Assembly: GCA_030819375.1 (NCBI GenBank)
Contig: GCA_030819375.1_4699.1
Reading direction: 5' to 3' (one strand)
Source: a phage
DNA length: 38,456 nucleotides
In this document: positions 1 through 38,456 of the stretch, piece by piece
How the letters are laid out: each line of letters begins with the position of its first letter
How positions within the stretch are numbered: the first letter of the stretch is position 1
Made by a program: the position numbers and the translations under genes
Notes under the pieces: generated by a model
What the model was told of the DNA's origin: nothing
Databases searched by the model: none
Seen by the model: the letters and a program-made list of their open reading frames with translations, nothing else

Positions 1-44
1 ACTTTGCCCTCACTTCGTTCGTCGCTGCGGTAGCCTGATGTGTA

Positions 45-170
45 CCTTAGGTTATTCCTTGATGGATAGCTTAGGTTAGCCTTAGGGGGTTGCCTTAGTT
101 AAAGCCTTAGTGCTTCACTTAGTATCAGCTTAGTAGTGTACCTTAGTAAGTCTTAGTGTCTTCTCTTAGT
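45..170. repeat. Array of ~10 CTTAG/CCTTAG short repeats spaced ~11-13 bp (left-end repeat region)
   Basis: CTTAG begins at 46,70,81,94,106,118,129,142,152,165; further scattered copies to ~600; far above chance for a pentamer. Confidence 0.6.
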
Positions 171-400
171 GATTGCACATGTAAGCATGTAAGATGCCAT
201 TAGGTCGCGGTCGGTAGACCGCTAAAGAAGGAGAATAGTAATAAGATGCAGTAGGAGGAACACCAGAAGCCTAGCCAACCTAGCCTATCCTAGCTCTGTA
301 TCTATTGCTCTTCCTTAGTCTCACACGTTAGACAACCTATGTTTATCTTAGTAGTTGTGACATGTATCACATAAATAGTCTATCTTAGTGAAACTTAGTG

Positions 401-429
401 TTGACATAGGCAATCTACAGGTATACATT
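401..429 (+). promoter_or_regulatory. Candidate host sigma70 early promoter
   Basis: TTGACA (401-406), 17-bp spacer, TACATT (424-429); upstream of early genes, analogous to T7 A promoters. Confidence 0.35.
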
Positions 430-552
430 AGCAATCAGTCGGGAGCGACATTAAATACTTAGGGTGAATGATGGAGAGCGTCCTTAACTATCCGGCCTAG
501 CTACTGAAGCCGTTAAACAATGTTAACTAGTGGAAGATGGCGCAAGCATAAC

Positions 553-626
553 CTGCCACGATAAACCAAGGTTAGCGCAACGCTCTTTAACAACTTGCTT
601 AGTGTAACCTATGTATGCCGTGGTTA
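553..626 (+). promoter_or_regulatory. Putative RNase III-type processing hairpin in early transcript (copy 1)
   Basis: Imperfect long inverted repeat (ccacg...cgtgg, aggtta...taacct) enclosing CGCTCTTTAACAA (581-593); same motif recurs at 1208-1220. Confidence 0.3.
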
Positions 627-652
627 ATTACTTATTGAATGAGGAATTAACT

Positions 653-772
653 ATGAGTTTAGCAACGATGAGTTACGAAGAAATGTATGAAGTTTACTTC
701 AACTCCGCTGAGGGAGGCGAGGAAGTCTTATCTTATGCTGAGTTTGTGGAGGTTTATCATGATTCTGAATAA
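653..772 (+). CDS. Small acidic hypothetical early protein (39 aa), below ORF-track cutoff
   Basis: ATG 653 preceded by GAGGA with 7-nt spacing; ORF MSLATMSYEEMYEVYFNSAEGGEEVLSYAEFVEVYHDSE; first ORF after the processing-site-like hairpin. Confidence 0.4.
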   Translation: MSLATMSYEEMYEVYFNSAEGGEEVLSYAEFVEVYHDSE

Positions 773-914
773 CCGCGAATTATCCGTTCTCTTCACCTTG
801 TTATGCTATATGATACATAAAGGTGAGCTGCTCACTAATGATGAGCAAGCCTTGTATGCCCGATTCATCAATGACGGTTGGGTAGATAGCGTAAACAAGA
901 AGGAGAAAGCATAA
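759..914 (+). CDS. Hypothetical early protein (ORF track 687..914; start 759 preferred)
   Basis: Track ORF frame; ATG 759 has GGAGG 7 nt upstream, ATG 687 has no RBS; hydrophobic N-terminal segment. Confidence 0.45.
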   Translation: MILNNRELSVLFTLLCYMIHKGELLTNDEQALYARFINDGWVDSVNKKEKA

Positions 915-1138
915 TGTATCAGCATGAAGTGTTCTTCGAATCAGCTAGTGAAGCTCTCCGCTTCCATGATGATATGATGCAAGCTGGCGTAGGTGTTGAT
1001 GTGTATCACTATTTGATAGATTACGACACTGAATATCACCGAGTTACCTTAGTATCTGAGTATGACAACCAAGTCATTACTGAGTATCTAGGTAGTGAAG
1101 ATTACGATTACGATGAAGTAATCACGACAAATCTCTAA
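914..1138 (+). CDS. Hypothetical early protein (74 aa), acidic
   Basis: ATG overlaps upstream stop (taATG); GGAG RBS; ORF track. Confidence 0.55.
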   Translation: MYQHEVFFESASEALRFHDDMMQAGVGVDVYHYLIDYDTEYHRVTLVSEYDNQVITEYLGSEDYDYDEVITTNL

Positions 1139-1149
1139 ATTAACTATTG

Positions 1150-1262
1150 ATAACCACGGCATACAAGGTTACATTAAGCATCAAGACGGCGACGTCTTTA
1201 AACATCCCGCTCTTTAACAATAAGATTTGTGTCTTGATAGGTTAAACCTAGGAGATTCTCTT
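1150..1262 (+). promoter_or_regulatory. Putative RNase III-type processing site upstream of ocr (copy 2)
   Basis: CGCTCTTTAACAA at 1208-1220 followed by hairpin aggagattctcttgagtctcct; resembles the region upstream of T7 gene 0.3. Confidence 0.3.
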
Positions 1263-1308
1263 GAGTCTCCTATAGTGTAACCTAACTAACTAAATGAGGA
1301 TTAATAAC

Positions 1309-1662
1309 ATGGCTATGTCTAATATGACTTACTCTCAGGTTTACAACACCGCTCATGCTGCATTAGTTGAACGCGTATGGGATGATGCCATTGATTGTAT
1401 TGATAACGCACATGATGCAATCCATGAGGTAGCTGATAGTGCTGTACCAATCTACTATGCTGATATTTTCTCAGTGATGGCGAGTGATGGTATTGACCAC
1501 TTCTTCGAGGATTCTGGATTGATGCCAGACACTAAAGACGTAACGGTTGTCTTACAAGCCCGTATTTACGAACAGCTTACAATTGATTTGTGGGAACGTG
1601 TTCAAGATATGATTGACGCATACATAGACTCAGCCGAGGACTCAGAAGAAGAGGAAGAATAA
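1309..1662 (+). CDS. ocr: Ocr-like DNA-mimic anti-restriction protein (T7 gp0.3 homolog), 117 aa
   Basis: MAMSNMTY...[19 protein letters not shown]...[12 protein letters not shown]...[15 protein letters not shown], acidic C-terminus; near-collinear with T7 Ocr as recalled; GAGGA RBS before ATG 1309 (track start 1294 is probably too early). Confidence 0.9.
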
Positions 1663-1768
1663 GGATGGAAAAGTTATATAACTTCACCTTTTCCGACGGT
1701 GTAACCCTGAAGTGTTCCTTGCGATTTGCACAAATACGTGAGGAAGTCCTAGGAACTACATACAAACT

Positions 1769-1790
1769 ATTTAGCTGACACTATAAGAGA
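1769..1790 (+). promoter_or_regulatory. Variant phage-RNAP promoter-like sequence (ATTTAGCTGACACTATAAGAG)
   Basis: Matches phage promoter consensus except A instead of G at the predicted +1. Confidence 0.4.
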
Positions 1791-1858
1791 AGGCTTAACA
1801 GGGCGTTACTTGTTAGCGCCCGATTAAGTTTATCTCAATAAACCAAATAGGCGACTAT

Positions 1859-2743
1859 ATGACTACTGAAAACATCCTCGTTTCTGTTCGTGAAGCTGCA
1901 ACCGCTGAAATCAAGCAACACTTAGACAATATCGGCACGTCTTACCTCCGTGTCGGCGCTTGTCTGAATGAGTTGCGCGGTGACTTTGAAGGTCAAAAAG
2001 ACTTTTTGGCTTATGTAGAAGCTGAGTTCGGCATCAAGAAAGCACAATGCTACAAGCTGATGAGTGTAGCCCGTGTCTTTGAAGGAGACGAACGCTTTAA
2101 AGGTGTGGCTATGCGTGTAATGTTGGCGCTTGTTCCTTTCGCTGATGAAAATATAATCATGGAGAAGGCCGCAGAACTTGCCGCAGATGGTAAGCTTGAC
2201 ACTAATGCCGTAAACGCCCTGATTGAGCCTAAGAAAGAGCCAAAATCCGAAACGGTACAACCCAAGGCTGAGCCTGTAAAACCGCAGGAGAACGCTACTG
2301 AGGCCGCAGAAACGCAGGAAACGCAAGCGCCGCAGGCAGTACCGCCAATGCGTGAGCCTGACACCGACGAATCTGCACCGTGGGAAGATGAAAGCAAGCC
2401 GGAAGCGCCTAAGGCCGCGCCACTGGATAACACGGCTAACACCGAGAATGCCGCTATGGCTGGCCTGTTGGCACAAATTAAGGCACTGACTGAGCAATTA
2501 CAGGCGGCTAACGATCGCATCGCTGCCCTAACTAGTGCACGTGAAAGCAAGAAGGCAGCCGCACCTATACTTCCTCAGTTCAAATCTAAATGTTTCTATG
2601 CTCGCTTAGGTTTGAGTGCGGAGGAGGCAGAGAAGAAAACAGCAGTAAACAAGGCTCGCCGCGAACTGGTTAAATTGGGGTATGGTGAAGGTCATGAGGC
2701 ATGGGCTTTAATCTCTGAGGCAGTAGAAGAATTAACTAAGTAA
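1859..2743 (+). CDS. Hypothetical early protein (294 aa) with a P/E/A/K/Q-rich low-complexity linker; in the slot T7 uses for gp0.7 but no kinase motifs seen
   Basis: Long ORF in the early region; structured N- and C-terminal parts flank an acidic/proline-rich central region. Confidence 0.7.
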   Translation: MTTENILVSVREAATAEIKQHLDNIGTSYLRVGACLNELRGDFEGQKDFLAYVEAEFGIKKAQCYKLMSVARVFEGDERFKGVAMRVMLALVPFADENIIMEKAAELAADGKLDTNAVNALIEPKKEPKSETVQPKAEPVKPQENATEAAETQETQAPQAVPPMREPDTDESAPWEDESKPEAPKAAPLDNTANTENAAMAGLLAQIKALTEQLQAANDRIAALTSARESKKAAAPILPQFKSKCFYARLGLSAEEAEKKTAVNKARRELVKLGYGEGHEAWALISEAVEELTK

Positions 2744-2800
2744 TCTTATCGGTGGCATCTTCTTAGGTGTCACCTATTAAGGTTTCTTTTAGGAGGACAG

Positions 2801-3176
2801 ATGAGACTTAACATAGAAAGATTTGGTTATAAGGTAGGCTCACATGGAACTATCTTAGGTAAAACAGGAAGACCATTAAGGCAGCATTCTAATGGTGTAG
2901 GTTATTTAGTTGTTCCACTCTTGATAGAAGGCAGAAGGTAGAAATTATGTTAACCACAAAGATGGTAATAAATGGAATAATAAGGCTACTAATCTAGCGT
3001 GGTGTACTAATCAAGAGAATGGCCTACATCATAGGAAAGGTTACATACCAAACATCCAAGAAATAATAGCCAATGCAATAGAGTTACATATGCAAGGTTA
3101 CTCCTATAAAGAGATAGATGCTCGATTAGGGATTTATAAAGGCGCTGCTAGGCGATACATTAATGGCATAAGATGA
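2801..3176 (+). pseudogene. Degraded HNH homing endonuclease (frameshift plus internal deletion)
   Basis: Frame 1 (2801-2941) encodes an N-terminal GY..G...GYLVV motif then stops; the +1 frame (2928-3176) encodes VNHKDGNKWNNKATNLAWCTNQENGLH plus a C-terminal HTH-like tail; the HRLVA..FIPNP segment present in the intact paralog 9556..10035 is missing. Confidence 0.55.
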
Positions 3177-3232
3177 TTATTTGAGAGTATCTAACATTAG
3201 GTACTCAATTAATAACCAATGGAGCCTGATTT

Positions 3233-5860
3233 ATGAAAGATTTATACGAAACCCAACTCATGTTAGAGGAAGAGATGTTCTCTGGTGGTATCCGTCGCTT
3301 TGAAGCGGACCAACAACGCCAGATTGCATCCGGTAATGAATCAGACACGGCATGGAATCGCCGCCTATTGTCTGAGTTAATCGCACCTATGGCTGAAGGT
3401 ATTCAGGCATACAAGGAAGAGTATGAAGGTAAAAGAGGCCGTGCACCGCGTGCATTAGCTTTCATTAACTGCGTAGAAAACGAAGTGGCAGCATATATCA
3501 CGATGAAAATCGTTATGGATATGCTGAACACGGATGTAACCTTGCAGGCTATAGCCATGAATGTAGCTGACCGCATTGAGGACCAAGTACGTTTTAGCAA
3601 GCTGGAAGGTCACGCCGCCAAATACTTTGAGAAAGTTAAGAAGTCACTTAAGGCAAGTAAGACTAAATCATATCGCCATGCGCACAACGTAGCGGTCGTG
3701 GCTGAGAAGTCAGTAGCTGACCGTGACGCTGATTTCTCTCGCTGGGAGGCGTGGCCTAAAGATACCTTGCTACAAATCGGGATGACCTTGCTAGAAATAC
3801 TGGAAAATAGTGTATTCTTCAATGGTCAGCCTGTCTTTCTTCGCACCTTGCGCACTAATGGTGGCAAGCATGGCGTTTACTACTTACAGACTAGCGAACA
3901 CGTGGGTGAATGGATAACTGCATTTAAAGAGCACGTAGCTCAGCTGAGCCCAGCCTATGCGCCTTGCGTGATTCCTCCTCGTCCGTGGGTGTCACCTTTT
4001 AATGGCGGTTTTCACACTGAGAAGGTGGCAAGCCGTATTCGTCTGGTTAAAGGTAACCGCGAGCACGTCCGCAAGCTGACCAAAAAGCAAATGCCAGCGG
4101 TTTACAAGGCTGTTAACGCCTTACAAGCTACTAAGTGGCAGGTTAACAAGGAAGTATTGCAGGTAGTAGAAGATGTTATTCGTCTAGACCTCGGTTATGG
4201 TGTACCTTCCTTTAAGCCGCTCATTGACCGCGAGAACAAACCAGCTAACCCTGTTCCTCTTGAGTTCCAGCACCTGCGAGGCCGTGAACTTAAAGAGATG
4301 CTAACGCCGGAACAATGGCAAGCCTTCATCCACTGGAAAGGTGAATGTACCAAGCTGTATGCCGCTGAAACTAAGCGCGGCAGCAAGTCGGCGGCAACCT
4401 TTCGCATGGTCGGGCAGGCCCGTAAATACAGCCAGTTTGACGCAATATACTTCGTGTATGCACTGGACAGCCGCTCACGCGTTTATGCGCAATCTAGCAC
4501 ACTCTCACCGCAATCAAATGACTTAGGCAAGGCTTTACTACGCTTTACCGAAGGGCAAACCATAAACAGCACTGAGGCGCTTAAGTGGTTTTTGGTGAAC
4601 GGGGCAAATAACTGGGGCTGGGATAAGAAAACTTTTGACGTGCGTACCGCTAACGTGCTGGATGGCGAATTTCAAGACATGTGCCGCGACATTGCAGCCG
4701 ACCCGCTGACCTTCACTCAATGGGTAAATGCTGATTCCCCTTATGGCTTCCTTGCATGGTGCTTTGAATATGCGCGTTATCTGGATGCACTGGACGAAGG
4801 AACGCAAGACCAATTCATGACGCACCTACCCGTCCATCAAGATGGGAGTTGCTCTGGTATCCAGCACTATAGCGCGATGTTACGCGATGAAGTAGGTGCG
4901 AAAGCAGTAAACCTTAAGCCTTCTGACTCCCCTCAAGATATTTATGGCGCGGTTGCGCAGGTTGTTATCCAGAAGAATTACGCCTACATGAATGCAGACG
5001 ATGCAGTGACTTTCACATCCGGAAGCGTCACACTTGCAGGTGCAGAACTGCGTAGCATGGCTAGTGTGTGGGATATGATAGGAATCACTCGCGGCCTGAC
5101 CAAAAAGCCCGTAATGACCCTACCTTATGGCAGCGCACGTCTAACCTGCCGTGAGTCAGTGATTGATTATATCGTTGATTTAGAAGAAAAAGAGGCCCAA
5201 CGAGCTATTGCGGAAGGGCGTACCGCCAATCCTGTACATCCTTTTGATAATGGCCGTAAGGACAGCCTGACACCTGGCGCAGCTTATAACTATATGACAG
5301 CTTTAATCTGGCCTTCTATTTCGGAAGTGGTTAAAGCTCCTATAGTGGCAATGAAAATGATTCGTCAGCTTGCCCGTTTCGCAGCTAAAAGGAATGTAGG
5401 CTTAGAGTATACCTTGCCTACTGGCTTCATCTTGCAACAAAAGATAATGGCGACAGATATGCTCCGCGTATCTACTTGCTTGATGGGAGAAATCAAGATG
5501 AGTCTACAGATTGAAACGGACGTAGTGGATGAAACGGCTATGATGGGCGCTGCTGCTCCTAACTTTGTGCATGGTCATGATGCCAGCCACCTTATCTTAA
5601 CAGTCTGCGACCTTGTTGATAAAGGGATTACATCTATCGCAGTCATTCATGATTCTTTCGGTACTCACGCAGGTCGTACAGCCGATCTACGTGATAGTCT
5701 AAGGGCAGAAATGGTGAAGATGTATCAAGGCCGTAATGCATTGCAAAGCCTGCTAGATGAGCACGAAGAACGCTGGTTAGTTGATACTGGAATCCAAGTG
5801 CCAGAGCAAGGAGAGTTTGACCTTAACGAAATCTTAGTATCTGACTATTGCTTCGCATAA
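3233..5860 (+). CDS. Single-subunit DNA-dependent RNA polymerase (T7 gene 1 family), 875 aa
   Basis: Length and C-terminal ...[13 protein letters not shown] resemble the T7 RNAP terminus (recalled ...NLRDILESDFAFA); conserved palm motifs; matching promoters throughout the window. Confidence 0.97.
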
Positions 5861-5868
5861 TATTAATA

Positions 5869-5899
5869 GGCCATTCCTTCGGGAGTGGCCTTTTCTTTT
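5869..5899 (+). terminator. Intrinsic terminator after the RNAP gene
   Basis: 9-bp GC-rich stem ggccattcc/ggagtggcc with UUCG tetraloop, followed by TTTTCTTTT. Confidence 0.8.
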
Positions 5900-5935
5900 A
5901 CCTACTACCGGTAAAAAATTTCATTAACATAAAGT

Positions 5936-5951
5936 GTCTCACATGTGAGAC
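5936..5951. repeat. GTCTCACATGTGAGAC palindromic hairpin element (copy 1)
   Basis: Perfect 16-bp palindrome immediately upstream of the promoter at 5954. Confidence 0.8.
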
Positions 5952-5953
5952 TT

Positions 5954-5976
5954 ATTTACCGGACACTATAGGATAG
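5954..5976 (+). promoter_or_regulatory. Phage-RNAP promoter (ATTTACCGGACACTATAGG)
   Basis: Matches the recurring consensus; predicted +1 G at 5971. Confidence 0.75.
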
Positions 5977-6117
5977 CCGTCGGAGACGGGAAAGAAAGGG
6001 AAGATAAAGGATATAAAAGGAAGTAATAGGTATTAAAGGTTATATAGGTTATCTAGGAATACCTATTACCTTCTTCCTTCCTCTTATTACCACTTAGAGG
6101 AAGGGCAGATCTAGGTT

Positions 6118-6133
6118 GTCTCACATGTGAGAC
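6118..6133. repeat. GTCTCACATGTGAGAC palindromic hairpin element (copy 2)
   Basis: Perfect 16-bp palindrome immediately upstream of the promoter-like sequence at 6139. Confidence 0.8.
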
Positions 6134-6138
6134 TTCGT

Positions 6139-6161
6139 ATTTACCGGACAGTATAGATAAG
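6139..6161 (+). promoter_or_regulatory. Variant phage promoter-like sequence (ATTTACCGGACAGTATAGATA)
   Basis: Consensus with C-to-G change in the CACTATA core; arranged in tandem with 5954 like the paired promoters at the T7 primary origin. Confidence 0.45.
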
Positions 6162-6186
6162 ACTAACTTACTTTGGAGATTTAACC

Positions 6187-6264
6187 ATGCGTAACTTTGA
6201 GAAGATGACCCGTAAAGCTAACCGTTTGACATGGAAGAAGGGCAGAAGAAAGGCAAGAAGTTGA
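6187..6264 (+). CDS. Small basic peptide (25 aa, MRNFEKMTRKANRLTWKKGRRKARS), T7 gene 1.1-like position
   Basis: GGAGA RBS 7 nt upstream of ATG 6187; below ORF-track cutoff; lies between the tandem promoters and the primase gene. Confidence 0.3.
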   Translation: MRNFEKMTRKANRLTWKKGRRKARS

Positions 6265-6284
6265 ATGCGTGGGAGTTCTAAGTT

Positions 6285-8273
6285 ATGGCTATTATTCAGA
6301 ATGTACCGTGTCCTGCTTGCCAAAAGAACGGACATGATATTACTGGCAATCATTTAATGATCTTTGACGACGGGGCAGGATACTGTAATCGTGGTCACTT
6401 CCATGATAACGGTAAACCTTATTACCACAAGCCGGAAGGTGGCATCGAGATAACCGAGTTACCTATTACTGGCAATATCAAATATACACCTTCTCAATTC
6501 AAAGAAATGGAGAAGGAAGGGAAGATAAGCGACCCTAAATTACGTGCCATCGCACTAGGTGGTATGCGTATGAAAGACCGTTGGGAGGTCATGAATGAGC
6601 AAGAAAGGGCAGACCAAGAAGCAGAGTGGAAACTTGATGTTGAATGGTTCCTCACGCTTAAGCGTAAGAACCTTGTTTCCCGACACATTCGCGGTGACAT
6701 TTGCGCATTGTATGATGTACGTGTCGGACACGATGAAGAGGGTAGAGTCACGCGGCATTACTATCCACGCTTCGAGCAAGGTGAGCTAGTAGGAGCTAAG
6801 TGTCGCACATTACCTAAAGACTTTAAGTTTGGTCATTTAGGTAAACTCTTTGGTATGCAAGATCTTTTCGGGATGAATACTTTGTCTCACGTGTTAGACA
6901 GGGGAAGACGAAAGGATTGCTTGCTTATTGTGGGTGGGGAACTGGATGCGCTAGCAGCGCAGCAGATGCTCCTTGATTCTGCCAAGGGTACTAAGTGGGA
7001 AGGTCAACCTTACCATGTATGGTCTGTTAACAAAGGGGAGTCTTGCCTTGAAGAGATTGTACAGAACCGTGAACACATCGCCCAATTCAAGAAGATTATT
7101 TGGGGCTTCGATGGGGATGAGGTAGGGCAGAAGCAGAATCAGCAAGCGGCTCGCCTGTTTCCTGGTAAATCCTATATCCTTGAATACCCCTCTGGTTGCA
7201 AAGATGCTAACAAGGCATTGATGGCTGGCAAGGCTAAAGAATTTGTAGATGCATGGTTTAATGCCAAGTCATCTGATGAAGTCTTTGGTAGCCAGATTAA
7301 ATCTATCGCATCTCAAAGGGATAAGCTCAAGGCTGCACGTCCAGAGCAAGGGTTATCATGGCCTTGGCCTAAGCTGAACAAGGTAACGCTAGGTATTCGT
7401 AAGAACCAGCTTATCATTGTAGGTGCAGGCTCTGGTGTAGGTAAGACTGAGTTCCTTCGCGAAGTGGTTAAGCACCTCATTGAAGAACACGGTGAATCTG
7501 TAGGCATCATTTCTACAGAAGACCCAATGGTCAAGGTGTCCCGTGCTTTTATCGGCAAGTGGATTGATAAGCGTATTGAGTTACCGCCAACCAACGATCC
7601 GAAAGAAGACGGATACCGTGAGGTGTTCGACTACACCGAGGAAGAAGCTAACGCTGCCATTGATTATGTGGCTGATACAGGGAAGCTGTTTGTAGCTGAC
7701 CTAGAGGGTGACTATTCTATGGAGAAGGTAGAGCAAACTTGCCTAGAGTTTGAGGCTATGGGCATTTCTAATATCATCATTGATAACTTAACGGGGATTA
7801 AATTAGATGAGCGTGCTTTTGGTGGGAAGGTTGGTGCACTTGATGAATGCGTCAAGCGGATTGGTACTATCAAAGACAGACATGCAGTTACTATATTCCT
7901 TGTATCACACCTTACACGTCCTCCGGCAAACCGTACCCAACACGAAGAAGGTGGCGAGGTTATCCTTTCTGACTTCCGAGGCTCAGGGGCTATCGGATTC
8001 TGGGCATCTTACGCCTTGGGGATTGAGCGTAACACAAGAGCTGAAACGCTTGATGAAAGAACTACCACGTACATCTCATGTGTCAAAGACCGCGACCAAG
8101 GTATCTACACCGGAACCAAGATCATGCTTAAGGGTGACATTCAAACCGGACGTTTGAGAGAACCTCAAGCCCGTACTAGGTCATTTGACACAGGCGAAGC
8201 AAGGCAACAAGAAGTGCCTGATTTACCGGACACTATAGAAGAGACTAACTTCGATGAAGAAAGTGAGTTTTGA
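6285..8273 (+). CDS. DNA primase/helicase (T7 gp4-like), 662 aa
   Basis: N-terminal Cys4 zinc ribbon (CPACQ...CNRGH), Walker A GAGSGVGKT, acidic C-terminus ending ...FDEESEF. Confidence 0.95.
   Translation: MAIIQNVPCPACQKNGHDITGNHLMIFDDGAGYCNRGHFHDNGKPYYHKPEGGIEITELPITGNIKYTPSQFKEMEKEGKISDPKLRAIALGGMRMKDRWEVMNEQERADQEAEWKLDVEWFLTLKRKNLVSRHIRGDICALYDVRVGHDEEGRVTRHYYPRFEQGELVGAKCRTLPKDFKFGHLGKLFGMQDLFGMNTLSHVLDRGRRKDCLLIVGGELDALAAQQMLLDSAKGTKWEGQPYHVWSVNKGESCLEEIVQNREHIAQFKKIIWGFDGDEVGQKQNQQAARLFPGKSYILEYPSGCKDANKALMAGKAKEFVDAWFNAKSSDEVFGSQIKSIASQRDKLKAARPEQGLSWPWPKLNKVTLGIRKNQLIIVGAGSGVGKTEFLREVVKHLIEEHGESVGIISTEDPMVKVSRAFIGKWIDKRIELPPTNDPKEDGYREVFDYTEEEANAAIDYVADTGKLFVADLEGDYSMEKVEQTCLEFEAMGISNIIIDNLTGIKLDERAFGGKVGALDECVKRIGTIKDRHAVTIFLVSHLTRPPANRTQHEEGGEVILSDFRGSGAIGFWASYALGIERNTRAETLDERTTTYISCVKDRDQGIYTGTKIMLKGDIQTGRLREPQARTRSFDTGEARQQEVPDLPDTIEETNFDEESEF
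8221..8243 (+). promoter_or_regulatory. Phage promoter embedded in the 3' end of the primase/helicase gene
   Basis: ATTTACCGGACACTATAGAAGAG; +1 G at 8238; encodes DLPDTIEE in frame. Confidence 0.65.
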
Positions 8274-8288
8274 TTAGTGTATTTATCA

Positions 8289-8320
8289 GGGCTTGTCTCA
8301 CATGTGAGACAGGCTCTTAT
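8289..8320 (+). terminator. Hairpin with GTCTCACATGTGAGAC core (copy 3), terminator or processing site
   Basis: 18-bp perfect palindrome 8294-8311 inside a ~12-bp stem with a G-U pair, followed by a weak T-run. Confidence 0.5.
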
Positions 8321-8349
8321 TAAGTACATTAAATAACTGGATATTGATT

Positions 8350-9033
8350 ATGTATAAATTAGTATTGAATGTAGGTGATTATGTTCGTAACATCAATGTA
8401 ACCTCACGTAGATATCGTTGCCGTGGTACTGTGACTAATGTAAGTGAAAACAGCTACTATGTAGAGTACAGTAATGGTATTAGACAGGCTTATCAAAAGG
8501 AATCAGCACATAACTACCTTGAGAAGATTGGAGAGGTAAGCAATCAATGTAAGTGCGTACACGATGAGATTTGCGATAAGTGTGCCCGCCAGCTGCATAA
8601 AATGCTATTATACCCTCTTCGCTATGGTGCTGGTGTTCAAACATTAGCAGAGGCATATGGCAAAAGTAAGACCACACTCAAGAAAGAGCGCCGCAATGTA
8701 ATCACTGGTAAGACTCAAAGTGAAATGATTAAACTATGTGGCACTGCATTAGGTGTTACGCAGTTTAATACTCGTTCATTGGGTAAATCCACAGGGCAAG
8801 CTATGGTGAAAGTTGGTGAAGCTATGATGCACCCAAATGTGCCTGTGCGAATCTTGGATGTTGACCATGCAATCACAGAGCATGGCACACCACGGCGTGT
8901 AGCTAATAATCATTTCGCCGACACTATAGAAGGTATTATTCGTAAGCAAGGGTTGCAGGGTCTTCACATCTTAAATGGTGAAGAATTACTGTACCTACCT
9001 ATCGTTACTGAAGAAACATACGTGAATATCTAA
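8350..9033 (+). CDS. Hypothetical protein (~227 aa)
   Basis: ORF track 8344..9033 begins at TTG; first ATG is 8350; no recognisable motif. Confidence 0.55.
   Translation: MYKLVLNVGDYVRNINVTSRRYRCRGTVTNVSENSYYVEYSNGIRQAYQKESAHNYLEKIGEVSNQCKCVHDEICDKCARQLHKMLLYPLRYGAGVQTLAEAYGKSKTTLKKERRNVITGKTQSEMIKLCGTALGVTQFNTRSLGKSTGQAMVKVGEAMMHPNVPVRILDVDHAITEHGTPRRVANNHFADTIEGIIRKQGLQGLHILNGEELLYLPIVTEETYVNI
8912..8932 (+). promoter_or_regulatory. Promoter-like sequence inside a coding region (ATTTCGCCGACACTATAGAAGG)
   Basis: Core GACACTATAGAAG conserved, upstream half divergent; +1 G at 8929. Confidence 0.35.
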
Positions 9034-9043
9034 GGAGTTAATC

Positions 9044-9262
9044 ATGACTAAGGTATTAATTTATATGCGTGGACCTCATAAATGCTATGCAGTTGTAGCA
9101 CCAGATGGTGTTAAGCCCTATAGTACTTCAAAAGGATTGGCATTAATAGGTGCTAGTAGTAGTGCAAGTTTCCAAATGGAACTTTCTGGTCATTTGACTG
9201 AATGGCAATTCCGTGAGGCTTTTAAAGTCATTGGCAGCTTCATGGTGAAATATGCAGAATAA
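9044..9262 (+). CDS. Hypothetical protein (72 aa)
   Basis: AAGGAG RBS; ORF track. Confidence 0.6.
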   Translation: MTKVLIYMRGPHKCYAVVAPDGVKPYSTSKGLALIGASSSASFQMELSGHLTEWQFREAFKVIGSFMVKYAE

Positions 9263-9428
9263 ACATAGTCTTAAAATGTTCGATGGTCATGAAGACCTGC
9301 AAGCCAAGATTACTAACCAAGCCTTCCTGTTCGCACAGGTAACTATGGCTGAGGCCAAGAAGAATAGTCTCACTCGTGAACAGGTTATCAAGGAAAGTGA
9401 AGTGAAACGTAAGATTCGCAGTCGATAA
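9252..9428 (+). CDS. Small hypothetical protein (58 aa), below ORF-track cutoff
   Basis: ATG 9252 overlaps the end of the upstream gene; ORF ends 7 nt before the terminator hairpin; no strong RBS. Confidence 0.3.
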   Translation: MQNKHSLKMFDGHEDLQAKITNQAFLFAQVTMAEAKKNSLTREQVIKESEVKRKIRSR

Positions 9429-9434
9429 GTCAAG

Positions 9435-9466
9435 GGTTGTCTCACGTGTGAGACAGCCTTTTATCA
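9435..9466 (+). terminator. Intrinsic terminator-like hairpin with GTCTCACGTGTGAGAC core (copy 4)
   Basis: Stem ggttgtctca/tgagacagcc (10 bp, one G-U), loop CGTG, followed by TTTTATCAT. Confidence 0.65.
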
Positions 9467-9488
9467 TATTGATTGGAGGATTAACTTT

Positions 9489-9596
9489 ATGAATAACTAC
9501 GACTCTGATTGGGATTTCCAAGATTCAATGCAACCTAAACCAGAAAGGAGGGAGGATGAGTTCGAAACAGATCAAATGTACGAGGATTTTTACTAA
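9489..9596 (+). CDS. Small acidic hypothetical peptide (35 aa) overlapping the HNH start
   Basis: GGAGG RBS 9 nt upstream of ATG 9489; MNNYDSDWDFQDSMQPKPERREDEFETDQMYEDFY. Confidence 0.3.
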   Translation: MNNYDSDWDFQDSMQPKPERREDEFETDQMYEDFY

Positions 9597-10035
9597 CTAC
9601 ATCCTCTACTCTGATGGTCGAGTTCTTAACGAGAAAACAGGGCAATACCTAAGAGGTTACTTAGATAAGGATGGGTATCATATTATGAATATTAAAGGGA
9701 AACACCTTAAAGTTCATAGATTAGTTGCTACTCATTTCATACCTAACCCTAATAATTTACCTGAAGTTAACCATAAAGATCATGACCGTCTAAATAATAA
9801 TGATTGGAATCTAGAGTGGTGTACTCATCAAGATAACAACAAGCATAGTTTGCATTTAGTGATAGCTTCTTGTGCTAAACGCTATGACTTTATATCACCA
9901 CAGGGCGTCCATGTAGAAGTCTATAACCTACGTGAATTTTGTAGGAATAATAACCTACAACAATCTCATATGGTTAAGGTAGCTAAAGGTAAAGTAAGAC
10001 ATCATAAAGGTTGGACTAATTATGCTAGATGTTGA
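9556..10035 (+). CDS. HNH homing endonuclease (159 aa)
   Basis: KVHRLVATHFIPNP...EVNHKDHDRLNNNDWNLEWCTHQDN motif; GGAGGGAGG RBS; sits directly upstream of and overlapping the DNA polymerase start. Confidence 0.85.
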   Translation: MSSKQIKCTRIFTNYILYSDGRVLNEKTGQYLRGYLDKDGYHIMNIKGKHLKVHRLVATHFIPNPNNLPEVNHKDHDRLNNNDWNLEWCTHQDNNKHSLHLVIASCAKRYDFISPQGVHVEVYNLREFCRNNNLQQSHMVKVAKGKVRHHKGWTNYARC

Positions 10036-12568
10036 TTGGAAAGAATTTGGAAAGAATCGCATACTTGTCATGGATGCTGAAAGTAAAGGTCTGCTTGATG
10101 CTATTCGCTATGGTCATCGCGAAGACGTGCACATCATTTGCTGCATGGACTTGCTCACTACCGAGGAGTTCCTATTCTTCGACCCATATGAGATGCGTGA
10201 CCCTGAGGCAAGGGAACGCCTGAAGGAGTGGGAAGGCCATCAAGACGGAACCTTGGTTGATGGTGTTAACTTCCTGAAGCATTGTGAAGCTATTGTGTCA
10301 CAGAACTTCCTAGGATATGACGGTCTTCTCTTTGAGAAAGCATTCCCTGATATTTGGAAAGGCTTTAACTATACCGAGAAGCGCGGTAAGGGCAGACTCC
10401 GTGCTGACCTGTGTCCGGTGCGAGTCATGGATACGCTGGTGATGAGTCGCCTGTTAAACCCCGATAGACGCCTTCCTCCGCAAGCATATGCCAAAGGTAT
10501 GGGTAACGTCGCCCCTCACTCAATTGAGGCGCACGGCATCCGTATAGGTCGCTATAAACCGGAGAACGAGGACTGGTCTAAACTAACTGACCACATGGTT
10601 CACCGTGTACGTGAGGACGTGGCGATTGGTCGTGACTTGTTCCTCTGGCTCTTTAACGGGGAATGGATGGAGCACAAACGCCGTGGCGTGAATAAACGCA
10701 CGGGCCTAGGCATTGAGACAGCCTTCCACATGGAGTCCATTGTGGCGCTGGAGATGAGCCGTCAGGCCGAGCGCGGGTTCCGTCTGGACATCGACAAGGC
10801 TTTGGCCCGATGCGAAGAATTGGACGCTAAGATTGATGAGACAGTCGCAGCGTTCCGCCCTCACATGCCTATGCGTATCAAGTCTAAACCTTTTAAACCG
10901 GAAGAAAAGAATGAAGTATGCCAACGCGCAAATGAGTATGGAGCTAGCAACAATATACCTACTGTCCTTGACCCCTCACACTTTCTTCATGCCGAGAGAC
11001 GAGGAGATCGCAAGACAGTATGGAGTGTCACTACTAAGTCTGGTGATTGGTCGGCTAGTGTCAAGAAAGACTTTCCTCACCTTAGAGGAAACCGTAATGA
11101 CACGCCAAGCATCAAGTGGATTGGCGCTTACTCGCCTGTTACTTTCGAAGAGATTCCCTTGGGTAACAGGGATACAGTTAAGCAAGTGCTCTATGATTAT
11201 GGATGGAAAGGTGCTGAATTTAACGATACCGAGCAAGCGCATCTCGATGAGTACGGAGTGTTACCCAAACCTTGGAGTGGTAAGATAAATGAAAAGTCCC
11301 TTACTTTATGGCAAGAAAGAGCCGCACGTGAAGGTAAAACAGTCCCTGATTGGTGCTTGGGTATCGCTGCATGGTACATACTCGTATCCCGTCGTGGTCA
11401 GATACTCAACCGTGGTGACGTTGAAGCCTTCAACGAGAAGGGAACGTGGCCCTCGCAGGCTGGTGTACGAAAGTGTCGCGGCCTTGTACCTGTAGCATTC
11501 AACAAGGAGCTAGGAATCAATGCGCAGCAATACTACGAGAGGTACGGATGTTGGCCTACGTCTGACAAAGATGACGGAGAGTGGCGTGTTCCAGCTGTTG
11601 CTATTAGCATTGGCACTTCTACGTTCCGTATGCGTCATCGTAACGTGGTCAATATTCCTGCCCGTGGCTTGTATCCTTTACGTGATTTATTCATAGCAGG
11701 GAAAGGCAAGCTAATCCTTGGTTGTGACGGTGCAGGTCTTGAACTGCGTGTCCTGTCTCACTTCATGAATGACCCTGAGTACCAAGAGATTGTACTGCAC
11801 GGTGATATTCATACGCATAACCAGATGAAGGCTGGTCTTCCTAAGCGTGATATGGCGAAGACGTTTATATACGCCTTCCTCTATGGCTCTGGTATAGCCA
11901 ACCTTGCAGCAGTATGTGGTGTTACTGAGGAAGAAATGAAGGAAGTTGTGGCAAGATTCGAGATTGAACTGCCGTCTCTTGCACGTCTTCGTGAGAATGT
12001 TATCGCACAAGGTAACAAGTTTGGCTACCTGCAAGCACCTGATGGGCATTGGGGTCGCATCCGCATGTCTGGTGGTGAACTTAAAGAGCACACGATGCTT
12101 AACGTATTACTCCAGATGACTGGCTCTTTGTGTATGAAATATGCATTAGTCAAGGCATTTGCAGTAATGCGCAAGGAAGGTGTAGCCTTGGACGCTATGG
12201 GAAATCCTTGTGGTGTGGCTAACGTGCATGATGAAATCCAGATGGAAGTTCCTGAAGAGGAGGTCTTGTATCTTAACTACGACCTACCTTTCACCTTAGA
12301 TGGGTTCGAAACAGAGAAGGCTGCCGTGCAAGCAGTGTTCGATGCAGAGGAGAAACGTGTTCATGTGGATTCTGAAGGACGTATGTGGTCTGCTGCAAAC
12401 CTCGTTAGTGTTGATGCTGATGCTGGTGTATTGCATTGCCAGCGCCGTTATCACCGTGCAGGTCATATCATTGCCGACGCCATGACTTGGGCAGGGCAGT
12501 ATCTGAAGATGCGTTGCCCGATGGCAGGCGAATATAAGATTGGCGCAAGTTGGAAGGAAACACACTGA
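10022..12568 (+). CDS. DNA polymerase, family A (T7 gp5-like), 848 aa
   Basis: Exo I motif ILVMDAE, motif B KTFIYAFLYGSG, motif C VHDEIQ; size close to what I recall for SP6-type polymerases. Confidence 0.95.
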   Translation: MLDVDWKEFGKNRILVMDAESKGLLDAIRYGHREDVHIICCMDLLTTEEFLFFDPYEMRDPEARERLKEWEGHQDGTLVDGVNFLKHCEAIVSQNFLGYDGLLFEKAFPDIWKGFNYTEKRGKGRLRADLCPVRVMDTLVMSRLLNPDRRLPPQAYAKGMGNVAPHSIEAHGIRIGRYKPENEDWSKLTDHMVHRVREDVAIGRDLFLWLFNGEWMEHKRRGVNKRTGLGIETAFHMESIVALEMSRQAERGFRLDIDKALARCEELDAKIDETVAAFRPHMPMRIKSKPFKPEEKNEVCQRANEYGASNNIPTVLDPSHFLHAERRGDRKTVWSVTTKSGDWSASVKKDFPHLRGNRNDTPSIKWIGAYSPVTFEEIPLGNRDTVKQVLYDYGWKGAEFNDTEQAHLDEYGVLPKPWSGKINEKSLTLWQERAAREGKTVPDWCLGIAAWYILVSRRGQILNRGDVEAFNEKGTWPSQAGVRKCRGLVPVAFNKELGINAQQYYERYGCWPTSDKDDGEWRVPAVAISIGTSTFRMRHRNVVNIPARGLYPLRDLFIAGKGKLILGCDGAGLELRVLSHFMNDPEYQEIVLHGDIHTHNQMKAGLPKRDMAKTFIYAFLYGSGIANLAAVCGVTEEEMKEVVARFEIELPSLARLRENVIAQGNKFGYLQAPDGHWGRIRMSGGELKEHTMLNVLLQMTGSLCMKYALVKAFAVMRKEGVALDAMGNPCGVANVHDEIQMEVPEEEVLYLNYDLPFTLDGFETEKAAVQAVFDAEEKRVHVDSEGRMWSAANLVSVDADAGVLHCQRRYHRAGHIIADAMTWAGQYLKMRCPMAGEYKIGASWKETH

Positions 12569-12684
12569 TGGATAGGCTTGACATTGTTTACCTCTTCTTC
12601 ACTTTCTTTCTTACACTCCTTATGCTTGCTTGTTATGGGAGTATGAGACTAGATATACCTGATGAAGAAGAGGGTTACGACTAA
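12568..12684 (+). CDS. Small hydrophobic peptide (38 aa), candidate membrane protein
   Basis: ATG overlaps DNAP stop (tgATG); MDRLDIVYLFFTFFLTLLMLACYGSMRLDIPDEEEGYD. Confidence 0.35.
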   Translation: MDRLDIVYLFFTFFLTLLMLACYGSMRLDIPDEEEGYD

Positions 12685-12782
12685 TGCAAACTGCTTTTAT
12701 TATTCTTGGTATCATATTATTTATGGTAGTATTCTGGGCTTTCTCTGGCATTGACCCAGATTGTGATGGTAACTACGACTGA
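12684..12782 (+). CDS. Small hydrophobic peptide (32 aa), similar design to the preceding one
   Basis: taATG overlap; MQTAFIILGIILFMVVFWAFSGIDPDCDGNYD; one TM-like helix then acidic tail ending YD. Confidence 0.35.
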   Translation: MQTAFIILGIILFMVVFWAFSGIDPDCDGNYD

Positions 12783-12791
12783 GTTATACTC

Positions 12792-12813
12792 AAGGTCACT
12801 TACGAGTGGCCTT
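12792..12813 (+). other. Hairpin (stem aaggtcact/agtggcctt, loop UACG) with the same flanks as the 31213 element
   Basis: ttatactcaagg-[hairpin]-cctttatga framework shared with 31204-31246. Confidence 0.35.
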
Positions 12814-12840
12814 TATGAATAACTTAACTAAGGAAATATT

Positions 12841-13101
12841 ATGATTAAATATACTTCTTATCAGTTAACTAAAGACCGTAAGATAGGTATTGAGGTTAAG
12901 GCTTGGGAGCGAGGTCCTATCTCTGGAGTAATAGAGGTGCGTTCCAATGAAGGTATGATGATTAGAAGACACTTTAGTTTCGCTAAATCTACTTGTAAGC
13001 ATTTAACAGAGGAACAATTCTTACATCATATTATTAATAATATTAAAGCCATCCAGCCTTATGCCAAGCAAGTTGTAGGTAATGTCACAGTAGTACATTG
13101 A
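12841..13101 (+). CDS. Hypothetical protein (86 aa)
   Basis: AAGGA RBS; ORF track. Confidence 0.6.
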   Translation: MIKYTSYQLTKDRKIGIEVKAWERGPISGVIEVRSNEGMMIRRHFSFAKSTCKHLTEEQFLHHIINNIKAIQPYAKQVVGNVTVVH

Positions 13102-13123
13102 TTTACTGGACACTATAGAAGGA
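13101..13123 (+). promoter_or_regulatory. Phage-RNAP promoter (ATTTACTGGACACTATAGAAGGA)
   Basis: Consensus copy overlapping the stop codon of the upstream gene; +1 G at 13118. Confidence 0.8.
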
Positions 13124-13187
13124 AAGCCTAGACAATCTAGGTTTATAAGGTAGTATAGGTAATTAAGTAAATATAGGAGAGATAAAT

Positions 13188-13565
13188 ATGTCTATGGTAA
13201 CTACTCTGGTATTCGTAGCTCAATACTTTCGTGGTCTTGCTAATAAGTTCAAGTCCAAGGCTATCAAAGCTATTGAGTCTCGCATCGAGGCAGTACAGGC
13301 AGAGCAAGTTAAAGTTGAAGAACATCGCAGCTCTCAAATGATTGACTGCCATAACCGCCACTATTCATCTCGTGATGACCTTAATGCACGCCAAGTCAAA
13401 GAGGTTGAAGAGATGCTGGCACGTCACCAGCAAGAGCGCGACAGCCTGAAAGCTGAATTTGAAGAGAACAAGGCATCCATCGCCCTTGTACATCAAGCCG
13501 CATCTGACAGCCTGAAGAAAGAGATTGTTATGCTGGAAATTGAGTTAGACAACCTGACCAAATAA
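13188..13565 (+). CDS. Hypothetical protein (125 aa) with short hydrophobic N-terminus and predicted coiled coil
   Basis: AGGAGA RBS; heptad-like charged repeats; no embedded lipoprotein ORF found in the other frames. Confidence 0.65.
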   Translation: MSMVTTLVFVAQYFRGLANKFKSKAIKAIESRIEAVQAEQVKVEEHRSSQMIDCHNRHYSSRDDLNARQVKEVEEMLARHQQERDSLKAEFEENKASIALVHQAASDSLKKEIVMLEIELDNLTK

Positions 13566-13586
13566 TTACTGGACACTATAGAACAA
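13565..13586 (+). promoter_or_regulatory. Phage-RNAP promoter (AATTACTGGACACTATAGAACA)
   Basis: Consensus copy overlapping the stop of the upstream gene; +1 G at 13581. Confidence 0.7.
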
Positions 13587-13642
13587 TAGGTCGGCTTAGT
13601 TCGGCCTATGATTGTGTAGTGTAACAATAGGAGACTAAATAA

Positions 13643-14449
13643 ATGGCACGTGGTGATTTTGATTTTGGTGCTCAGGTTACTAAAGCTGAAGGTAAGGTTT
13701 TTAAGAACCCTGAAGTTGGTGATCATGAAGCAGTAATCTCTGGCATCATTCATGTGGGTTCCTTCCAAGATATCTTTAAGAAAGGTAATACCACTGAAGT
13801 TAAGAAGCCAGCAAACTTTGTTCTTGTTAAGATTGTACTGATGGGTGACGATGACAAGAACGAAGATGATTCTCGCATGGAACAGTGGATGGCTGTGCCT
13901 CTGAAGTCTGGTGACAAGGCAACCTTGACTAAGTTCCTGAATGCAGTTGACCCTAAAGAGCTGCTTGGTGGTTTCGATGACTTCATTGGTGAATGCCTGA
14001 CTGCAACTATGGTTGGCTCTGGCGACAAGAAGGATGATGGTACTTTCAAGTATGTTAACTGGAAAGGCTTTGGCGGTATGCCTGATAAGTTGAAGAAGCT
14101 TGTAATGGCTCAGGTAGAAGAGGAAGGTCTGTCTATGACAGGTCATATCACCTTCGACAAGCTGACCAAAGAAATCCTTGATGACATTCCTGCTAACTTG
14201 GTACGTCAATACTTCCTGAACGAGACACCTCGTGGTAAGAACCTGTCTGTTGCTGGCTCTCACGTAGAAGCTATTATCAAAGCTGCTCGTGAAGAAGACC
14301 CTGAATGGAAGAAGGCTAAGAAGAAAGACGAGGAAGATGCTACTCCAGCTAATCGTAAGTCTCTGGATACTGGCGAGTCTGTTCCACAGGAAGTACCTGA
14401 AGCAGAAGATACTCCTGCACCGGAGATGGATGAGGACGCGGAATATTAA
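13643..14449 (+). CDS. Putative ssDNA-binding protein (gp2.5-like), 268 aa; function inferred
   Basis: Strong RBS (AGGAGA) directly after a promoter; size and acidic C-terminal tail ending in an aromatic residue (...PEMDEDAEY) resemble T7 gp2.5. Confidence 0.45.
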   Translation: MARGDFDFGAQVTKAEGKVFKNPEVGDHEAVISGIIHVGSFQDIFKKGNTTEVKKPANFVLVKIVLMGDDDKNEDDSRMEQWMAVPLKSGDKATLTKFLNAVDPKELLGGFDDFIGECLTATMVGSGDKKDDGTFKYVNWKGFGGMPDKLKKLVMAQVEEEGLSMTGHITFDKLTKEILDDIPANLVRQYFLNETPRGKNLSVAGSHVEAIIKAAREEDPEWKKAKKKDEEDATPANRKSLDTGESVPQEVPEAEDTPAPEMDEDAEY

Positions 14450-14458
14450 GGAGAAAGG

Positions 14459-14677
14459 GTGAAAGTACAAATCGTAACCCTGCACTGCAAGAAGGGTATC
14501 ACAACGCTCGGAGGTGGCACTTTCCACTCTTTCTCCGAAGGGGAGATTTATGCTGACCTGCACTACATCTGGCGCGACGGACAGCACGTGGTGAACTACA
14601 GCGACCCAGCTACGGGGAAACGCCACGGCGTATCGCTTCCGGCGCATGACATTGCTCAGGTGAACACAGTTTTATAA
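14459..14677 (+). CDS. Hypothetical protein (72 aa), GTG start
   Basis: AGGAG 5 nt upstream of GTG 14459; ORF track. Confidence 0.55.
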   Translation: MKVQIVTLHCKKGITTLGGGTFHSFSEGEIYADLHYIWRDGQHVVNYSDPATGKRHGVSLPAHDIAQVNTVL

Positions 14678-14678
14678 A

Positions 14679-14694
14679 GTCTCACGTGTGAGAC
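14679..14694. repeat. GTCTCACGTGTGAGAC hairpin element (copy 5)
   Basis: 6-bp stem with 4-nt loop directly after the stop codon at 14677 and 15 bp upstream of the promoter at 14710. Confidence 0.7.
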
Positions 14695-14709
14695 AAATCG
14701 GTGTCCGGT

Positions 14710-14732
14710 ATTTACTGGACACTATAGAAGAG
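14710..14732 (+). promoter_or_regulatory. Phage-RNAP promoter (ATTTACTGGACACTATAGAAGAG)
   Basis: Perfect consensus; +1 G at 14727. Confidence 0.85.
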
Positions 14733-14782
14733 AAGAATTTTAATCGGCGATAATGCCATAACCAACAAAAGGCGAATTTAAT

Positions 14783-15154
14783 ATGTTCAAGATTGAAACT
14801 ATCGTAAACCGTGTTGTTAAAGGTGCTGCTCTGGTATCCGTTGAGTCTTTCATTATCGTCGATGAAGATGATCAACTGGTAGCTGGTACTAAGGCTTACG
14901 ATACCCGTGAAGAAGCTCAGGCTAAGATTGACAGCATGGGTAACTTCGCTGCTGGTCTGGAGTTCGCTCGTGCTTGCTTCCCTGAGCAGGCTGACAAAGC
15001 TCAGATTGGTAAGGCTAATATCGTAGCTGAATATCTGGATTGGGTTGCTGCTGGTAAACCAATGAAAGAAATTAAGGCTGCTGAAGAAGCTGAAGCTCCA
15101 GCAGAAGAAGTAGCTGCACCGGAAACTCCGGTAAGCGAAGAGGAAGAATTTTGA
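14783..15154 (+). CDS. Acidic hypothetical protein (123 aa) ending ...SEEEEF; gene sits between a promoter and a terminator
   Basis: Promoter 14710 upstream, terminator 15213 downstream; acidic C-terminal tail ending in Phe. Confidence 0.8.
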   Translation: MFKIETIVNRVVKGAALVSVESFIIVDEDDQLVAGTKAYDTREEAQAKIDSMGNFAAGLEFARACFPEQADKAQIGKANIVAEYLDWVAAGKPMKEIKAAEEAEAPAEEVAAPETPVSEEEEF

Positions 15155-15212
15155 TAATAGCAGGTGTTGCCTCTGTTAGTCCTAGCTGACTATCACGCTC
15201 ACCTCATCTAAT

Positions 15213-15246
15213 GCCCTGTCTGCCTTAGTGTAGGCAGGGTCTTTTG
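15213..15246 (+). terminator. Intrinsic terminator (paralog of the post-capsid terminator)
   Basis: gccctgtctgccttagtgtaggcagggtcttttg: GC-rich hairpin then TCTTTTG; near-identical architecture at 24342. Confidence 0.7.
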
Positions 15247-15271
15247 CGTAATAGTTATTGGAGAGTGAATT

Positions 15272-15556
15272 ATGCCGACTATTGAAGAACGTTTCCTGAT
15301 TCACGTAAGCTTCTCTCCCATACATCTTGGTTATCTTATCACTATTCTATTAGGTGAAGAGATTTATCTGCATAACTACTTAATACCAGAGTATGTATGC
15401 CGTCGAGATAAGATACACCCTGCTAATTGGGCGAAGGAGTGGTTGCGTGAACATGTGCTGAAGGAGTGGCCTACATGCGACCAAACTTCGACTTCGGAGC
15501 TACAGTATCGGAAGACAATAATCTCATCCTGTGGCCAACTGAAGGTAATCGAATAG
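15272..15556 (+). CDS. Hypothetical protein (94 aa), overlaps the exonuclease start
   Basis: GGAGAG RBS; ORF track. Confidence 0.4.
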   Translation: MPTIEERFLIHVSFSPIHLGYLITILLGEEIYLHNYLIPEYVCRRDKIHPANWAKEWLREHVLKEWPTCDQTSTSELQYRKTIISSCGQLKVIE

Positions 15557-16503
15557 CTTTAATAGACGCTGATATGCTACCTTACATCATCGGGTATACA
15601 ATCAGTGAAATGACTTATGTACGAGCTACAACTCGTGTTAAGTCAGGACAAGTCCCATCAATCAAAGATACCCCTGAGTGTAAGCAAGCGTGTGACCGTG
15701 TGAACTCCTTGCTTAACTCTTGGGTGTATGCAGCAGAGTGTGATGCAGCTAAGTTATTCATGACGAAATCAGAAGCTAACTTCCGTGTTCGCCTAGCCTT
15801 CACCAAGCCTTATAAAGGTCAACGTAAGACCGAGAAGCCTCCGTTCTTCTATGAATTGCGAGAGCATCTCTTAGAGGTTCATGGTGCAATCTTGGCAGAT
15901 GGAGAAGAGGCTGATGACCTCATGAGCATTGCACAATGGGACAGCCACCGCCGCTTCCAGCAAGATACAGGTAACGAGTTCCCTATCGGTAGTCCAGAGC
16001 ATAAAGCATTCTCTGATACTTGCATCGTTTCATTGGATAAGGATTTGATGATTGTTCCCGGTTGGCACCTTCAGCCGGGACAAGAGAAGAAATGGGTAGA
16101 GCCTATGGGTTGGCTTGAGTTACGCCGTAAGGCTAATGGTCAGGTTAAAGACCTTAAAGGTGCTGGCCTCATGTTTCATTATGCACAGATGATTATCGGT
16201 GATGATATTGATAACTATGCTGGCATACCTGGACGTGGTGCTAAATATGCCTATGACCTTCTCAAAGATTGTAAGACAGAGAAAGGGTTGTACATGGCAG
16301 TGCTTGGTGCTTACAAGGCTAAGTTCGGACATGGACAAGTTAAGATTAAGAATTACCGAGGTGGTTATCGTATCGGCAAGGCTTTTGACCTGATGCTCGA
16401 ATGTGGTCGCCTAGCTCACATGGCAAGATTCAAAGGTGATATATGGCGAGCCGATAAGAACCCAATCTTGTGGGGAGATGATGCGGAATGGTTAGCAAAT
16501 TAA
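15475..16503 (+). CDS. 5'-3' exonuclease (T7 gp6-like)
   Basis: IALIDADMLPYII aligns with T7 gp6 ILVMDGDWLVF; ATG 15475 has AAGGAG 8 nt upstream (track start 15466 is GTG with no spacer). Confidence 0.9.
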   Translation: MRPNFDFGATVSEDNNLILWPTEGNRIALIDADMLPYIIGYTISEMTYVRATTRVKSGQVPSIKDTPECKQACDRVNSLLNSWVYAAECDAAKLFMTKSEANFRVRLAFTKPYKGQRKTEKPPFFYELREHLLEVHGAILADGEEADDLMSIAQWDSHRRFQQDTGNEFPIGSPEHKAFSDTCIVSLDKDLMIVPGWHLQPGQEKKWVEPMGWLELRRKANGQVKDLKGAGLMFHYAQMIIGDDIDNYAGIPGRGAKYAYDLLKDCKTEKGLYMAVLGAYKAKFGHGQVKIKNYRGGYRIGKAFDLMLECGRLAHMARFKGDIWRADKNPILWGDDAEWLAN

Positions 16504-16898
16504 AATCATCGGAGGTAGCAGCTTATAAGAGGGAATTGCTAGAGAAGCAAGGATGGAAGTGCCCCCTATGTGGCGGCAGTCTCAAGGCTGTTACTCCTAT
16601 AAACCGTGTACTTGACCATGACCATGAGACAGGATTCTGCCGTGCTGTTGTATGCCGAGGCTGCAATGGTGCAGAAGGAAAGATTAAGGGTGTTATCTCT
16701 GGTTATGGTAAGGCTGGTAACAACCGTTACTTCCAGCTTCAATGGTTAGAGCGACTATATGAATACTGGAAGTTACATAGTACGCCTCAGACAGATAAGT
16801 TATATCACAAACACCAAACGGAGGCAGAGAAGCGCGAGGCTAAGAACCGTAAGGCACGCCTTGCTTATGCAAGAAAGAAGGAGGTTAAAGTTGGGTAA
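16488..16898 (+). CDS. Endonuclease VII-type Holliday junction resolvase (136 aa)
   Basis: CPLCGG...LDHDHETGFCRAVVCRGCNGAEG matches the T4 endo VII zinc-binding/H-N-H signature. Confidence 0.9.
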   Translation: MVSKLKSSEVAAYKRELLEKQGWKCPLCGGSLKAVTPINRVLDHDHETGFCRAVVCRGCNGAEGKIKGVISGYGKAGNNRYFQLQWLERLYEYWKLHSTPQTDKLYHKHQTEAEKREAKNRKARLAYARKKEVKVG

Positions 16899-17898
16899 GC
16901 TTCGCAGCTTGTACAAAGACTCCGAGGTACTTGATGCAATCGAGCAAGCTACCGACGAGAAAGGTAATGTTAATTACAATGAGATGGCACGTGTATTATC
17001 GTGTCACCCTGTGGGTAAGAAGATTACCCGCCAGTTGGCTCGATACTGGCATGGTCAATTCAAGAAGACCAAGAAGAATGGTGATTATTACCAGACCCTT
17101 CTGCAAGAAGATAAGCGTATCAAAGAAGAGCGTAAGCTCAGGACTCCTGACCGCTACGAGGATTTGGCTATTGTGCCATTGCCTGACTCGCCTCATCGAA
17201 GTGTACTGGTGATCCCTGATACTCATGCACCTTATGAGCACCCAGATACCCTAGAGTTCCTTGCAGCCGTGGCAGCACGTTACCGTCCAGACACAGTGGT
17301 ACACCTAGGAGATGAGGCAGACAAACATGCCTTGTCATTCCACGATTCGGACCCAAATCTGGATAGTGCTGGCATGGAGTTAGAGAAGGCTCGTATCTTC
17401 ATGCACAAATTGCACAAGATGTTCCCTGTGATGCGCCTGTGTCACTCCAACCACGGCTCTATGCACTTCCGTAAGGCAAGCGCCAAGGGCATCCCTGTGC
17501 AATACCTGCGCACCTACCGTGAAGTTTTCTTCCCGCAGGGAGGTGGCGACCAGTGGGATTGGCAGCATACGCACGTCCTTGAGTTGCCGAATGGTGAACA
17601 AGTGGCATTCAAGCATCAACCTGCTGGCTCTGTCCTAGCAGATGCAGCGCATGAGCGTATGAACCTAGTGTGTGGTCACTTGCACGGTAAGATGTCTGTG
17701 GAGTACGCACGTAATACACATGAACAGTATTGGGCTGTGCAAGGTGGCTGCTTAATTGATGAGTCATCCCGTGCATTTGCCTATGGTCGTGAGTCTAAAT
17801 ACAAGCCAGCATTAGGTTGTGTGGTCATTCTGGAGGGTGTGCCTCACATTGTCCCGATGCAAACCAATAGCGACAACCGTTGGATTGGCAAGATTTAG
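16891..17898 (+). CDS. Calcineurin-like metallophosphoesterase (start uncertain: TTG 16891 preferred over ATG 16867 or track start 16759)
   Basis: Motifs VIPDTHAPY, LGDEADKH, CGHLHG; AGGAGG 6 nt upstream of TTG 16891, which overlaps the endo VII stop. Confidence 0.75.
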   Translation: MGKLRSLYKDSEVLDAIEQATDEKGNVNYNEMARVLSCHPVGKKITRQLARYWHGQFKKTKKNGDYYQTLLQEDKRIKEERKLRTPDRYEDLAIVPLPDSPHRSVLVIPDTHAPYEHPDTLEFLAAVAARYRPDTVVHLGDEADKHALSFHDSDPNLDSAGMELEKARIFMHKLHKMFPVMRLCHSNHGSMHFRKASAKGIPVQYLRTYREVFFPQGGGDQWDWQHTHVLELPNGEQVAFKHQPAGSVLADAAHERMNLVCGHLHGKMSVEYARNTHEQYWAVQGGCLIDESSRAFAYGRESKYKPALGCVVILEGVPHIVPMQTNSDNRWIGKI

Positions 17899-17914
17899 TT
17901 GACACTATAGAACA
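17893..17914 (+). promoter_or_regulatory. Phage-RNAP promoter (ATTTAGTTGACACTATAGAACA)
   Basis: Consensus copy overlapping the upstream stop; +1 G at 17910. Confidence 0.7.
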
Positions 17915-17998
17915 AAGGGCTAGGTAAGACTTTATCGGCTGGCGTATCCAAATGATATTGCACTAGCCCTTGATTGCATAGTGAATGGAGGATTCAAT

Positions 17999-18151
17999 AT
18001 GTCACACTATGAATGTAAGAAGTGTCATAAGCGTTATGATTACTGTACTTGTGGTCAAGAGAAAACATCTTTTAAAGTTGGAGACAAGGTATTTCGTAAT
18101 GAAAAAAGATTCGATTCCTTGGAATCAATACTGCAAAGAAGCTGGTATTGA
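17999..18151 (+). CDS. Small zinc-ribbon-like protein (50 aa; CxxC...CxC)
   Basis: GGAGG 8 nt upstream of ATG 17999; MSHYECKKCHKRYDYCTCGQ...; the track ORF 17985 has no RBS. Confidence 0.4.
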   Translation: MSHYECKKCHKRYDYCTCGQEKTSFKVGDKVFRNEKRFDSLESILQRSWY

Positions 18152-18503
18152 CCCTGATAGCCCTGTAACCATAGATGATATTGATGGCATTAACTTGTGC
18201 TTTCGTGAGGTGAGGGGTACAGGTTGGGATTCCAAAAAATTCAAACTTGCATCTGATAAGTTAGACAACAATATGGTAACTCAGCCTAAGCACTACGAGT
18301 TCTTTGATGGTGTAGAGGCAATCACTATCATTGCCCGCAGTATGACTGAAAAGCAATTCGCTGGGTACTGCATGGGTAATGCCCTTAAGTATCGCCTACG
18401 TGCAGGTAAGAAGTTCAATACTGAAGAAGACTTGAAGAAGGCAGACTATTATAAAGAGTTATTCCAGAAGCATCGTCACGAATGTATTGATGAGGATATT
18501 TGA
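18099..18503 (+). CDS. Conserved phage hypothetical protein (track ORF 17985..18503; ATG 18099 is a plausible start)
   Basis: ORF track frame; motif QPKHYEFFDGVEAITIIARSMTEKQFAGYCMGNALKYRLRAGKK reads like a conserved phage domain of unknown function. Confidence 0.55.
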   Translation: MKKDSIPWNQYCKEAGIDPDSPVTIDDIDGINLCFREVRGTGWDSKKFKLASDKLDNNMVTQPKHYEFFDGVEAITIIARSMTEKQFAGYCMGNALKYRLRAGKKFNTEEDLKKADYYKELFQKHRHECIDEDI

Positions 18504-18504
18504 T

Positions 18505-18672
18505 ATGGAAGTTAAATTGTACAGAGGTTACTTTGGCAACTTGTACAAAGTAAGTCGCAAGGGTTCTATATTAACATCCAATGATGAAGGTGCAACTTTA
18601 AGTGCCTATGGTTCTGACTTAGCGTACTTTAAAGAGGCAATAGTCAAAGGTGTGATGAAGGAGGTGAAATGA
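18505..18672 (+). CDS. Hypothetical protein (55 aa)
   Basis: ATG 18505 immediately follows the upstream stop, GAGGA RBS; track start 18487 is TTG. Confidence 0.5.
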   Translation: MEVKLYRGYFGNLYKVSRKGSILTSNDEGATLSAYGSDLAYFKEAIVKGVMKEVK

Positions 18673-19616
18673 ACATCTTCCAATTCCTAGGCCTTCCAGA
18701 AGATCACCGCAATCACCCATTCATGTTGGTGAAACATCGCGGTGAAGTTCCTGAGAAGAAATTAACCTTTCCATGTTATGCACAGGTGAAACGAGATGGA
18801 ATATTCAGTGCTGTTGTGGTGCGTAATGATGGTGTTGTTGCCATCTTTGGTCGTACTGGTAAGAAGCTCGCAAATGTTGAAGCCTTGGAGAAGGCATTTA
18901 GTGTATTTCCTGTCGGGTTGTATCTTGGTGAGTTGCAATCTATGGCTGTTGATGTTTATCTTGAAGCTCTATCAGGAGTGGTAAACCCTAATCGTACCGA
19001 GCCACTTGATTTCATAGGCCAGCAGATTAAAGACAACCTGTATATCGACTTCTTCGATATGTTAACCATTAAGGCATTCCATGATGGATTCACTGATGTT
19101 TCTTATCTCAAACGTTACGATGCTTTACATCGTCGCATCGGCGCTCATCTTAGCGGGTACAACGCTATCCTTCCTATTACTCCTTGCCATAATGAGCGAG
19201 AGGTTGAAGCGTTTGCACAAGCGCAAATAGATGCAGGCCGAGAGGGTGCTGTGTTTAAACTGGACTGTGATTATGAAGCAGGCCACAAAGGTTATCGTCA
19301 GACTAAAGAAGTCCGTAAGGTAACTTATGACCTTACTTGTATTGGCTTTGAAGAAGGCAAAGGCAAGTACAAAGGTAAGGTAGCTAACCTCATTTTCAAA
19401 TGGAAAGGAGGCAAGACAATCAAAGCTATGCTCGGTAAAGGGTGGACTCATGCAGATGCAGAACAGATGTTCCACGATATCAAACATGGTGGACGATTGA
19501 ATGTCATTGGTAAAATCTTTGAAGTCAAAGGTCTTCAGGATTCAAGCAAGGGCAACATTCGTCTGCCCAAAGCGGGAGAATTAAGACATGACAAAGATGA
19601 ACCAGATTTCTTTTGA
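18669..19616 (+). CDS. ATP-dependent DNA ligase (315 aa)
   Basis: Adenylation motif KRDG (YAQVKRDGIF); GAAGGAGG RBS. Confidence 0.9.
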   Translation: MNIFQFLGLPEDHRNHPFMLVKHRGEVPEKKLTFPCYAQVKRDGIFSAVVVRNDGVVAIFGRTGKKLANVEALEKAFSVFPVGLYLGELQSMAVDVYLEALSGVVNPNRTEPLDFIGQQIKDNLYIDFFDMLTIKAFHDGFTDVSYLKRYDALHRRIGAHLSGYNAILPITPCHNEREVEAFAQAQIDAGREGAVFKLDCDYEAGHKGYRQTKEVRKVTYDLTCIGFEEGKGKYKGKVANLIFKWKGGKTIKAMLGKGWTHADAEQMFHDIKHGGRLNVIGKIFEVKGLQDSSKGNIRLPKAGELRHDKDEPDFF

Positions 19617-19803
19617 TTCCATGAAGGCAACTCGTGCAGTTGAGGTGGCAGAGGCTATCTTTGAAACTCTATCCTGTGGCATGGAAGTGCCATATACTTT
19701 ACTTGCTGATGCAGAAGAACTTGGTCTTTCTGTAGAAGCTATCCAAGAGAAGGTTGACGAATTATATGGTACAGACGAAGAAGAAACCTACGATTTCATT
19801 TGA
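19588..19803 (+). CDS. Hypothetical acidic protein (71 aa)
   Basis: ORF track; GGGAGA RBS; overlaps the ligase 3' end. Confidence 0.5.
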   Translation: MTKMNQISFDSMKATRAVEVAEAIFETLSCGMEVPYTLLADAEELGLSVEAIQEKVDELYGTDEEETYDFI

Positions 19804-19936
19804 AGGAATGGAGATGCTTGAGATGATTCTCAAGCCTTCCTCTCCGAAAGTGACTAAGACTCATGAAGAGTTAATCGTAGATGAAGTGAAGCGTTACATT
19901 ATGGATTGTGTTAGAGCACAACTGGTGGTTCAATGA
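19754..19936 (+). CDS. Hypothetical protein (start uncertain, possibly 19814)
   Basis: ORF track; overlaps both neighbours. Confidence 0.35.
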   Translation: MTNYMVQTKKKPTISFEGMEMLEMILKPSSPKVTKTHEELIVDEVKRYIMDCVRAQLVVQ

Positions 19937-20415
19937 TACGTCCAGCTTCCTTCCTAGATATTCCTGAGATTATTAATCTCGGAGACAAGTATGTAGAAGA
20001 AGAAGTCAAGGTAGTGGCACATCATTCTGCGTCGTGGAATGCGGAACAAAGTGCAGCTAACCTATGTGCCTCTCTAATCAGAGATGATTTATTCCTGTGG
20101 GTTGCTGTAGATGAAGGGCAGATTGTAGGCTTCCTGTGGGCTGGTTATCACGACCTAGCACCTTGGACGCCAGTGCGTGTTGCGTCGGATATTCTCTTCT
20201 ATATTGTACCGGAGAAGCGAGGGACGCTACTTGGTATGCGACTAATCAAAGCCTACAAGCAATGGGCTTTTGAGAAAGGGTGTGCTGAGGTACGCATGTC
20301 CATAGCCTCTGGTATTAATGAGGAACGTGTTGGACGTATGTATAGGCGACTAGGCTTTGAGACGTTCGGCACTGTGTATAACTTAAACTTTAAGGAGATA
20401 ACATGGGTGTCGTGA
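19933..20415 (+). CDS. GNAT-family N-acetyltransferase (160 aa)
   Basis: Acetyl-CoA binding signature ...VPEKRGTLLGMRLI... with typical GNAT spacing. Confidence 0.75.
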   Translation: MIRPASFLDIPEIINLGDKYVEEEVKVVAHHSASWNAEQSAANLCASLIRDDLFLWVAVDEGQIVGFLWAGYHDLAPWTPVRVASDILFYIVPEKRGTLLGMRLIKAYKQWAFEKGCAEVRMSIASGINEERVGRMYRRLGFETFGTVYNLNFKEITWVS

Positions 20416-20612
20416 AGAAGGCATTTAAAGCAATTGGTCTTGCACCTGATACGCCGAAAATTGAGGCAGCGAAAGTGCCAGCACAACAATTAGAACGTCA
20501 ACCTGAGACGGAAGCGGAAGATGTGACGCTGGGTAAGGATGAGGACACCACAACTACTTCTCGTGGTAAGCGTGGTTTAGTTCGCCCTGTAGCATCAAGC
20601 TTAGGAGTATAA
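20403..20612 (+). CDS. Small virion/morphogenesis protein, T7 gp6.7-like (69 aa)
   Basis: Position immediately before portal; composition and ...SRGKRGLVRP resemble T7 gp6.7 (...SGRKGLKVER) as recalled. Confidence 0.5.
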   Translation: MGVVKKAFKAIGLAPDTPKIEAAKVPAQQLERQPETEAEDVTLGKDEDTTTTSRGKRGLVRPVASSLGV

Positions 20613-20616
20613 TATA

Positions 20617-22164
20617 ATGCAAGACACCGACCTTGAGTATGGTGGTAAGCGGTCGAAGATACCTAAGCTCTGGGAGAAGCTATCTACTAAGCGTAACCCT
20701 TTCATAGACAGGGCAAAGCACTATGCTAGGTTGACTTTGCCTTATCTCATGAATGAGGAGGGAGACAACAATACCTCTCAGAATGGGTGGCAAGGTGTAG
20801 GTGCTCAGGCCACTAACCACTTGGCTAACAAGTTAGCGCAAGTTCTCTTCCCGGCTCAACGCTCTTTCTTCCGAGTAGACTTGACAGCAAAAGGGGAGAA
20901 GATATTAAACAACAGAGGTCTTAAGAAGACCAAATTAGCTACGCTGTTTGCTCAAGTAGAGACTGCTGCTATGAAGCAATTAGAGCAGCGGCAGTTCCGC
21001 CCAGCGGTGGTGGAGTGCTTCAAGCATTTGATTGTTGCTGGCAACTGTATGTTGTACAAGCCAAGCAAAGGTGCAATCAGTGCTATACCTATGCATCACT
21101 ATGTAGTGAACAGGGACGCCAATGGTGAACTACTGGACATTATCTTACTACAAGAGAAGGCACTCAAGACATTTGACAACGCAACTCGCATGGCTATTAA
21201 AGTAGGCATGAAAGGTAAGAAGTGTAAGGACAGTGATAATGTAAAACTCTACACACACGCCAAGTATGAGGGTGAAGGTTTTTGGGAATTAAAGCAATCA
21301 GCAGATGATATTCCTATTGGTGAATCTAGCAGAATCAAGGCTGATAAACTCCCATTCATCCCTCTTACTTGGAAGAGGTCGTATGGGGAAGACTGGGGTC
21401 GCCCTCTTGCAGAGGATTATTCTGGGGATTTATTCGTAATCCAATTCCTGTCCGAAGCAGTTGCACGTGGCGCTGCTTTGATGTCCGACATTAAATACCT
21501 GATTCGTCCAGGTGCTCAGACAGATGTAGACCATTTTGTTAACTCGGGAACGGGTGAAGTAATCACTGGCGTGGAAGAGGACATCCATATTGTACAATTA
21601 GGGAAGTATGCAGATCTAACACCAATAAGTGCGGTGCTAGAAGTTTATACCCGCCGTATCGGCGTAGTCTTTATGATGGAAACCATGACGCGACGAGATG
21701 CAGAACGTGTAACTGCTGTAGAGATACAGCGAGATGCTCTTGAGATTGAGCAGAACATGGGTGGCGTGTATTCCCTCTTTGCTAAGACCATGCAGACTCC
21801 CGTGGCTATGTGGGGTTTGCTTGATGCAGGTGACTCTTTCACTAGTGACCTAGTAGACCCTGTTATCATCACAGGCATTGAAGCGTTAGGTCGCATGGCA
21901 GAGTTGGATAAGCTGGCTAACTTTGCTCAGTATATGGCATTACCTATGAGTTGGCCTGAGCCGGTACAGGCAGCAGTAAACTGGCCGGATTATATGGATT
22001 GGGTTCGTGGTCAGATCTCTGCTGAACTTCCATTCTTAAAGTCAGAAGAGCAGATGAAGCAAGAACAAGCACAGATGGCACAAGCACAGCAAGAGCAGAT
22101 GCTTAATGAAGGAGTAGCTAAAGCTGTGCCGGGTGTCATTCAACAAGAACTTAAGGAGGCGTAA
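20617..22164 (+). CDS. Portal (head-tail connector) protein, 515 aa
   Basis: Size and position before scaffold and capsid; AGGAG RBS. Confidence 0.9.
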   Translation: MQDTDLEYGGKRSKIPKLWEKLSTKRNPFIDRAKHYARLTLPYLMNEEGDNNTSQNGWQGVGAQATNHLANKLAQVLFPAQRSFFRVDLTAKGEKILNNRGLKKTKLATLFAQVETAAMKQLEQRQFRPAVVECFKHLIVAGNCMLYKPSKGAISAIPMHHYVVNRDANGELLDIILLQEKALKTFDNATRMAIKVGMKGKKCKDSDNVKLYTHAKYEGEGFWELKQSADDIPIGESSRIKADKLPFIPLTWKRSYGEDWGRPLAEDYSGDLFVIQFLSEAVARGAALMSDIKYLIRPGAQTDVDHFVNSGTGEVITGVEEDIHIVQLGKYADLTPISAVLEVYTRRIGVVFMMETMTRRDAERVTAVEIQRDALEIEQNMGGVYSLFAKTMQTPVAMWGLLDAGDSFTSDLVDPVIITGIEALGRMAELDKLANFAQYMALPMSWPEPVQAAVNWPDYMDWVRGQISAELPFLKSEEQMKQEQAQMAQAQQEQMLNEGVAKAVPGVIQQELKEA

Positions 22165-23063
22165 TGTCTTTTGAAATTATTAATGAACCTGTAAGTCAGT
22201 CTGACGTTACTGAATCTAAGGAGGCTGCTGATGTTACTACTACCGACAACGATTCTACTGTTGATTCTTCTGGCAGCGATGTACAAGCTGACACAGGCAG
22301 TACAGATGTACAAGACACCAGAGGAGAAGATGCTGGAGAAGATGGAGCAGGAGCAGAGGCTGGTGGACAGGATGATAAATCTGAGCCAAATGACACCACA
22401 GATGCGCGGTTCTTCTTCGGTGAACAAGAAGTAGAGATTGAGATTCCTGATGACGTGTCAACTGCCTTGAAAGAGAAAGGTATTGATGCTATGCAGGTTG
22501 CCAAGGAGTTGTATGGCGAAGGTGGTAAATTTGAACTCAAGGAAGAGACAAAGCAGAAGTTGTATGATGCTTTTGGTAAGTTTGCTGTAGACGCCTACCT
22601 GAATGGCCTTAAGGCCTCCAACGAAGCATTCATGCTCAAAGCTGAGACTCAAGCAAAAGAGGCGGAGGCTGCTGATGCTCAGCGCTTCACTGATATTGCA
22701 TCTGAGGTTGGAGGGGAAGAAGGTTGGTCACGCCTTGAAGAGTGGGCGCTTGAAACCCTCTCGGATGAGGAGCTAACCGCGTTTAATGCTGTTATGGCCT
22801 CTGGCAACCAGTACCTGCAACAATATGCTGTTCGTGAACTGGAAGGTCGCCGTAAGCAAGCGCAAGGGGACGATAAGCCGTCTATGATTGAGCCATCAGC
22901 ACCTGCTAAGGCTAATGAGGATAACGGGCCATTAACTCGCGATCAGTATGTACATGCCATTGCAACTCTGAGCCAGAAGTATGGTAATGACCGTAAGGCT
23001 ATGGCAGAAGCTCAGGCGAAACTGGATGCCCGTCGCCGTGCTGGCATGGCTCGCGGTATCTAA
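22164..23063 (+). CDS. Capsid assembly scaffolding protein, 299 aa
   Basis: Highly acidic, coiled-coil-rich protein between portal and capsid; AAGGAGG RBS. Confidence 0.85.
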   Translation: MSFEIINEPVSQSDVTESKEAADVTTTDNDSTVDSSGSDVQADTGSTDVQDTRGEDAGEDGAGAEAGGQDDKSEPNDTTDARFFFGEQEVEIEIPDDVSTALKEKGIDAMQVAKELYGEGGKFELKEETKQKLYDAFGKFAVDAYLNGLKASNEAFMLKAETQAKEAEAADAQRFTDIASEVGGEEGWSRLEEWALETLSDEELTAFNAVMASGNQYLQQYAVRELEGRRKQAQGDDKPSMIEPSAPAKANEDNGPLTRDQYVHAIATLSQKYGNDRKAMAEAQAKLDARRRAGMARGI

Positions 23064-23069
23064 TTCAGT

Positions 23070-23092
23070 ATTTACTGGACACTATAGAAGGG
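23070..23092 (+). promoter_or_regulatory. Phage-RNAP promoter upstream of the capsid gene
   Basis: ATTTACTGGACACTATAGAAGGG; +1 G at 23087. Confidence 0.85.
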
Positions 23093-23142
23093 AGAAAAGT
23101 TCTCCCTAGTTATCAATTTGATTTATAAGGAGATTATAACAC

Positions 23143-24333
23143 ATGTCTACACCGAATACTCTGACTAACGTTGCTGTATCTGCATCCGGTGAGGTTGACA
23201 GTCTTCTCATTGAGAAGTTTAATGGTAAGGTGAATGAGCAGTACCTGAAAGGTGAGAACATTCTGTCTTACTTTGATGTACAAACTGTTACTGGCACTAA
23301 CACAGTGAGCAACAAATATTTGGGCGAAACTGAGTTGCAGGTGCTAGCACCGGGTCAGTCTCCTAATGCCACCGCTACTCAGGCGGATAAAAACCAGTTG
23401 GTAATTGATACCACTGTCATTGCTCGTAACACTGTGGCTCACATCCACGATGTACAAGGTGACATCGATAGCCTGAAACCAAAACTGGCTATGAACCAAG
23501 CCAAGCAACTGAAACGTCTGGAAGACCAGATGGCAATTCAGCAGATGCTGTTAGGCGGTATTGCTAACACCAAGGCCAAACGTGGCAAGCCGCGTGTTAA
23601 AGGGCATGGCTTCTCTATCAACGTTAACGTAACTGAGAGTGAAGCACTGGCTAACCCTCAGTATGTTATGGCTGCGGTAGAGTATGCTCTGGAGCAACAG
23701 CTTGAGCAGGAAGTGGACATCTCTGATGTAGCTATCATGATGCCGTGGAAGTTCTTCAATGCTCTGCGTGATGCAGACCGAATTGTAGATAAGACTTACA
23801 CTATCAGCCAGTCTGGTGCAACCATTAATGGCTTCGTTCTCTCTTCTTATAACTGCCCTGTGATCCCGTCTAACCGGTTCCCTGCCTTCGCTCAGAGTCA
23901 GGCTCACCACCTGTTGTCTAATGAAGATAACGGCTATCGTTATGACCCTATCGCAGAGATGAATGGTGCAGTTGCTGTTCTGTTCACTGCCGACGCACTG
24001 CTGGTGGGTCGTACCATTGAAGTGACTGGTGACATCTTCTATGAGAAGAAAGAGAAGACTTATTACATTGACACCTTCATGGCTGAGGGTGCAATCCCTG
24101 ACCGTTGGGAAGCAGTGTCTGTAGTCACTACTAAGCGTAATGAAGCTACTGGTGCCGCAGGAGGAGGAGGCACAGACCACGCCACTGTTCTGTCCCGTGC
24201 GCAGCGTAAGGCTGTATATGTCAAGACCGCAGGTGCTGCACCAGCAGGTATCCAAGCGGAAGACTTTGTAGCGGCGGTACGTGCTGTAATGGCAAATGGC
24301 ATCAAGTCGACTGCACTGAAATCTACTGAGTAA
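23143..24333 (+). CDS. Major capsid protein, 396 aa
   Basis: Promoter-gene-terminator unit, strong RBS (AAGGAGA), position after scaffold. Confidence 0.95.
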   Translation: MSTPNTLTNVAVSASGEVDSLLIEKFNGKVNEQYLKGENILSYFDVQTVTGTNTVSNKYLGETELQVLAPGQSPNATATQADKNQLVIDTTVIARNTVAHIHDVQGDIDSLKPKLAMNQAKQLKRLEDQMAIQQMLLGGIANTKAKRGKPRVKGHGFSINVNVTESEALANPQYVMAAVEYALEQQLEQEVDISDVAIMMPWKFFNALRDADRIVDKTYTISQSGATINGFVLSSYNCPVIPSNRFPAFAQSQAHHLLSNEDNGYRYDPIAEMNGAVAVLFTADALLVGRTIEVTGDIFYEKKEKTYYIDTFMAEGAIPDRWEAVSVVTTKRNEATGAAGGGGTDHATVLSRAQRKAVYVKTAGAAPAGIQAEDFVAAVRAVMANGIKSTALKSTE

Positions 24334-24341
24334 TAACCTAT

Positions 24342-24375
24342 GCCCTATCTACCTTGCGTAGGTAGGGTTCTTTTG
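24342..24375 (+). terminator. Intrinsic terminator after the capsid gene (T7 Tphi-like position)
   Basis: gccctatctaccttgcgtaggtagggttcttttg: hairpin then TTCTTTTG. Confidence 0.75.
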
Positions 24376-24388
24376 TTTAGGAGGATTC

Positions 24389-25129
24389 ATGCCTTTAATT
24401 CAAAATACAAGTGATGTTGGACGTATCATGGCTGAGGCTTCCTTCAATATCATTGATAGCAAGCTGGAAGCAGTTAACCTGTGTATGCGAGCTATTGGTC
24501 GTGAGGGTGTGGATTCCCTTGACTCTGGCGACTTAGATGCTGAAGATGCTAACAAGATTATTGATATTGTCTCACAACGTTTCCAATACAATAAGGGCGG
24601 TGGTTGGTGGTTTAACAGAGAACCTAACTGGTTACTTAAACCTGACACAAATGGTGAAGTGAACATGCCAAACAATTGCCTTGCTGTTCTCCAATGCTAT
24701 GCTCTGGGTGAACGTAAAGTCCCTATAACTATGCGCGCAGGTAAACTGTACTCTGTTTGGAATCACACTTTCGACATGTCAAAGTATGTGAATCAGGATG
24801 GGCGTATTAGGTTGACTTTGGTAACATTGCTGCCTTTTGAGCATCTACCTGCAAGCGTAATGCAAGCCATTGCCTATCAGGCTGCCGTAGAGTTTATTGT
24901 GTCTAAAGATGCAGATAAGACTAAACTACAAGCACACCAGCAGATTGCAGCACAATTGATGATTGATGTTCAGTCAGAGCAGTCTTCTCAGAAGAGACTT
25001 AATATACTTGTACATAACCCCACTCAGCGCAACTTTGGCATTATGGCAGGTGGCTCTCAGAATGTACCAGCGTTCTCCTATTCACCTTATGGTACTTACC
25101 CTGTAAGGCCGTGGGAGGTTGATAGATAA
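24389..25129 (+). CDS. Tail tubular protein A (gp11-like), 246 aa
   Basis: Position and size; AGGAGG RBS. Confidence 0.8.
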   Translation: MPLIQNTSDVGRIMAEASFNIIDSKLEAVNLCMRAIGREGVDSLDSGDLDAEDANKIIDIVSQRFQYNKGGGWWFNREPNWLLKPDTNGEVNMPNNCLAVLQCYALGERKVPITMRAGKLYSVWNHTFDMSKYVNQDGRIRLTLVTLLPFEHLPASVMQAIAYQAAVEFIVSKDADKTKLQAHQQIAAQLMIDVQSEQSSQKRLNILVHNPTQRNFGIMAGGSQNVPAFSYSPYGTYPVRPWEVDR

Positions 25130-27534
25130 TGGAAGTACAAGGCTCTTTAGGTCGTCAGATTCAAGGTATTAGCCAACAACCAGCAGCAGTGCGGTTAGAT
25201 GGTCAATGTACTGATATGGTTAATATGGTTCCAGATGTAGTCAACGGTACACAATCTCGCATGGGAAGCACACACATTGCTAGGCTTCTTGATTCTGGTG
25301 ACGAAAACATGGCAACACATCATTACCGCAGAGGTGATGGTGTAGAGGAATATTTCTTCATTATGAAGAAAGGTAGCGTGCCAGAAATATTTGACAAAGA
25401 AGGTCGTAAATGCACTGTGACCTCTCAGGATGAACCTATGGCCTATCTTGCTGAGGTTGTGAACCCGAGAGAAGACGTGCAGTTCATGACTATTGCTGAT
25501 GTAACATTTATGCTTAACAGGCGTAAAGTAGTGAAAGCTCGTAGTGATAAGTCTCCAAAGGTGGGAAACAAGGCTATTGTGTTTTCTGCCTACGGGCAGT
25601 ATGGCACTTCGTACACTATCTCTATTAACGGCGAGCAAGCGGCGACCTTCAAAACTCCAGATGGAAGCGACCCTAGTCATGTAGAACAGATTCGCACTGA
25701 GTACCTAGCAACTAAGCTATATGAGAGTTTACAGACATGGAGTAAAGCGTCACAGTACACCTTGCAAAGAGAAGGCACTAGTATCTACATTGAAACTAAA
25801 GATGGTAGTGATTTCACTATTACTACTACAGATGGGGCCAAGGGTAAGGACTTGGTTGCCATAAAGAACCGAGTGTCATCTACAGACTTACTTCCCTCAA
25901 GAGCACCAGAAGGGTACAAGGTACAGGTGTGGCCTACAGGTAGTAAACCAGAATCTCGGTATTGGCTAGAGGCTGTACCTAAAGAGGGAGGTAACTTAGT
26001 TGCTTGGCAAGAAACTATTGCAGCAGATGTGTTACTTGGCTTTGATAAAGACACTATGCCTTATATTATAGAGCGTACAGGTATTGTCGGAGGTGTGGCA
26101 CAGTTTAAGATACGACATGGCGATTGGGAAGACCGTAAGGTAGGCGATGACCTAACTAACCCTATGCCTTCTTTTATTGATGAAGATGTACCACAGGCGA
26201 TTGGTGGTATGTTCATGGTGCAGAACCGTCTTTGTGTCACAGCAGGAGAAGCTGTCATAGCAACTAGGACTTCTCACTTCTTTGACTTCTTCCGCTTCTC
26301 CGCAGTGTCTGAGGTTGCAACAGATCCTTTTGATATTTTCTCAGATGCAAGTGAGGTCTACCAGCTCAAACATGCAGTAACACTAGATGGGGCAACGGTA
26401 TTATTCTCAGACACATCTCAGTTCATACTTCCTGGGGATAAAGTATTAGAGAAATCTAATGTCATACTCAAGCCTGCTACAACTTTCGAAGTGGATAATA
26501 GGGTGTCACCTGTGGCAACTGGTGAATCCGTGATGTTTGCTACAAGTGAAGGTGCTTACTCTGGTGTGCGTGAGTTTTATACCGACTCTTACAGCGACAC
26601 TAAGAAAGCACAGGCTGTTACTAGTCATGTTAACAAGTTGATAGAAGGTAATATAACTCATATGGTTGCTAGCACTAATATCAACAGGTTACTTGTGGTA
26701 ACAGACAGGGACCCTAATATTGTCTATTGCTATGACTGGTTGTGGCAAGGGACAGATCGTGTACAATCTGCATGGCATAAGTGGGTGTGGCCTAAAGATA
26801 CTTTGATTCGCTCTATGTTCTATTCCTCAGAGGTATTGTATCTCCTTGTAGAACGAGGTAATACTGGTTTGTATCTAGAGGTGATGGATATGGGTGATGC
26901 TCTTACTTATGGTTTAGTTGACAGAATTAGACTGGATAGGCAAGCAGAGTTGATCTTCACCTATGATGCTAATACAGACCAGTGGGTTTCTAATGAGTTG
27001 CCTTGGAAGCCTACTGACCCAGCCTTACTTGAGTGTGTGATAATTCAAGGGTGGCCTGCTTATATTGGTGGTTCTTTTCATTTTGAATATGATGAAGCCA
27101 GTAATAAGCTAATTACAACTTTTGATTTATCAGAAGAAGGCACTAATGCTATAGCTGTCGTAGGGCAGTTGTATCAGCAGGAGTTTGAGCCAACACAGGT
27201 CGTTATTCGAGATAACCAAGATAGAGTGTACTACATAGATGTGCCAGTGGTAGGCCTAGTTCACCTTAACTTGGATAAATACCCTGACTTTGAAGTTCAT
27301 ATCAAGAACTTAAAGAGTGGCAAATTAAGAAAGGCTTTGGCATCTAACAGGAAAGGCGGGGCACTTAATAATGTTGTTGGTTATGTCAAGCCAGAAGAGG
27401 GGTCATTCAAATTTCCACTAAGATCCCTTAGTACAGATACTGTTTATCGTATCATTGTTAACTCCCCTCATACATTCCAACTCAGGGATATTGAGTGGGA
27501 AGGTTCGTATAACCCAACTAAGAGGAGGGTATGA
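25129..27534 (+). CDS. Tail tubular protein B (gp12-like), 801 aa
   Basis: Size close to T7 gp12 (~794 aa); position. Confidence 0.9.
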   Translation: MEVQGSLGRQIQGISQQPAAVRLDGQCTDMVNMVPDVVNGTQSRMGSTHIARLLDSGDENMATHHYRRGDGVEEYFFIMKKGSVPEIFDKEGRKCTVTSQDEPMAYLAEVVNPREDVQFMTIADVTFMLNRRKVVKARSDKSPKVGNKAIVFSAYGQYGTSYTISINGEQAATFKTPDGSDPSHVEQIRTEYLATKLYESLQTWSKASQYTLQREGTSIYIETKDGSDFTITTTDGAKGKDLVAIKNRVSSTDLLPSRAPEGYKVQVWPTGSKPESRYWLEAVPKEGGNLVAWQETIAADVLLGFDKDTMPYIIERTGIVGGVAQFKIRHGDWEDRKVGDDLTNPMPSFIDEDVPQAIGGMFMVQNRLCVTAGEAVIATRTSHFFDFFRFSAVSEVATDPFDIFSDASEVYQLKHAVTLDGATVLFSDTSQFILPGDKVLEKSNVILKPATTFEVDNRVSPVATGESVMFATSEGAYSGVREFYTDSYSDTKKAQAVTSHVNKLIEGNITHMVASTNINRLLVVTDRDPNIVYCYDWLWQGTDRVQSAWHKWVWPKDTLIRSMFYSSEVLYLLVERGNTGLYLEVMDMGDALTYGLVDRIRLDRQAELIFTYDANTDQWVSNELPWKPTDPALLECVIIQGWPAYIGGSFHFEYDEASNKLITTFDLSEEGTNAIAVVGQLYQQEFEPTQVVIRDNQDRVYYIDVPVVGLVHLNLDKYPDFEVHIKNLKSGKLRKALASNRKGGALNNVVGYVKPEEGSFKFPLRSLSTDTVYRIIVNSPHTFQLRDIEWEGSYNPTKRRV

Positions 27535-28259
27535 TGGCAGTAATGGCAACAGTAGGATCAAGCCTAGCCAGTATGTTCTCCAGTAGTGCAGGTGCTGCGG
27601 CTGCTAGTAGCGCTGCTGGTAGTGCCGCCGCTGGGAGTGGTGGTGTGCTTGGCTCTGTCGGAAGTTTCTTAGGTGGAAGCTCTGCTGGCTTTTCTAATGC
27701 AGGTTTGTTGTCTGCTGGACTACAAGGCTTAAACTTACTAGGCGGCCTATTCGGTGGACGAGATACCGCTAAGGCTATGCAGAAAGCACAAGAAGAAGAG
27801 TGGAGACAAAGGCTAGAAGCCACACGTGAAGCCTATTCTTCTGTGGCAAATGCAGAACGGTCTGCTGCAAAGCAATATCATTCTGACTTCCTTAATAATC
27901 AAATTTCACTGATGCAGCAACGAGCGCAAGTTGCAGTAATGGCAGGTGCTACTGGAACAGGTGGTAGCTCCATCACATCCATGCTCAATGATTTGACGGC
28001 AGAAGGCGGTCGTAATCAGTCAACCATTATAGATAATTATGAGAATCAGCAAATCAACTTTGCCAACCAGTTGAAGTCTATTCAACGCAGTGGACAGATG
28101 CAGATGCGAACGTTTGACAAACCTTCCGCTTTGGGTACTTTGGTGAAAGGTATACCAAGCCTTGCATCTTCCTATGTCACCGGAAGTAAAGCAGGTATGG
28201 CGCTTGGCAAGGCTATCACTGAGTCTCGTACTTATTCATCAGGAACTAGAGGGGTTTAA
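27531..28259 (+). CDS. Internal virion protein (small core protein), 242 aa, Gly/Ala/Ser-rich N-terminus
   Basis: Position after tail tube B; GAGGAGGG RBS. Confidence 0.8.
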   Translation: MMAVMATVGSSLASMFSSSAGAAAASSAAGSAAAGSGGVLGSVGSFLGGSSAGFSNAGLLSAGLQGLNLLGGLFGGRDTAKAMQKAQEEEWRQRLEATREAYSSVANAERSAAKQYHSDFLNNQISLMQQRAQVAVMAGATGTGGSSITSMLNDLTAEGGRNQSTIIDNYENQQINFANQLKSIQRSGQMQMRTFDKPSALGTLVKGIPSLASSYVTGSKAGMALGKAITESRTYSSGTRGV

Positions 28260-31202
28260 ATGGCAATTGAACGTCAAGCTGTACAAGGTTTAGAAAGAGT
28301 ACAGTCAAGGGGTGCGCCAATGCCTATGTCTTTCACACCACGACAAGTGAGTATCTCAGGGGGCGCTGATGCCTCCGGTAGTAGATTTTTGGAAGACTTA
28401 GTAAACGCCGCAAGTAGTGTGGCTGATGTCACTACTGCTATCCTTAATCAGCAAGTAGAAGACGATAAGGTTCGCCAGATGGATAGGGCTTTGTCTGGCA
28501 TGATGCCTTCTGAGGATGCCACGGTAGGCGGTGCTCGTGCTCATATGCTGGTTAGTTTACAAAATGATGTAATCGCACAGACAACTGCGCTACAAGCAGA
28601 AGCACAGCGATTTCAAGGTAGTGACGAGGATTGGGAAAACTATGTAGTTCAATCTCGTAATGAGGTACAAAATAGGTTATGGCAAAGTTATCCAGAGCTT
28701 CGTGGTGACAAAGATTCTATGAGGCTTGTCACTAACGCGTTCATGGAGCAGCAACCTAGAATTACTGCAACTAGAGCAGAGGCTAAACTTCGTCAAGAAG
28801 AAGAAGCACGAATGCAATCTATGCAGTCTCGTATTATCATGGCTACAAGGGACGTAGCGCCAGATGCCACTGGTGCAGCTCTTATCCAGCTACAAAAAGA
28901 AGCACTGGCGATGGGTCTTAGTAAACCTGAGTTTGATCAAATGGTTGCTAAGATTGCATCTGAAAGAGCGGCAGTAGGAGATGATAGTCTTATTCAGGGA
29001 ACCAAGGCATTGGTGGATGATAAGGGTGTCTCTTTGTATGACCGTGTTGGTGCTTTGCAAACTGGAGAAATTCAAGCTAACAGAACTTGGGCTGCTCAGA
29101 ATCAGGTTGCCCTCTTCGAGAAGAAAGATGCAGCTATAAAGGCATTCGATGCAGGGCAACTTACTCGCGAAGAGTTACTTCAGGTGATGCAGAATCACAA
29201 TGAATTGACTGGTGGCACTGCTTGGTCTGATAGCGAGATCAAGGCTATCTTCGATAGGCAAGCTAAGGTTAATGCAGAGAAAGCAAAGCTAGAAGATCTT
29301 ATTGCACGAGGTGAATCTGGGTCGCCTTTAGGCTTACAGGACATTAGTAAGGATGACAGAAAGGCATATGCTGAAGCCTTAGTTAGTACCTACACTAAGC
29401 TGGCAGAAGATGAAATTGCCCGTACTGGTGCAACGGGAGAACAGGCTGAAGCTATTCGCGGTAGGTATGAGCAGATGCGTTATCTTAAATTGGGTCAACA
29501 GCTTATTGAAGACCCGATCATTAAGGAAAGGTATTCGTCGCTTATGCAGCTATCCTCTGCCAACCTCAAGGATATGAATGTTGAACCTGAAGCACTGCAA
29601 ACTATCATGCGAGCACGTGATTCTATTCCAGAGGATGCACGTCGTGCTGTTATGGGAGACAAAGAATATGCCTTTGTTGAGAACTATGACTTAGCAACTC
29701 GCATGGGGTATAACACAGGTCAAGCTATTGAGTTTGCACAGAATGCCTCTCGCGGCGAGAAATTACAAGGTTCTGTGCTCAAAGAACTTAATGATGATGT
29801 AGATGGAGTAGTTAGTGACATTGCAGGAGGCAGCTGGCTCACTTTTGGTGATAACATGAGTGAAATGGGACGTGACATTATGATGGAGGAGGCAAGTACA
29901 ATTGCTAGAGCAATGAAGGTTGCAGGCCATAATAATGACACTATTAAGCGTCACCTTAAATCCTACCTTACAAGCCAGTATACACAATTATCAGAAGGTT
30001 TCTTTACTCAAGGTGTTCTTGTAAAAGGAGACATTCGTACGTTAGGAGATACTATAGGAGTAAACCAAGGAGACGTCCCAATTACTCTCCGTCAGTACCT
30101 AGATAATAACAAACAAGCCCTGCTAGATGCATCAGGTGGGTTAGAGGAAGGCGACCTATATTTTGATGTAGATGCGAAGCGCGGCCTCTTTACTATACGT
30201 GCAGGCTCTGGTCGTGTGCCTGTTACACAGGCAATGCCTTTGTCTGAAATCAAAGGGCAATCCTTGCTTAAGCAACGGTATAATGCAGAGGTTAAAGCAC
30301 GTGATGAAGGGCGTAAGAACTTTGAAGCACAACAAATGCGAATGTGGGGCGCAGGTGGCTACCAAGCACAACCACCTGCAAAGACTACAGCCAAAACTGT
30401 AGGCTCACGTGGGATTGCTGACTTCTTAATGTCACCTGCCTTTGCATCAGGCGAGAATCTACCAGCAAACTTTGAGTTCGGATATAAGAGAAATAATATG
30501 GACTTCTACAATTATGTAGCCAAGATGGAGAATAATACCAATGTAGGTTTTGACCGAGTAGCTGGTGTTTATACACCATACAAAGATGCACATGGTCAGT
30601 CTGTAGGGTACGGTCACTTCCTTACTACTGAAGAGAAGAAGAACGGATACATTATGATTGGTACAGAGAAAGTGCCATTCACTCCGGGACAATCTCAATT
30701 AACACCAGAACGAGCCATGCGCCTTCTACAGCAAGACTTGAAGAGTCATGTGCCAAGTACTTCAGGATGGGCTGTTCCCTTCGAAGAGATGCACCCAGGT
30801 GTTCAGCGTGGCCTTATGGACTTGTCCTATAATTTAGGAAAAGGCGGGATCCAGAATGCTCCTAAGGCATACGCTGCATTTAAGGCTGGCAAGTTTACTG
30901 ATGGCTTCATCGAGATGCTATCTACTGCATCTACTGAAGGCAAGCGCAGCACTGGATTGTTAGTTCGTAGGGCGGAAGCTTATAACCTTGCACAGAGTGG
31001 TGGTGCTATCCCTAAGATTAGTGAAGTGGAGACACGAGCAGATGGATCTATGTATGTGAAGTTTGCAGGACAGATGTCAGAGGCTTTCGTAAATAAATCA
31101 ATCTACAATCAGATTGGTAAGGATGGGTGGATGCAAGTGTATCCTCCAAAGCAAGGTGCACTTGCACCTAACACTCAGATTGGTAGAATCAAACTGAGCT
31201 AG
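28260..31202 (+). CDS. Internal virion (ejection) protein with C-terminal lysozyme-like domain, 980 aa
   Basis: Residues ~740-910: YKDAHGQSVGYGH...LTPERAMRLLQQDL...LMDLSYNLGKGG...LLVRRAEAYNL resembles GH24 phage lysozymes. Confidence 0.9.
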   Translation: MAIERQAVQGLERVQSRGAPMPMSFTPRQVSISGGADASGSRFLEDLVNAASSVADVTTAILNQQVEDDKVRQMDRALSGMMPSEDATVGGARAHMLVSLQNDVIAQTTALQAEAQRFQGSDEDWENYVVQSRNEVQNRLWQSYPELRGDKDSMRLVTNAFMEQQPRITATRAEAKLRQEEEARMQSMQSRIIMATRDVAPDATGAALIQLQKEALAMGLSKPEFDQMVAKIASERAAVGDDSLIQGTKALVDDKGVSLYDRVGALQTGEIQANRTWAAQNQVALFEKKDAAIKAFDAGQLTREELLQVMQNHNELTGGTAWSDSEIKAIFDRQAKVNAEKAKLEDLIARGESGSPLGLQDISKDDRKAYAEALVSTYTKLAEDEIARTGATGEQAEAIRGRYEQMRYLKLGQQLIEDPIIKERYSSLMQLSSANLKDMNVEPEALQTIMRARDSIPEDARRAVMGDKEYAFVENYDLATRMGYNTGQAIEFAQNASRGEKLQGSVLKELNDDVDGVVSDIAGGSWLTFGDNMSEMGRDIMMEEASTIARAMKVAGHNNDTIKRHLKSYLTSQYTQLSEGFFTQGVLVKGDIRTLGDTIGVNQGDVPITLRQYLDNNKQALLDASGGLEEGDLYFDVDAKRGLFTIRAGSGRVPVTQAMPLSEIKGQSLLKQRYNAEVKARDEGRKNFEAQQMRMWGAGGYQAQPPAKTTAKTVGSRGIADFLMSPAFASGENLPANFEFGYKRNNMDFYNYVAKMENNTNVGFDRVAGVYTPYKDAHGQSVGYGHFLTTEEKKNGYIMIGTEKVPFTPGQSQLTPERAMRLLQQDLKSHVPSTSGWAVPFEEMHPGVQRGLMDLSYNLGKGGIQNAPKAYAAFKAGKFTDGFIEMLSTASTEGKRSTGLLVRRAEAYNLAQSGGAIPKISEVETRADGSMYVKFAGQMSEAFVNKSIYNQIGKDGWMQVYPPKQGALAPNTQIGRIKLS

Positions 31203-31212
31203 TGTTATACTC

Positions 31213-31246
31213 AAGGTTTGTCTCACATGTGAGACATGCCTTTATG
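31213..31246 (+). terminator. Hairpin with GTCTCACATGTGAGAC core (copy 6), terminator or processing site
   Basis: Stem ggtttgtctca/tgagacatgcc, loop CATG, then TTTATGA; directly after the stop at 31202. Confidence 0.5.
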
Positions 31247-31265
31247 ACATTAATTAGGAGGTAAC

Positions 31266-34200
31266 ATGGTTGATAGTATTAACCAAAATTGGGTGGCGGT
31301 GACTCAACGCAAGTTACCGCCTACCTTCTCTCAAGTTGCTGAAGCAGAGCGTAAGGCCGAAGCACAGAGAGCTAATGACAAAGTATTCCAAACAGCCATA
31401 GAGAGTGAGTGGGCTTTGTATGGTGGACAACGTGCCTATGAACGCCACACTACAGAGTTTGCTGAACAAGAAGGTTATGAAGTACCTGAATCAACTAAGG
31501 ATGAACTATCCAAGTCGTATGGGTATGAAATAGCGCAAGATATAGTCAAGAATGTGAAGTCTCCAGAAGAGTTGCAATTCCGTATGTCTAATGCTGCTGC
31601 TGATAAAGACAGAGCAGACATCTTAGCACGTAATGGTTTCACAGGTTTCAGCGCACAGATTGCTGCTGGTATTCTTGACCCTGTAGGTTGGGCGACTTCT
31701 CTAGTAGCTGCACCTGTAGCTGGTGCTGTCAAAGTAGGTCGTCTAGGTAGGGTTATCAAGACGGCTGCCTTATCTGGTGCTGAAAATGCTGCATTAGAAG
31801 CTGTGCTTGCACAAGGTGATTACCAGCGAGGTGTCGATGATGTACTGGCTGCTGCCGGGTTTGGTATGATTATGGGCGGTACTATTGGCGCTGCAACTAG
31901 GGAACGCATAGCCAGTGCTGGTTCTCGTACAGCGGCAGAGAGAGCAGAGGCTGTATTTGATGACTTGGACACCGTAGTAAAAGGTGCTGATGAGTTTGAC
32001 TCGTCTGCTGCTCGTGCTGTACGTGAGGCCATGGAGTATGACGCGTATATGGCAGCACGTAATTATGAACCACTTCGTGCAAGAGAGGTGGATGCAGATA
32101 TGGCAATTCTATCTCACACAGACAACTTGAAAGCCAATGCGTCGGTAAGGATGAGTGCTAGAGAGAAAGGACTACTGAAGAAACAGATACGCCAACTGGA
32201 AGCAGAAGCAGCCACACTTAAGGGGAAGAAGATAGATGCTGTAGCAGAGGCTGCCGCCGCTAAGGGTGCACCTAAATCTGCTGCGGACAGATTGGATTTA
32301 GATGTTCAGAAGAAAGCACTGGCACGTAGATTCGATGAACCACTTGCTGATTTACAAGCGCGTCTTGATGAGTTGAATGCCAAGTTATCTCGTGCGAACA
32401 ATGTAGGTAAGGCTAAGGAGGAGCTTAAGAGATTCTCATCGCTGTCCCGTGAAGATCAAATAAAGGAACTAGGTTTAGACGCACCAATGCGTAAGGTGGA
32501 GATGACCCGTGCTGTACGAGATGCAGTAGCTGCAATCCGTGCCGAACGTAAGAAGACACCTACCGAGATACATGCTGAACAAGCTGCAGAAGAGGTAATC
32601 AAGCAAAAGGCAGAGGACTCTATTGGTGCTAAACGTGTTGAAGGTTCAGAGATTGCAGGCGAGCAGTTTGACTTATCTAAAAACATGGAAGAACTTATGG
32701 ATGACTTGGCACGAGAAGCATATCAGTCAGAGGTGCGGCCTATTAATCTTAAGGGTCTAGGTTCAGTGTCTTCTGTGATTCTTAACTCAGAGAATCCTGT
32801 GTTCCGAGGTCTAGGTCTTCGTCTGCTTGAAAATGCTCAAGGTGGTGCATACCAAGGTAAGACAGCTTCTATCTTATCAGATGTGTATGGCAACCTTATT
32901 CGTCATGCAGAACGTAACAGGTACAATGATGGTTTCTCTCAATTCATCAAAGATAACAACCTACGTGCGGTAGATTATCTTAACCCTGCAACGACACGGG
33001 ATTTCAATAATCAGATTTATACAGCAATTGTTCGTGGCATACCAGAAGATACACCTCGTGGTGTTAAACTGGCAGCAGAAGGTATCGCTGATAAACTCAA
33101 GAAAGCACTTGAGATTCGTAAGCAAGCAGGAGAGCATGGATTCGAAGATATACAATCTGCTAAGGATTACATCCCTGTTATCTATGACGGTATCAAGGTT
33201 ACTGAGGCAGTTAACAAATTGGGGAGTAGTGAGGCTGTTATTCACTTACTATCCAAAGGCTACCAGACAGGTAAGTACAAACTTGGCAAGAAAGCTGCGG
33301 ATGCCCTAGCAAAAGTACAGTACATTCGTGCATCGGACTCCACCCTCTCTAGTCGTGTTGCATTCGATAGGGTGGTATCCCAGCAGCAGCAGGCTCAATT
33401 GATTGAGGATCTGAAGAAAGCAGGGGTACCAGACCATATCATTGATAATTTCATTGAAGGTACTGAATTAGCAGAAATGGCTGAATCGGTATCCAATCGA
33501 GCTAAAGCTAGTATGGGTATTAATACGCAAGCCGAATATGGCGGTTTGAAGGTGCAGGATTTGCTTAATACAAACGTAGGGGAGCTAGCGGAGAACTACG
33601 GCAAAGAGGCAGCGGGTGGTGCTGCATTGGCTGCTATGGGTTTCCCTACTCGCCAATCTGTGCTGAACGCAATAGATGCCGCAGAACGCGCAGGCCGCAA
33701 TATGGCGGGGTCAAATGCTAAGGCAATCAAACAGCTTAGGTCTGAGGCAGAAATGCTCAGAGATGCCGTTAAGTTAATTTACGGCAACACTATTGACGCC
33801 GACCCTAACTCTGGAATTGTCAGGGGCACTCGACGTGTCCGTGAGATTACAGGGTTGTTACGATTAGGCCAAATGGGCTTCGCTCAGATACCTGAACTGG
33901 CACGTGCAATCTCTAAGATGGGACTAGGGACTGTGCTGAAGTCTGTACCTGCCACTAAGTTCTTACGTTCGAGAGCGGCTCGTAAAGGTGGCACTGCTCA
34001 GGGTGAGTTGCTTGAACCTGAACTGCGAGAAATGGAGGAACTCTTAGGTTATATCGGGGAGGATAACTGGCTCACAGGGTGGAATGTCCGTCATGATGAG
34101 TTCGGAGAAACTGCGGATAACCTAGGCAAGCTGTCTGCTATTATTGATAACGGATTAGCTATGGGTAGTAGAATCAACACAATACTATCTGGTTTTAAAG

Positions 34201-35069
34201 CAGTACAAGGTGGCTCAGAGAAGATTATAGCTCGCTCTATCAATAAGCGACTAAAGCAACATTTGATGGGGGAGCGACAGTTACCCAAAGCAGATCTTGA
34301 AGAAGTTGGCCTAAGTGAAGATGTCATGAAGAGACTTAAGCGTCACTTTGATGATAACCCAATGTACGCTGATTACAAAGGTGAAAAAGTTCGTATGATG
34401 AACTTTGATGCTATGGAGCCAGACCTGAGAGAGACAGTGGGTGTTGCTGTGCGAAGAATGTCAGGACGTCTTATTCAGCGTAACTTCATAGGAGATGAAG
34501 GTATCTGGATGAATAAATGGTGGGGCAAGGCATTGACCCAGTTTAAGTCATTCTCTATTGTCTCTATTGAGAAACAGCTAATCCATGATTTACGAGGAGA
34601 TAAGATTCAGGCTGCACAGATCCTTGCATGGTCTACCTTACTAGGCTATGCATCTTATGCACTACAGATGCAGATGCAAGCAATTGGTAGGGAGGACAGA
34701 GACAAGTTCTTGAGGGATAAGTTCGAGACACAGAATATCGCTATGGGTGTCTTTAATAAACTCCCACAAGTTGCAGGCTTCGGTCTTGCTGGTGATGCTT
34801 TGGCAACATTTGGCCTAATGCCAGACTCTATGATGCAAGCGCCTGGACGTATGGGGTTCCGTCAGCAAGGGTTTGGTGATTTGGTAGCAGGTGCTGGTGT
34901 GATCAGCGATACAGTTAATTTGTCACAAGCACTAGTTAAGTACGCCAACGGAGATGATGATGTCTCTACTCGGCAGTTGGTGGACAAGGTTCGTCGCCTT
35001 GTTCCTTTGGCAAATACTATTGGTGTAGGTCAGATGACTAAAGCCAGTGTAGACTTATTGGAGGATTGA
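31266..35069 (+). CDS. Large internal virion (ejection/core) protein, gp16-like, 1267 aa
   Basis: Largest ORF of the structural module; AGGAGG RBS. Confidence 0.9.
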   Translation: MVDSINQNWVAVTQRKLPPTFSQVAEAERKAEAQRANDKVFQTAIESEWALYGGQRAYERHTTEFAEQEGYEVPESTKDELSKSYGYEIAQDIVKNVKSPEELQFRMSNAAADKDRADILARNGFTGFSAQIAAGILDPVGWATSLVAAPVAGAVKVGRLGRVIKTAALSGAENAALEAVLAQGDYQRGVDDVLAAAGFGMIMGGTIGAATRERIASAGSRTAAERAEAVFDDLDTVVKGADEFDSSAARAVREAMEYDAYMAARNYEPLRAREVDADMAILSHTDNLKANASVRMSAREKGLLKKQIRQLEAEAATLKGKKIDAVAEAAAAKGAPKSAADRLDLDVQKKALARRFDEPLADLQARLDELNAKLSRANNVGKAKEELKRFSSLSREDQIKELGLDAPMRKVEMTRAVRDAVAAIRAERKKTPTEIHAEQAAEEVIKQKAEDSIGAKRVEGSEIAGEQFDLSKNMEELMDDLAREAYQSEVRPINLKGLGSVSSVILNSENPVFRGLGLRLLENAQGGAYQGKTASILSDVYGNLIRHAERNRYNDGFSQFIKDNNLRAVDYLNPATTRDFNNQIYTAIVRGIPEDTPRGVKLAAEGIADKLKKALEIRKQAGEHGFEDIQSAKDYIPVIYDGIKVTEAVNKLGSSEAVIHLLSKGYQTGKYKLGKKAADALAKVQYIRASDSTLSSRVAFDRVVSQQQQAQLIEDLKKAGVPDHIIDNFIEGTELAEMAESVSNRAKASMGINTQAEYGGLKVQDLLNTNVGELAENYGKEAAGGAALAAMGFPTRQSVLNAIDAAERAGRNMAGSNAKAIKQLRSEAEMLRDAVKLIYGNTIDADPNSGIVRGTRRVREITGLLRLGQMGFAQIPELARAISKMGLGTVLKSVPATKFLRSRAARKGGTAQGELLEPELREMEELLGYIGEDNWLTGWNVRHDEFGETADNLGKLSAIIDNGLAMGSRINTILSGFKAVQGGSEKIIARSINKRLKQHLMGERQLPKADLEEVGLSEDVMKRLKRHFDDNPMYADYKGEKVRMMNFDAMEPDLRETVGVAVRRMSGRLIQRNFIGDEGIWMNKWWGKALTQFKSFSIVSIEKQLIHDLRGDKIQAAQILAWSTLLGYASYALQMQMQAIGREDRDKFLRDKFETQNIAMGVFNKLPQVAGFGLAGDALATFGLMPDSMMQAPGRMGFRQQGFGDLVAGAGVISDTVNLSQALVKYANGDDDVSTRQLVDKVRRLVPLANTIGVGQMTKASVDLLED

Positions 35070-36028
35070 TGAGTTACACATTCACTGAACATACAGCGAA
35101 TGGCACTCAAACTACTTTCCCATTCCGGTTCGCTGGGAGGGACAAGGGGTACTTGAGGGCTTCTGATATTTTAGTTGAAGTAAGAAATGATGGTGTGTGG
35201 AACACGGTAAGTGGTTGGACACTTACAGGTACTAACCAGATAACCTTTAATGTACCGCCAGCGGCAAATACACAACTTCGTATCAGGCGCGTTGTAGAGA
35301 AAGAAGAGCCTTATGCAGAGTTTGACCGTGGTATAACCTTGGATATGAAATCTCTCAATAACTCCTTTATACATCTTTTGGAAGTATCTCAGGAGCTACT
35401 GGAGGGTTTCTATCCAGATGGTTACTTTGTAAAGCAAGATGTATCTTGGGGTGGACATAAGATTACTGATTTGGCTGATGGCACAAATCGGGGAGATGCA
35501 GTAAATAAAGGACAACTTGATGCCATCGACAAGAAGCATACAGATTGGAACGCCAAACAGGACATTGAGATTGCTGGCCTTAAAGTTGGTATGACTTCTG
35601 GTATTGCGCACAGAACTGTTCCTTGGTACACGATAGTCCAAGGTGGTGAGATTTCCGTAAAACCCCCTTATGAATTTCAAGATGCACTAGTTTTCCTTAA
35701 TGGGGTATTGCAGCACCAAATTGTAGGCGCATACTCTATAAGCAACAACACTATCACTTTCGCAGAGCCGCTTGTGGCTGGTACAGAGGTGTATGTGTTG
35801 GTAGGTAATCGTGTTGCTACATCTGAACCTAATATTCAGTTAGAGTTGAATTTTGACTTAGTAGAAGGCCAACAAGTAGTAAAGATTGGCTCTGCATTTA
35901 AGTATATTGAGGTTTATCTTGATGGACTATTACAACCTAAACTTACTTATCGGGTAGATGGTGACACTGTTACTTTCTCAGAGGGAGTGCCAGAATGCCG
36001 GATGACTGCTAAGATTATCACAGAATAA
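35066..36028 (+). CDS. Tail fiber N-terminal domain-like adaptor protein, 320 aa
   Basis: N-terminus TQTTFPFRFAGRDKGYLRASDILVEV resembles the T7 gp17 N-terminal tail-attachment domain; too short for a full fiber. Confidence 0.75.
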   Translation: MMSYTFTEHTANGTQTTFPFRFAGRDKGYLRASDILVEVRNDGVWNTVSGWTLTGTNQITFNVPPAANTQLRIRRVVEKEEPYAEFDRGITLDMKSLNNSFIHLLEVSQELLEGFYPDGYFVKQDVSWGGHKITDLADGTNRGDAVNKGQLDAIDKKHTDWNAKQDIEIAGLKVGMTSGIAHRTVPWYTIVQGGEISVKPPYEFQDALVFLNGVLQHQIVGAYSISNNTITFAEPLVAGTEVYVLVGNRVATSEPNIQLELNFDLVEGQQVVKIGSAFKYIEVYLDGLLQPKLTYRVDGDTVTFSEGVPECRMTAKIITE

Positions 36029-36037
36029 GGAGGTGGG

Positions 36038-36232
36038 ATGATTAACTCCGAACTGGTAGATAGTGGTGTGAAGCTTGCGCCACCTGCACTCGTATCAGGT
36101 GGGTACTTCCTCGGTATCAGTTGGGATAATTGGGTATTAATAGCAACATTCATTTATACCGTGTTGCAAATTGGGGACTGGTTTTATAATAAGTTCAAGA
36201 TTTGGAGGGAGAAGCGTGAGCGTACACAATAA
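36038..36232 (+). CDS. Holin (class II-like), 64 aa
   Basis: Hydrophobic TM segments plus charged C-terminus (KFKIWREKRERTQ); AAGGAGG RBS; position before terminase as in T7 gene 17.5. Confidence 0.7.
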   Translation: MINSELVDSGVKLAPPALVSGGYFLGISWDNWVLIATFIYTVLQIGDWFYNKFKIWREKRERTQ

Positions 36233-36515
36233 ACATGCAGCTACAGAGGATGAGGTTGGCATTCTGCATGGTGCTATTACCAAAATCTTCAATAAGAAAG
36301 CACAGGCAATACTGGACACTATAGAAGAAGACCCTGATGCAGCATTACATTTAGTGTCTGGTAAGGTTATTGGTGCGATGTGTAAGTGGGTTCTTGATAA
36401 CGGCATTACCGCCACACCTGCTGCACAGCAGGAAGAGTCCAAGTTATCTAAGCGCCTCAAGGCTATCCGAGAGGCATCCAGTGGTAAGATAATTCAATTC
36501 ACTAAGGAGGGTTGA
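36216..36515 (+). CDS. Terminase small subunit (gp18-like), GTG start
   Basis: GGAGGG 6 nt upstream of GTG 36216 (track start 36171 is TTG without RBS); directly upstream of and overlapping the large terminase. Confidence 0.6.
   Translation: MSVHNKHAATEDEVGILHGAITKIFNKKAQAILDTIEEDPDAALHLVSGKVIGAMCKWVLDNGITATPAAQQEESKLSKRLKAIREASSGKIIQFTKEG
36307..36327 (+). promoter_or_regulatory. Promoter-like sequence inside the small terminase gene
   Basis: ACTGGACACTATAGAAGAAG matches the core but lacks the upstream ATTTA; +1 G at 36324. Confidence 0.45.
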
Positions 36516-38410
36516 TGGCTAAGGCAAGAGAATCACAAGCAGAGGCTCTTGCCAGATGGGAGATGCTACAGGAGTTACAGCAGACCTTTCCGTACACATC
36601 GGAAGGTTTACTTCTCTTTGCAGACACAGTTATTCATAACTTGATTGCAGGCAACCCTCACCTGATTCGTATGCAGGCTGATATCTTGAAGTTCCTATTC
36701 TACGGACACAAGTACCGCCTCATCGAAGCGCCTCGTGGTATCGCTAAGACAACACTATCAGCAATCTATACGGTATTCCGTATTATTCATGAACCGCATA
36801 AGCGTATCATGGTTGTGTCCCAAAACGCCAAGCGAGCAGAGGAAATCGCAGGTTGGGTAGTTAAAATCTTCCGTGGCTTAGACTTTCTTGAGTTTATGCT
36901 GCCGGATATCTACGCTGGGGACCGTGCATCCGTTAAGGCGTTTGAGATTCATTACACCCTACGTGGTAGTGATAAGTCTCCTTCTGTATCCTGTTACTCA
37001 ATCGAAGCAGGTATGCAGGGTGCTCGTGCTGATATTATTCTAGCGGATGACGTAGAGTCGATGCAGAATGCTCGTACGGCAGCTGGCCGTGCCTTGCTTG
37101 AGGAACTGACCAAGGAGTTTGAATCTATCAACCAGTTTGGGGATATCATTTACCTTGGTACACCTCAGAACGTAAACTCTATCTACAACAACCTACCTGC
37201 TCGTGGTTACTCTGTTCGTATCTGGACTGCGCGTTACCCTTCAGTAGAGCAAGAGCAATGTTATGGCGACTTCCTTGCACCTATGATTGTGCAGGATATG
37301 AAGGACAACCCAGCATTGCGAACAGGTTATGGTTTGGATGGCGACAGTGGCGCTCCTTGTGCACCTGAAATGTATGATGATGATGTCCTGATTGAGAAGG
37401 AAATATCACAAGGTGCTGCTAAGTTCCAGCTTCAGTTTATGCTTAACACTCGCATGATGGATGCTGACAGATACCCATTACGCCTAAACAATCTAATCTT
37501 CACCTCATTTGGTACAGAGGAAGTCCCTGTGATGCCTACGTGGAGTAATGATTCCATTAACATCATTGGGGATGCACCTAAGTATGGCAACAAGCCTACA
37601 GACTTCATGTTTAGGCCTGTGGCCCGACCATATGAATGGGGTTCTGTCACCCGTAAAATTATGTATATTGACCCTGCGGGTGGTGGTAAGAACGGAGATG
37701 AGACTGGCGTAGCCATCGTATTCCTGCACGGCACATTCATTTATGTGTATCAGTGCTTTGGTGTACCTGGCGGATACCGAGAATCTTCCCTGAATCGCAT
37801 TGTGCAGGCCGCAAAGCAGGCAGGGGTTAAAGAGGTATTCATTGAGAAAAACTTTGGTCATGGCGCGTTTGAGGCCGTTATAAAGCCATACTTTGAACGA
37901 GAATGGCCTGTGACTATTGAAGAGGATTATGCCACTGGTCAGAAAGAACTCCGTATTATTGAGACACTGGAGCCGCTGATGACCGCGCATAGACTCATCT
38001 TCAATGCTGAGATGGTTAAGTCGGACTTCGCTTCAGTACAGAATTACCCTCTGGAATTGCGGATGTCTTATAGTTTGTTCCACCAAATGTCGAACATCAC
38101 TATTGAGAAGAACAGCCTCCGGCATGATGACCGCTTAGACGCCCTGTATGGCGCTGTGCGTCAATTAACTTCTCAGATAGACTATGACGAGGTTACTCGT
38201 ATTAATCGCCTCAGAGCGCAGGAGATGCGCGATTATATACAGGCTATGAATACACCTAAACTTCGTCGGGCTATGCTGTACGGAGATTATGGTGATGAGC
38301 GAAGAACAACCAACACATCCTTAGCAATGCAGCAGAGGGTTTACGGACAGAATTGGAGGAACCGCTCTGGGTCTAGAAATACACTTTCCTCAAGGATTTC
38401 AAGGATTTAG
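36512..38410 (+). CDS. Terminase large subunit (gp19-like), 632 aa
   Basis: ATPase N-terminal domain plus nuclease C-terminal domain by size and position; AAGGAGGG RBS. Confidence 0.95.
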   Translation: MMAKARESQAEALARWEMLQELQQTFPYTSEGLLLFADTVIHNLIAGNPHLIRMQADILKFLFYGHKYRLIEAPRGIAKTTLSAIYTVFRIIHEPHKRIMVVSQNAKRAEEIAGWVVKIFRGLDFLEFMLPDIYAGDRASVKAFEIHYTLRGSDKSPSVSCYSIEAGMQGARADIILADDVESMQNARTAAGRALLEELTKEFESINQFGDIIYLGTPQNVNSIYNNLPARGYSVRIWTARYPSVEQEQCYGDFLAPMIVQDMKDNPALRTGYGLDGDSGAPCAPEMYDDDVLIEKEISQGAAKFQLQFMLNTRMMDADRYPLRLNNLIFTSFGTEEVPVMPTWSNDSINIIGDAPKYGNKPTDFMFRPVARPYEWGSVTRKIMYIDPAGGGKNGDETGVAIVFLHGTFIYVYQCFGVPGGYRESSLNRIVQAAKQAGVKEVFIEKNFGHGAFEAVIKPYFEREWPVTIEEDYATGQKELRIIETLEPLMTAHRLIFNAEMVKSDFASVQNYPLELRMSYSLFHQMSNITIEKNSLRHDDRLDALYGAVRQLTSQIDYDEVTRINRLRAQEMRDYIQAMNTPKLRRAMLYGDYGDERRTTNTSLAMQQRVYGQNWRNRSGSRNTLSSRISRI

Positions 38411-38411
38411 T

Positions 38412-38434
38412 ATTTACTGGACACTATAGGAGGA
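38412..38434 (+). promoter_or_regulatory. Phage-RNAP promoter at the window end
   Basis: ATTTACTGGACACTATAGGAGG; +1 G at 38429; followed by an RBS-like AGGAAG as the window ends. Confidence 0.85.
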
Positions 38435-38456
38435 AGACCAAGAGAATAAAAGGAAT

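Follow-up and report, generated by a model that had tools for sequence, protein, structure and literature searches.

A phased array of CTTAG repeats beside the terminal repeat of SP6-like phages and its likeness to the short repeats of T7

The stretch of phage DNA analysed here, hereafter the window, is 38,456 nucleotides long and shares 85-96% nucleotide identity with records of Vectrevirus phages (the group of K1-5, K1E and LL11, SP6-like Molineuxvirinae). This similarity places it in Vectrevirus, that is, in the SP6/K1-5/K1E group of T7-supergroup phages with terminase genes of the T7 type. The window carries the K1-5-type phage promoter twelve times. Its first 45 positions (1-45, + strand) are occupied by a pyrimidine-rich spacer which, according to the alignment with K1-5 and to the contig DRR389817_91 described below, connects the terminal repeat and its pause motif with the first CTTAG. 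The spacer is followed by a phased array of CTTAG pentamers on the same strand (46-169), by two small inverted repeats located right after it (177-222, + strand; z = -3.3) and by six dispersed copies of the pentamer, the last of which lies upstream of the first genes. The right part of the window contains, all on the + strand, the genes for the small terminase subunit of the T7 gp18 family (36216-36515; Pfam PF11123, E = 5e-15) and for the large terminase subunit of the T7 type (36512-38410; Pfam PF22530, E = 2.6e-36), and the last phage-RNA-polymerase promoter of the window, whose rightward transcripts head for the junction (38412-38432).

The initial annotation of this sequence had noticed about 16 CTTAG motifs in the first 600 nt, and exactly 16 were found, all of them on the + strand between positions 46 and 602, with no - strand copy in positions 1-602. 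Ten copies form a dense block (starts at 46, 70, 81, 94, 106, 118, 129, 142, 152 and 165) and the other six are scattered beyond it (starts at 314, 347, 384, 394, 458 and 598). The ten copies that had been described between positions 45 and 170 with a spacing of 11-13 bp are present, and the gaps between them measure 24, 11, 13, 12, 12, 11, 13, 10 and 13 bp, so that two of the gaps, those of 10 and 24 bp, fall outside the described range. A degenerate CTTGA (58-62) sits in the wider of these two and brings the array to 11 phased units, ten exact and one degenerate. The suggestion that the copies lie roughly one helical turn apart is no more than an approximation. The period of the array is 11.9 bp, that is, about 12 bp, and its phase coherence reaches 0.93-0.94 at 11.75-12.0 bp compared with just 0.20 at 10.5 bp. 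Successive sites turn about 50 degrees round B-DNA. The extended unit can be written approximately as t-a/g-c-CTTAG-T-g, mostly yCTTAGTg, and the spacers between units are all unique (9 of 9). Tandem Repeats Finder returned for the array one weak 23-nt row with a 73% match.

Outside positions 1-602, the + strand of the window carries 33 CTTAG copies in 37.8 kb. Against this background, finding 16 copies in 602 bp has a Poisson probability of about 1e-18, and finding 10 copies in 126 bp one of about 6e-17. Elsewhere in the window, no stretch of 130 bp contained more than three copies on either strand, and 500 dinucleotide shuffles of positions 1-300 did not produce any 5-mer with 10 copies, the top count being seven. 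When both strands of the whole window are considered, CTTAG occurs 106 times compared with 94 +/- 9 in shuffles. Since this total is ordinary, the signal of the array is purely local. The coding regions contain 28 copies versus 18.8 +/- 4.0 under synonymous-codon shuffling, and no genome-wide avoidance of the pentamer, of the kind that could be taken as the sign of a recognition site, was observed, although a 5-bp core is perhaps too short for this test to be meaningful. This lack of avoidance counts against the binding platform proposed below, for which specificity would need the whole array. Three - strand copies located within the terminase genes (36448-36523) were not significant given the number of windows scanned.

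Several classes of element could be discarded for the array. The absence of any open reading frame of at least 20 aa in positions 1-300 rules out a coding repeat, and an RNA or single-stranded DNA element was ruled out because an Rfam search of the array region gave no match at E <= 1 and positions 40-175 have no single-strand fold (z = +0.27). The array does not correspond either to a slippage minisatellite, because its spacers all differ and its copy number is steady within each phage group. A stretch that is non-coding, without single-strand fold and without an RNA family fits recognition as duplex DNA.

The position of the array relative to the genome termini was inferred from an identical contig and from homology. 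Exact end repeats of 234, 288 and 174 bp are present in the database records of K1-5, K1E and SP6, respectively, and terminal repeats of 250-289 bp have been reported for K1E-like phages (PMC5582158). Position 2 of the window aligns to position 242 of K1-5, just beyond the 234-bp repeat of this phage. A Logan contig, DRR389817_91 (L145; 45,064 bp, circularly permuted), was matched via a 74-aa early protein and is identical to the window across all 4,138 shared bases. It contains a homologue of the K1-5 terminal repeat, about 231 bp long and 94% identical, at window-relative positions -277 to -47, which would locate the physical left end about 277 bp to the left of window position 1. The window itself includes neither the terminal repeat nor the right genome end. 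The array starts about 92 bp to the right of the repeat homologue, and the 46 nt that precede window position 1 in the contig consist of ATCTGTC and a T-rich stretch with a T15 run. The initial annotation had placed the array at the left genome end. This holds in the sense that the array lies just inside the left terminal repeat, but the window does not begin at the physical end.

Beyond the array, the junction carries further CTTAG copies. The terminal-repeat homologue of DRR389817_91 contains three, all in its right half, and three more are located 190-225 bp to the left of the repeat, in an intergenic gap. Among the 14 relatives in which the start of the right-hand repeat could be located, all 14 have a cluster of two to six + strand CTTAG within 450 bp leftward of it, compared with about 0.4 expected. 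This cluster is looser than the array and the positions of its copies vary among relatives. A comparison with the right end had been proposed together with the array, and it reveals equivalent clusters across the junction in the contig and in the 14 relatives. Termini lying far away, with no such repeats at the other end, had been regarded as grounds for abandoning the proposal; neither was found, because by homology the termini are nearby and equivalent repeats do occur at the other end.

The conservation of the array was analysed in SP6-like phages by using as an anchor a conserved block, TAGGTCGCGGTCGGYAGACCGCT, situated to the right of the array (window 201-223). The anchor retrieved 18 IMG/VR loci, which together with the GenBank records gave 22 distinct SP6-like left ends. 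The array is kept in 22 of the 22, and neither its strand nor its register relative to the anchor block varies among them. The left ends of SP6, K1-5 and K1E carry a homologous element in the same register relative to TAGGTCGCGGTCGGYAGACCGCT, and differ in copy number and spacers: the SP6 group has 8 units, the Vectrevirus relatives 10-11. Across all relatives, identity to the window is 95% in CTTAG columns and 72% in spacer columns, and in the SP6 group it is 92% and 46%, respectively (motif range overall, 92-100%); the alignment of repeats favours motif-on-motif matching, but counts and positions measured relative to the anchor nevertheless agree. None of the approximately 120 possible circular shifts of the motif mask reached an equally low entropy. 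This pattern indicates that purifying selection acts on the core and the register and not on the spacers. In K1E and LL11, a local duplication of units was observed, for example CTTAGCTTAG. The two inverted repeats that follow the array were compared in the same relatives: the first (177-190, ACATG-n4-CATGT) exists as two compensatory alleles and the second (207-222, GCGGTC-GGTA-GACCGC) is essentially invariant.

The array is unannotated in the database records retrieved, and those of SP6, K1-5 and K1E mark the terminal repeats alone. The genomes of SP6, K1-5 and K1E were reportedly described by Scholl et al. in 2004, Dobbins et al. in 2004 and Stummeyer et al. in 2006. In the accessible literature no account of CTTAG repeats in SP6-like phages was found; the SP6 and K1-5 genome papers, which lay outside this search, may well have one. 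A scan of IMG/VR for three phased CTTAGT returned, beyond SP6-like phages, mostly perfect tandem or coding repeats. The same scan recovered a few unrelated non-coding arrays and no sign of a wider homologous family. An exact 32-mer taken from the array had no match in IMG/VR or among the JGI metagenome contigs.

The core does not vary, all units point the same way and keep their register, the spacers are free to change and there is no fold; together these features give the array the look of a platform for cooperative protein binding. The array is conserved and probably functional, and the reading favoured here, held with about even confidence, is that it may serve on duplex DNA as a cooperative binding platform for a phage oligomer and, as part of the concatemer junction, shape the ends or packaging of the genome. 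From left to right, the junction would consist of two to six loose CTTAG copies, the terminal repeat of about 231 bp with its three CTTAG, the pause motif, a spacer of about 90 bp and the eleven units. A phage-encoded oligomer would bind the units cooperatively, with one subunit per unit of about 12 bp. Because 12 bp is longer than the helical repeat, the bound sites would spiral round the double helix in the manner of a DNA-wrapped ring or filament. Along with the copies inside the repeat and leftward of it, the complex would mark and shape the junction beside a paused polymerase and would help to determine where or when terminase cuts the boundaries of the repeat. This could take place at initiation or as the motor nears the left end, which in T7 is the end packaged last.

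The presence of a pause site is suggested by the right edge of the repeat. ATCTGTT, which we take to be the class-II pause motif of T7, occupies this edge in the relatives and ATCTGTC occupies it in DRR389817_91, with the array starting 50-90 bp downstream. In every relative that extends far enough, ATCTGTT is found 45-70 bp before the first unit. The ATCTGTC at the repeat edge of the window phage would be a class-II-like pause motif. Class-II pause sites have been described to contain a strictly conserved seven-base motif (bioRxiv 10.64898/2026.02.12.705533). In T7, according to a paper that cites Zhang and Studier 2004, a paused polymerase-lysozyme complex at the junction recruits gp18 and gp19 and thereby starts maturation and packaging (PMC3276506). 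Late transcripts can reach the junction, since no intrinsic terminator was detected on the + strand of DRR389817_91 from about 790 bp before the repeat through to the array. As a counterpoint, the T7 junction is thought to be recognised via the paused RNA polymerase, and a separate terminase site could be unnecessary.

The most plausible candidate for the binder would be the gp18-type small terminase, with or without its large partner, and the small terminase of the window is thus a candidate trans-acting partner of the array. The large subunit would, by its family, be the one that makes the end cuts. As a point against this reading, the small terminase of the gp18 type is not known to bind DNA sequence-specifically in T7 or T3. 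For this type of protein there is no solved structure and no DNA-binding domain detectable by sequence. The small terminase is 76% identical to that of SP6, a phage with the same motif, and 48% identical to that of Era103, whose motif is different. The corresponding values for the large terminase are 78% and 64%; the identities of both subunits merely track phylogeny and are not informative on whether terminase and motif change together.

The six CTTAG copies located among early promoters and a boxA-like sequence (314-602) hint at a role in early infection, instead of the platform or in addition to it. The left end of the phage enters the cell first, and a host or early phage protein bound there might protect the entering end, aid internalisation of the genome or tune the early promoters. 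The distribution of the extra copies in the early control region favours this explanation. The copy at 314-318, beside an imperfect palindrome, GTCTCACACGTTAGAC, is found at +113 from the anchor in SP6, K1E and K1-5. The three copies at 347-398 (starts at 347, 384 and 394) lie close to the -35 elements of a pair of early sigma-70-like promoters (357-386 and 401-429), around these elements or just upstream, and recur in SP6 and in most of the Vectrevirus relatives at +146, +183 and +193 relative to the anchor. The last copy, at 598-602, follows 5 nt after a boxA-like sequence, CGCTCTTTAACAA, and is kept in K1-5 and K1E. The position of the copy at 458-462 is not kept among relatives. The maintenance of positions in the early region between SP6 and Vectrevirus relatives likewise favours an early role. 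In contrast, the terminal repeat and the stretch leading up to its right-hand copy also contain CTTAG, remote from the early promoters, and the dense array itself lies at least 190 bp upstream of these promoters. In addition, T7, SP6 and Era103 use different motifs even though they infect related enterobacteria, which argues against a common host protein, and we know of no E. coli factor whose site matches CTTAG. An early role in place of the junction platform is for these reasons considered unlikely, albeit with an appreciable chance of being correct.

An alternative with a smaller chance of being correct is that the repeats might constitute a lineage-coded address used throughout the family, in which an end-organising protein other than terminase would polymerise into a superhelical filament similar to that of ParR on parC, bridge the three clusters around the junction and thereby loop out the terminal repeat so that it can be duplicated and cut. 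Such an address would be composed of 11-13 out-of-helical-phase units, with CCTAAAG at 13 bp, CTTAG at 12 bp and other cores in Era103 and phiKMV.

It is quite improbable that the array is an element of replication or repeat duplication, acting as a barrier, as a loading site for resynthesis of the repeat or as part of a secondary origin. The CTTAG motif is devoid of the GTC core of T7-type primase sites, which counts against this explanation. In its favour, the array flanks the repeat, and the annotations of T7 and T3 include a phage promoter and a secondary origin (phiOL in T7) just to the right of their arrays. Also in its favour, the concatemer junction holds one repeat and the second copy therefore needs to be synthesised (PMC10438801). 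However, the window phage has no such promoter or origin beside its array: the first phage promoter to the right is at 1769, leaving about 1.7 kb without any, and leftward none further was found in the final 2 kb before the repeat in DRR389817_91.

Very unlikely is a protein-independent effect of DNA shape, by which the TpA-containing units would give the last-packaged and first-ejected end of the genome a superhelical form or bendability suited to the portal, the core or ejection. The regular phasing (12 bp in the window phage and 13 bp in T7), the TpA step in every unit and the location of the array some 370-490 bp inside the physical left end are consistent with it. Against it, the exact pentamer is kept far beyond what bendability needs, a single orientation is used and the 12-13-bp period does not match the helical turn, with the result that the bends would not sum in one plane. 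Finally, a functionless slippage minisatellite tolerated as a neutral by-product in the non-coding end, which could account for the unit duplication CTTAGCTTAG in K1E and LL11 and for the difference in unit number between the SP6 group (8) and the Vectrevirus relatives (10-11), is extremely unlikely, because unique spacers around an invariant core are the reverse of a young slippage array, core and register outlast an SP6/Vectrevirus divergence that has left spacers just 46% identical, and the three-part layout is seen again in T7 and T3, built on other motifs.

The arrays beside the terminal repeat of T7 have been known since its genome was sequenced and, as far as could be established, their function is still unproven. 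No tested function for them was found in the accessible literature; the deletion studies of Chung and Hinkle (1990) and Hashimoto and Fujisawa (1992) were outside this search. A version of the element in the SP6 lineage, with another core and another period, makes the T7 feature comparative and testable group-wide. From a practical point of view, the array is useful for placing genome starts and ends in assemblies of SP6-like phages. It would also be worth retaining in engineered or rebooted therapeutic phages of the SP6/K1 type and in packaging-competent phagemids, unless proven dispensable.

Repeated motifs recognised by proteins are known from other systems. The pac hexamers of P1, the pacL and pacR boxes of SPP1 and the R sites of lambda cosB are terminase sites built of repeated motifs for which binding has been demonstrated. 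Their likeness to the array is that short elements of the same sequence are clustered within 100-200 bp of terminase cuts, which fits cooperative binding by an oligomeric small terminase. They differ in that their small subunits are unrelated in sequence to the gp18 type and in that the array of the window is a putative site; moreover, in contrast to these sites, recognition of the junction in T7 is attributed to the paused RNA polymerase. Another parallel is parC of plasmid R1, in which ten 11-bp repeats are bound by ParR and support a helical nucleoprotein filament. The array shares with parC and with iterons the presence of about ten direct repeats with a period of 11-12 bp, but it is located at a phage genome end without partition or replication-initiator genes, and parC is used here as a working analogy.

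The kind of element described here is already known from T7, and its core and period differ in the SP6 lineage. Dunn and Studier are said to have named the short-repeat regions of T7 SRL and SRR in 1983. The initial annotation had pointed to CCTAAAG as the T7 motif and to an analogous array just inside the terminal repetition; the T7 sequence confirms the motif, and the layout is matched in T7 and T3. In T7, three CCTAAAG copies are found within the 160-bp terminal repetition, eight exact copies (11 when close variants are included) between positions 175 and 338, with a period of 13.0-13.25 bp, and two copies plus CTAAGG variants ahead of the right-hand repetition. ATCTGTT is located exactly at the right edge of the terminal repetition in T7 and likewise in T3, which has the same CCTAAAG motif in the same layout. 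The window phage and T7/T3 belong to one phage supergroup and have terminases of the T7 type. They also have in common the copies in the repeat, a phased same-strand array to its right, a looser cluster to the left of the right-hand repeat and a period that exceeds the helical turn, 13 bp in T7 and 12 bp in the window phage. In contrast, the core is CCTAAAG in T7 and T3 and CTTAG(T) in the window, the likeness being one of position and architecture and not of sequence homology. Further differences are that the copies within the repeat occupy its left part in T7 and its right half in the window phage, and that the latter has extra copies interspersed among the early promoters. According to the same paper, which in this case cites Yamagishi 1985, T3 and T7 differ in packaging specificity (PMC3276506). 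Because both have CCTAAAG in common, the repeats cannot be the sole determinant of specificity, a point that counts against the proposed platform. Outside these lineages, Era103, a more remote relative within the SP6 subfamily, has no CTTAG array and carries other repeats at equivalent sites, including CCTTATGG-like units, and phiKMV has its own short repeats just inside the left repeat. Over the 300 bp that follow the left repeat, a repeated k-mer was in significant excess in six of the six genomes tested, T3 being the weakest. The expectation that the motif would be lineage-specific is thus borne out, with CTTAG in the SP6 group, CCTAAAG in T7 and T3 and other cores elsewhere. In conclusion, the array is, to judge from its position and layout, the SP6-lineage counterpart of the T7 repeats located beside the terminal repetition, and short repeats flanking the terminal repeat appear as an architecture of the whole supergroup whose cores are specific to each lineage.

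The array of eleven CTTAG units at 46-169 is followed directly on its 3′ side by an inverted repeat (177-190), which occurs as two alleles across the relatives. One allele reads CATGC-AA-GCATG and the other TAGCT-AA-AGCTA, so that four stem positions have undergone compensatory change while the flanks around both alleles are identical (ATTGCA...TAAGATGC). The distribution of the alleles disagrees with the phylogeny, as K1-5 carries one and K1E the other, and the window's own copy is a variant with a T-G mismatch. The inverted repeat may be a structure or, alternatively, a dimer-binding site whose specificity can be exchanged. Further to the right, roughly 100 nt of non-coding sequence (201-300) form a block that is almost invariant from SP6 to Vectrevirus. 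Within this block lie the hairpin GCGGTC-GGTA-GACCGC (207-222), an AAGGAG that resembles an SD sequence and precedes ATG-CAG-TAG, and CCTAGC in three copies (270, 279 and 289); an Rfam search of the block returned no match.

Other CTTAG clusters were found beyond the array. In phage LL11 (L028), the closest database relative, an extra ORF is inserted in the loose cluster left of the right-hand terminal repeat, about 990-530 nt ahead of the conserved block that lies right of the array (201-223 in the window). One CTTAG copy precedes the insertion and two follow it, and the inserted ORF, read by eye, is putatively of the HNH type. The densest minus-strand cluster of the window, three CTTAG copies within 76 bp (36448-36523) at the overlap of the small and large terminase genes, was not significant once the number of windows scanned was allowed for. 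Separately, non-coding arrays of five to seven CTTAGT each, with a period of 10-13 bp and variable spacers, were observed in unrelated viral contigs from IMG/VR (L114, L074, L120, L089 and L085).

Sequence upstream of window position 1 is provided by the Logan contig DRR389817_91 (L145), identical to the window over the bases they share. Its positions 2042-2087 (window-relative -46 to -1) carry the pause-type motif as ATCTGTC, whereas relatives have ATCTGTT at the right edge of the terminal repeat. Downstream of this motif, cctttgctcctc is present in duplicate together with 15 consecutive T, and the window begins immediately afterwards; the arrangement may reflect either genuine variation or an artefact of assembly at a genome end. 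The terminal-repeat sequences of T7, SP6, K1-5, K1E, Era103, T3 and phiKMV cannot be aligned except at CCCCATAGGG itself. The first five phages share this sequence, roughly 25-40 nt inside their physical left ends, and T3 and phiKMV (L030 and L032) carry variants of it.

Several further elements recur in the window or among its relatives. A 20-nt palindrome, TTGTCTCACGTGTGAGACAG, is present seven times (316, 6116, 6882, 8293, 9437, 14677 and 31218; repeat families D4 and D5), with 57-nt extended flanks at three of these sites. The first early sigma-70-like promoter (357-386) is overlapped by a perfect CRP-type palindrome, TGTGA-N6-TCACA (356-371), which is found in SP6 and K1E and is absent from K1-5. 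Finally, a boxA-like element, CGCTCTTTAACAA, occurs twice in the window (581-593 and 1208-1220; repeat family D9) and is also found in K1-5, K1E and SP6. About 8 nt downstream of each copy in the window lies a GT-rich sequence, TAGTGT or TTGTGT. Because both copies are located within the early region transcribed by the host polymerase, their presence suggests antitermination of the early transcripts. The element differs by one base from the boxA of E. coli rrn antitermination, TGCTCTTTAACAA.

What the first reader, a model, noticed from the sequence alone, without database searches (positions are those of the whole stretch)
553..1262. Two related processing-site-like elements flank the first early genes
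The motif CGCTCTTTAACAA occurs at 581-593 and 1208-1220, each inside or next to an imperfect long hairpin, and the two ~60-bp regions share further similarity (ccacg..caaggtta). The motif resembles sequence at the RNase III site upstream of T7 gene 0.3 as I recall it. These would cut the host-RNAP early transcript into separate mRNAs.
Basis: partly seen in the sequence, partly recalled or inferred. Interest (0 to 1): 0.45.

Follow-up and report, generated by a model that had tools for sequence, protein, structure and literature searches.

The report
rRNA-style antitermination boxes in phage early operon
The repeated 13-base motif is a perfect copy of boxA, the signal that makes the host's RNA polymerase termination-resistant on ribosomal RNA operons. 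Around it this SP6/K1E-like phage has built an rRNA-operon-like layout: complementary segments bracket an early gene cassette, and a T7-like RNase III hairpin sits in front of the anti-restriction gene.

Summary
CGCTCTTTAACAA occurs exactly at 581-593 and 1208-1220, with extra flanking similarity.

The motif is not an RNase III determinant. It is a perfect rrn-type boxA, the NusB/NusE site: E. coli rrnH has TGCTCTTTAACAAT, and the published consensus is GYTCTTTAANA. T7 has the same 14-mer at 812-825, just 5' of its R0.3 hairpin. That T7 boxA is described as an antitermination element.

All 24 SP6-like early regions examined carry 2-4 boxA copies. Every copy is on the + strand, intergenic and upstream of the phage RNA polymerase gene.

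The processing idea survives in a different geometry. The segment just 3' of boxA#1 (S1, 596-626) pairs over 30 bp (-49 kcal/mol) with S2 (1151-1180), just 5' of boxA#2, bracketing ORFs 653-1138. This long-range helix holds in 41 of 42 adjacent boxA pairs across five phage groups, with 13 of 31 pairs showing compensatory changes. The local hairpin around boxA#1 is weak and not conserved. S2 is also a sigma-70 promoter. A T7 R0.3-like two-tier hairpin lies at 1239-1283, before ocr.

Verdict: a new variant of known kinds (rrn boxA plus leader-trailer helix; T7 boxA plus R0.3). Binding and cleavage are inferred, not shown.

The parts
357..429 (+). Two sigma-70-like early promoters (GTGACA-18-TATCTT at 357-386; TTGACA-17-TACATT at 401-429). 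They would feed host-RNAP transcripts into boxA#1.
   Evidence: Consensus scan. In silico only.
553..580 (+). Degenerate S2-like arm (CCACG..CAAGGTTA). It can form a weak local hairpin with 596-626. It is lineage-specific and not conserved.
   Evidence: local hairpin -19.3 kcal/mol, z = -1.9. In most relatives homology begins only at 582. At least five different upstream contexts are seen.
581..593 (+). boxA#1 (CGCTCTTTAACAA): an rrn-type NusB/NusE binding site.
   Evidence: Identical to E. coli rrnH leader boxA plus spacer and to published sequences (PMC2724277, PMC5725501).
596..626 (+). S1: the 5' strand of the long-range cassette-bracketing helix, starting 2-3 nt after boxA#1.
   Evidence: I2, I3. 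(-49.4 kcal/mol). (covariation). (present in the MFE of the 895-nt transcript)..
653..1138 (+). Cargo of the helix: three small early ORFs (653-772, 759-914, 914-1138) of unknown function.
   Evidence: PHROG families 2061, 9275 and 6403.
1147..1175 (+). Sigma-70-like promoter embedded in S2 (TTGATA-17-TACATT; TTGACA in 13 of 15 aligned relatives). Predicted start is about 1182.
   Evidence: The -35 hexamer is conserved although it lies outside the helix (alignment A1).
1151..1180 (+). S2: the 3' strand of the long-range helix, 12 nt after the cassette stop codon and 27 nt before boxA#2.
1183..1198 (+). Small hairpin AAGACG-GCGA-CGTCTT in the position of rrn boxB (5' of boxA). It is not universal among relatives.
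   Evidence: it forms in the long fold. (present in many Vectrevirus; absent in Klebsiella phages and SP6).
1208..1220 (+). boxA#2 (CGCTCTTTAACAA, followed by T). The 14-mer is identical to T7 812-825.
1221..1241 (+). Orphan 'type B' S1 remnant (TTTGTGTCTTGATAGG). Its partner strand is missing from this genome, so it is a relic of a deleted cassette. Locally it forms a 6-bp hairpin at 1221-1236.
   Evidence: the same sequence is the 5' strand of a helix in K1E, K1-5 and others.. (no complementary partner anywhere in the window). (relatives carry 200-600 bp more here)..
1239..1283 (+). Two-tier hairpin: 6-bp lower stem AGGUUA/UAACCU, internal loop, 10-bp upper stem, tetraloop. It is the structural counterpart of T7 RNase III site R0.3 and lies directly upstream of the ocr ribosome-binding site.
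   Evidence: Same architecture with different upper-stem sequences in K1E, SP6, Klebsiella and Proteus phages, and in T7 R0.3.
1309..1662 (+). ocr-like anti-restriction gene, the T7 gene 0.3 homologue (MAMSNMTY...).
   Evidence: PHROG 2568, E = 5e-49. Annotations of relatives.
1769..1785 (+). First phage-RNAP promoter (ATTTAGCTGACACTATA). It marks the end of the stretch that only host RNAP can transcribe. Both boxA lie upstream of it.
   Evidence: 11 promoter matches against 0.15 expected.

Best explanation
The repeated motif is boxA, the RNA signal on which E. coli NusB/NusE(S10) nucleate the rRNA-type antitermination complex with NusA, NusG and SuhB. The phage places one boxA at the head of each early transcription module that only host RNA polymerase reads.

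Proposed sequence of events:
1. Host RNAP starts at the early promoters (about 357-429) and transcribes boxA#1 (581-593). It becomes pause- and Rho-resistant.
2. The boxA RNA stays tethered to the polymerase, which keeps the adjoining S1 segment (596-626) near the RNA exit.
3. About 555 nt later S2 (1151-1180) emerges, and a 30-bp S1:S2 helix forms around the three-gene cassette.
4. RNase III cuts this helix, as it cuts the 16S and 23S leader-trailer helices. This excises a cassette mRNA with base-paired ends.
5. The cut disconnects boxA#1 from the nascent RNA. boxA#2, 27 nt downstream, re-arms the polymerase.
6. As DNA, S2 is also a sigma-70 promoter whose transcripts meet boxA#2 at about +26.
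7. The two-tier hairpin at 1239-1283, the counterpart of T7 R0.3, is cut by RNase III to give the 5' end of the ocr mRNA.

Shown here: motif identity, placement, complementarity, covariation and conservation. Inferred: Nus-factor binding, tethering and RNase III cleavage.
For: Motif identity
- The motif equals E. coli rrnH boxA plus spacer.
- It matches the published rrn boxA-spacer 'ugcucuuuaacaauuua' (PMC2724277) and the consensus GYTCTTTAANA (PMC5725501). The window has 2 matches against 0.21 expected.
- T7 has the same 14-mer between promoter A3 and R0.3. The T7 boxA is described as an anti-termination element whose mutation makes Gp2 dispensable (PMC3709561, citing Savalia 2010).

Placement
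- All 24 SP6-like loci have 2-4 boxA. All are on the + strand, intergenic and upstream of the RNAP gene.
- In the window both lie before the first phage promoter.

Long-range helix
- The S1(n):S2(n+1) duplex is -36 to -53 kcal/mol in 41 of 42 adjacent boxA pairs. Non-cognate or local pairings are mostly about -10 to -25, and shuffles average -17.
- Type A helix: 95.1% of cells paired, 13 of 31 pairs with compensatory changes, 0 of 500 shuffles as good, and slid registers only 24-38% paired.
- Type B helix: 97.6% paired, 4 of 19 pairs with double changes.
- Non-Watson-Crick cells are G.U on the + strand 36 times against A.C 8 times. This points to + strand RNA.
- The helix appears in the MFE of the 895-nt transcript, z = -7.4.

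Parallel with rrn
- E. coli rrnH has the same layout: boxA 429-440, then leader strand 442-484, which pairs with trailer 2118-2160 at -57 kcal/mol.
- The literature reports that rrnTAC tethers boxA, delivers the leader strand to its trailer partner and boosts co-transcriptional RNase III cleavage.

Local hairpin
- The R0.3-like hairpin has z = -4 to -5. Its architecture is shared by T7 R0.3 and five phage groups, with 2-4 pair types per stem position.
Against: - No experiment is available: no Nus-factor binding data, no RNase III-dependent ends, and no transcript mapping for any SP6-like phage was found.
- One relative (L018, unit 1) lacks the S2 partner, so the helix is dispensable at least transiently.
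- In this window the S2 -35 hexamer is TTGATA rather than TTGACA.
- A weak local hairpin (553-628) could compete kinetically with the long-range helix.
- T7 grows without RNase III (PMC6938266), so processing may be non-essential.
- The sequences in the alignments are related, so the shuffle statistics overstate independence. However, the compensatory changes occur in at least four separate lineages and in one paralogous unit.
Confidence: 0.6

Rival explanations
1. The motif is part of two equivalent local hairpins, at about 553-628 and about 1150-1262. Each is a T7-type RNase III site, and the conserved 13-mer is a recognition element for processing.
For: The same 14-mer sits next to T7 R0.3. 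Local hairpins can be drawn around both copies. The region 1160-1290 is strongly structured, z = -5.7.
Against: - The motif is unpaired in all folds.
- It equals boxA, which has a different known ligand.
- In T7 it lies outside the R0.3 hairpin.
- The hairpin around copy 1 is marginal (z = -1.9), and its 5' arm is missing in most relatives.
- The CAAGAC/GTCTTG pairing around copy 2 is not present in K1E.
- Covariation tracks S1(n):S2(n+1), not local pairs. Local energies are at background level.
Confidence: 0.08
2. The boxA copies work as Nus-factor sites, but the S1:S2 helix is not an RNase III substrate. Instead it would serve as a structural clamp or insulator: protecting cassette mRNA ends from exonucleases, blocking Rho loading, or controlling translation of the first cassette gene. 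That last role would be analogous to Nus/boxA-dependent repression of suhB or of lambda N.
For: The helix and its covariation are solid, but nothing here shows cleavage. boxA near start codons can mediate translational repression (PMC5725501). S1 abuts a hairpin at 623-651 that covers the ribosome-binding site (I5).
Against: A 30-bp near-perfect RNA duplex is the canonical substrate of E. coli RNase III (established knowledge). The layout copies the rrn leader-trailer helices, which are RNase III substrates. A new boxA directly after every 3' strand is easiest to explain if the upstream boxA is cut off.
Confidence: 0.2
3. The elements are mainly DNA-level 'linker' modules. They would be conserved junctions at which SP6-like phages exchange, gain and lose early gene cassettes by homologous recombination, with no dedicated RNA function.
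For: - Homology to relatives breaks exactly at the start of boxA#1.
- The same boxA+S1 is joined to at least five unrelated upstream sequences.
- Element 2 corresponds to two units lying 200-600 bp apart in relatives.
- An orphan S1 remnant at 1221-1241 has no partner in this genome.
Against: - Recombination does not explain a perfect match to the NusB/NusE consensus.
- It does not explain strict + strand orientation, or restriction to the host-transcribed region.
- It does not explain compensatory changes with a G.U bias on one strand.
- Recombination at these sites is more likely a consequence of their conservation than their purpose.
Confidence: 0.1

Closest known systems
E. coli rrn operon antitermination and processing architecture: boxB-boxA-boxC, the leader-trailer helices around 16S and 23S, and a second boxA in the spacer
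   Same: - Identical boxA sequence.
- The 5' strand of a long helix starts 1-3 nt after boxA.
- The 3' strand lies right after the cargo, and a further boxA follows it.
- Helix stabilities are comparable: -57 kcal/mol in rrnH against -49 in the window.
- An optional small hairpin lies 5' of boxA, the rrn order.
- A UGUGU-like boxC-type motif is present in some 5' strands.
   Different: - The cargo is a 0.2-0.8 kb cluster of translated phage genes, not rRNA.
- The helices are shorter (19-31 bp).
- The 3' strand often doubles as a sigma-70 promoter.
- There are 2-4 units in tandem.
- No experimental evidence exists for Nus binding or RNase III cutting.
Phage T7 early leader: boxA (812-824) followed by RNase III site R0.3 and gene 0.3 (ocr)
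   Same: - The same 14-mer, CGCTCTTTAACAAT, lies downstream of host promoters and upstream of a two-tier hairpin and an ocr gene.
- The T7 boxA is reported as a functional anti-termination element.
- T7 early RNA is cut by RNase III at defined sites.
   Different: - T7 has a single boxA in its first 7 kb, and as far as known only local hairpin RNase III sites.
- The SP6-like phages have several boxA and long-range helices that bracket whole cassettes.
Lambda nut sites (boxA-spacer-boxB, N protein) and the nutL-RNase III hairpin-N leader
   Same: boxA-dependent modification of host RNAP on a phage early transcript. An RNase III structure lies between the nut site and the first gene (references listed).
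   Different: - Lambda boxA is the weaker CGCUCUUA and needs the N protein plus a boxB located 3' of boxA.
- Here boxA is the full rrn consensus, which works without N.
- Hairpins, where present, lie 5' of boxA.
- No N-like gene was looked for or seen.
Cellular non-rRNA boxA targets: the suhB 5' UTR and CRISPR array leaders
   Same: The consensus boxA is reused outside rRNA operons to control Rho termination or translation.
   Different: Those are single boxA elements without cassette-bracketing helices, and they are host-encoded.

Membership tests
boxA (NusB/NusE-binding element of rrn-type antitermination) | RNA sequence matching the gamma-proteobacterial consensus GYTCTTTAANA (rrn: UGCUCUUUAACAA) | tested here: met
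   582-592 and 1209-1219 match exactly, with 0.21 expected by chance. The match is 12 of 12 to rrnH GCTCTTTAACAA. The consensus is from PMC5725501.
boxA (NusB/NusE-binding element of rrn-type antitermination) | Lies in the sense strand of a transcript made by host (sigma-70) RNA polymerase, downstream of the promoter | tested here: met
   Both copies are on the + strand and downstream of sigma-70-like promoters at 357-429 and 1147-1175. Both are upstream of the first phage-RNAP promoter at 1769. Promoters are predicted, not mapped.
boxA (NusB/NusE-binding element of rrn-type antitermination) | Conserved at equivalent positions in related genomes | tested here: met
   2-4 copies in each of 24 SP6-like early regions, all on the + strand and upstream of the RNAP gene. 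Also present in T7 and T7-like contigs.
boxA (NusB/NusE-binding element of rrn-type antitermination) | Binds NusB-NusE and confers termination resistance or faster elongation | not testable with these tools
   Only indirect evidence: the identical T7 element is reported as a functional anti-termination element (PMC3709561, citing Savalia et al. 2010).
T7-type RNase III processing site (local irregular hairpin) | Stable intergenic hairpin of about 20 bp with an internal loop separating upper and lower stems | tested here: met
   Met for 1239-1283: 6-bp lower stem, internal loop, 10-bp upper stem, z = -4.0. T7 R0.3 has the same architecture.
   -19.3 kcal/mol, z = -1.9, with 7 of 200 shuffles as good. 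The 5' arm is absent from most relatives.
T7-type RNase III processing site (local irregular hairpin) | The shared 13-mer is part of the double-stranded recognition structure | tested here: not met
   The 13-mer is unpaired in all folds. In T7 it lies 5' of the R0.3 hairpin.
T7-type RNase III processing site (local irregular hairpin) | RNase III-dependent cleavage at a defined bond | not testable with these tools
   Needs rnc+ versus rnc- end mapping or an in vitro cleavage assay.
rrn-type leader-trailer helix (long-range RNase III substrate) | Two complementary segments of at least about 20 bp flank a cargo, with the 5' strand directly after boxA | tested here: met
   596-626 pairs with 1151-1180 over 30 bp, with one G.U pair and one bulge, at -49.4 kcal/mol. 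It starts 2-3 nt after boxA and is present in the MFE of the 895-nt RNA.
rrn-type leader-trailer helix (long-range RNase III substrate) | Pairing maintained by compensatory substitutions | tested here: met
   13 of 31 pairs have double changes, 95% of cells are paired and 0 of 500 shuffles do as well. A second helix type shows 4 of 19 double changes and 97.6% paired. G.U outnumbers A.C 36 to 8.
rrn-type leader-trailer helix (long-range RNase III substrate) | The cargo is a ribosomal RNA | tested here: not met
   The cargo is three protein-coding ORFs. This is therefore a functional analogue, not a member.
rrn-type leader-trailer helix (long-range RNase III substrate) | Cleaved by RNase III co-transcriptionally | not testable with these tools
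   No data available.
Lambda-type nut site | boxA followed 3' by a boxB hairpin that is bound by a phage N protein | tested here: not met
   The only small hairpin near boxA#2 (1183-1198) lies 5' of boxA and is not conserved. boxA is the full rrn consensus, which does not need N. An N-like gene was not searched for.

The most novel reading that the evidence does not exclude
SP6-like phages have turned their host-transcribed early region into a miniature rRNA operon. Each boxA would recruit the full rrn antitermination complex. That complex, by tethering boxA, would act as an RNA chaperone delivering the 5' strand to a 3' strand hundreds of nucleotides downstream. RNase III would then excise each protein-coding cassette co-transcriptionally, and a fresh boxA would re-arm the polymerase after every cut. 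The 3' strands double as sigma-70 promoters. This would be the first mRNA system shown to use the rrnTAC looping and processing mechanism. It might also speed transcription-driven genome entry or titrate Nus factors away from host rRNA synthesis.
Probability: 0.4. Interest if true: 0.75.

Novelty: new variant of a known kind. Interest (0 to 1): 0.6.

Why it matters
- It re-labels a conserved phage motif correctly, as a Nus-factor loading site rather than an RNase III signal.
- A whole subfamily of T7-supergroup phages combines it with covarying long-range helices in the arrangement so far known from ribosomal RNA operons.
- If confirmed, it offers a small, non-essential, genetically tractable system of translated mRNA cassettes. 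This could test the current model that the rRNA antitermination complex loops nascent RNA to promote long-range helix formation and RNase III cleavage.
- It bears on how these phages secure processive host transcription. In T7, from my own knowledge, host transcription also pulls the genome into the cell.
- It explains where early-region mosaic joints fall.
- It suggests portable parts (boxA plus helix arms) for insulating synthetic operons.

Tried and rejected
- Rfam scan of 1-6500 at a permissive E-value gave only chance-level hits and no family for these elements.
- From positions 820-940 alone I first concluded that T7 lacks the motif. That was wrong: reading 700-930 showed it at 812-825.
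Most of its single hits in unrelated viral contigs were not followed.
- Literature: ten full-text searches found no description of boxA or RNase III sites in SP6, K1-5 or K1E. The SP6 genome paper and Savalia 2010 are not held. I therefore cannot exclude that the SP6 or K1-5 genome papers mention boxA.
- RNAalifold on a MAFFT alignment of the pre-ocr hairpin recovered only the conserved lower stem, because the upper stems are too different to align. I replaced it with per-sequence folds anchored on the lower stem.
- Local pairing of S2(n+1) with S1(n+1), a hairpin enclosing boxA, was tested as the alternative register. It was mostly at background level, -9 to -25 kcal/mol, with two exceptions of -33 and -38 kcal/mol in relatives.
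- A leftward promoter in the reverse complement of S1 was considered and rejected. There is no acceptable -35, nothing appeared in the scan, and the G.U bias favours + strand RNA.
- A downstream partner for the post-boxA#2 segment was searched for and none was found.
Full report
**What the window is.** The first 3.3 kb match Vectrevirus phages (K1E, K1-5 and relatives; SP6-like Autographiviridae) at 85-92% identity. Three small ORFs of unknown function occupy 653-1138. An ocr-like anti-restriction gene is at 1309-1662 (PHROG 2568, E = 5e-49). An 875-aa single-subunit RNA polymerase is at 3233-5860. Sigma-70-like promoters lie at 357-386 and 401-429. The first of 11 phage-polymerase promoters is at 1769-1785. 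The finding therefore lies in the stretch that only host RNA polymerase can transcribe.

**Checking the observation.** CGCTCTTTAACAA is present exactly at 581-593 and 1208-1220 and nowhere else, even at 2 mismatches.
- The flanks share further similarity: 581-605 versus 1208-1232 is 80% identical, and TAGTGTAACCTA recurs at 600-611 and 1273-1284.
- CCACG and CAAGGTTA lie upstream of both copies.
- The local hairpin around copy 1 is marginal (553-628: -19.3 kcal/mol, z = -1.9).
- The region around copy 2 is strongly structured (1160-1290: -41.4 kcal/mol, z = -5.7).

**What the motif is.**
- It is identical to the boxA plus spacer of E. coli rRNA operons. The rrnH leader reads TGCTCTTTAACAAT, and the 16S-23S spacer has GCTCTTTAAAAA.
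- The published rrn boxA-spacer RNA is 'ugcucuuuaacaauuua', whereas lambda has the shorter CGCUCUUA (PMC2724277).
- The gamma-proteobacterial consensus used to find functional boxA elements is GYTCTTTAANA (PMC5725501). The window has exactly two matches to it against 0.21 expected.
T7 has CGCTCTTTAACAAT at 812-825, between promoter A3 and the R0.3 hairpin.
- That element is known as the T7 'boxA anti-termination element'. Mutations in it make the host-RNAP inhibitor Gp2 dispensable (PMC3709561, summarising Savalia et al. 2010).
- In T7 and in the window alike, the motif is outside the hairpin and unpaired in all folds.

The motif is therefore a NusB/NusE site, not an RNase III determinant.

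**Distribution.** I examined 24 early regions of SP6-like phages: Vectrevirus, SP6, UAB_Phi78, and Klebsiella and Proteus phages.
- Every one has 2-4 boxA.
- All are on the + strand, intergenic, immediately ahead of a gene cluster and upstream of the RNAP gene.
- Many are preceded, 20-30 nt upstream, by a near-consensus sigma-70 promoter, TTGACA-17-TACATT.
- T7-like contigs in IMG/VR show the same boxA followed by hairpins.

**The unexpected part: a long-range helix.** The segment just 3' of boxA#1 (S1, 596-626) is complementary to the segment just 5' of the boxA#2 unit (S2, 1151-1180). The duplex is 30 bp with one G.U pair and one bulged A, at -49.4 kcal/mol. It brackets the three-ORF cassette.
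- The same relation holds in 41 of 42 adjacent boxA pairs in the 24 loci, at -36 to -53 kcal/mol. Shuffles average -17 kcal/mol.
- The alternative local register, S2 with the segment after its own boxA, gives mostly -9 to -25 kcal/mol, with two higher values of -33 and -38 in relatives.
- On an alignment of 15 distinct S1/S2 pairs, 95.1% of cells pair and 13 of 31 pairs show compensatory double changes. No shuffle out of 500 reaches any measure, and sliding the register drops pairing to 24-38%.
- Examples of compensatory change: UAUGCC/GGCAUA in Vectrevirus becomes UAAGCC/GGCUUA in Klebsiella phages and SP6. CCGUGG/CCACGG becomes CCGUAG/CUACGG in Proteus phages. A paralogous unit in L013 uses GUAAUGUACC...GCCGCU with AGCGGC...GGUACAUUAC.
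- A second helix type (GGYUWGUGYCUUGRUAGGC with GCCUAYCAAGGYRCWARCC) behaves the same way: 97.6% paired, with 4 of 19 pairs showing double changes.
- Non-Watson-Crick cells are G.U on the + strand 36 times and A.C 8 times. This is as expected for pairing in + strand RNA rather than a DNA-level repeat.
- The helix is part of the MFE structure of the whole 895-nt early RNA, z = -7.4.

**S2 is bifunctional.** Its DNA is a sigma-70 promoter: TTGATA-17-TACATT in the window, and TTGACA in 13 of 15 aligned relatives. The -35 hexamer is conserved although it lies outside the helix. Transcripts starting there (about 1182) lack S2 and meet boxA#2 at about +26.

**The local RNase III-like site.** Downstream of boxA#2, 1239-1283 folds into a two-tier hairpin. 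It has a 6-bp lower stem AGGUUA/UAACCU, an internal loop, a 10-bp upper stem and a tetraloop, with z = -4.0.
- The same architecture occurs before ocr in K1E, SP6, Klebsiella and Proteus phages. The upper-stem sequences are unrelated, with 2-4 pair types per position.
- It matches T7 R0.3, which has a 9-bp upper stem, a tetraloop and a 5-6-bp lower stem.
- From my own knowledge (Dunn & Studier 1983), T7 R0.3 is cut by RNase III in the 3' side of the internal loop, at about nt 890. The held literature confirms ten RNase III sites in T7 and the order A3-R0.3.
- Half of this hairpin lies beyond the reported end coordinate of 1262.

**Comparison with rRNA operons.** In E. coli rrnH, boxA (429-440) is followed after 1 nt by the leader strand (442-484). 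That strand pairs with the trailer (2118-2160) right after 16S, at -57 kcal/mol. A second boxA follows in the spacer.
- The phage layout is the same: boxA, 5' strand, cargo, 3' strand, next boxA.
- The literature holds that leader-trailer helices are RNase III substrates and are essential for 30S biogenesis (PMC10250234).
- The boxA-bound antitermination complex tethers the leader and 'delivers' it to its downstream complement (PMC8632103).
- T7-type RNA polymerase is thought not to use Nus factors. This fits the restriction of boxA to the host-transcribed stretch.

**Evolutionary footprint.**
- For most relatives, homology to element 1 begins exactly at boxA (window 582) and then runs at 95-98% to the first gene. 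The sequence upstream of boxA takes at least five unrelated forms.
- Element 2 corresponds in many relatives to two boxA units separated by one or two extra genes (K1E has four units).
- In the window, the segment 1221-1241 is the 5' strand of a type B helix whose partner no longer exists in this genome. This is a relic of cassette loss.

**Most likely mechanism, and what is inferred.**
- Shown: motif identity, position, orientation, conservation, complementarity and covariation.
- Inferred: NusB/NusE and the other Nus factors load at each boxA and make host RNAP fast and termination-resistant. S1 stays near the polymerase and pairs with S2 when it emerges. RNase III cuts the 30-bp helix and the R0.3-like hairpin, releasing a cassette mRNA and the ocr mRNA. 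The next boxA re-arms the polymerase after the cut.
- I put 0.6 on this overall: higher (about 0.8) for the boxA assignment and lower (about 0.5) for RNase III cutting of the long-range helix.

**Novelty.** boxA in a T7 early leader is known, as are local T7 RNase III sites and rrn leader-trailer helices. In ten searches of the held literature I found no description of the following: multiple consensus boxA, each followed by the 5' strand of a covarying long-range helix that brackets protein-coding cassettes, with the 3' strand doubling as a promoter. The SP6 and K1-5 genome papers are not held, so prior mention of boxA there cannot be excluded. I rate this a new variant of a known kind, with interest 0.6.

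Noticed in passing
window 5936-5951 and 6118-6133 (partial copy at 317-339): A perfect 16-nt palindrome, GTCTCACATGTGAGAC, occurs twice. Each copy ends 2-5 nt upstream of a phage-RNAP promoter (5954, 6139). A related sequence, AGTCTCACACGTTAGACAACCTA, lies near the left end. It might be a regulator binding site or a replication or packaging signal.
   Followed up: no
window 2801-3176: An HNH endonuclease gene appears to be frameshifted, between the gp6 homologue and the RNA polymerase gene. The N-terminal part is in one frame (ORF 2801-2941). The HNH motif HKDGNKWNNKATNLAWCTNQEN is in the +1 frame. The joined translation hits Pfam HNH_3 at E = 8e-8.
   Followed up: partly
window 1769-1785, then 5954, 6139, 8221, 8912, 13101, 13564, 14710, 17893, 23070, 38412: There are eleven SP6/K1E-type phage promoters (ATTTANCNGACACTATA, up to 2 mismatches; 0.15 expected), all on the + strand. 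The first sits right after the ocr cassette and is followed by a terminator-like hairpin at 1801-1821.
   Followed up: partly
window 5869-5895: A GC-rich hairpin plus T-run (AGGCCATTCCTTCGGGAGTGGCCTTTTCTTTT) lies directly after the RNA polymerase gene. It is probably the early terminator, the counterpart of T7 TE, that boxA-modified host RNAP would meet.
   Followed up: no
window 582 (and relatives): Mosaic breakpoints of the early region coincide with boxA. The same boxA+S1 module, 95-98% identical, is joined to at least five unrelated upstream sequences in different phages. The number of boxA-bounded cassettes varies from 2 to 4.
   Followed up: partly
L018 2284-2888 (IMGVR_UViG_3300045988_002160): This is the one exception to the helix rule. 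S1 after the first boxA has no complementary S2 (-20 kcal/mol, background level). The next boxA is preceded instead by a different promoter-like sequence, TTGACAGTCATGCGTTAAGGTAGTAACCT.
   Followed up: no
viral contigs L034, L042, L055, L069, L096 and others: A recurrent, unrelated context for the consensus boxA in IMG/VR contigs: a terminator-like hairpin (AAAAAAGCGCCCTACAGGACGCTT) is immediately followed by GCTCTTTAACAATCTGG. These look like a different phage or prophage family that also uses rrn-type boxA.
   Followed up: no
window 623-651: A small hairpin (GTTAATTACTTATT / AATGAGGAATTAAC) overlaps the 3' end of S1 and covers the ribosome-binding site of the first cassette gene (ATG at 653). 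Formation of the S1:S2 helix could therefore influence its translation (I5).
   Followed up: no

Follow-up and report, generated by a model that had tools for sequence, protein, structure and literature searches.

A core early protein of SP6-like phages with a predicted KorB-type helix-turn-helix domain and a J-like domain lacking HPD

Phages of the SP6, K1E and K1-5 type are widespread in phage therapy work and are the source of SP6 RNA polymerase, and their early regions are nearly unannotated. What, then, do the early genes without assigned function encode, and in particular the gene that stands where T7 has the gp0.7 kinase? We addressed this question in one stretch of phage DNA (38,456 nucleotides, referred to below as the window). 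The sequence-only reading had taken the phage to be T7-like; in fact, it is a Vectrevirus (K1E/K1-5-like) of the SP6 supergroup, SP6/K1E branch. The four ORFs noted in that reading, encoding proteins of 39 aa (653–772), 51 aa (759–914), 74 aa (914–1138) and 294 aa (1859–2743), are all present on the plus strand and match PHROGs. The DNA mimic Ocr, also placed in the early region, is encoded at about 1309–1662 on the plus strand (PF08684, E 1.7e-41; phrog_2568, E 6.3e-49). The next gene after the 294-aa gene is that of the phage RNA polymerase (875 aa; 3233–5860), and the order is the same in relatives. Similar to T7 gp0.7, the 294-aa gene is therefore the last early gene before the polymerase gene, and the slot assigned to it was the right one.

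Conservation of the 294-aa gene

The 294-aa protein belongs to the SP6 gp7/K1E gp6/K1-5 gp6 family (phrog_4571, E 1.1e-130). By tblastn, homologues were found in 214 phage records, all spanning 80% or more of its length, with Escherichia, Klebsiella, Vibrio, Pseudomonas, Proteus, Erwinia, Marinomonas and Aeromonas as hosts. Phages with very different hosts, from Molineuxvirinae, Colwellvirinae and Gajwadongvirus, have all kept the gene at full length and in the same gene order. Wherever the neighbour was seen, including a metagenomic contig, the RNA polymerase gene adjoins the homologue, directly or past one small gene (L012, whose neighbour lies outside the part of that locus covered here, is left out of this count). 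Judging from these sequence comparisons, this is a conserved core early gene of SP6-like phages. At 50% identity, the family forms only 139 clusters among 1.84 billion representatives, nearly all with the two-domain layout described below, and a 77-sequence profile of the family matched at least five proteins in a collection of 5.8 billion.

A kinase identity is ruled out: no kinase family was found for the 294-aa protein in Pfam, NCBIfam or PHROGs, or among its fold matches, in agreement with the kinase motifs having been reported as missing. Unlike T7 gp0.7, the protein has no kinase domain, and it resembles gp0.7 neither in sequence nor in fold. Direct sequence searches of Pfam, NCBIfam and PDB gave only beta-lactamase and low-complexity matches with E > 0.02, with no Pfam match at E ≤ 1, and a PDB search with an 11-sequence profile of the family returned coiled-coil noise only. 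None of these searches revealed clear homology to any housekeeping protein of established function. In the searchable literature, we found no functional study and no essentiality or interaction data for SP6 gp7/K1E gp6; one genome paper gives a homologue as "Unknown". The "endolysin" labels carried by two homologues are unsupported. JSS1_004, which surfaced through the literature on DnaJ and Autographiviridae, is a gp0.7 kinase homologue and lies outside the family. Similarly, a "protein kinase" label in one GenBank record concerns the neighbouring gene, which is a mis-annotated Ocr gene.

Anti-defence functions are known to be encoded by early genes beside Ocr, and the 294-aa protein could have such a function if it bound a defence nuclease or sensor via its linker motif or its J-like domain, or blocked a chaperone-dependent defence; its acidic disordered region could serve as a decoy. 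Its positional counterpart, T7 gp0.7, reportedly disables defences by phosphorylating proteins (PMC13645617, PMC12345140). However, the 294-aa gene is kept, full-length and syntenic, across distant hosts with differing defence repertoires, which is the pattern of a core gene, unlike that of patchy anti-defence cargo. Moreover, a PADLOC search returned nothing for any of the four noted proteins, and their PHROGs carry no assigned function. In Pfam, PHROGs and PADLOC, none of the four is similar to a characterised defence or anti-defence family; in this region, only the neighbouring Ocr gene matches one. We consider an anti-defence role of the 294-aa protein improbable.

Predicted domain architecture

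The AlphaFold2 model of the 294-aa protein has an overall pLDDT of 73.5 (48 when predicted from the single sequence). The values are 80–93 for residues 11–120, below 50 for residues 125–191, and about 90 for residues 241–294, a profile that bears out the suggested two structured domains with a P/E/A/K/Q/T-rich linker between them. A Foldseek search of PDB gave no significant match. The protein is very probably composed of a DUF3102/KorB-type helix-turn-helix (HTH) domain, an acidic disordered linker, a long helix, and a J-like domain without HPD; the two domains were assigned through transitive homology, a single profile–profile comparison with 88% probability, and predicted structure. All coordinates of its parts given below refer to the plus strand.

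The N-terminal part (residues 1–124; 1859–2230) is probably a divergent DUF3102 domain with a KorB/ParB-type HTH fold. The protein itself falls below the curated DUF3102 (PF11300) cut-off of 24.4 bits, with no match, and only 3 of 11 close homologues match DUF3102 weakly (best E 0.015). Among 129 family members, 66 match it at E ≤ 0.05 (best E 5.4e-12). A phmmer search of the whole 1.84-billion library with the 294-aa protein retrieved five proteins at E-values from 8e-5 to 8e-4, namely P0247 (7.6e-5), P0251 (2.5e-4), P0256 (4.6e-4), P0257 and P0259. Their DUF3102 scores are 22.6–46.5 bits, and four of these proteins exceed the cut-off. In addition, the model matched a DUF3102 protein in BFVD by Foldseek (E 3.8e-4), and two homologues are titled "DUF3102 domain-containing protein" in UniRef. 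The direct sequence search and the predicted fold thus both point to homology with the DUF3102 proteins of phages and plasmids. Elsewhere, these proteins have other partner domains, such as the Dam methyltransferase in P0251. To our knowledge, DUF3102 is a family without known function.

The best structural matches of the N-terminal domain are the transcriptional repressor KorB, the DNA-binding domains of VirB and ParB, and SopB, and the domain is accordingly predicted to have the ParB/KorB-family HTH fold. It differs from these proteins in several respects. The HTH domain begins near residue 1, and the N-terminal CTP-binding domain of ParB is missing: ParBc was found neither in the 294-aa protein nor among the top families of the 129 members. 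ParB and KorB have a C-terminal dimerisation domain where the 294-aa protein has a coiled-coil-like helix. By sequence, the domain is related to DUF3102. Finally, a pI of 4.81 and a net charge of about −6 make it acidic, which is atypical of DNA-binding domains. We would give even chances to DNA binding through this domain.

Proteins related to ParB, SopB and KorB bind short repeats arranged in arrays, and the left end of the window is rich in copies of CTTAG: about 10 same-strand copies are spaced by 10–13 bp at positions 46–165, and the first 520 nt contain 15 copies, compared with 0.9 per kb elsewhere. The HTH domain might bind repeats in the phage DNA, such as this array, and the protein might thereby help the genome to enter, replication to start, concatemers to be processed or the incoming end to be protected, with the J-like domain recruiting or remodelling partners. 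Such a ParB-like role on the phage genome would agree with the best fold matches of the domain. On the other hand, the domain is acidic, and T7 has, as far as we know, similar short repeats at its left end and yet no homologue of the 294-aa protein, so that the array does not require this protein. This reading appears highly improbable to us.

The linker (residues 125–191; 2231–2431) has a pI of 4.37, is rich in P, E, A, K, T and Q, and is not conserved in sequence across the family. It contains a short motif, D-E-S-A-P-W-E-D-E (residues 170–178; 2366–2392), and the pattern [DE][DE]x[AVP]P[FW][DE] is present in 43 of 123 family clusters. In the family linkers, P[WF] was observed 47 times against 10 expected from composition. 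Written as [DE][DE]x[AVI]P[FW][DE], the motif resembles the C-terminal tip of SSB, DDDIPF. The linker is followed by a long single helix (residues 194–231; 2438–2551), a probable coiled-coil oligomerisation element.

The C-terminal part is predicted to form a three-helix J-like domain (residues about 239–294; 2573–2740). Ahead of it, the residues L-P-Q-F (238–241; 2570–2581) do not vary among 11 diverse phage homologues, and LP[QH]F is found in most family representatives; LG is also invariant among diverse homologues. Where J domains have their HPD tripeptide, this domain has a loop, G274-Y-G-E-G-H279 (2678–2695), and diverse homologues invariably share its G274, Y275, G276 and H279. Within the protein, conservation is highest in this domain with its GYGxGH loop.

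Several lines of evidence relate this domain to the J-domain proteins (DnaJ/Hsp40, PF00226). The 294-aa protein itself does not reach the curated DnaJ cut-off of 27.8 bits, with no Pfam match at E ≤ 1. Nevertheless, Pfam DnaJ matches 18 of the 129 family members at E ≤ 0.05, and distant relatives both have HPD and pass the threshold; one of them, P0250, carries HPDK and scores 43.7 bits. The tripeptide is kept only in the distant clusters P0248 and P0250. An NPD variant, P0149, has a DnaJ score of 26 bits and can be aligned over its full length to the 294-aa protein (E 1e-39). In this alignment, "...HYNPDTNPEAF" of P0149 stands against "...KLGYG--EGHEAW", P-D being deleted in the 294-aa protein, whose loop is two residues shorter than that of J domains. 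Comparison by hhalign of the strict GYGxGH clade with a hand-typed alignment of 11 canonical J domains gave a probability of 88% and E 3e-6, in register over helices I–III. A PDB search with the strict profile of the domain placed DnaJ in register as well, at a non-significant E of 0.85. Helices I–II–III and the signature Y.xLGL...A[YF]R.L.K are common to J domains and this domain, and in the model it has their antiparallel hairpin of helices II and III. As part of the architecture given above, it very likely descends from true J domains, having lost HPD and acquired an invariant GYGxGH loop in its place.

The domain also departs from J-domain proteins in other ways. They have a helix IV, which is missing from the model, as the chain ends at residue 294 right after helix III; in relatives, the Pfam DnaJ matches span profile positions 1–53 of 63. 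DnaJ/Hsp40 proteins have Gly/Phe and zinc-finger client-binding regions, whereas here the fusion partner of the J-like domain is an HTH domain. Mitochondrial Tim16/Pam16 is likewise J-like and lacks HPD; it has no detectable sequence relationship to the 294-aa protein and differs in organism, partners and domain context. A J domain and DNA binding are combined in one protein in E. coli CbpA and in the polyomavirus large T antigen. Their architectural logic, a DNA-binding module with a J-type module, is that of the 294-aa protein, but their HPD is functional and their DNA-binding parts are unrelated, and the comparison implies no homology beyond the J fold. Among phage proteins, Rki of RB43 is a J-domain protein.

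Possible functions of the 294-aa protein

Taken together, the predicted domains favour a host-takeover or regulatory role on DNA and with a conserved host partner over a role in defence. As the best explanation, held tentatively, we propose that the protein is a DNA-associated oligomeric adaptor for host takeover or regulation that engages DnaK or another conserved hub. Made early in infection, it would act as an oligomer (dimer). The HTH domain would put it on DNA, either the host nucleoid or the phage genome, and the J-like domain and the acidic motif would dock on a host partner conserved across gamma-proteobacteria. It would then be a host-takeover or regulatory factor functionally filling the slot of T7 gp0.7, rather than an accessory anti-defence gene and, by analogy with gp0.7, it may act on host DNA or transcription.

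The most likely host partner would be the DnaK (Hsp70) system, an assignment that we regard as doubtful. In favour of DnaK, the protein has kept the basic helix II typical of J domains (K265, R267, R268, K272). As HPD is absent, DnaK would be bound without triggering ATP hydrolysis, and it would therefore be diverted or blocked rather than activated. If this is the case, the J-like domain would be a small, naturally evolved modulator of bacterial Hsp70 and would show how phages of the SP6 branch manage without the T7 kinase. On the other hand, the near family-wide loss of HPD argues against canonical Hsp70 co-chaperone activity, and the J-like fold may be a mere scaffold for another partner than DnaK.

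A more elaborate version of the adaptor proposal, which we see as a long shot, is a DNA-tethered pseudo-co-chaperone. Here, the oligomeric KorB-like HTH domain would hold the protein on DNA, the J-like domain would lock or sequester DnaK, and the linker motif could hijack SSB-interacting genome-maintenance proteins, together replacing the functions of T7 gp0.7 and gp2. If true, host takeover would here proceed in a new and conserved way, through two universal bacterial hubs at once.

A phage-RNA-polymerase promoter-like site, TATTTAGCTGACACTATAAGAGAAGGC, is located 5' of the 294-aa gene (1764–1790, plus strand) and fits the repeated consensus of the window itself, ATTTAC(T/C)GGACACTATAGAAG. 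Across the window, this pattern is matched 16 times compared with 3.2 expected by chance, and 11 of the 16 are plus-strand sites with the shared promoter consensus. The site ahead of the gene is conserved in ACG-C91, KMB14 and SP6. Between it and the start of the gene there is a G+C-rich hairpin with an eight-pair stem (1801–1821, plus strand), which may be a processing or attenuation site; by-eye inspection revealed similar hairpins just 5' of the homologous gene in most of the lineages inspected. Sigma-70-like sites occur at 357–429 and 1147–1175, and such sites are not enriched relative to shuffles (5 found, 7.5 expected). The promoter-like site at 1764–1790 had not been mentioned in the sequence-only reading.

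This context is compatible with another function, that of a KorB-like transcription regulator. The protein would chiefly be a DNA-binding repressor or switch that shuts down transcription by the host RNA polymerase, at host or early phage promoters, or tunes the phage promoter before its own gene and the RNA polymerase gene, with the J-like domain as a helical interaction or oligomerisation module without any link to Hsp70. The promoter-like site and hairpin directly 5' of the gene agree with this, as do the KorB repressor and the VirB/ParB DNA-binding domains being the best structural matches of the N-terminal domain, and HPD being gone from almost all members. The position of T7 gp0.7 is a further argument, as in a gp0.7 homologue the C-terminal half is a DNA-binding host-shutoff domain (PMC12345140). 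However, a passive module would not be expected to be better conserved than the rest of the protein, GYGxGH loop included, or to be retained in distant members as a functional-looking J domain with HPD. The N-terminal domain is, moreover, acidic, and no candidate operator was identified. We rate this regulator as rather unlikely.

Both the adaptor and the regulator readings concern a hypothetical protein that has now become a defined target, a core gene product encoded beside the polymerase gene with a predicted KorB-like HTH domain and a degenerate J-like domain. Residues Y275, G276, H279 and W175 and the LPQF motif can be named as targets for mutation.

Small early genes

The 39-aa, 51-aa and 74-aa proteins are, by their PHROG and tblastn matches, genuine conserved gene products and not chance ORFs. 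The 39-aa protein is SP6 gp2-like (phrog_2061, E 1.3e-9) and very acidic, with a pI of 4.05, ten D/E and no K/R. The longest ORF begins at 611, but a GAGGA ribosome-binding site lies 8 nt 5' of the ATG at 653. Only 28 phage records (Escherichia, Salmonella, Citrobacter) contain tblastn matches. The 51-aa protein is K1-5 gp1-like (phrog_9275, E 6.6e-26). Here the longest ORF begins at 687, the ATG at 759 is preceded by GGAGG, and both the homologues and phrog_9275 align from the first residue encoded from this ATG. All 102 records with tblastn matches are enterobacterial SP6-like phages; no match was found in Pfam, NCBIfam, PDB or PADLOC. The 74-aa protein corresponds to gp2 of K1E and K1-5 (phrog_6403, E 7.9e-29) and is also very acidic (pI 4.05, 17 D/E, two K/R); its 63 tblastn records are Vectrevirus and a few Klebsiella and Lelliottia phages. 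Its PDB matches to designer PPR proteins (E 2.5e-11) were rejected as a repeat-summation artefact of the repetitive target, because no single stretch is significant.

These three genes are accessory early genes, patchy in distribution and confined to enterobacterial SP6-like phages. The four noted proteins had been proposed jointly as candidates for host takeover or anti-defence. This holds in so far as all four are early gene products without assigned function; they do not form one class, as the 294-aa protein is a core gene product with domains. Screening for anti-defence is likelier to pay off on the small acidic accessory genes than on the 294-aa core protein.

The region also contains a fifth small gene, which was absent from the earlier list. 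It encodes a 37-aa SP6 gp4-like protein (1665–1778, plus strand) that matches phrog_11746 over its full length (E 2.2e-28), and in relatives of the phage it carries an annotation of similarity to SP6 protein 4.

An early region of the SP6/K1E type

Megablast of window positions 500-3300 matched 96 GenBank phage records, the best being the Vectrevirus genomes K1E, K1-5, ACG-C91 and AAPEc6, at 85-92% identity. These matches place the phage, which had been read as T7-like from the sequence alone, in the SP6/K1E branch of the Autographiviridae (Molineuxvirinae) rather than with T7 proper. The ORFs named in that sequence-only reading were all recovered at their positions, each as a conserved PHROG family; they include plus-strand ORFs of 39 aa (653-772, phrog_2061), 51 aa (759-914, phrog_9275), 74 aa (914-1138, phrog_6403) and 294 aa (1859-2743, phrog_4571), all four labeled "unknown function" in PHROGs. 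The longest possible ORFs of the two smallest genes begin upstream, at 611 and 687; Shine-Dalgarno sequences and agreement with homologues favor the starts originally chosen, 653 and 759. The same strand carries Ocr (about 1309-1662; PF08684, 1.7e-41), a previously missed 37-aa gene (1665-1778; phrog_11746, 2.2e-28) and the gene for the 875-aa phage RNA polymerase (3233-5860). Some GenBank labels in this region appear to be mis-annotations and find no support here: in KMB14 the Ocr gene is called "protein kinase", and the gp6/gp7-like protein goes under "endolysin" or "andolysin" in P433.1 and vB_EcoP_B (records OR424384.1, MN384978.1, NC_047806.1).

The 39-aa protein occurs in 28 phage records (Escherichia, Salmonella, Citrobacter), the 51-aa protein in 102 (enterobacterial SP6-like phages), and the 74-aa protein in 63 (Vectrevirus and a few Klebsiella and Lelliottia phages). 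This patchy, genus-level spread gives the three the look of accessory early genes. None had a meaningful match in Pfam, NCBIfam, PADLOC or solved structures. The 74-aa protein scored up to 2.5e-11 over the whole sequence against designer pentatricopeptide-repeat proteins from PDB, with no single stretch significant; we consider this an artefact, since residues 12-33 weakly match each repeat and the scores sum. The 39- and 74-aa proteins both have a pI of 4.05 (the latter with 17 acidic versus 2 basic residues), and one may conjecture, no more firmly than that, an Ocr-like decoy or mimic role.

Similarity to Vectrevirus ends at about 2789-2800, and the following insertion between the 294-aa ORF and the RNA polymerase gene (about 2790-3232, ~440 bp) is absent from other Vectrevirus genomes. 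It encodes a frameshifted remnant of an HNH homing endonuclease (MRLNIERFGYKVGSHG...EGRR* in the first frame, NYVNHKDGNKWNNKATNLAWCTNQENG...YSYKEIDARLGIYKGAARRYINGIR* in the next), whose DNA weakly resembles Aeromonas and Staphylococcus phage HNH genes.

Conservation and layout of the 294-aa protein

Homologues of the 294-aa protein were found by tblastn in 214 phage records, all matches covering at least 80% of the protein, with the lowest identities at ~31%. The hosts include Escherichia, Klebsiella, Salmonella, Proteus, Erwinia, Pectobacterium, Vibrio, Pseudomonas, Aeromonas and Marinomonas. The protein is annotated as SP6 gp7, K1E gp6 or K1-5 gp6, always as "hypothetical". At the loci compared for synteny (ACG-C91, KMB14, Proteus PM93, Klebsiella Kp7, Erwinia Era103, Vibrio R25D, Pseudomonas Alpheus, Marinomonas CPP1m, ECBP5, PP99 and one metagenomic contig), the phage RNA polymerase gene lies just downstream or one small gene away. 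Conservation and genomic position are firmly established, and the gene is a core gene.

When 1.84 billion cluster representatives were searched exhaustively with phmmer, only 139 related clusters emerged, almost all with the same layout of an N-terminal domain, a linker and a C-terminal domain. In many members the DUF3102 domain is preceded by an extra N-terminal stretch of 70-150 residues that is poorly conserved (relatives' loci L010 609-1643, L011 70-1104 and L012 139-1125, and many of the cluster representatives P0129-P0236); the Vectrevirus and SP6 proteins have no such extension. When 11 diverse phage homologues were aligned, the terminal blocks proved conserved and the linker did not; invariant residues include L238-P-Q-F241, L250-G251, G274, Y275, G276 and H279. 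The two structured domains and linker proposed earlier reappear in an AlphaFold2 model built from a 69-sequence alignment, with pLDDT of 80-93 at residues 11-120, <50 at 125-191 and about 90 at 241-294, and a long helix at 194-231. The reported lack of kinase motifs also held, with zero kinase matches in Pfam, NCBIfam and PHROGs.

Domains and possible role of the 294-aa protein

The window's own protein matched no Pfam family. When 129 family members were scanned separately, DUF3102 (PF11300) matched 66 of them (best 5.4e-12). The weakest phmmer matches of the 294-aa protein involve the N-domain only (P0247, P0251, P0256, P0257 and P0259; whole-library E of 8e-5 to 8e-4), and four of these five exceed the curated DUF3102 threshold. 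Two Vibrio-phage homologues are already called "DUF3102 domain-containing protein" in UniRef. In Foldseek, the best matches of the N-domain were KorB/ParB-type proteins, below significance, while among viral models a Marinomonas phage homologue (1e-12) and DUF3102 proteins (3.8e-4) were found. On the sequence links and the structural comparison, this is a divergent DUF3102 domain with a KorB/ParB-type helix-turn-helix (HTH) fold, lacking the ParB CTPase domain. A DNA-related role of DUF3102 is supported by P0251, a 365-aa metagenomic protein in which it is fused to a phage-type Dam DNA adenine methyltransferase (PF05869, 8.8e-18). Conserved basic residues K61, K66, R79 and R86 cluster on or after the putative recognition helix; the acidity of the domain (pI 4.81) is a caveat, and we rate DNA binding as evenly poised.

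One rival to the adaptor model given below, a KorB-like transcription switch with the C-terminal J-like module passive, would fit such a fold and is unlikely. Strictly, the protein is no ParB/KorB member, because it has no CTPase domain. A further rival, a ParB-like role directed at phage DNA, perhaps at the left-end CTTAG array, is very improbable. As for the array itself, same-strand CTTAG, often as CCTTAG or CTTAGT, recurs at 41-170 with further copies up to 460: ten copies lie between 46 and 165 at a spacing of 10-13 bp, and 15 fall in the first 520 nt, compared with 0.9 per kb elsewhere in the window. The complement CTAAG does not occur in the first 520 nt. The array is presumably the counterpart of the short left-end repeats of T7.

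At pI 4.37 the linker is acidic, and it cannot be aligned across the family. A motif [DE][DE]x[AVP]-P-[FW]-[DE] (APFDTG, VPWDDD, DEDDIPFD, for example) was found in the linkers of 43 of 123 clusters; the window's copy is D170-ESAPWEDE178. P[WF] occurs 47 times, versus 10 expected from linker composition, and P precedes 47% of all linker W/F residues. A similar peptide, DDDIPF, forms the acidic C-terminal tip of bacterial SSB.

The C-domain consensus, ...LPQF.S....RLGL....A.....V.KA[FY]R.L.K..., reads as J-domain-like, and Pfam DnaJ matches 18 of the 129 members of the wider family. P0250 scores 43.7 bits (cut-off 27.8) and has HPDK; P0248 likewise has HPD. P0149, which aligns with the 294-aa protein over its full length (E 1e-39), has N-P-D instead and scores 26 bits; its segment LHYNPDTNPEAF is aligned against KLGYG--EGHEAW, so that the P-D of the motif is deleted in the window's protein. 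In other clades TPE, KPE, TAA and the like stand where HPD would be. A profile of the clade with GYGxGH at the HPD position matched a hand-compiled set of 11 canonical J domains with hhalign probability of 88% (E 3e-6), in register over helices I-III. This evidence makes the C-domain a J-like descendant of true J domains that has lost HPD and helix IV. It keeps the basic helix II (K265, R267, R268, K272) and has acquired the invariant GYGxGH loop (G274-H279). We hold the overall domain architecture with high confidence.

The protein may act as an oligomeric adaptor that the HTH would place on DNA, while the J-like domain, possibly with the acidic motif, would bind a host factor conserved across gamma-proteobacteria. 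The most economical candidate is DnaK, because the C-domain descends from J domains and keeps basic helix II; this partner is proposed only tentatively. A domain without HPD should leave DnaK unactivated, and its binding would then divert the chaperone or inhibit it. The early unknowns had also been proposed as anti-defence candidates; for the 294-aa protein such a role seems improbable. Compared with known systems, the protein is a divergent DUF3102 member and, lacking HPD and helix IV and scoring below threshold, does not strictly belong to the J-domain family. Its architecture resembles CbpA and large T antigen, which join DNA binding to a J module, and it shares loss of HPD with the J-like regulator Tim16. 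Our literature search found no paper describing this phage protein with an HTH and an HPD-less J-like domain. The adaptor model supplies an explicit, testable hypothesis on a gene that is core to a widely used group of phages.

Promoter-like sites and hairpins

The phage promoter consensus in the window is ATTTAC(T/C)GGACACTATAGAAG, with 11 plus-strand sites; at no more than one mismatch the pattern has 16 matches versus 3.2 expected. A variant, ATTTAGCTGACACTATAAGAG, lies at 1764-1790, 70 nt upstream of the 294-aa gene, and is conserved in ACG-C91, KMB14 and SP6; a hairpin lies just downstream of it, at 1801-1821. Given this site, the 294-aa and RNA polymerase genes may be read both by host RNA polymerase, from early promoters, and by the phage enzyme. 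For ACG-C91 (L001 2533-2858) and KMB14 (L002 1858-2185), the distance from the promoter-like TGACACTATAAGAG down to the gp6/gp7-like gene is about 326 nt and takes in a small gene, that of K1-5 protein 5 (61-75 aa). The window lacks this small gene (1764-1858), and just 83 nt separate the site from the 294-aa gene.

On the minus strand at 1262-1285, between the 74-aa gene and Ocr, the promoter core recurs with one mismatch (TTACACTATAGGAG) beside a short inverted repeat, AGGAGA...TCTCCT. Such a leftward promoter would be atypical of these phages, and the copy may have no function or may belong to a hairpin. In the relatives' loci (L001-L013), G+C-rich hairpins were seen by eye within the 110 nt that precede the homologous gene in most of the lineages inspected (Escherichia, Salmonella, Proteus, Klebsiella, Pseudomonas, Aeromonas and ECBP5-like phages). 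They may serve for RNase III-type processing or as attenuators. Within the SP6 hairpin the promoter core appears as its reverse complement, CTATAGTGTCA.

Follow-up and report, generated by a model that had tools for sequence, protein, structure and literature searches.

Early in the 38,456-nt stretch of phage DNA analyzed here (the window), a short open reading frame resembles gene 0.3 of T7, which encodes the DNA mimic Ocr, while the promoters of the same window are of the SP6 type. A sequence-only reading of the window had pointed out this combination and had suggested that it reflects either a mosaic early region or a lineage that retains both traits. We asked whether the frame encodes a true Ocr, which phage it belongs to, whether an Ocr is out of place there, and what the gene is likely to do.

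An Ocr homolog in the early region

A phmmer search of all PDB chains aligned the window protein to T7 Ocr (PDB 1S7Z) without gaps, residues 1 to 117 on residues 1 to 117, with an E value of 4.6e-41, and T7 Ocr, in 1S7Z and nine further entries, was the sole sequence match among those chains. The two proteins are identical at 74/117 positions (63%). The Pfam family PF08684 ("DNA mimic ocr") was matched at 141.4 bits against a cutoff of 25, over profile positions 1 to 100 of 101, and PHROG 2568 ("ocr-like anti-restriction") was matched with an E value of 5e-49. Of the homologs of window Ocr in a database of 5.8 billion proteins, represented by 117 clusters, every cluster representative carried PF08684 (117/117). 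An AF2 model built from a 38-sequence alignment (pLDDT 89.6, pTM 0.81) predicts the elongated, all-helical fold of Ocr; an earlier single-sequence model was discarded (pLDDT 53.6). When the alignment-based model was compared to the PDB with Foldseek, the top eight hits were all Ocr chains (TM 0.80 to 0.91, rmsd 1.1 to 2.0 Å), followed by hits with E values above 2. The matched Ocr chains include those in complexes with BrxX/PglX, AriA, RNA polymerase, and a type I methyltransferase.

Positions 1309 to 1662 thus encode a genuine homolog of T7 Ocr (gp0.3), whose membership in the Ocr family is evident from its sequence, its predicted fold, its charge, and the place of its gene. Both the T7-type homology claimed from the letters alone and the near collinearity with T7 Ocr (117 aa against 117 aa, no gaps) are borne out by the database searches and by a predicted fold that matches only Ocr. 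The likeness to T7 gp0.3 extends to the N terminus and further identical internal blocks, to the predicted fold (TM 0.83 to 0.91 for T7 chains), to the acidic tail, to the spacing of the ribosome-binding site (RBS), and to an early location ahead of the RNA polymerase gene. In contrast, the region of helix 1 (residues 9 to 35; 20/40 identical) and residues 97 to 109 (7/21 identical) are divergent, and the gene is the fourth open reading frame from the left end in the window but the first in T7. ArdA of plasmids and transposons, an acidic dimeric DNA mimic that inhibits type I enzymes (PMC2731889), is unrelated to Ocr in sequence and fold, gave no match to window Ocr, and is a functional analog only.

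Start codon of ocr

With the stop codon included in the coordinates, ocr runs from ATG 1309 to the TAA at 1660 to 1662 and encodes 117 aa. The track of open reading frames instead begins at ATG 1294, which is in frame, is the first start codon following a stop, and gives a protein of 122 aa. The sequence-only reading had called this longer version unsupported by an RBS, as it is, and had counted six added residues where there are five (MRINN). We consider it highly improbable that the 122-aa protein is the true product. The sequence ahead of ATG 1294 holds no purine-rich RBS, while the GAGG at 1296 to 1299, which lies inside the five-codon extension, is placed for ATG 1309 exactly as in T7 gene 0.3, where both the GAGG and the 9-nt spacing are identical. 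Counted from ATG 1309, residues 1 to 8 (MAMSNMTY) equal the N terminus of T7 Ocr. The counterpart of the upstream sequence in K1-5 is ATGAGGATTAAATCATG, in which the upstream ATG and ocr are in different frames, which argues that 1294 is not the start, and the RefSeq forms in ACG-C91 and LL11 are 117 to 118 aa long. Judged from these comparisons, the five-codon extension is spurious and translation starts at ATG 1309, the start preferred by the sequence-only reading. Coordinates of ocr and of the features around it are given in Table 1.

Table 1. Position of ocr and of neighboring features in the window
Feature	Position	Strand	Basis or remark
Candidate host sigma-70 early promoter, TTGACA-17 nt-TACATT	401..429	+	Best consensus match in 1-3300, 10/12
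Candidate host early promoter, TTGATA-17 nt-TACATT, ~130 nt before ocr	1147..1175	+	Consensus match; putative function
CGCTCTTTAACAAT motif	1208..1221	+	Second copy at 581-594 as CGCTCTTTAACAAC
Structured leader: outer stem plus inner hairpin 1249-1272	1231..1290	+	Just upstream of ocr RBS
Shine-Dalgarno GAGG, 9 nt before ATG 1309	1296..1299	+	Read from the sequence
ocr, Ocr-family DNA-mimic protein	1309..1662	+	PDB 1S7Z, PF08684, PHROG 2568, AF2 model, acidic charge
37-aa ORF, SP6 gp4/K1-5 gp4 family	1665..1778	+	PHROG 11746, E 2e-28; starts 2 nt past ocr stop
First phage-type promoter of the window, ATTTAGCTGACACTATAAGAGAA	1769..1791	+	Downstream of ocr; conserved in K1-5, ACG-C91, and SP6
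SP6-type single-subunit RNA polymerase gene	3233..5860	+	Pfam RNA_pol and RPOL_N; defines the phage group

Phage type of the window

The window covers the left ~38 kb of the genome of a K1-5/K1E-like phage in the SP6 group, a member of the genus Vectrevirus (Molineuxvirinae). The RNA polymerase encoded there shares 97% identity with the K1-5 enzyme, 84% with that of SP6, and 32% with that of T7. Eleven phage promoters were found on the plus strand, sharing the core GACACTATAG and the consensus ATTTACTGGACACTATAGAAG, in sequence windows that begin at 1764, 5949, 8216, 8907, 13096, 13559, 14705, 17888, 23065, 36302, and 38407. A 14-mer promoter search allowing two mismatches returned 7 matches against 0.6 expected by chance, so the SP6-type promoters reported from the sequence alone hold up. 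The window consensus is that of the K1-5/K1E variant (ATTTACTGGACACTATAG); it departs at -12 to -10 from the SP6 promoter consensus, ATTTAGGTGACACTATAG.

The gene set comprises endonuclease VII, an 848-aa family-A DNA polymerase, a gp14-like protein together with two large internal virion proteins, and terminase, and gene order and content agree with those of ACG-C91. The SP6-like gene set described by the sequence-only reading is therefore present, except for the further module said to follow the terminase: the window ends 46 nt past the terminase stop and holds only the promoter of that module (38412 to 38434), whose lysis and tailspike genes lie outside it. At the nucleotide level, the left 6 kb is 87 to 94% identical to Vectrevirus records, and the right 25 kb is 96.7% identical to Escherichia phage LL11 (Vectrevirus) over 98% of its length.

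LL11, the near match of the right 25 kb (96.7%), is absent from the best 30 of 102 records for the left 6 kb, among which the best listed matches are LF31P3, EEc4, and KMB14 at 93 to 94%. From this pattern, the genome appears mosaic at a large scale (positions 1 to 6000 against 13500 to 38456), and the Ocr of LL11 is just 91% identical to that of the window.

Ocr in the SP6 group

In such a phage, an Ocr is the norm. RefSeq annotates an "ocr-like anti-restriction" protein at the same early position in SP6 (gp5, 1637 to 1996), K1-5 (gp3), K1E (gp3), ACG-C91 (gp48), and LL11 (gp06), with the note "inhibitor of host endonucleases" on K1E gp3 and "similar to T7 protein 0.3" on ACG-C91 gp48. A tblastn search found Ocr homologs in 572 phage records, 46 of which have an Ocr at least 80% identical to that of the window. 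The literature is in agreement: a passage of PMC4837284 calls SP6 Gp5 a putative anti-restriction protein, referring to the SP6/K1-5 genome paper of Scholl et al. 2004; Went et al. 2024 found Salmonella BREX to be fully inhibited by SP6 Gp5 (PMC11341690); and a 2026 paper describes an Ocr homolog as conserved among Vectrevirus phages (PMC13005862). An ocr gene in an SP6/K1-5-type phage is thus already known, ordinary for the group, and partly tested experimentally, and the unusualness implied for Ocr alongside SP6-type promoters falls away. Of the two explanations offered by the sequence-only reading, a lineage retaining both traits is mainly correct, as the shared slot across the SP6 group shows, whereas a mosaic origin applies at the level of the allele only, as described below.

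The nearest relatives of the window gene are the Vectrevirus orthologs that we refer to as allele A (ACG-C91 gp48, AAPEc6, LL11 gp06, VEc3, Sem1-4, EC120, and 6948/6949), which are annotated as "ocr-like anti-restriction" or "protein Ocr", occupy the same position, and are 91 to 99% identical, differing by few substitutions. Unlike the window, most of these relatives have a module with a small ORF upstream of the gene. SP6 gp5 (NP_853565) shares the family, the early slot, the small downstream ORF, and the phage promoter, but it is 61% identical to window Ocr and is nearer to T7 Ocr (79%).

Several GenBank records name the Ocr homolog "protein kinase", "serine-threonine kinase", or "receptor binding protein kinase", among them vB-Eco-KMB14, Enterobacter phage E-4, Yersinia YpP-Y, Proteus MidiMira, and PHB19. 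These labels are probably an annotation error propagated from the neighboring T7 gene 0.7.

Charge, dimer interface, and selection

Ocr is dispensable on nonrestricting hosts, and the gene could in principle be a decaying remnant without function. A reader inclined to this view could point out that 10 of the 34 acidic positions of T7 Ocr are gone from the window protein. We therefore compared where charge is kept and where it is lost. Window Ocr has 28 acidic (D plus E) and 4 basic (K plus R) residues, for a net charge of about -24 per monomer, against 34 acidic and 6 basic residues in T7 Ocr; 24 of the T7 acidic positions are kept and 4 are gained, which leaves six fewer acidic residues, mainly in helix 1 and the C-terminal part. 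About 15 conserved acidic residues have been reported as enough for Ocr (PMC3439906), a number that window Ocr well exceeds. In the mutagenesis of Roberts et al. 2012, the activity of T7 Ocr was unchanged after neutralization of aa 12 to 26, 25 to 35, or 92 to 99 and after truncation at residue 99, and nearly so after truncation at residue 109, while the charge block at aa 59 to 91 (mature numbering), with D73, was crucial (PMC3439906). Nine of the 10 charges lost from the window protein fall in the regions tolerant to change in T7 (aa 12 to 35, aa 92 to 99, and the C-terminal tail). In the block at aa 59 to 91, 7 of 8 acidic residues are kept (D60, D63, E67, D68, D74, D77, and E88, counting Met1), the one loss being E65 to F, and the retained D74 corresponds to D73 of T7 Ocr. 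In T7 Ocr, it is this central block that stands in for the bent spacer of type I target sites.

Residues of the dimer interface are likewise preserved. The hydrophobic interface of Ocr includes F54 and L82, and the mutations F54V and L82R allow escape from PARIS (PMC10802264); both residues are conserved in window Ocr in the alignment. Compared with ACG-C91, window ocr has a dN of 0.016 and a dS of 0.64 (dN/dS of about 0.025), a ratio that indicates strong purifying selection. With an intact, full-length frame, this low dN/dS, an allele kept in about 46 genomes, and retention of both the critical charge block and the dimer interface, decay of the gene is scarcely conceivable.

Two ocr alleles in Vectrevirus

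Relationships among Ocr proteins conflict with those among polymerases. Window Ocr is 97% identical to that of ACG-C91, 91% to LL11, 63% to T7, 61% to SP6, and 49% to K1-5/K1E, so that T7, SP6, and K1-5 rank in the opposite order for Ocr (63, 61, and 49%) and for RNA polymerase (32, 84, and 97%). The conflict is sharply bounded. Aligned with K1-5, the window has 97% DNA identity over the 73 nt that precede the start codon; identity falls to 56.5% across the coding sequence of ocr, reaches 100% at the codons of the acidic tail and the stop, and is 90% downstream. As read from this alignment, the window and K1-5 differ by a clean cassette swap of ocr, from the RBS to the acidic-tail codons. The Vectrevirus ocr slot is dimorphic, with two alleles 49% identical to each other between flanks that are 97 to 100% identical. 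The second allele (allele B; K1-5 gp3 and K1E gp3) shares the family and the exact slot with the window gene but encodes a protein of 108 to 110 aa that lacks about six residues before the acidic tail. The ocr locus is thus common to the whole SP6 group, but its alleles do not track the genome tree.

Such a pattern might be expected if the window ocr had recently been captured from a T7-like (Studiervirinae) phage, making the early region a recent mosaic, and exchange between subfamilies is indeed evident elsewhere: SP6 gp5 is 79% identical to T7 Ocr in amino acids and 80.6% identical to gene 0.3 in nucleotides (dS 0.69), and K1-5 gp3 is 83 to 85% identical to gp0.3 of the T7-like Kayfunavirus phages K1F and EcoDS1. 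For the window allele itself, however, synonymous sites relative to T7 0.3 are saturated (pS 0.88, nucleotide identity 64%), and the GC content of ocr (42.1%) matches that of the early region (42.6%). Among the matches listed, the window-type allele is confined to Vectrevirus-like genomes, and the same slot is occupied in all SP6-group genomes examined. We saw no sign of recent T7-like capture of this allele, as identity outside Vectrevirus-like genomes is at most 69% in phage records and at most 71% in the protein database. Because nothing lies between 85% and 71% identity among the 5.8 billion proteins, no plausible recent donor was seen. We therefore regard recent capture as improbable.

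Host systems that Ocr inhibits, or that sense Ocr, could select for the dimorphism if the alleles differ in the defenses that they block or trigger; type I families, BREX, PARIS, Ronin, and EcoR22I are possible agents. We hold this idea only tentatively and think it rather unlikely. The positions changed in PARIS escape are unaltered in the window allele. A link between allele and host type was considered and dropped, since phages isolated on K1 strains include carriers of either allele.

Two records that both bear the name K1E, KY435490.1 and NC_007637.1, apparently carry different ocr alleles: the former aligns with the window ocr region at 90.6% identity, covering 95% of the query, while gp3 of the latter is the 49%-identical K1-5-type allele.

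Leader and candidate promoters of ocr

The gene precedes both the RNA polymerase gene and all phage promoters on the plus strand; no phage-type promoter was found upstream of it on that strand, the first being the one downstream of ocr listed in Table 1. In this respect the window, an SP6-type genome, differs from T7, which has phiOL. Two sigma-70-type sites upstream of ocr are candidates for early transcription by the host polymerase. At the site nearer to the gene, K1-5 and ACG-C91 share the -35 element TTGACA, SP6 has TTGACT, and the alignment shows the -10 block TACATTAAGC to be conserved throughout. Across positions 1 to 3300, sigma-70-like sites were not enriched over shuffled sequence (5 found, 7.0 expected), and because the scan did not exceed this expectation, the sites at 401 and 1147 are kept as candidate promoters, supported by their conservation in related phages.

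The leader between the nearer candidate and the gene may be processed. The CGCTCTTTAACAAT motif is also present in the T7 leader upstream of gene 0.3 and in SP6, K1-5, K1E, ACG-C91, and LL11. In T7, an RNase III site precedes gene 0.3, and by analogy the motif is possibly part of an RNase III-type processing site. The predicted RNA fold of positions 1139 to 1312 is more stable than expected (z = -4.06; 0 of 200 shuffles as stable), and in a consensus structure of 1231 to 1290 from six phages, 4 pairs show compensatory changes, in K1E and SP6. A search of positions 1 to 6200 at E ≤ 1 found no match to any Rfam family. Downstream, the 37-aa ORF is retained behind ocr in K1-5, ACG-C91, SP6, and LL11 and is likely to be translationally coupled to it.

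A near-consensus SP6-type promoter on the minus strand, directed leftward over the leader hairpin (1292..1261; TTAGGTTACACTATAGGAGA), was rejected as a chance match. It has a T at the otherwise invariant -9 G and a G at -16, and one of its bases differs in K1-5, ACG-C91, K1E, and LL11, where the sequence reads ACATTATAG. Compared across these phages, the match is most likely the chance product of a single substitution.

The leader also varies in its content. K1-5 (1290 to 1530) and ACG-C91 (1700 to 2010) have an extra module of ~240 to 300 nt upstream of ocr, between two structured GCTCTTTAACAAT sites, and the two phages have different small ORFs inside it. In the window there is one hybrid GCTCTTTAACAAT-type site, at 1222 to 1240, and no such ORF, as though the module had been lost, or had never entered, by recombination between the repeated sites.

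Proposed role of Ocr during infection

We think it very probable that positions 1309 to 1662 are the Vectrevirus ocr, an ortholog of T7 gene 0.3 that encodes an early anti-restriction DNA mimic. As we picture it, host RNA polymerase would transcribe ocr from the sigma-70-type promoters while the DNA is entering the cell, before any phage polymerase has been made; the structured leader may be processed, as at the RNase III site before T7 gene 0.3; and the GAGG would serve translation from ATG 1309. The acidic protein would then dimerize into a rod resembling bent DNA, and the phage genome would escape cleavage or exclusion. By analogy with T7, host RNA polymerase may be a further binding partner of Ocr, and PARIS-type backup systems may sense the protein.

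The placement of target sites fits this model. The window contains 7 EcoKI, 4 EcoBI, 5 EcoAI, and 4 EcoR124I sites and 37 GGTAAG BREX motifs, all of them downstream of ocr, an arrangement that carries no statistical weight because just 1.3 kb of DNA lies upstream. It fits the T7 model, in which Ocr is made before its targets enter the cell. Anti-restriction and anti-BREX activity of window Ocr would follow the precedent of T7 Ocr and SP6 Gp5, the homologs of known activity, to which it is 63% and 61% identical, respectively.

A different main role can be argued from the same protein. If window Ocr acted chiefly in host takeover, it would bind E. coli RNA polymerase and block recruitment of sigma instead of counteracting restriction. 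T7 Ocr is reported both to bind bacterial RNA polymerase and to inhibit transcription (PMC7064336), PDB 6R9B is among the fold matches, and the fold and charge of Ocr are conserved in the window protein. Yet such a role is compatible with anti-restriction and does not exclude it, the residues best conserved with T7 are those of the central bend block needed against EcoKI, and the homolog SP6 Gp5 acts as a BREX inhibitor. We therefore consider host takeover unlikely as the main role and retain anti-restriction as the preferred one.

Other loci in the window

Several further loci drew attention. The left end carries an array of CTTAG motifs, ten of them at 46 to 165 spaced 10 to 13 nt apart, with 24 nt between the first two, and more at 314 to 394; the first 420 nt hold 14 copies, while the density elsewhere is 0.9 per kb. 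The array is reminiscent of the short repeat arrays beside the terminal repeat of T7-like genomes.

At 1859 to 2743 (plus strand), roughly at the position of the T7 0.7 kinase, lies a gene for a conserved 294-aa early protein of the SP6 gp7 family (PHROG 4571), with a middle part rich in Pro, Gln, Ala, and Glu and without a Pfam domain. An ORF for a 159-aa HNH endonuclease (9556 to 10035, plus strand; Pfam HNH_3; PHROG 59) overlaps the 5' end of the DNA polymerase gene, and among 79 related phage records, just 6 contain the full HNH region (LL11, ULINTec7, and a few Vectrevirus isolates), a distribution that would be expected of a sporadic homing endonuclease. Finally, the internal virion protein encoded at 31266 to 35069 (plus strand) is 1,267 aa long, compared to 1,061 aa for its ACG-C91 counterpart (31611 to 34796).

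Implications for Ocr in K1-5/K1E-like phages

The window gene is of little import beyond its correct annotation. As judged from its sequence, its presence would indicate a phage armed against type I restriction, and probably against BREX, a point that may be of use in predicting host range and in phage therapy with K1-5/K1E-like phages. A phage with this ocr is also predicted to be sensitive to systems that sense Ocr, such as PARIS. For the family, the ocr alleles move as cassettes between and within subfamilies of the Autographiviridae, and they offer a natural series for finding the surfaces of Ocr that decide between inhibition and detection.

Follow-up and report, generated by a model that had tools for sequence, protein, structure and literature searches.

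The stretch of phage DNA analyzed here (38,456 nucleotides; hereafter, the window) comes from a Vectrevirus (Autographiviridae, Molineuxvirinae; SP6/K1-5/K1E-like coliphages). A megablast search with positions 2300-3700 matched 78 deposited phages of the Vectrevirus group at 88-93% identity. The gene order is that of K1-5, with an ocr-like gene, small open reading frames (ORFs), a gp6-like gene (294 aa; 1859-2743), the single-subunit phage RNAP gene (875 aa; 3233-5860, plus strand; Pfam RPOL_N and RNA_pol on its orthologues), a primase-helicase gene (6285-8273), and the DNAP gene (10022-12568). Logan contig DRR389817_91 (45,064 bp) is byte-identical to the window over the 5.6-kb and 3.9-kb stretches that were compared.

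The gp6-like gene is followed by a plus-strand spacer (2744-2800) with a two-tier RNA hairpin (inner tier, 2751-2760/2765-2774; outer tier, 2744-2748/2778-2782) and the ribosome-binding site (RBS) AGGAGG (2791-2796). The fold z-score of this hairpin is -3.1, and the corresponding values in K1-5, SP6, and loci L002 and L007 range from -3.0 to -5.6, with compensatory changes. Downstream of the RBS, an HNH endonuclease gene is spread over two plus-strand reading frames at 2801-3176. Its 5' remnant (2801-2941, frame 1) is a 46-codon ORF, MRLNIERFGYKVGSHGTILGKTGRPLRQHSNGVGYLVVPLLIEGRR, which ends at a TAG stop codon (2939-2941) and corresponds to an I-HmuI-like N-terminal, beta-rich DNA-binding region. 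The 3' remnant (2934-3176, +1 frame), EGRNYVNHKDGNKWNNKATNLAWCTNQENGLHHRKGYIPNIQEIIANAIELHMQGYSYKEIDARLGIYKGAARRYINGIR, ends at a TGA stop codon (3174-3176) and lacks a start codon, as no ATG, GTG, or TTG occurs in this frame until the last 27 codons. It encodes the HNH beta-beta-alpha-Me core (VNHKDGNKWNN..NLAWCTNQEN; 2949-3023, plus strand) and an HTH-like helical C terminus (about 3069-3167, plus strand). The window allele contains no single start-codon ORF that spans the catalytic domain, and reading stops after 46 codons.

The catalytic His and Asn residues of the core are kept (VNHKDGNKWNNKATNLAWCTNQEN in the +1 frame; consensus, (V/D)HKDGNK.NN ... NL.W.T..EN). The first-pass annotation had read an HNH endonuclease across the two frames, and profile searches bear this out: the Pfam family HNH_3 (PF13392) matches the second half with 33.5 bits (E 3e-8), which passes the curated gathering cut-off of 24.8 bits. 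As this match covers only positions 21-45 of the 46 profile positions, the VHRLVA part of the domain (positions 1-20) is missing from the window copy. Matches of the C-terminal part to HTH_23, HTH_28, and Sigma70_r4_2 (E 0.02-0.05) were under their respective cut-offs. The G+C content of the HNH segment is 36%, compared to 45% for the window.

Intact orthologues and the 56-nt deletion

A protein search with the joined reading retrieved P0001 (143 aa) and P0002 (144 aa, 55% identical) as close relatives with intact genes. P0001 is encoded on 13 contigs, several of them about 44 kb long, and every retrieved locus consists of the 294-aa gp6-like gene, P0001, and the 875-aa RNAP gene. P0002 occupies the same slot between the gp6-like and RNAP genes in a more distant relative. 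P0003 and P0004, two additional alleles of 143 aa, fall into the protein cluster of P0001, and an intact HNH gene is present in the slot in loci L002 to L008. The contigs with intact orthologues are metagenomic Vectrevirus contigs of ~44-45 kb. The 5' remnant of the window is identical to P0001 in 46/46 amino acids despite 15 nucleotide differences (~14 of them synonymous, as estimated by NG86), while the 3' remnant matches P0001 residues 62-143 at 86.6% identity (tblastn). Beyond these sequences, a protein-pattern scan of IMG/VR detected no relatives of the RNAP-proximal HNH, the same kind of scan of JGI metagenomes detected only HNH genes of 35-53% identity in unrelated contexts, and tblastn of the reconstructed HNH against 50,697 phage records returned no match that exceeded about 35% identity across most of the protein. 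It is a rare lineage, with ENA/Logan contigs as its only known source.

The intact orthologue matches PHROG HNH families (E 1e-25). Residues 10-92 of P0001 align to residues 13-96 of the HNH nicking endonuclease I-HmuI (PDB 1U3E; E 1.7e-11), and the four-sequence profile A4 matches residues 13-98 of the same structure (E 2.5e-14). P0001 residues 10-46 are those of the 46-aa ORF in the window over that span, and the alignment to 1U3E starts at its residue 13. The VHRLVA segment is present in P0001 to P0004 and in a second, 159-aa HNH ORF of the window but is missing from the window copy at RNAP; the motif is invariant in I-HmuI and in both the RNAP- and the DNAP-proximal families. In I-HmuI, the deleted segment is ..GKTFQVHRLVAIHFCEGYEE, directly before the (V/D)HKDGNK.NN core. 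The deleted helix presumably precedes and packs against the catalytic core in the I-HmuI structure.

An AF2 model of P0001 (three-sequence alignment) had a mean pLDDT of 59.8, with values below 50 for the catalytic core (residues 53-102). Strands at residues 29-52 were modeled with moderate confidence, and three helices at residues 104-142 (block-mean pLDDT, 64-91) are consistent with an HTH-like module. As the core was modeled poorly, the structural role of the deleted helix rests on the alignment to I-HmuI and the known structure of that enzyme. The model was also too poor to serve as the basis for a fold search and was dropped for this purpose in favor of the sequence and profile match to 1U3E. 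No sequence match in the PDB was found for the C-terminal module of the RNAP-proximal family. The intact protein of 143 aa is predicted to have three parts: a beta-rich DNA-binding region, the HNH core, and a C-terminal helical (HTH-like) module.

DNA alignment of the window allele with five intact alleles (alignment A3) revealed one 56-column gap (columns 192-247), and the ORF is otherwise free of indels. The 56 deleted nucleotides encode RRYNELVHRLVAYKWCEKF (codons 45-63). Intact alleles read ..ATAGAAGGCA(GGAGGTAC...AAAAGTTT)GAAGGTAGAAA..., where the block in parentheses is the one deleted in the window, which reads ..ATAGAAGGCAGAAGGTAGAAA... over the junction. GGAGGTA and GAAGGTA flank the deleted block and form an imperfect 7-nt direct repeat (6/7 match) whose copies lie 56 nt apart in the intact alleles, and a single GAAGGTA heptamer survives at the junction (2934-2940, plus strand). 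Slippage or microhomology between these flanking repeats would be the simplest origin of the deletion. Since 56 = 3 x 18 + 2, one event drops RRYNELVHRLVAYKWCEKF, shifts the frame, and makes the TAG codon at 2939-2941. The frameshift and the loss of about 20 residues reported in the first-pass annotation are thus both present, but they are one 56-nt deletion instead of separate lesions. A separate frameshift combined with an in-frame deletion, with GAAGGCA/GAAGGTA as a 7-nt duplication, had also been considered and was ruled out by the intact alleles, which show the single 56-nt deletion. The HNH gene of this genome is therefore dead, as translation ends after 46 residues and the nuclease core lacks a start codon.

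The deleted allele was found in one sample only (run DRR389817), and a culture-specific mutation or an assembly artefact is therefore conceivable. An assembly or sequencing error, or the choice of a minority variant by the assembler, would mean that the phage carries an intact 143-aa gene. Consistent with such an error, the remainder of the ORF looks fully functional, a 32-mer across the deletion junction has no exact match in IMG/VR, and an exact look-up of the 46-aa ORF returned no called gene on record. However, a lesion of 56 nt is implausible as a homopolymer-type or base-calling error, which makes the earlier concern about a sequencing frameshift largely moot, and the short direct repeat at its bounds is as in real slippage. 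Furthermore, the identical RNAP is carried by two recorded contigs, and the locus is a unique region of 430 nt without internal long repeats that would cause an assembler to skip 56 nt. We therefore regard an artefact as improbable.

The broken gene might instead still yield a functional product, either by a +1 frameshift at AGG-TAG (2936-2941) that would produce a 122-aa mini-HNH or by the 46-aa DNA-binding fragment acting alone, e.g., by occupying the target. AGG is a rare Arg codon, and a +1 shift at AGG-TAG would produce GGT AGA AAT .., i.e., GRNYVNHKDG, which is exactly the downstream frame; the 46-aa part is 100% conserved in protein sequence, and the strong RBS AGGAGG is kept. In contrast, intact orthologues are all single ORFs with the 19 residues, including the invariant VHRLVA helix. 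The overlap configuration was made by the deletion itself and is no conserved feature: as the junction occurs in no other genome, there is no conserved slippery or stimulatory element. Conservation of the 46 residues follows from the recency of the deletion. A product of this kind is very unlikely.

Substitution patterns agree with a recent loss. Between the window and L002, the HNH gene differs with a dS of ~0.62 and an omega of 0.015 in its N-terminal part and 0.115 in its C-terminal part (Nei-Gojobori), while omega in the flanking genes is 0.08 (gp6) and 0.018 (RNAP). When the window was compared to three 143-aa alleles with P0002 as the outgroup, two private amino acid changes were counted in the window, E85A (in the invariant NLEW) and L130I, and two to six in the intact alleles. 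Purifying selection thus acted on the HNH gene during practically the whole of its divergence. As this selection was strong and only two substitutions are private to the window, the inactivation is recent; neither multiple lesions, nor omega values moving toward 1, nor an excess of private substitutions, as in an old pseudogene, was found. With one lesion, an omega of 0.02-0.12 at a dS of about 0.6, and two lineage-specific substitutions, the description of the gene as "decayed" in the first-pass annotation was overstated.

The cassette and the recoded starts of RNAP and DNAP

All 78 deposited relatives (K1-5, K1E, and others) lack the insert and have a 63-nt spacer between gp6 and RNAP. The spacer upstream of the HNH gene is shared with HNH-less relatives through ..AAGGTTTCTTT and is divergent thereafter, which places the left edge of the cassette at or just past the RBS (about 2796). 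Downstream of the HNH gene, HNH-bearing alleles carry a spacer of their own (3177-3232, plus strand) with a hairpin (3185-3193/3198-3206) and a new RBS for RNAP, GGAG (3221-3224). The fold z-score of this hairpin is -2.0, and an equivalent hairpin is present in the P0002-type cassette.

The right end of the cassette is formed by the first ~19 codons of RNAP (3233-3289, plus strand), which are recoded in the window (19 residues, letters not shown) relative to the canonical MQDLHAIQLQLEEEMFNGG. The canonical start, MQ(D/G)L(H/Y)AIQLQLEEEMFNGG, is found with very similar DNA in 6/6 HNH-less Vectrevirus genomes examined and in SP6, which belongs to another genus. In contrast, the RNAP start is recoded in all HNH-bearing alleles, which represent three cassette types, a perfect association with the presence of the HNH gene. 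The window and the P0001 type have the 19-residue version, while the P0002 type has one of 20 residues (letters likewise not shown). Over nucleotides 1-60 of RNAP, the window has 5 mismatches to the HNH-positive locus L002 and 16-22 to six HNH-less Vectrevirus relatives. Over nucleotides 60-480, analyzed in 60-nt bins, it has 0-4 mismatches to K1-5 and T205P5 (mostly 0-1) and 6-9 to L002. This sharp switch at about 3290 places the cassette in a K1-5-like backbone, with the crossover at this point. Comparison with insert-less relatives, as suggested in the first-pass annotation for defining the homing site, thus yielded edges at about 2796 (RBS) and about 3290 (inside RNAP).

The recoded patch was not found in IMG/VR, where the canonical start occurs in 9 contigs. 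Its best match among deposited phages is 76.5%, so no donor can be named for the recoded RNAP start, and the idea that it was copied from the RNAP of a known phage was rejected for the same reason. A promoter and terminator scan of 2500-3400 detected nothing beyond the shuffled expectation. Rfam searches of the window at gathering thresholds gave no matches, and those of 2600-3400 at E<=1 gave only noise. An intron-encoded endonuclease was also considered and discarded, as the gene has an intergenic position and an RBS of its own and Rfam detected no group I intron.

At DNAP lies a second HNH endonuclease gene (159 aa; 9556-10035, plus strand), which is free-standing and intact. As described in the first-pass annotation, it overlaps the DNAP start (10022), here by 14 nt. 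The ORF matches HNH_3 at positions 2-45, gives a weak I-HmuI NUMOD-like match, and aligns over nearly its full length to 1U3E residues 12-167 (E 1.9e-15). Of 79 deposited relatives, 6 carry the gene at this position (LL11, ULINTec7, LI10P5, T147P9), and in the LL11 and ULINTec7 records it is already labeled as an HNH endonuclease or HNH homing endonuclease. The DNAP-proximal HNH is hence not new.

The adjoining DNAP gene shows the same kind of recoding. Its first ~120 nt (10022-10141, plus strand) encode MLDVDWKEFGKNRILVMDAES instead of MK(T/S)IDWKKEAEGRILVMDAEA, and this change is linked to the second HNH. In the first two 60-nt bins of DNAP, the window has 22 and 13 mismatches to HNH-less AAPEc6 and 22 and 12 to HNH-less 6948, compared to 1 and 5 to HNH-positive LL11. 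Mismatches to the HNH-less genomes drop to about 0 by nucleotide 300. The second HNH gene shows the same pattern as the first, with a recoded patch at the start of the adjoining gene.

The two HNH genes of the window had been described as a paralogous pair, but pairwise comparison does not support this relationship. They are 36% identical over 83 aa (33-35% in alignments), and no similarity was found between them at the DNA level. The RNAP-proximal family matches I-HmuI residues 13-98 only, and its C-terminal module is unlike that of the 159-aa HNH. The two genes are independent elements of one superfamily and not recent paralogs or products of a duplication.

Proposed homing at the RNAP start and loss of the nuclease

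Free-standing homing-endonuclease genes spread by intronless homing, in the course of which flanking markers are co-converted (PMC2988022), and their positions cluster near essential genes and at boundaries of recombination (PMC10448857). Defunct homing-endonuclease genes exist as well, e.g., I-TevIII of T4 (PMC2790892). The segment 2801-3176 is very probably a free-standing, I-HmuI-like HNH homing-endonuclease gene that was recently killed by one 56-nt deletion and whose intact form would home at the RNAP start. The first-pass annotation had placed a decayed HNH homing endonuclease upstream of RNAP. An inactivated HNH gene of the homing type does lie directly 5' of RNAP, and its distribution is sporadic, with 0/78 deposited relatives carrying it and intact copies at the same locus elsewhere.

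In a mixed infection, the intact enzyme would cut or nick an HNH-less genome in or near the conserved first ~60 nt of RNAP. Repair off the HNH-positive genome would then copy in the cassette, composed of the HNH gene, its own hairpin and RBS, and the recoded RNAP start, which may represent a cleavage-resistant version of the target. The putative target site is deduced only from the association between the HNH gene and the recoded patch. As free-standing endonucleases can cut hundreds of base pairs away from their own gene (PMC2988022), the true target could lie elsewhere. The window genome keeps this recoded patch and would thus stay immune to intact relatives without bearing the cost of the nuclease.

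Empty, intact, and deleted alleles occur across genomes, and in this sense the locus does offer the snapshot of invasion and decay proposed in the first-pass annotation; the pair of HNH genes within this genome, from which the proposal had been drawn, does not. Homing-endonuclease genes reportedly pass through a cycle of invasion, fixation, and degeneration (Goddard and Burt, 1999). The dS of the HNH gene between the window and L002 equals that of the flanking genes, and this equality may also fit long vertical residence instead of recent invasion.

Alternatively, the HNH family could be domesticated and serve the phage, as a regulator or nuclease acting with RNAP or against competing phages or host DNA, so that the deletion would be a simple gene loss. 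The dS equal to that of the flanking genes and the strong purifying selection are in line with such a role, and phage HNH proteins with non-homing roles exist, such as the terminase-associated HNH of HK97-like phages. However, absence from 78/78 deposited genus members marks the gene as dispensable, its G+C content is atypical, and its architecture is that of I-HmuI-type enzymes with proven homing or nicking activity. The recoded-target patch and the recombination breakpoint at the cassette edge, a pattern that recurs at the DNAP-proximal HNH, likewise argue against domestication, as does the occurrence of a third family member at another slot in other Vectreviruses. There is little chance that this explanation is correct, and a free-standing homing gene remains the preferred reading.

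It is similarly far-fetched that the perfectly conserved, well-translated 46-aa fragment or the 122-aa frameshift product is kept as a nuclease-dead "anti-homing" factor that binds the target site at the RNAP start. If this were true, such a product would join the recoded patch in shielding the genome from co-infecting intact HNHs, or it would modulate RNAP expression.

The element is of an ordinary, well-understood kind and reveals no new mechanism. Its value lies in the availability of a single locus as empty, intact, and freshly inactivated alleles, with the exact inactivating event known, and in the testable prediction that the endonuclease targets the first ~60 nt of RNAP, which are conserved even in SP6. 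Furthermore, the cassettes mark recombination breakpoints and alter the N termini of phage RNAP and DNAP, which is relevant to the engineering and classification of K1-type therapeutic phages. The analysis also points to HNH genes that lack annotation in deposited genomes.

Comparison with known systems

A literature search on HNH and homing endonucleases in Vectrevirus, K1-5, K1E, and SP6 yielded no account of these sites. Among deposited phages, LL11 (YP_009812380.1) and ULINTec7 (UCR91882.1) carry the same gene at the same locus as 9556-10035; the DNA is 95-97% identical, and the proteins fall into the same 90% cluster. A further, unannotated HNH ORF of 143 aa lies between the holin and small-terminase genes of ULINTec4, EC120, 6948, and K1E; no HNH of this type was found in the window. 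It has the same length and three-part architecture as the reconstructed RNAP-proximal HNH, including a QG(W/Y)SY.. helical C terminus, and is ~35% identical to it over the full length. However, it occupies a different slot and is too divergent for a recent transposition.

The closest characterized enzyme is I-HmuI, the intron-encoded HNH nicking endonuclease of Bacillus phage SPO1, which has the beta-rich N terminus, the VHRLVA helix, and the core in common with the intact RNAP-proximal family. The C-terminal helical modules differ, and the window copy is frameshifted and lacks the VHRLVA helix. In contrast to I-HmuI, the HNH genes of the window are free-standing.

With respect to its fate, the RNAP-proximal gene resembles I-TevIII of T4, likewise a truncated, inactive homing-endonuclease gene that is kept at its homing site while relatives have intact versions (PMC2790892). 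In comparison, the damage to the RNAP-proximal HNH is confined to one very recent deletion, and no sign of trans-mobilization by another endonuclease was seen.

With respect to its setting, the RNAP-proximal HNH is similar to the free-standing Seg and Mob endonucleases of T-even phages (PMC2988022). These are likewise intergenic, lie beside a conserved essential gene, and occur sporadically in close relatives, with co-converted or divergent flanks and a presence linked to the variant of the neighboring gene. In the present case, the hosts of the element are Autographiviridae (Molineuxvirinae), the neighbor is the phage RNAP, and homing is inferred from sequence. Moreover, the putative target of the RNAP-proximal HNH lies within about 60 nt of the 3' end of its gene, while that of the T-even type lies hundreds of base pairs off.

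The DNAP-proximal HNH ORF and its insertion slot

The slot upstream of the DNAP gene, where the window carries its intact 159-aa HNH ORF (9556 to 10035), is a variable insertion hot spot. Phage 6948 and its relatives contain no HNH gene there and have two other small ORFs of 35 and 72 aa (887 to 1199 of the 6948 locus, equivalent to window positions ~9489 to 10021), and in AAPEc6 the slot is almost empty. In carriers of the DNAP-proximal HNH, the DNAP gene is recoded over its first ~120 nt (10022 to 10141) compared with HNH-less relatives, and the reading of the upstream 35-aa ORF (phrog_15473; 9489 to 9596) in the window differs from that in AAPEc6. These sequence comparisons suggest that the cassette has divergent flanks on both sides. 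Further upstream, a 58-aa ORF (9252 to 9428) has on its 3' side a strong terminator-like hairpin at 9434 to 9462 (GGTTGTCTCAC-gtg-TGAGACAGCC, then TTTTAT), which is conserved in AAPEc6 and 6948. The exact 159-aa product is on record at NCBI as the TPA protein HDT1154107.1, labelled [Escherichia coli]. The genome of the window's phage thus seems to originate in a sequencing run of E. coli (DRR389817) and not in a phage isolate that was deposited; it is absent from the INPHARED phage collection.

HNH genes at a third slot

An intact 143-aa HNH ORF is located between the holin and small-terminase genes of phage ULINTec4 (MZ997839.1; locus positions 701 to 1132), where it has no annotation in the deposited record. 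The same ORF was found in EC120, 6948 and K1E KY435490. With this site, the genus has a third slot for HNH genes. The window lacks this ORF. The encoded protein shares a three-part architecture with the RNAP-proximal HNH, to which it is ~35% identical.

Hairpins upstream of the RNAP gene

Window positions 3185 to 3224 hold a small hairpin (3185 to 3193/3198 to 3206) that belongs to the RNAP-proximal HNH cassette itself. Next comes AATTAATAACCAATGGAG, which replaces the RBS of the RNAP gene; the cassette thus appears to rebuild the translation signals of RNAP. An equivalent hairpin with other stem bases (GAGGC/GCCTC) is present in cassettes of the type encoding the 144-aa HNH orthologue.

Downstream of the gp6-like gene and ahead of the RNAP region is a second, two-tier RNA hairpin (2744 to 2782; inner stem, 2751 to 2760/2765 to 2774). 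Compensatory base changes accompany a structure that is maintained between SP6 and K1-5: the bases are GGTGGCA..TGTCACC in the window versus GGTGGTA..TACCACC in a relative with an intact RNAP-proximal HNH (L002), and the sequences differ again in SP6 and in a further HNH-bearing relative (L007). Fold z-scores ranged from -3 to -5.6, and Rfam returned no matches for this hairpin. It may serve as an attenuator or as an RNase III-type processing site resembling T7 R1, which is such a site upstream of gene 1.

Follow-up and report, generated by a model that had tools for sequence, protein, structure and literature searches.

Copies of a 16-bp palindrome in the window

We analyzed a window of 38,456 nucleotides (the whole stretch of phage DNA under study), which contains six exact copies of the 16-bp palindrome GTCTCACRTGTGAGAC, where none is expected (no matches in 100 trials with dinucleotide shuffles). 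The window phage is a Vectrevirus (K1-5/K1E/SP6 group). The preliminary description had reported six near-identical copies, and all were recovered, the last at 31220-31235 and not, as given there, one position further along (31221-31236). A degenerate copy that it placed at 318-333 was also present. We found an additional degenerate copy, absent from the earlier list, at 6884-6899. The features of the window are as follows (a dot marks sites to which no strand is assigned).

318-333, strand. : putative degenerate operator with a hybrid half-site, GTCTCACACGTTAGAC, at the left end of the genome
1859-2743, strand +: gene for the proposed reader of the palindrome, an SP6 gp7-like early protein of 294 amino acids (from helix/arm co-variation and a structure model)
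5868-5891, strand +: generic intrinsic terminator without the 16-mer core, 3' of the RNA polymerase (RNAP) gene; the first putative operator after it lies 44 nt downstream
5936-5951, strand. : putative operator GTCTCACATGTGAGAC; the phage promoter at 5954-5971 follows after 2 nt
6118-6133, strand. : putative operator GTCTCACATGTGAGAC; the phage promoter at 6139-6156 follows after 5 nt
6884-6899, strand. : putative intragenic degenerate operator GTCTCACGTGTTAGAC, within the primase/helicase open reading frame (6285-8273)
8288-8317, strand +: terminator-like extended hairpin with a 13-bp stem including G·U, the putative operator 8295-8310 as its apex, followed by CUUAUU
9432-9461, strand +: terminator-like extended hairpin with the putative operator 9439-9454 as its apex, followed by UUUUAUC
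14679-14694, strand. : putative operator GTCTCACGTGTGAGAC; the phage promoter at 14710-14727 follows after 15 nt
31213-31242, strand +: extended hairpin with the putative operator 31220-31235 as its apex, followed by UUUAUG (from folding and sense-strand pairing)

Three minimal copies lie close upstream of phage promoters, as first described: the promoters ATTTACYGGACASTATAG at 5954, 6139, and 14710 have a copy 2, 5, and 15 nt upstream, respectively. The first sigma-70-like early promoter (357-386) lies 23 bp downstream of the left-end copy, and a second such promoter follows at 401-429. The intragenic copy spans codons 200 to 205 (L-S-H-V-L-D) of the primase/helicase gene and has a T instead of G12, because the perfect motif would create an in-frame TGA at that spot. 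The hairpin at 8288-8317 lies directly 3' of the primase/helicase stop codon, and the one at 31213-31242 lies between two internal virion protein genes (28260-31202 and 31266-35069). The generic terminators of the window (5868, 15213, and 24342) all lack the 16-mer core.

Arm types among SP6-like phages

The element was present at syntenic positions in all 12 SP6-like genomes examined and was absent from T7 and BOESR1. A search of related phage genomes for the 16-mer, suggested in the preliminary description, recovered the element, but as lineage-specific arm variants. Across the SP6-like Autographiviridae, the arms read GTCTCAC, GTCYAAC, GTCTAGT, GTTTCAC, GTCTACA, GTAACAC, or GTCTAGC around a center of 2 or 3 nt, and a single arm type is common to all copies in a genome. 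In SP6, every one of the six positions that are orthologous to window copies has GTCYAAC..GTTGGAC. We found no mention of the seven variants in the literature searched, and publications on UAB_Phi78 and phiA318 do not describe the palindrome; an earlier mention in Dobbins 2004 (SP6 genome) or Scholl 2004 is possible.

The left-end copy is syntenic in SP6 (493), K1-ULIP33 (456), Kp7 (533), phD2B (596), PM116 (387), Era103 (741), and Achelous (444), and the intragenic copy at 6884 is syntenic in LL11, SP6, K1-ULIP33, phD2B, POP72, Kp7, and VLCpiA2a. Intragenic copies match the arm type of their own genome as far as the reading frame permits, with TGA avoided and His versus Asn tracking the arm type. 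For the arm type of the window, the half-site is W-GTCTCAC-R with an RY center. The orientation of the center is nearly balanced (GT in 27 copies versus AC in 20; AGT in 13 versus ACT in 13), and the flanking base is A or T in 106 of 108 copies on one side and 103 of 108 on the other. Hybrid half-sites recur in noncoding DNA. Approximately 30 of the 108 copies lie at most 32 nt upstream of phage promoters, and the promoter sequences themselves vary between lineages.

Dispersed copies that are near-identical within a genome could also arise without a dedicated reader, as palindromic repeats homogenized by gene conversion or by spread (REP- or MITE-like) or as a site for a host protein. Exact matches to the 16-mer are also present in a few unrelated contigs of viral origin (a prophage family, L060, and L071). 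No gp7-like domain is encoded in the available sequence of these contigs, and by a rough estimate, singleton 16-mers in unrelated contigs are at about chance level for a collection of this size. However, the slots are syntenic across subfamilies, including within essential genes, so the copies are not recent insertions. A host factor is made less likely by arms that differ between phages of one host (GTCTCAC in E. coli Vectrevirus versus GTCTAGT in E. coli ECBP5) and also between phages of E. coli and of Salmonella whose RNAPs are 84% identical. This explanation leaves the exception-free helix co-variation and the success of blind prediction (see below) unaccounted for; we regard it as largely refuted and very improbable.

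Further candidates were tried and rejected. A swapped-gene search found no protein closer to Era103 than to SP6, which leaves the C-type arm of Vectrevirus without an obvious module exchange to explain it. HNH genes near some copies hinted at a homing endonuclease; in SP6, however, the element occurs with no HNH gene annotated, and the majority of copies lack such a neighbor. The invariant GTC is similar to the site used by T7 primase. A primase recognition site would nevertheless leave the arm types and the symmetry unexplained, and the SP6 primase reportedly uses GCA.

Co-variation with the recognition helix of a gp7-like protein

The arm type tracks residues 63, 65, and 66 in the predicted recognition helix of the gp7-like protein, without exception, over approximately 50 genomes and eight types. 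Q63/Y65/K66 goes with GTCTCAC, N or H at residue 66 with GTCYAAC (including in the independent deep lineage L160), S65 with GTTTCAC, W63/R66 with GTCTAGT, Y63/R66 with GTCTACA, and H63/R66 with GTAACAC. At position 5, the base pair is C:G with Lys66 and A:T with Asn66. In a proteome-wide scan, 6 of approximately 9,000 alignment columns tracked the arm type, K66 among them. Other tracking columns (primase E167 and P648, gp72 D40, and exonuclease L131) were set aside, as no DNA-reading motif was identifiable there. In blind tests, a new helix signature (W63/K66) predicted a new arm, and GTCTAGC was found; two further Q/Y/K homologs both had GTCTCAC.

Since the DNA-reading helix and the palindrome change together in these genomes, the 16-mer is likely the docking site of the gp7-like protein. 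Judged from this co-variation and from the blind prediction, the core is probably a double-stranded DNA operator and not primarily an RNA signal. The earlier suggestion of sequence-specific recognition, as opposed to a generic hairpin, is borne out by the co-varying arms, which favor the alternative listed last at the time, a site for a dimeric DNA-binding protein.

In the structure model, the gp7-like protein begins with a predicted helix-turn-helix (HTH) domain of the helical ParB/KorB DNA-binding fold (residues 2 to 122; recognition helix 61 to 74 with Q63, Y65, and K66). A disordered linker (125 to 191) leads to a single 40-residue helix (193 to 232; pLDDT of 93) with a heptad pattern, which we read as a coiled coil. 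The C-terminal domain (239 to 293) has a J-domain fold; its loop lacks HPD and has a conserved G-Y-G-x-x-H, and we therefore call it J-like only. Neither the sequence nor the model has an N-terminal ParB/Srx CTPase domain or a GERRxR-type motif, the DNA-binding domain starting at residue 2. The window protein had no Pfam match, and its profile matched no ParB or KorB among PDB sequences. The sole sequence signal was a subthreshold match to DUF3102 in distant homologs (23.2 bits against a cutoff of 24.4). DUF3102 is an uncharacterized family. For the other conserved proteins without an assigned function, comparisons with Pfam, PHROGs, and PDB sequences were uninformative.

We compared this arrangement with the KorB/OB system of the IncP plasmid RK2, a ParB family global repressor (reference architecture from PMC11790492). 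KorB has no sequence similarity to the gp7-like protein, and its operator is TTTAGCGGCTAAA versus GTCTCAC-RY-GTGAGAC in the phage. Without the ParB CTPase N-domain and its GERRxR/GARRYR motif, the phage protein is not expected to form a sliding clamp, and it differs further in its predicted coiled-coil dimerization and its extra J-like domain. The replicon is a virulent T7-like phage in which most adjoining promoters serve a single-subunit phage RNAP, and no KorA-like partner was identified. A comparison with ParB/Spo0J-parS (and Noc-NBS) shows arms of similar sequence (GTCTCAC, or, in L146 and L150, GTTTCAC). However, parS is a 16-bp palindrome, TGTTNCACGTGAAACA, with abutting half-sites (TGTTTCAC|GTGAAACA), whereas the phage half-sites are 2 to 3 bp further apart. 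The phage system also has no CTPase domain or ParA partner, and its sites are grouped around promoters and gene boundaries in the genome of a lytic phage rather than around a segregation origin.

The same protein and sites could nevertheless have another job, as parS-like loading or organizing sites or as origin sites for genome compaction, protection, internalization, or replication instead of transcription control; the J-like domain might then recruit chaperones. The ParB/Spo0J-like fold, the identity of the natural arm GTTTCAC to a parS half-site, the copies within genes and close to both genome ends, and a C-terminal fold that recalls origin-binding proteins with J domains are all consistent with such a job. 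Two sites also flank a purine/AT-rich repeat region (5972-6117) between tandem promoters just 3' of the RNAP gene, and the position just after the RNAP gene is that of the T7 primary origin. However, the lack of the CTPase domain and GERRxR motif makes spreading or clamping unlikely, the J-like domain has no HPD, and partition is not a known need of virulent T7-like phages. The context in which the sites recur most regularly is directly beside promoters, ribosome-binding sites, and terminators. We consider an organizing or origin role rather unlikely.

RNA hairpins and the proposed regulatory role

Three window copies had been described as having extended stems and a T-run, and this agrees with RNA folding. 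The extended copies at 8295, 9439, and 31220 fold strongly (-19.7, -17.9, and -15.1 kcal/mol; z scores of -6.0, -4.9, and -3.9), and only they combine a stable sense-strand hairpin with a U-rich tract, as in intrinsic terminators; the copies at 318, 5936, 6118, 6884, and 14679 do not. Bare copies fold at approximately -7 kcal/mol (z scores of approximately -1.1 to -1.5) and are indistinguishable from shuffles. In the 12 genomes, 24 of 101 copies had at least 6 of 7 flanking pairs, and only as sense-strand RNA (46 G·U versus 1 A·C), where 1.65 would be expected by chance. The remaining 77 had random flanks (2.86 of 7 pairs) and stems of 6 to 7 bp.

The extended copies would fit a family that is primarily RNA, that is, a transcript hairpin whose recognition (by an RNA-binding protein, a nuclease, or the phage RNAP) would lead to termination or processing or would stabilize the 3' end. 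Upper-stem positions 5/12, 6/11, and 7/10 vary on both sides between lineages, and a loop of 2 or 3 nt is tolerated, as a hairpin would allow. The genomic distribution also resembles that of the RNase III sites of T7 (R0.3 to R18.5), which number approximately 8 to 10 and are concentrated in the early/middle region, at gene boundaries near promoters. The T7 sites, however, are RNA hairpins of approximately 20 bp or longer with internal loops, whereas the bare phage stems are too short for RNase III, strand neutral, and helix tracking, and the extended stems have 13 bp and no internal loop. Two-sided changes are equally expected of a symmetric operator, the symmetry of the central bases (R..Y) is needless for a loop, and noncoding DNA repeatedly contains hybrid arms in which pair 5-12 is broken. 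Many copies precede a promoter or lie just 3' of a strong terminator distinct from the element, where only read-through would transcribe them. The T4·G13 wobble in SP6 was discarded as proof of a sense-strand stem, since a wider census showed T4/C4 asymmetry in both directions (11 versus 7). An Rfam search of the window returned no family (a single chance-level match, Ocean-VII, with an E value of 0.61, lies away from the element), and an RNA element would not explain co-variation with a DNA-binding helix. A family that is primarily RNA is improbable.

The earlier proposal of RNA processing or phage-RNAP termination does not hold for the family as a whole (weak bare hairpins, strand-neutral centers, hybrid half-sites, and intragenic copies) and is retained as an additional layer in the extended copies. 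These resemble class I terminators of T7-type RNAPs in their stable sense-strand hairpins with G·U pairs, their U-rich tracts, and their location at gene ends. Unlike in such terminators, the apex sequence is the same throughout a genome and evolves together with a protein, and most copies have no extended stem or U tract.

We propose that the 16-mer is, with good probability, the double-stranded DNA operator of the gp7-like early protein, which most likely regulates or insulates transcription units in the manner of KorB. The protein, presumably made early by the host RNA polymerase given its gene position, would be a dimer with two ParB/KorB-fold HTH domains on long disordered linkers from the coiled coil, followed by the J-like module. 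Each HTH domain would read one half-site, with helix residues 63, 65, and 66 setting the arm sequence. Of the approximately eight sites it would occupy, three lie at gene boundaries, three directly upstream of phage promoters in the middle region, one within the primase gene, and one upstream of the first early promoters. Its role would likely be similar to that of RK2 KorB without the CTP clamp, a global regulator or insulator marking transcription-unit boundaries and tuning promoter use or read-through. Where flanking complementarity and a U tract extend the palindrome (three window sites), the same DNA would encode a sense-strand RNA hairpin that should terminate or stabilize transcripts.

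More tentatively, at somewhat less than even chances, this may be a hitherto unrecognized regulatory system shared by the whole family of SP6-like phages (Molineuxvirinae, Colwellvirinae, and Gajwadongvirus), in which a minimal, CTPase-less ParB/KorB-fold protein with a coiled coil and a J-like domain, together with approximately 8 to 10 dispersed operators, tells the polymerases of host and phage alike where transcription units begin and end. In T7, the corresponding job is done by gp0.7, gp2, lysozyme, and RNase III sites. The specificity of the system may have been retuned at least six times by one or two recognition-helix substitutions, with all operators replaced in concert, including those in essential genes, giving a natural and readable protein-DNA recognition code.

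In the textbook view of T7-like phages, genes are controlled through promoter strength, an RNA polymerase of the phage, and the processing of RNA. If the pairing is confirmed, a dedicated regulator that binds specific DNA sequences and has operators throughout the genome would be new to this picture, and one of the few universally conserved early genes without an assigned role in the SP6/K1-5 group would gain a function. These phages are widely employed as therapeutics directed at K1 and K5 E. coli, Klebsiella, and Salmonella, and SP6 RNA polymerase is derived from them. For SP6-like genomes, the pairing would also give practical annotation rules for operators and for terminators built on operators. 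If confirmed, the system would also be a case of a ParB/KorB DNA-binding module operating without a CTP switch and would offer a compact natural set of orthogonal protein-operator pairs (eight specificities, one or two residues apart), usable in synthetic biology and in the study of specificity and of how all targets shift together.

Palindrome copies in the window and in related phages

The window corresponds to the leftmost 38.4 kb of a Vectrevirus genome (Autographiviridae, Molineuxvirinae; K1-5/K1E/SP6 group) and is 97% identical to Escherichia phage LL11. All six near-identical palindromes of the preliminary description were recovered as exact copies of GTCTCACRTGTGAGAC, which had no match in 100 dinucleotide shuffles, although the last one starts at 31220 and not, as previously given, at 31221. 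A mismatch-tolerant search retrieved the known degenerate copy at 318 and an additional one at 6884. The bare copies (minimal stem only) are followed by phage promoters (ATTTACYGGACASTATAG) and the extended ones have complementary flanks and U-rich tails, both as described earlier.

Palindrome copies in the window (start position, type, context or predicted RNA fold)
318, degenerate; fold of only -2.7 kcal/mol
5936, exact, bare; promoter begins 2 nt 3'
6118, exact, bare; promoter begins 5 nt 3'
6884, degenerate; within the primase/helicase ORF
8295, exact, extended; -19.7 kcal/mol, z = -6.0
9439, exact, extended; -17.9 kcal/mol, z = -4.9
14679, exact, bare; promoter begins 15 nt 3'
31220, exact, extended; -15.1 kcal/mol, z = -3.9

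Ordinary terminators lacking the 16-mer core occur at 5868, 15213 and 24342. The primase/helicase ORF ends at 8273 and contains, in its 3'-terminal part, a perfect phage promoter (8221-8238). The terminator-like hairpin with an operator at 8288-8317 is 57 nt farther 3', and transcripts from this promoter would reach it almost immediately. A free-standing HNH endonuclease gene (9556-10035; Pfam HNH_3, PHROG HNH endonuclease) is located 5' of the DNA polymerase gene and overlaps its start; no homolog was detected in SP6 or Kp7, which suggests a mobile insertion. Two conserved proteins (13643-14449 and 14783-15154) have acidic C-terminal tails whose last residue is aromatic (...EMDEDAEY and ...PVSEEEEF). 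Similar tails in the T7 single-stranded DNA-binding protein (SSB) gp2.5 and in gp4 dock on DNA polymerase. The 268-aa protein, for which Pfam and PDB sequence searches gave no match, is a candidate for the SP6-group SSB.

A search of related genomes had been proposed, and scanning IMG/VR for the exact 16-mer showed it to be multi-copy in close relatives and also present in contigs whose hallmark proteins are only 30 to 60% identical to those of the window. SP6 (84% RNAP identity) had no exact copy, and at all six positions orthologous to the window copies it carries GTC(T/C)AAC-RY-GTTGGAC. Arm types were next assigned across a panel of complete genomes, combining a generalised-pattern search with a de novo census of palindromes, and the surrounding contexts were mapped. 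The element is family-wide in SP6-like phages, and was not found in the examined genome parts of T7 and Ralstonia phage BOESR1.

Arm types (7-nt half-sites) and centre lengths
GTCTCAC, 2 nt: Vectrevirus, Era103
GTCTCAC, 3 nt: Vibrio phiA318, Pseudomonas Achelous, Aeromonas MJG
GTCYAAC, 2 nt: SP6, Klebsiella K1-ULIP33, Kp7, VLCpiA2a, Lelliottia phD2B, Pectobacterium POP72
GTCYAAC, 3 nt: Proteus PM116 (plus one 2-nt copy)
GTCTAGT, 2 nt: E. coli phage ECBP5

The slots occupied by the element are syntenic across the panel.

Slots of the element
Left end, 5' of the first promoters
3' of the RNAP-gene terminator, 5' of the first phage promoters
Within the primase/helicase gene, codon ~200
3' of the primase gene
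Ahead of the DNA polymerase region
5' of a middle-region promoter
Between two internal-virion-protein genes
In some phages only: within the RNAP gene; near the right end

A second recurrent palindrome, GTACTAG-N4-CTAGTAC, was seen in ECBP5 (5995, 6061 and 14590) and at one further locus (L159). In ECBP5 it sits about 25 to 40 nt from GTCTAGT elements (6034 and 14567); possible interpretations are a second type of operator and a binding site for a partner protein.

RNA hairpins, DNA sites and intragenic copies

The preliminary description had considered an RNA-processing or termination signal, and this reading holds for the extended copies. In a census of 101 copies from 12 genomes, with seven flanking pairs scored, 24 copies had at least six pairs (1.65 expected). 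Their flank pairing works on the sense strand only (46 G·U versus 1 A·C), and none of the 101 copies qualified on the antisense strand alone. These 24 copies are real terminator-like RNA hairpins. The evidence is, however, against RNA structure as the common denominator of the whole family. In the remaining 77 copies the flanks pair at a random level (2.86 of 7 pairs), and bare stems are no stabler than shuffles (in the window, only about -7 kcal/mol, z of about -1.1 to -1.5). The centre is symmetric (always R..Y) and strand-neutral (GT 27 versus AC 20; AGT 13 versus ACT 13), and the flanks are A/T on either side (106/108 and 103/108 copies). Furthermore, hybrid sites with one C-type and one A-type arm break pair 5-12 and recur in noncoding DNA (window 318, Era103 741, Achelous 3188, MJG 24 and 2620). 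We also considered SP6 T4·G13 as a sense-strand wobble and rejected it, as the census asymmetry points both ways (11 versus 7).

Selection acts on the intragenic copies at the nucleotide level. Placed in the primase reading frame, an intact GTCTCAC..GTGAGAC would bring in an in-frame TGA, and the copies of the window, LL11 and Era103 carry TTA or GGA instead; avoidance of this TGA explains the recurrent "degenerate" G12T variant. The residue encoded at the intragenic copy is His (CAC) or Asn (AAC), tracking the arm type of the genome. In Era103, the operator at 10395-10410 overlaps the end of gp12 (HNH-endonuclease-like) such that the TGA of the palindrome is the gp12 stop codon, and the gp13 ribosome-binding site (RBS) begins 1 nt beyond. 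A copy is also conserved within the RNAP gene (approximately codons 471 to 517, mostly in an S-(N/H)-V-L-D frame) in phD2B (4901), POP72 (4801), Era103 (5754), phiA318 (4686) and Achelous (5246); the RNAP genes of the window and SP6 have none.

Co-variation of the arms with the gp7-like protein

Each genome has a uniform arm type, and phages of the same or near-identical hosts differ, so the protein reading the 16-mer should be phage-encoded. Across 22 conserved protein families, 6 of about 9,000 columns tracked arm type, and two of these six fall in one protein:

1859-2743, + strand, SP6 gp7-like early protein, 294 aa

Residue 66, in its putative recognition helix, is Lys in all five GTCTCAC phages, Asn or His in all six GTCYAAC phages, and Arg, together with Q63W, in ECBP5. 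In 45 IMG/VR loci (gp7-like gene plus 10-kb flanks), helix and dominant palindrome were next determined independently of each other. The helix-arm rule was upheld at every scorable locus, and new pairs were found. Q63, Y65 and K66 are retained in all GTCTCAC lineages, down to 31% identity.

New helix-arm pairs
AQAYNLV, GTCTAAC: L160, an independent deep lineage
AQASKLM, GTTTCAC: L146 and L150
KAYVYRLM, GTCTACA (9 copies): L156
KAHTYRLM, GTAACAC: L152

In a blind test, divergent homologs were picked by helix alone and the arms were checked afterwards. A new W63/K66 signature (P0179) was paired with a new arm, GTCTAGC (L161), and two Q/Y/K proteins were paired with GTCTCAC-type sites (L162 and L163). 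Overall, about 50 distinct genomes with eight arm types and eight helix signatures show no exception, and the computations support co-evolution of palindrome and helix; one locus, L158, lacked a clear element. An insertion of 3 to 4 residues before HTH helix 2 (e.g., MKDEGKKQ in phiA318) is present in most lineages with a 3-nt centre and missing from most with a 2-nt centre, and is a possible spacing determinant. The exceptions are PM116 (3-nt centre, no insertion) and L146 and L152 (2-nt centre, insertion).

In the gp7-like sequence, an HTH (DFLAYVEAEFG-IKKAQCYKLMSVARVF) is followed by a long linker of low complexity, a helix with a heptad pattern and, at the C terminus, a conserved module. 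AlphaFold2, with a 73-sequence alignment, gave the following model:

Residues 2-122, helical N-domain, pLDDT 85 to 92; HTH formed by helices 46-57 and 61-74
Residues 125-191, disordered
Residues 193-232, single long helix, pLDDT 93
Residues 239-293, helical C-domain

The computations support a ParB/KorB-type DNA-binding fold. A Foldseek search against the PDB returned nothing significant, with ParB-parS and Noc among the weak matches, and no sequence-level link to ParB or KorB was found. The protein has no CTPase domain, and its J-like domain lacks HPD. Distant homologs match Pfam DUF3102 slightly under threshold, some are named DUF3102 in UniRef, and the nearest viral structure models are uncharacterised or DUF3102 proteins.

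In the sequence scanned, the gp7-like protein was absent from T7, BOESR1 and unrelated contigs bearing the 16-mer. One of the latter (L071, IMGVR_UViG_2784746770_000001; 129 kb, GC-rich, non-T7-like) has three exact GTCTCACATGTGAGAC copies (964, 1004 and 3004) capping long GC-rich perfect hairpins, e.g., CGTCTGGCGT, core, ACGCCAGACG; a scan of 9.6 kb of this contig detected no gp7-like domain. Prophage-like contigs from bacterial isolates (L011-L015, L022, L051-L055, L057, L059, L065, L066, L069, L070, L076, L081 and L098-L101) share one locus, gtaaatcaaacaggAAGCTT, GTCTCACGTGTGAGAC, AAGCCTctcc. The surroundings of this locus are unrelated, and the same 16-mer has a short stem extension there. 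Scanning L011-L013, L051, L054 and L066 revealed no gp7-like domain.

Putative role and novelty

From the position of its gene directly 5' of the RNAP gene, in the early region transcribed by the host, the gp7-like protein is probably an early product. It would dimerise via the coiled coil, and the two tethered HTH domains would each bind one half-site; the long linkers would account for centres of 2 and 3 bp both being tolerated. Of 108 copies, about 30 are at most 32 nt upstream of phage promoters, whose sequences differ between lineages. Nine copies abut an RBS, several are directly 3' of a separate terminator, and one is ahead of its genome's first promoters. These contexts suggest, as a hypothesis, that the protein regulates or insulates transcription units in the manner of KorB. 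Similarly, OB sites of KorB are placed 4 bp upstream of a -35 element or kilobases away (PMC11790492).

The main alternative to this role is an organiser or origin factor. Sites 5936 and 6118 flank a purine/AT-rich repeat tract (5972-6117; GGAAG, TAGG and AGGTTA units) between tandem phage promoters at 5954 and 6139. The tract is directly beyond the RNAP gene, is conserved in SP6 (6125-6262), and matches in position the T7 primary replication origin (phi1.1A/B plus an AT-rich region). As for the operator-based terminator hairpins, an existing palindrome may have been reused, or a protein roadblock and an RNA terminator may form two layers of one boundary.

Neither the element nor the gp7-like protein was found to be described in the searchable literature; the two original SP6/K1-5 genome papers may mention the inverted repeat. 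Systems of this kind, in which a dimeric HTH protein has palindromic operators dispersed over the genome, are known, and KorB-OB is the closest. New features are its setting in a virulent T7-like phage, the predicted domain make-up (DNA-binding domain only, coiled coil and J-like domain), putative operators that double as terminator apices, and a clean natural series of putative specificity switches.

Follow-up and report, generated by a model that had tools for sequence, protein, structure and literature searches.

The window is a stretch of phage DNA of 38,456 nucleotides (NCBI GenBank assembly GCA_030819375.1, contig GCA_030819375.1_4699.1), and the region described here is the short intergenic segment between its single-subunit RNA polymerase (RNAP) gene and its primase/helicase gene (Table 1). 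The 1.1 kb around this region match 93 phage records, the best of which belong to Vectrevirus (phage 6949, 96.8%; K1-5, 94.7%), and the window is a Vectrevirus genome (K1-5/K1E-like, SP6 supergroup). In K1-5 coordinates, the region is located about 6 kb into a genome of ∼44.4 kb, ∼14% from the left end. The counterpart of the upstream gene is annotated as RNAP in relatives with 95 to 97% identity, and the primase/helicase annotation of the downstream flank is also found in the best-matching Vectrevirus records. In the SP6/K1-5 group, the segment corresponds to the intergenic control region that T7 has between gene 1 and gene 1.1. Genomes 95 to 97% identical to it have been public since 2004, its promoters are easily recognized, and the analogy with T7 is obvious. 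We regard the region as ordinary in kind, with a periodic AGG array as its one undescribed element.

Table 1. Features of the region between the RNAP and primase/helicase genes, in window coordinates
Feature	Positions	Strand	Basis or remark
Single-subunit phage RNA polymerase gene (T7 gene 1 homologue)	3233..5860	+	phrog_414, E value 2.6e-287
Intrinsic-terminator-type hairpin, AGGCCATTCCTTCGGGAGTGGCCT, then T run	5868..5898	+	terminator scan; fold z −5.9
Palindrome copy 1, GTCTCACATGTGAGAC	5936..5951		weak hairpin alone, z −0.9
Phage promoter P1, consensus, ATTTACCGGACACTATAG	5954..5971	+	leftmost in window; inferred +1, G5971
P1-transcript 5′ stem-loop, CCGTC-GGA-GACGG	5977..5989	+	covariation
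Seven AGG(T/A)(A/T) units	5997..6057	+	starts at 5997, 6008, 6018, 6028, 6037, 6046, and 6055; nearly C-free
Long imperfect hairpin	6017..6075	+	23 nt between arms; GC-corrected z −3.2, fifth strongest in window
Third hairpin, CCTTCCTCT/AGAGGAAGG	6076..6104	+	folding
Palindrome copy 2, GTCTCACATGTGAGAC	6118..6133		invariant in 14 Vectrevirus sequences
Phage promoter P2, variant, ATTTACCGGACAGTATAG	6139..6156	+	C to G at −5; inferred +1, G6156
GGAG ribosome-binding site and truncated, frameshifted gene 8 (T7 gene 1.1 homologue)	6175..6264	+	phrog_2490
Primase/helicase gene (T7 gene 4 homologue)	6285..8273	+	phrog_239, E value 2.5e-187

A sequence-only reading of this DNA had described a terminator after the RNAP gene, two tandem phage promoters (at 5954 and, as a variant, at 6139), a palindrome ahead of each promoter, and, between them, a segment of ∼145 bp that is first purine rich and then pyrimidine rich and contains a perfect 10-bp inverted repeat. 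All of these elements were recovered. The terminator has a GC-rich 10-bp stem (5868 to 5891) followed by TTTCTTTT, both promoters lie where they had been placed and occur far beyond chance expectation, a palindrome precedes each of them, the segment between them measures 146 bp (5972 to 6117), and the inverted repeat, TAATAGGTAT (6024 to 6033) and ATACCTATTA (6059 to 6068), is exact.

The promoter 16-mer has nine matches in the window (0.28 expected), none of them left of 5956; the consensus copy at 5956 to 5971 and the variant at 6141 to 6156 are the two leftmost and, at the sequence level, form a promoter pair pointing rightward, as in the T7 origin. The +1 of P1 is one that we assign by analogy with the SP6 promoter. 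Only 30 nt (70% AT) separate the P2 +1 from the gene 8 ATG, and a scan of 5700 to 6400 for sigma-70 promoters returned none. Across relatives, the sequences of P1 and P2 covary with the promoter type of the lineage, and lineages from IMG/VR and metagenomes carry the pairs GTGTTGCACTATAG/GTGTTGCCCTATAG, GGGCGGACTATAG (twice), and GTGGCGAGTATAG/GTGGCTAGTATAG. Because the two copies have changed together in each such lineage, this pattern argues that both are working promoters, an activity that is predicted. The downstream promoter of the Vectrevirus, SP6, and Klebsiella lineages differs from its upstream partner at a single core position (to CAGTATAG in Vectrevirus and to CACTATTG in the SP6 and Klebsiella clades). 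The promoters of the window as a whole fall into two classes, TTACCGG (the three leftmost, at 5956, 6141, and 8223) and TTACTGG (the later ones, at 13103, 13566, 14712, 23072, and 38414), which recall the class II and class III promoters of T7.

The palindrome occurs eight times in the window with at most two mismatches (0.03 expected), at 318, 5936, 6118, 6884, 8295, 9439, 14679, and 31220, and nine times in SP6 (L037), at 493, 6093, 6264, 7071, 8547, 9383, 14255, 17752, and 30569. It is old and syntenic, with the eight window copies matching eight of the nine SP6 copies, and the copy inside the primase coding sequence has the same codon offset in both genomes. At the place of copy 1, SP6 has GTCCAACGTGTTGGAC. 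The half-sites have changed together (GTCTCAC..GTGAGAC in Vectrevirus versus GTC(C/T)AAC..GTTGGAC in SP6 and lineages further away); a U·G is found at position 4/13 of the plus strand in the majority of SP6 copies, and the left-end copy is an exact reverse complement. The conserved core suggests that the palindrome may be recognized by a protein; no candidate binding protein was found, and the full-text literature that we searched makes no mention of the palindrome.

Long two-stem hairpins with internal loops, each capped by a copy of the palindrome, stand at three places directly after stop codons (8274 to 8332, 9425 to 9470, and 31200 to 31252). In their flanks (CAAGG...GCCUUUAUGA), these hairpins are similar to T7 RNase III sites; compensatory and G·U changes distinguish them from SP6. 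With GC correction, no structure in the window is stronger than the hairpins at 8274 to 8332 and 31200 to 31252. They are probably RNase III or 3′-stabilizer sites. A separate observation concerns the second copy in our region: ACTTAGAGGAAGGGCAGA (6092 to 6109), just 5′ of it, is 83% identical to a stretch of gene 8 (6229 to 6246), a pairing that is also visible in the SP6 sequence, and the unit of palindrome plus promoter repeats at a spacing of 182 to 185 bp. Together, this similarity and this spacing hint that the P1 unit might have arisen as a tandem duplicate of the P2/gene 8 unit.

The small basic ORF that had been noted downstream of P2 (6187 to 6264) is present, with the translation MRNFEKMTRKANRLTWKKGRRKARS*, but it is the remnant of a larger gene. 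Compared with all aligned relatives (K1-5, K1E, CrRp3, SP6, BP12B, and two Klebsiella phages), gene 8 of the window has lost one T, with a frameshift after codon 13, and 33 nt have been deleted, so its basic tail is an out-of-frame product. All 30 database matches listed for 6187 to 6284 are ∼30 bases longer, and the deletions are absent from the relatives aligned. Intact gp8 of K1-5 is 54% identical to T7 gp1.1 (E value 6e-12), and both belong to phrog_2490. Either gene 8 is dispensable or the window contains an assembly error.

Between the promoters, 73 nt with almost no C (5986 to 6058; 34 A, 21 G, 16 T, and 2 C) are followed by 39 nt with almost no G (6059 to 6097; 13 C, 17 T, 8 A, and 1 G). 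The 60-mer at 5970 to 6029 is the most purine rich of the window. Purine richness as a conserved R-loop signal was considered and set aside: it holds for Vectrevirus, and the SP6 region is not among the top 60-mers. The AT-rich region that had been compared with that of T7 exists, although it lies between the promoters (3′ of P1 and 5′ of P2) and not after both: the AT-richest intergenic 61-mer, 6001 to 6061, has 75.4% AT (top 0.2% of the window 61-mers; the T7 block has 78.7%).

This block is built from the AGG array, whose seven units are spaced 11, 10, 10, 9, 9, and 9 nt apart and are called by TRF as repeats of period 9 to 10. A chain of seven AGG did not arise in any of 5,000 dinucleotide shuffles, and with the next best chain having four units, the array is unique in the window. 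SP6, BP12B, the Klebsiella and Proteus phages, and a metagenomic lineage (L034) carry five to eight copies at 8- to 12-nt spacing, and a more distant relative (L031) is down to three. Over 35 distinct sequences, the spacing is 9 nt (60 cases), 10 nt (56 cases), 11 nt (11 cases), or 8 nt (6 cases), and the unit reads approximately WWAWAGGTAAT, in which +4 is never G and C is very rare; the invariance of AGG is there by construction, since the units were aligned on it, and T and then A are preferred next. Repeats as at iteron-type origins are present; no cognate initiator was identified. The array is the only feature that we cannot place in any described system. A short TAGGTA-type run of three to four units (CTAGGTTTATAAGGTAGTATAGGTAATTAAG) is also found in the AT-rich leader of the promoter at 13103 (13119 to 13186) and is conserved in SP6 (L037; 12560 to 12625); it might perform the function of the array, whatever that is, at a second site.

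The same order of elements (terminator hairpin, palindrome, P1, 5′ stem-loop, AGG array with inverted arm, palindrome, variant P2, and gene 1.1 homologue) is kept in Vectrevirus, Zindervirus, and the Klebsiella and Proteus phages and in IMG/VR and metagenome lineages that have other promoter sequences; the second palindrome is absent in some lineages. A comparison of 14 distinct Vectrevirus sequences shows no variation in the 3′ arm or palindrome 2 and a single variable position in P2. The region tolerates insertions. HNH endonuclease genes are found inside the array (L043, 1958 to 2398), after P2 (UAB_Phi78 and L047), and after gene 8 (BP12B and LL11); in individual records, such genes occupy 893 to 1303 in L007, 1004 to 1450 in L005, and 756 onward in L051. 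One sequence (L044) has a third promoter copy. In L043, the HNH gene stands in place of most of the array and the 3′ arm, and the genome of this phage nonetheless persists; the gene starts within the array, and the AGG periodicity carries on through its first codons.

Downstream of T7 gene 1 come phi1.1A (+1 at 5848), phi1.1B (+1 at 5923), 83 nt at 72% AT, and then gene 1.1; the two promoters flank the R1.1 hairpin. The best local alignment between the T7 and window intergenic regions, with a score reached by 1 of 500 shuffles, pairs T7 GAGTGGCCTTTATGATTGACCTTCTTCCGGTTAA, which runs from the 3′ half of R1.1 into phi1.1B, with window positions 5882 to 5915, which run from the 3′ half of the terminator hairpin toward P1 and lie just upstream of it. 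The 3′ half of this hairpin, which is kept in all relatives, and the next 25 nt thus align with the 3′ half of R1.1. The alignment places P1 opposite phi1.1B and the AGG array opposite the AT-rich core of T7, and on this reading, P1 would be the counterpart of phi1.1B and the array that of the core. Elsewhere in the window, after the DNA polymerase region, an intergenic hairpin (12783 to 12822, z −4.3) with a lower stem and an internal loop contains ACTCAAGGTCACTTACGAGTGGCCTTTATGA, which all but reproduces the upper stem and 3′ flank of T7 R1.1.

The sequence-only reading had likened the architecture of the region to that of the T7 primary origin. The flanking genes, the paired promoters, the AT block, and the partial alignment bear this out, but the order of the elements does not. 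The position is that of the T7 origin, downstream of the RNAP gene and upstream of the gene 1.1 homologue, and on sequence grounds the region is a positional, and partly a sequence, homologue of phi1.1A/phi1.1B and the AT-rich region. In T7, phi1.1A and phi1.1B are the primary origins, a phage promoter is essential to every origin, and secondary origins can be used (PMC8373140). An A/T-rich block that is ∼60 bp long and located downstream of the promoter(s) is given as a feature of the T7 origin in PMC12839067, citing Saito 1980; the GGGTC site in this A/T-rich cluster is reportedly unused (PMC12839067). Plasmids with a T7 origin require inactivation of RNase H (PMC8373140).

Against this background, our preferred reading, to which we give a little less than an even chance, is that the phage RNAP begins to transcribe the replication genes in this region, which would serve in addition as a transcription-activated origin. 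We infer promoter use and every replication step; what was observed are the elements, their conservation, and the homology of the flanks with T7. Early transcription by the host RNAP would stop at the hairpin at 5868 to 5898, and the newly made phage RNAP would initiate both at P1, which no other phage promoter of the genome precedes, and at the presumably weaker variant P2; together, these promoters would drive gene 8 and the primase/helicase gene. As in T7, transcription from P1 and P2 would most likely activate the primary replication origin. The P1 transcript would enter the C-free block of 75% AT, and opening of this block would allow the RNA to serve as the primer of the rightward leading strand. 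The displaced plus strand with its AGGTA array could be the site at which the primase/helicase loads and leftward synthesis starts.

This last step has a stronger form, in which the AGGTA array is a dedicated origin element of the SP6 supergroup and provides primase/helicase recognition or loading sites on the strand displaced by transcription from P1. We consider it improbable; if it were true, one transcription event would yield both a rightward primer and a multisite platform for leftward starts. The zinc-binding region of the SP6-group primase (6285 to 6400; CPAC...FDDGAGYCNRGH), which is invariant in the window, SP6, and one Proteus phage, has an Ala at the position of T7 His33, and its fourth zinc ligand is probably His, not Cys. 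Since T7 His33 is reported to contact the cryptic C of GTC (PMC12839067), template specificity may differ in the SP6 group, and the Ala would be in keeping with recognition of a triplet different from GTC, such as the GTA within AGGTA. T7-type (G/T)(G/T)GTC sites are found in the region only at the palindrome edges (5934 to 5938 and 6116 to 6120). Neither AGGTA (11 plus and 8 minus to the left; 73 plus and 41 minus to the right) nor T7-type primase sites show a significant strand switch across the region, with left-hand counts too small in both cases.

Several points count against the origin reading: no initiation signal was obtained, the order of elements is unlike that of T7, there are constraints at the RNA level, and L043 lacks most of the array. 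Over 16 kb, the cumulative GC skew rises monotonically with no extremum at 6 kb, and neither GC nor AT skew marks the region; such a rise is expected when all genes are on one strand, and the GC skew is therefore uninformative. No origin is annotated in the records of K1-5, K1E, SP6, LL11, Pm5460, and others examined. T7 can use secondary origins; an origin at this position, even if real, might be neither essential nor the only one. The full-text literature searched, which did not extend to Dobbins 2004 and Scholl 2004, contained no SP6-group origin or RNase III sites. Those two genome papers (of SP6 and K1-5, respectively) may discuss the two promoters and might already have proposed the region as an origin.

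The RNA-level constraints count in favor of the leading rival, which we hold to be possible though rather unlikely. It states that the region serves gene expression alone: transcription of the replication genes would start at P1 and P2, the 146 nt form a structured 5′ leader in which a stabilizing 5′ stem-loop and long hairpins govern the stability, processing, or translation of the gene 8/primase mRNA, and replication begins elsewhere or at many promoters. The 5′ stem-loop covaries. In 10 distinct sequences from all lineages, every position of the stem pairs, and the third pair is G:C, A:U, C:G, or U:A, with the other four pairs and most of the loop invariant; none of 500 shuffles attained its covariation score, and the score collapses once the pairing partner is shifted. 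In an RNAalifold analysis of 18 sequences from four clades, it was the only helix retained. The phage promoter leaders at 13581 and 23087 also open with 5′ hairpins.

Downstream of the stem-loop, the inverted repeat extends to 18-nt arms (6017 to 6034 and 6058 to 6075; 89% complementarity) that form a near-continuous duplex of ∼17 bp with an apical helix. The array is repeated in part, and inverted, in the 3′ pyrimidine arm, and a long imperfect hairpin is therefore possible in every relative; because its pairing register differs between clades, RNAalifold keeps only the 5′ stem-loop, and the 18-sequence analysis made no case for covariation of the long hairpin, which is present in each sequence in a register that is not shared. 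A scan of 5400 to 6800 against Rfam 15 with E values up to 10 returned only weak matches that look like long hairpins (best, 20.6 bits; gathering threshold, 50). The plus-strand RNA folds better than the minus-strand RNA in 17 of 20 sequences and has more G·U pairs (∼3.1 versus 1.5), a mild sign of selection on the transcript, given that the sequences are not independent. As DNA, both strands fold equally well, and structure at the DNA level is therefore possible as well. The covarying stem-loop and the plus-strand bias are better read as RNA constraints, and a long self-pairing transcript would compete with R-loop formation, which would count against the origin reading. The shorter TAGGTA-type run in the 13103-promoter leader and in SP6 suggests a leader motif and not a single-copy origin element, and the lack of information in the GC skew also counts for the leader reading. 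What a leader alone does not explain is that two promoters are kept 185 bp apart in every lineage and that the AGG spacing stays at 9 to 10 nt while the pairing register shifts between clades. Known RNA-level roles for the motif also fit poorly: GGA, which a CsrA sponge would use, occurs in only 25% of the units, and past AGG the units are unlike a Shine-Dalgarno sponge, never having G at +4.

That the long hairpin at 6017 to 6075 is an RNase III processing site equivalent to T7 R1.1 is doubtful. It lies between the two promoters, as R1.1 lies between phi1.1A and phi1.1B, its duplex and apical helix would suit such a role, and it has a 10-mer, ACCTTCTTCC, in common with the 3′ side of R1.1 (a score reached by 5 of 500 shuffles). 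The phage also clearly uses T7-type hairpins, at 12783 to 12822, 8274 to 8332, and 31200 to 31252, which do carry T7-type RNase III features. These hairpins share the CAAGG...GCCUUUAUGA flanks and the two-stem, internal-loop shape, whereas 6017 to 6075 has neither the flanks (CAAGG...CCUUUAUGA in T7 R1.1, L011) nor two ∼10-bp helices around an internal loop. Moreover, the best intergenic match to R1.1 is the terminator hairpin upstream of P1, not 6017 to 6075, whose pairing register is not conserved between clades.

Least convincing, and also improbable, is the idea that a protein (a phage factor, for example, gp1.1, or the primase zinc finger) binds the AGGTA units and the inverted CCT copies of them as iterated sites, acting on double-stranded DNA, on a displaced single strand, or on RNA: the regular 9- to 10-nt spacing and the T-then-A preference after AGG in 35 distinct sequences, the uniqueness of the array in the window, its conservation while the hairpin register drifts, and the possibly different primase template specificity that goes with Ala at the His33 position (PMC12839067) would suit it, but no protein likely to bind them was identified, the AGGTA counts do not switch strand significantly from one side of the region to the other, the 9.6-bp period is off the helical repeat of B-DNA, and gp1.1 cannot be required because gene 8 of the window is broken.

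SP6/K1-5-group phages have been used in phage therapy directed at the K1 capsule and are the sources of the SP6 and K1E RNA polymerases. If the region is an origin, it would define a minimal cis element for engineering or rebooting genomes of this group, the design of promoter plus AT-rich block would be older than the split between the T7 and SP6 groups, and the periodic array, palindromes, and structured leader would offer a natural variant for testing the role of the AT-rich element. If it is not, it is a well-conserved and experimentally tractable regulatory leader of the primase/helicase gene. Its interest lies mostly in the conserved periodic array and in how directly the origin question can be tested.

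Among known systems, the iteron-type origins of plasmids and lambdoid phages likewise have regularly spaced short direct repeats, some of them inverted, in AT-rich DNA by replication genes. The units of the window differ in having only ∼5 conserved bases at a spacing of ∼9.6 bp inside a transcribed leader, and, unlike for iteron-type origins, we know of no initiator protein for them. R-loop-primed origins include that of ColE1 with its RNA II and the mitochondrial LSP/CSB region, which uses a T7-like RNAP, helicase, and polymerase. The window resembles them in having a promoter followed by a purine-rich nontemplate strand and differs in that this purine richness is marked only in Vectrevirus, is without G-runs, and is part of a transcript that can fold on itself.

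With T7 R1.1, the region has in common a hairpin between two promoters upstream of gene 1.1 and the shared 10-mer; the real relatives of R1.1 in the window are 5868 to 5915 and, much closer, 12783 to 12822, and the hairpin at 6017 to 6075 is without the flanks and internal-loop design of R1.1. From the T7 primary origin, the region differs in that its AT block lies between the promoters, is built from a periodic AGG(T/A) array with a partial inverted copy, and is without a T7-type GGGTC; in that a 16-bp palindrome precedes each promoter; and in that its R1.1-like hairpin has the look of a terminator and is located 5′ of the first promoter. It resembles the T7 primary origin in lying directly after the RNAP gene, ∼14 to 15% from the left end in both genomes, in having two rightward promoters and a block of ∼61 bp at 75 to 79% AT 3′ of a promoter, in being followed by a gp1.1 homologue, and in noncoding sequence that aligns in part.
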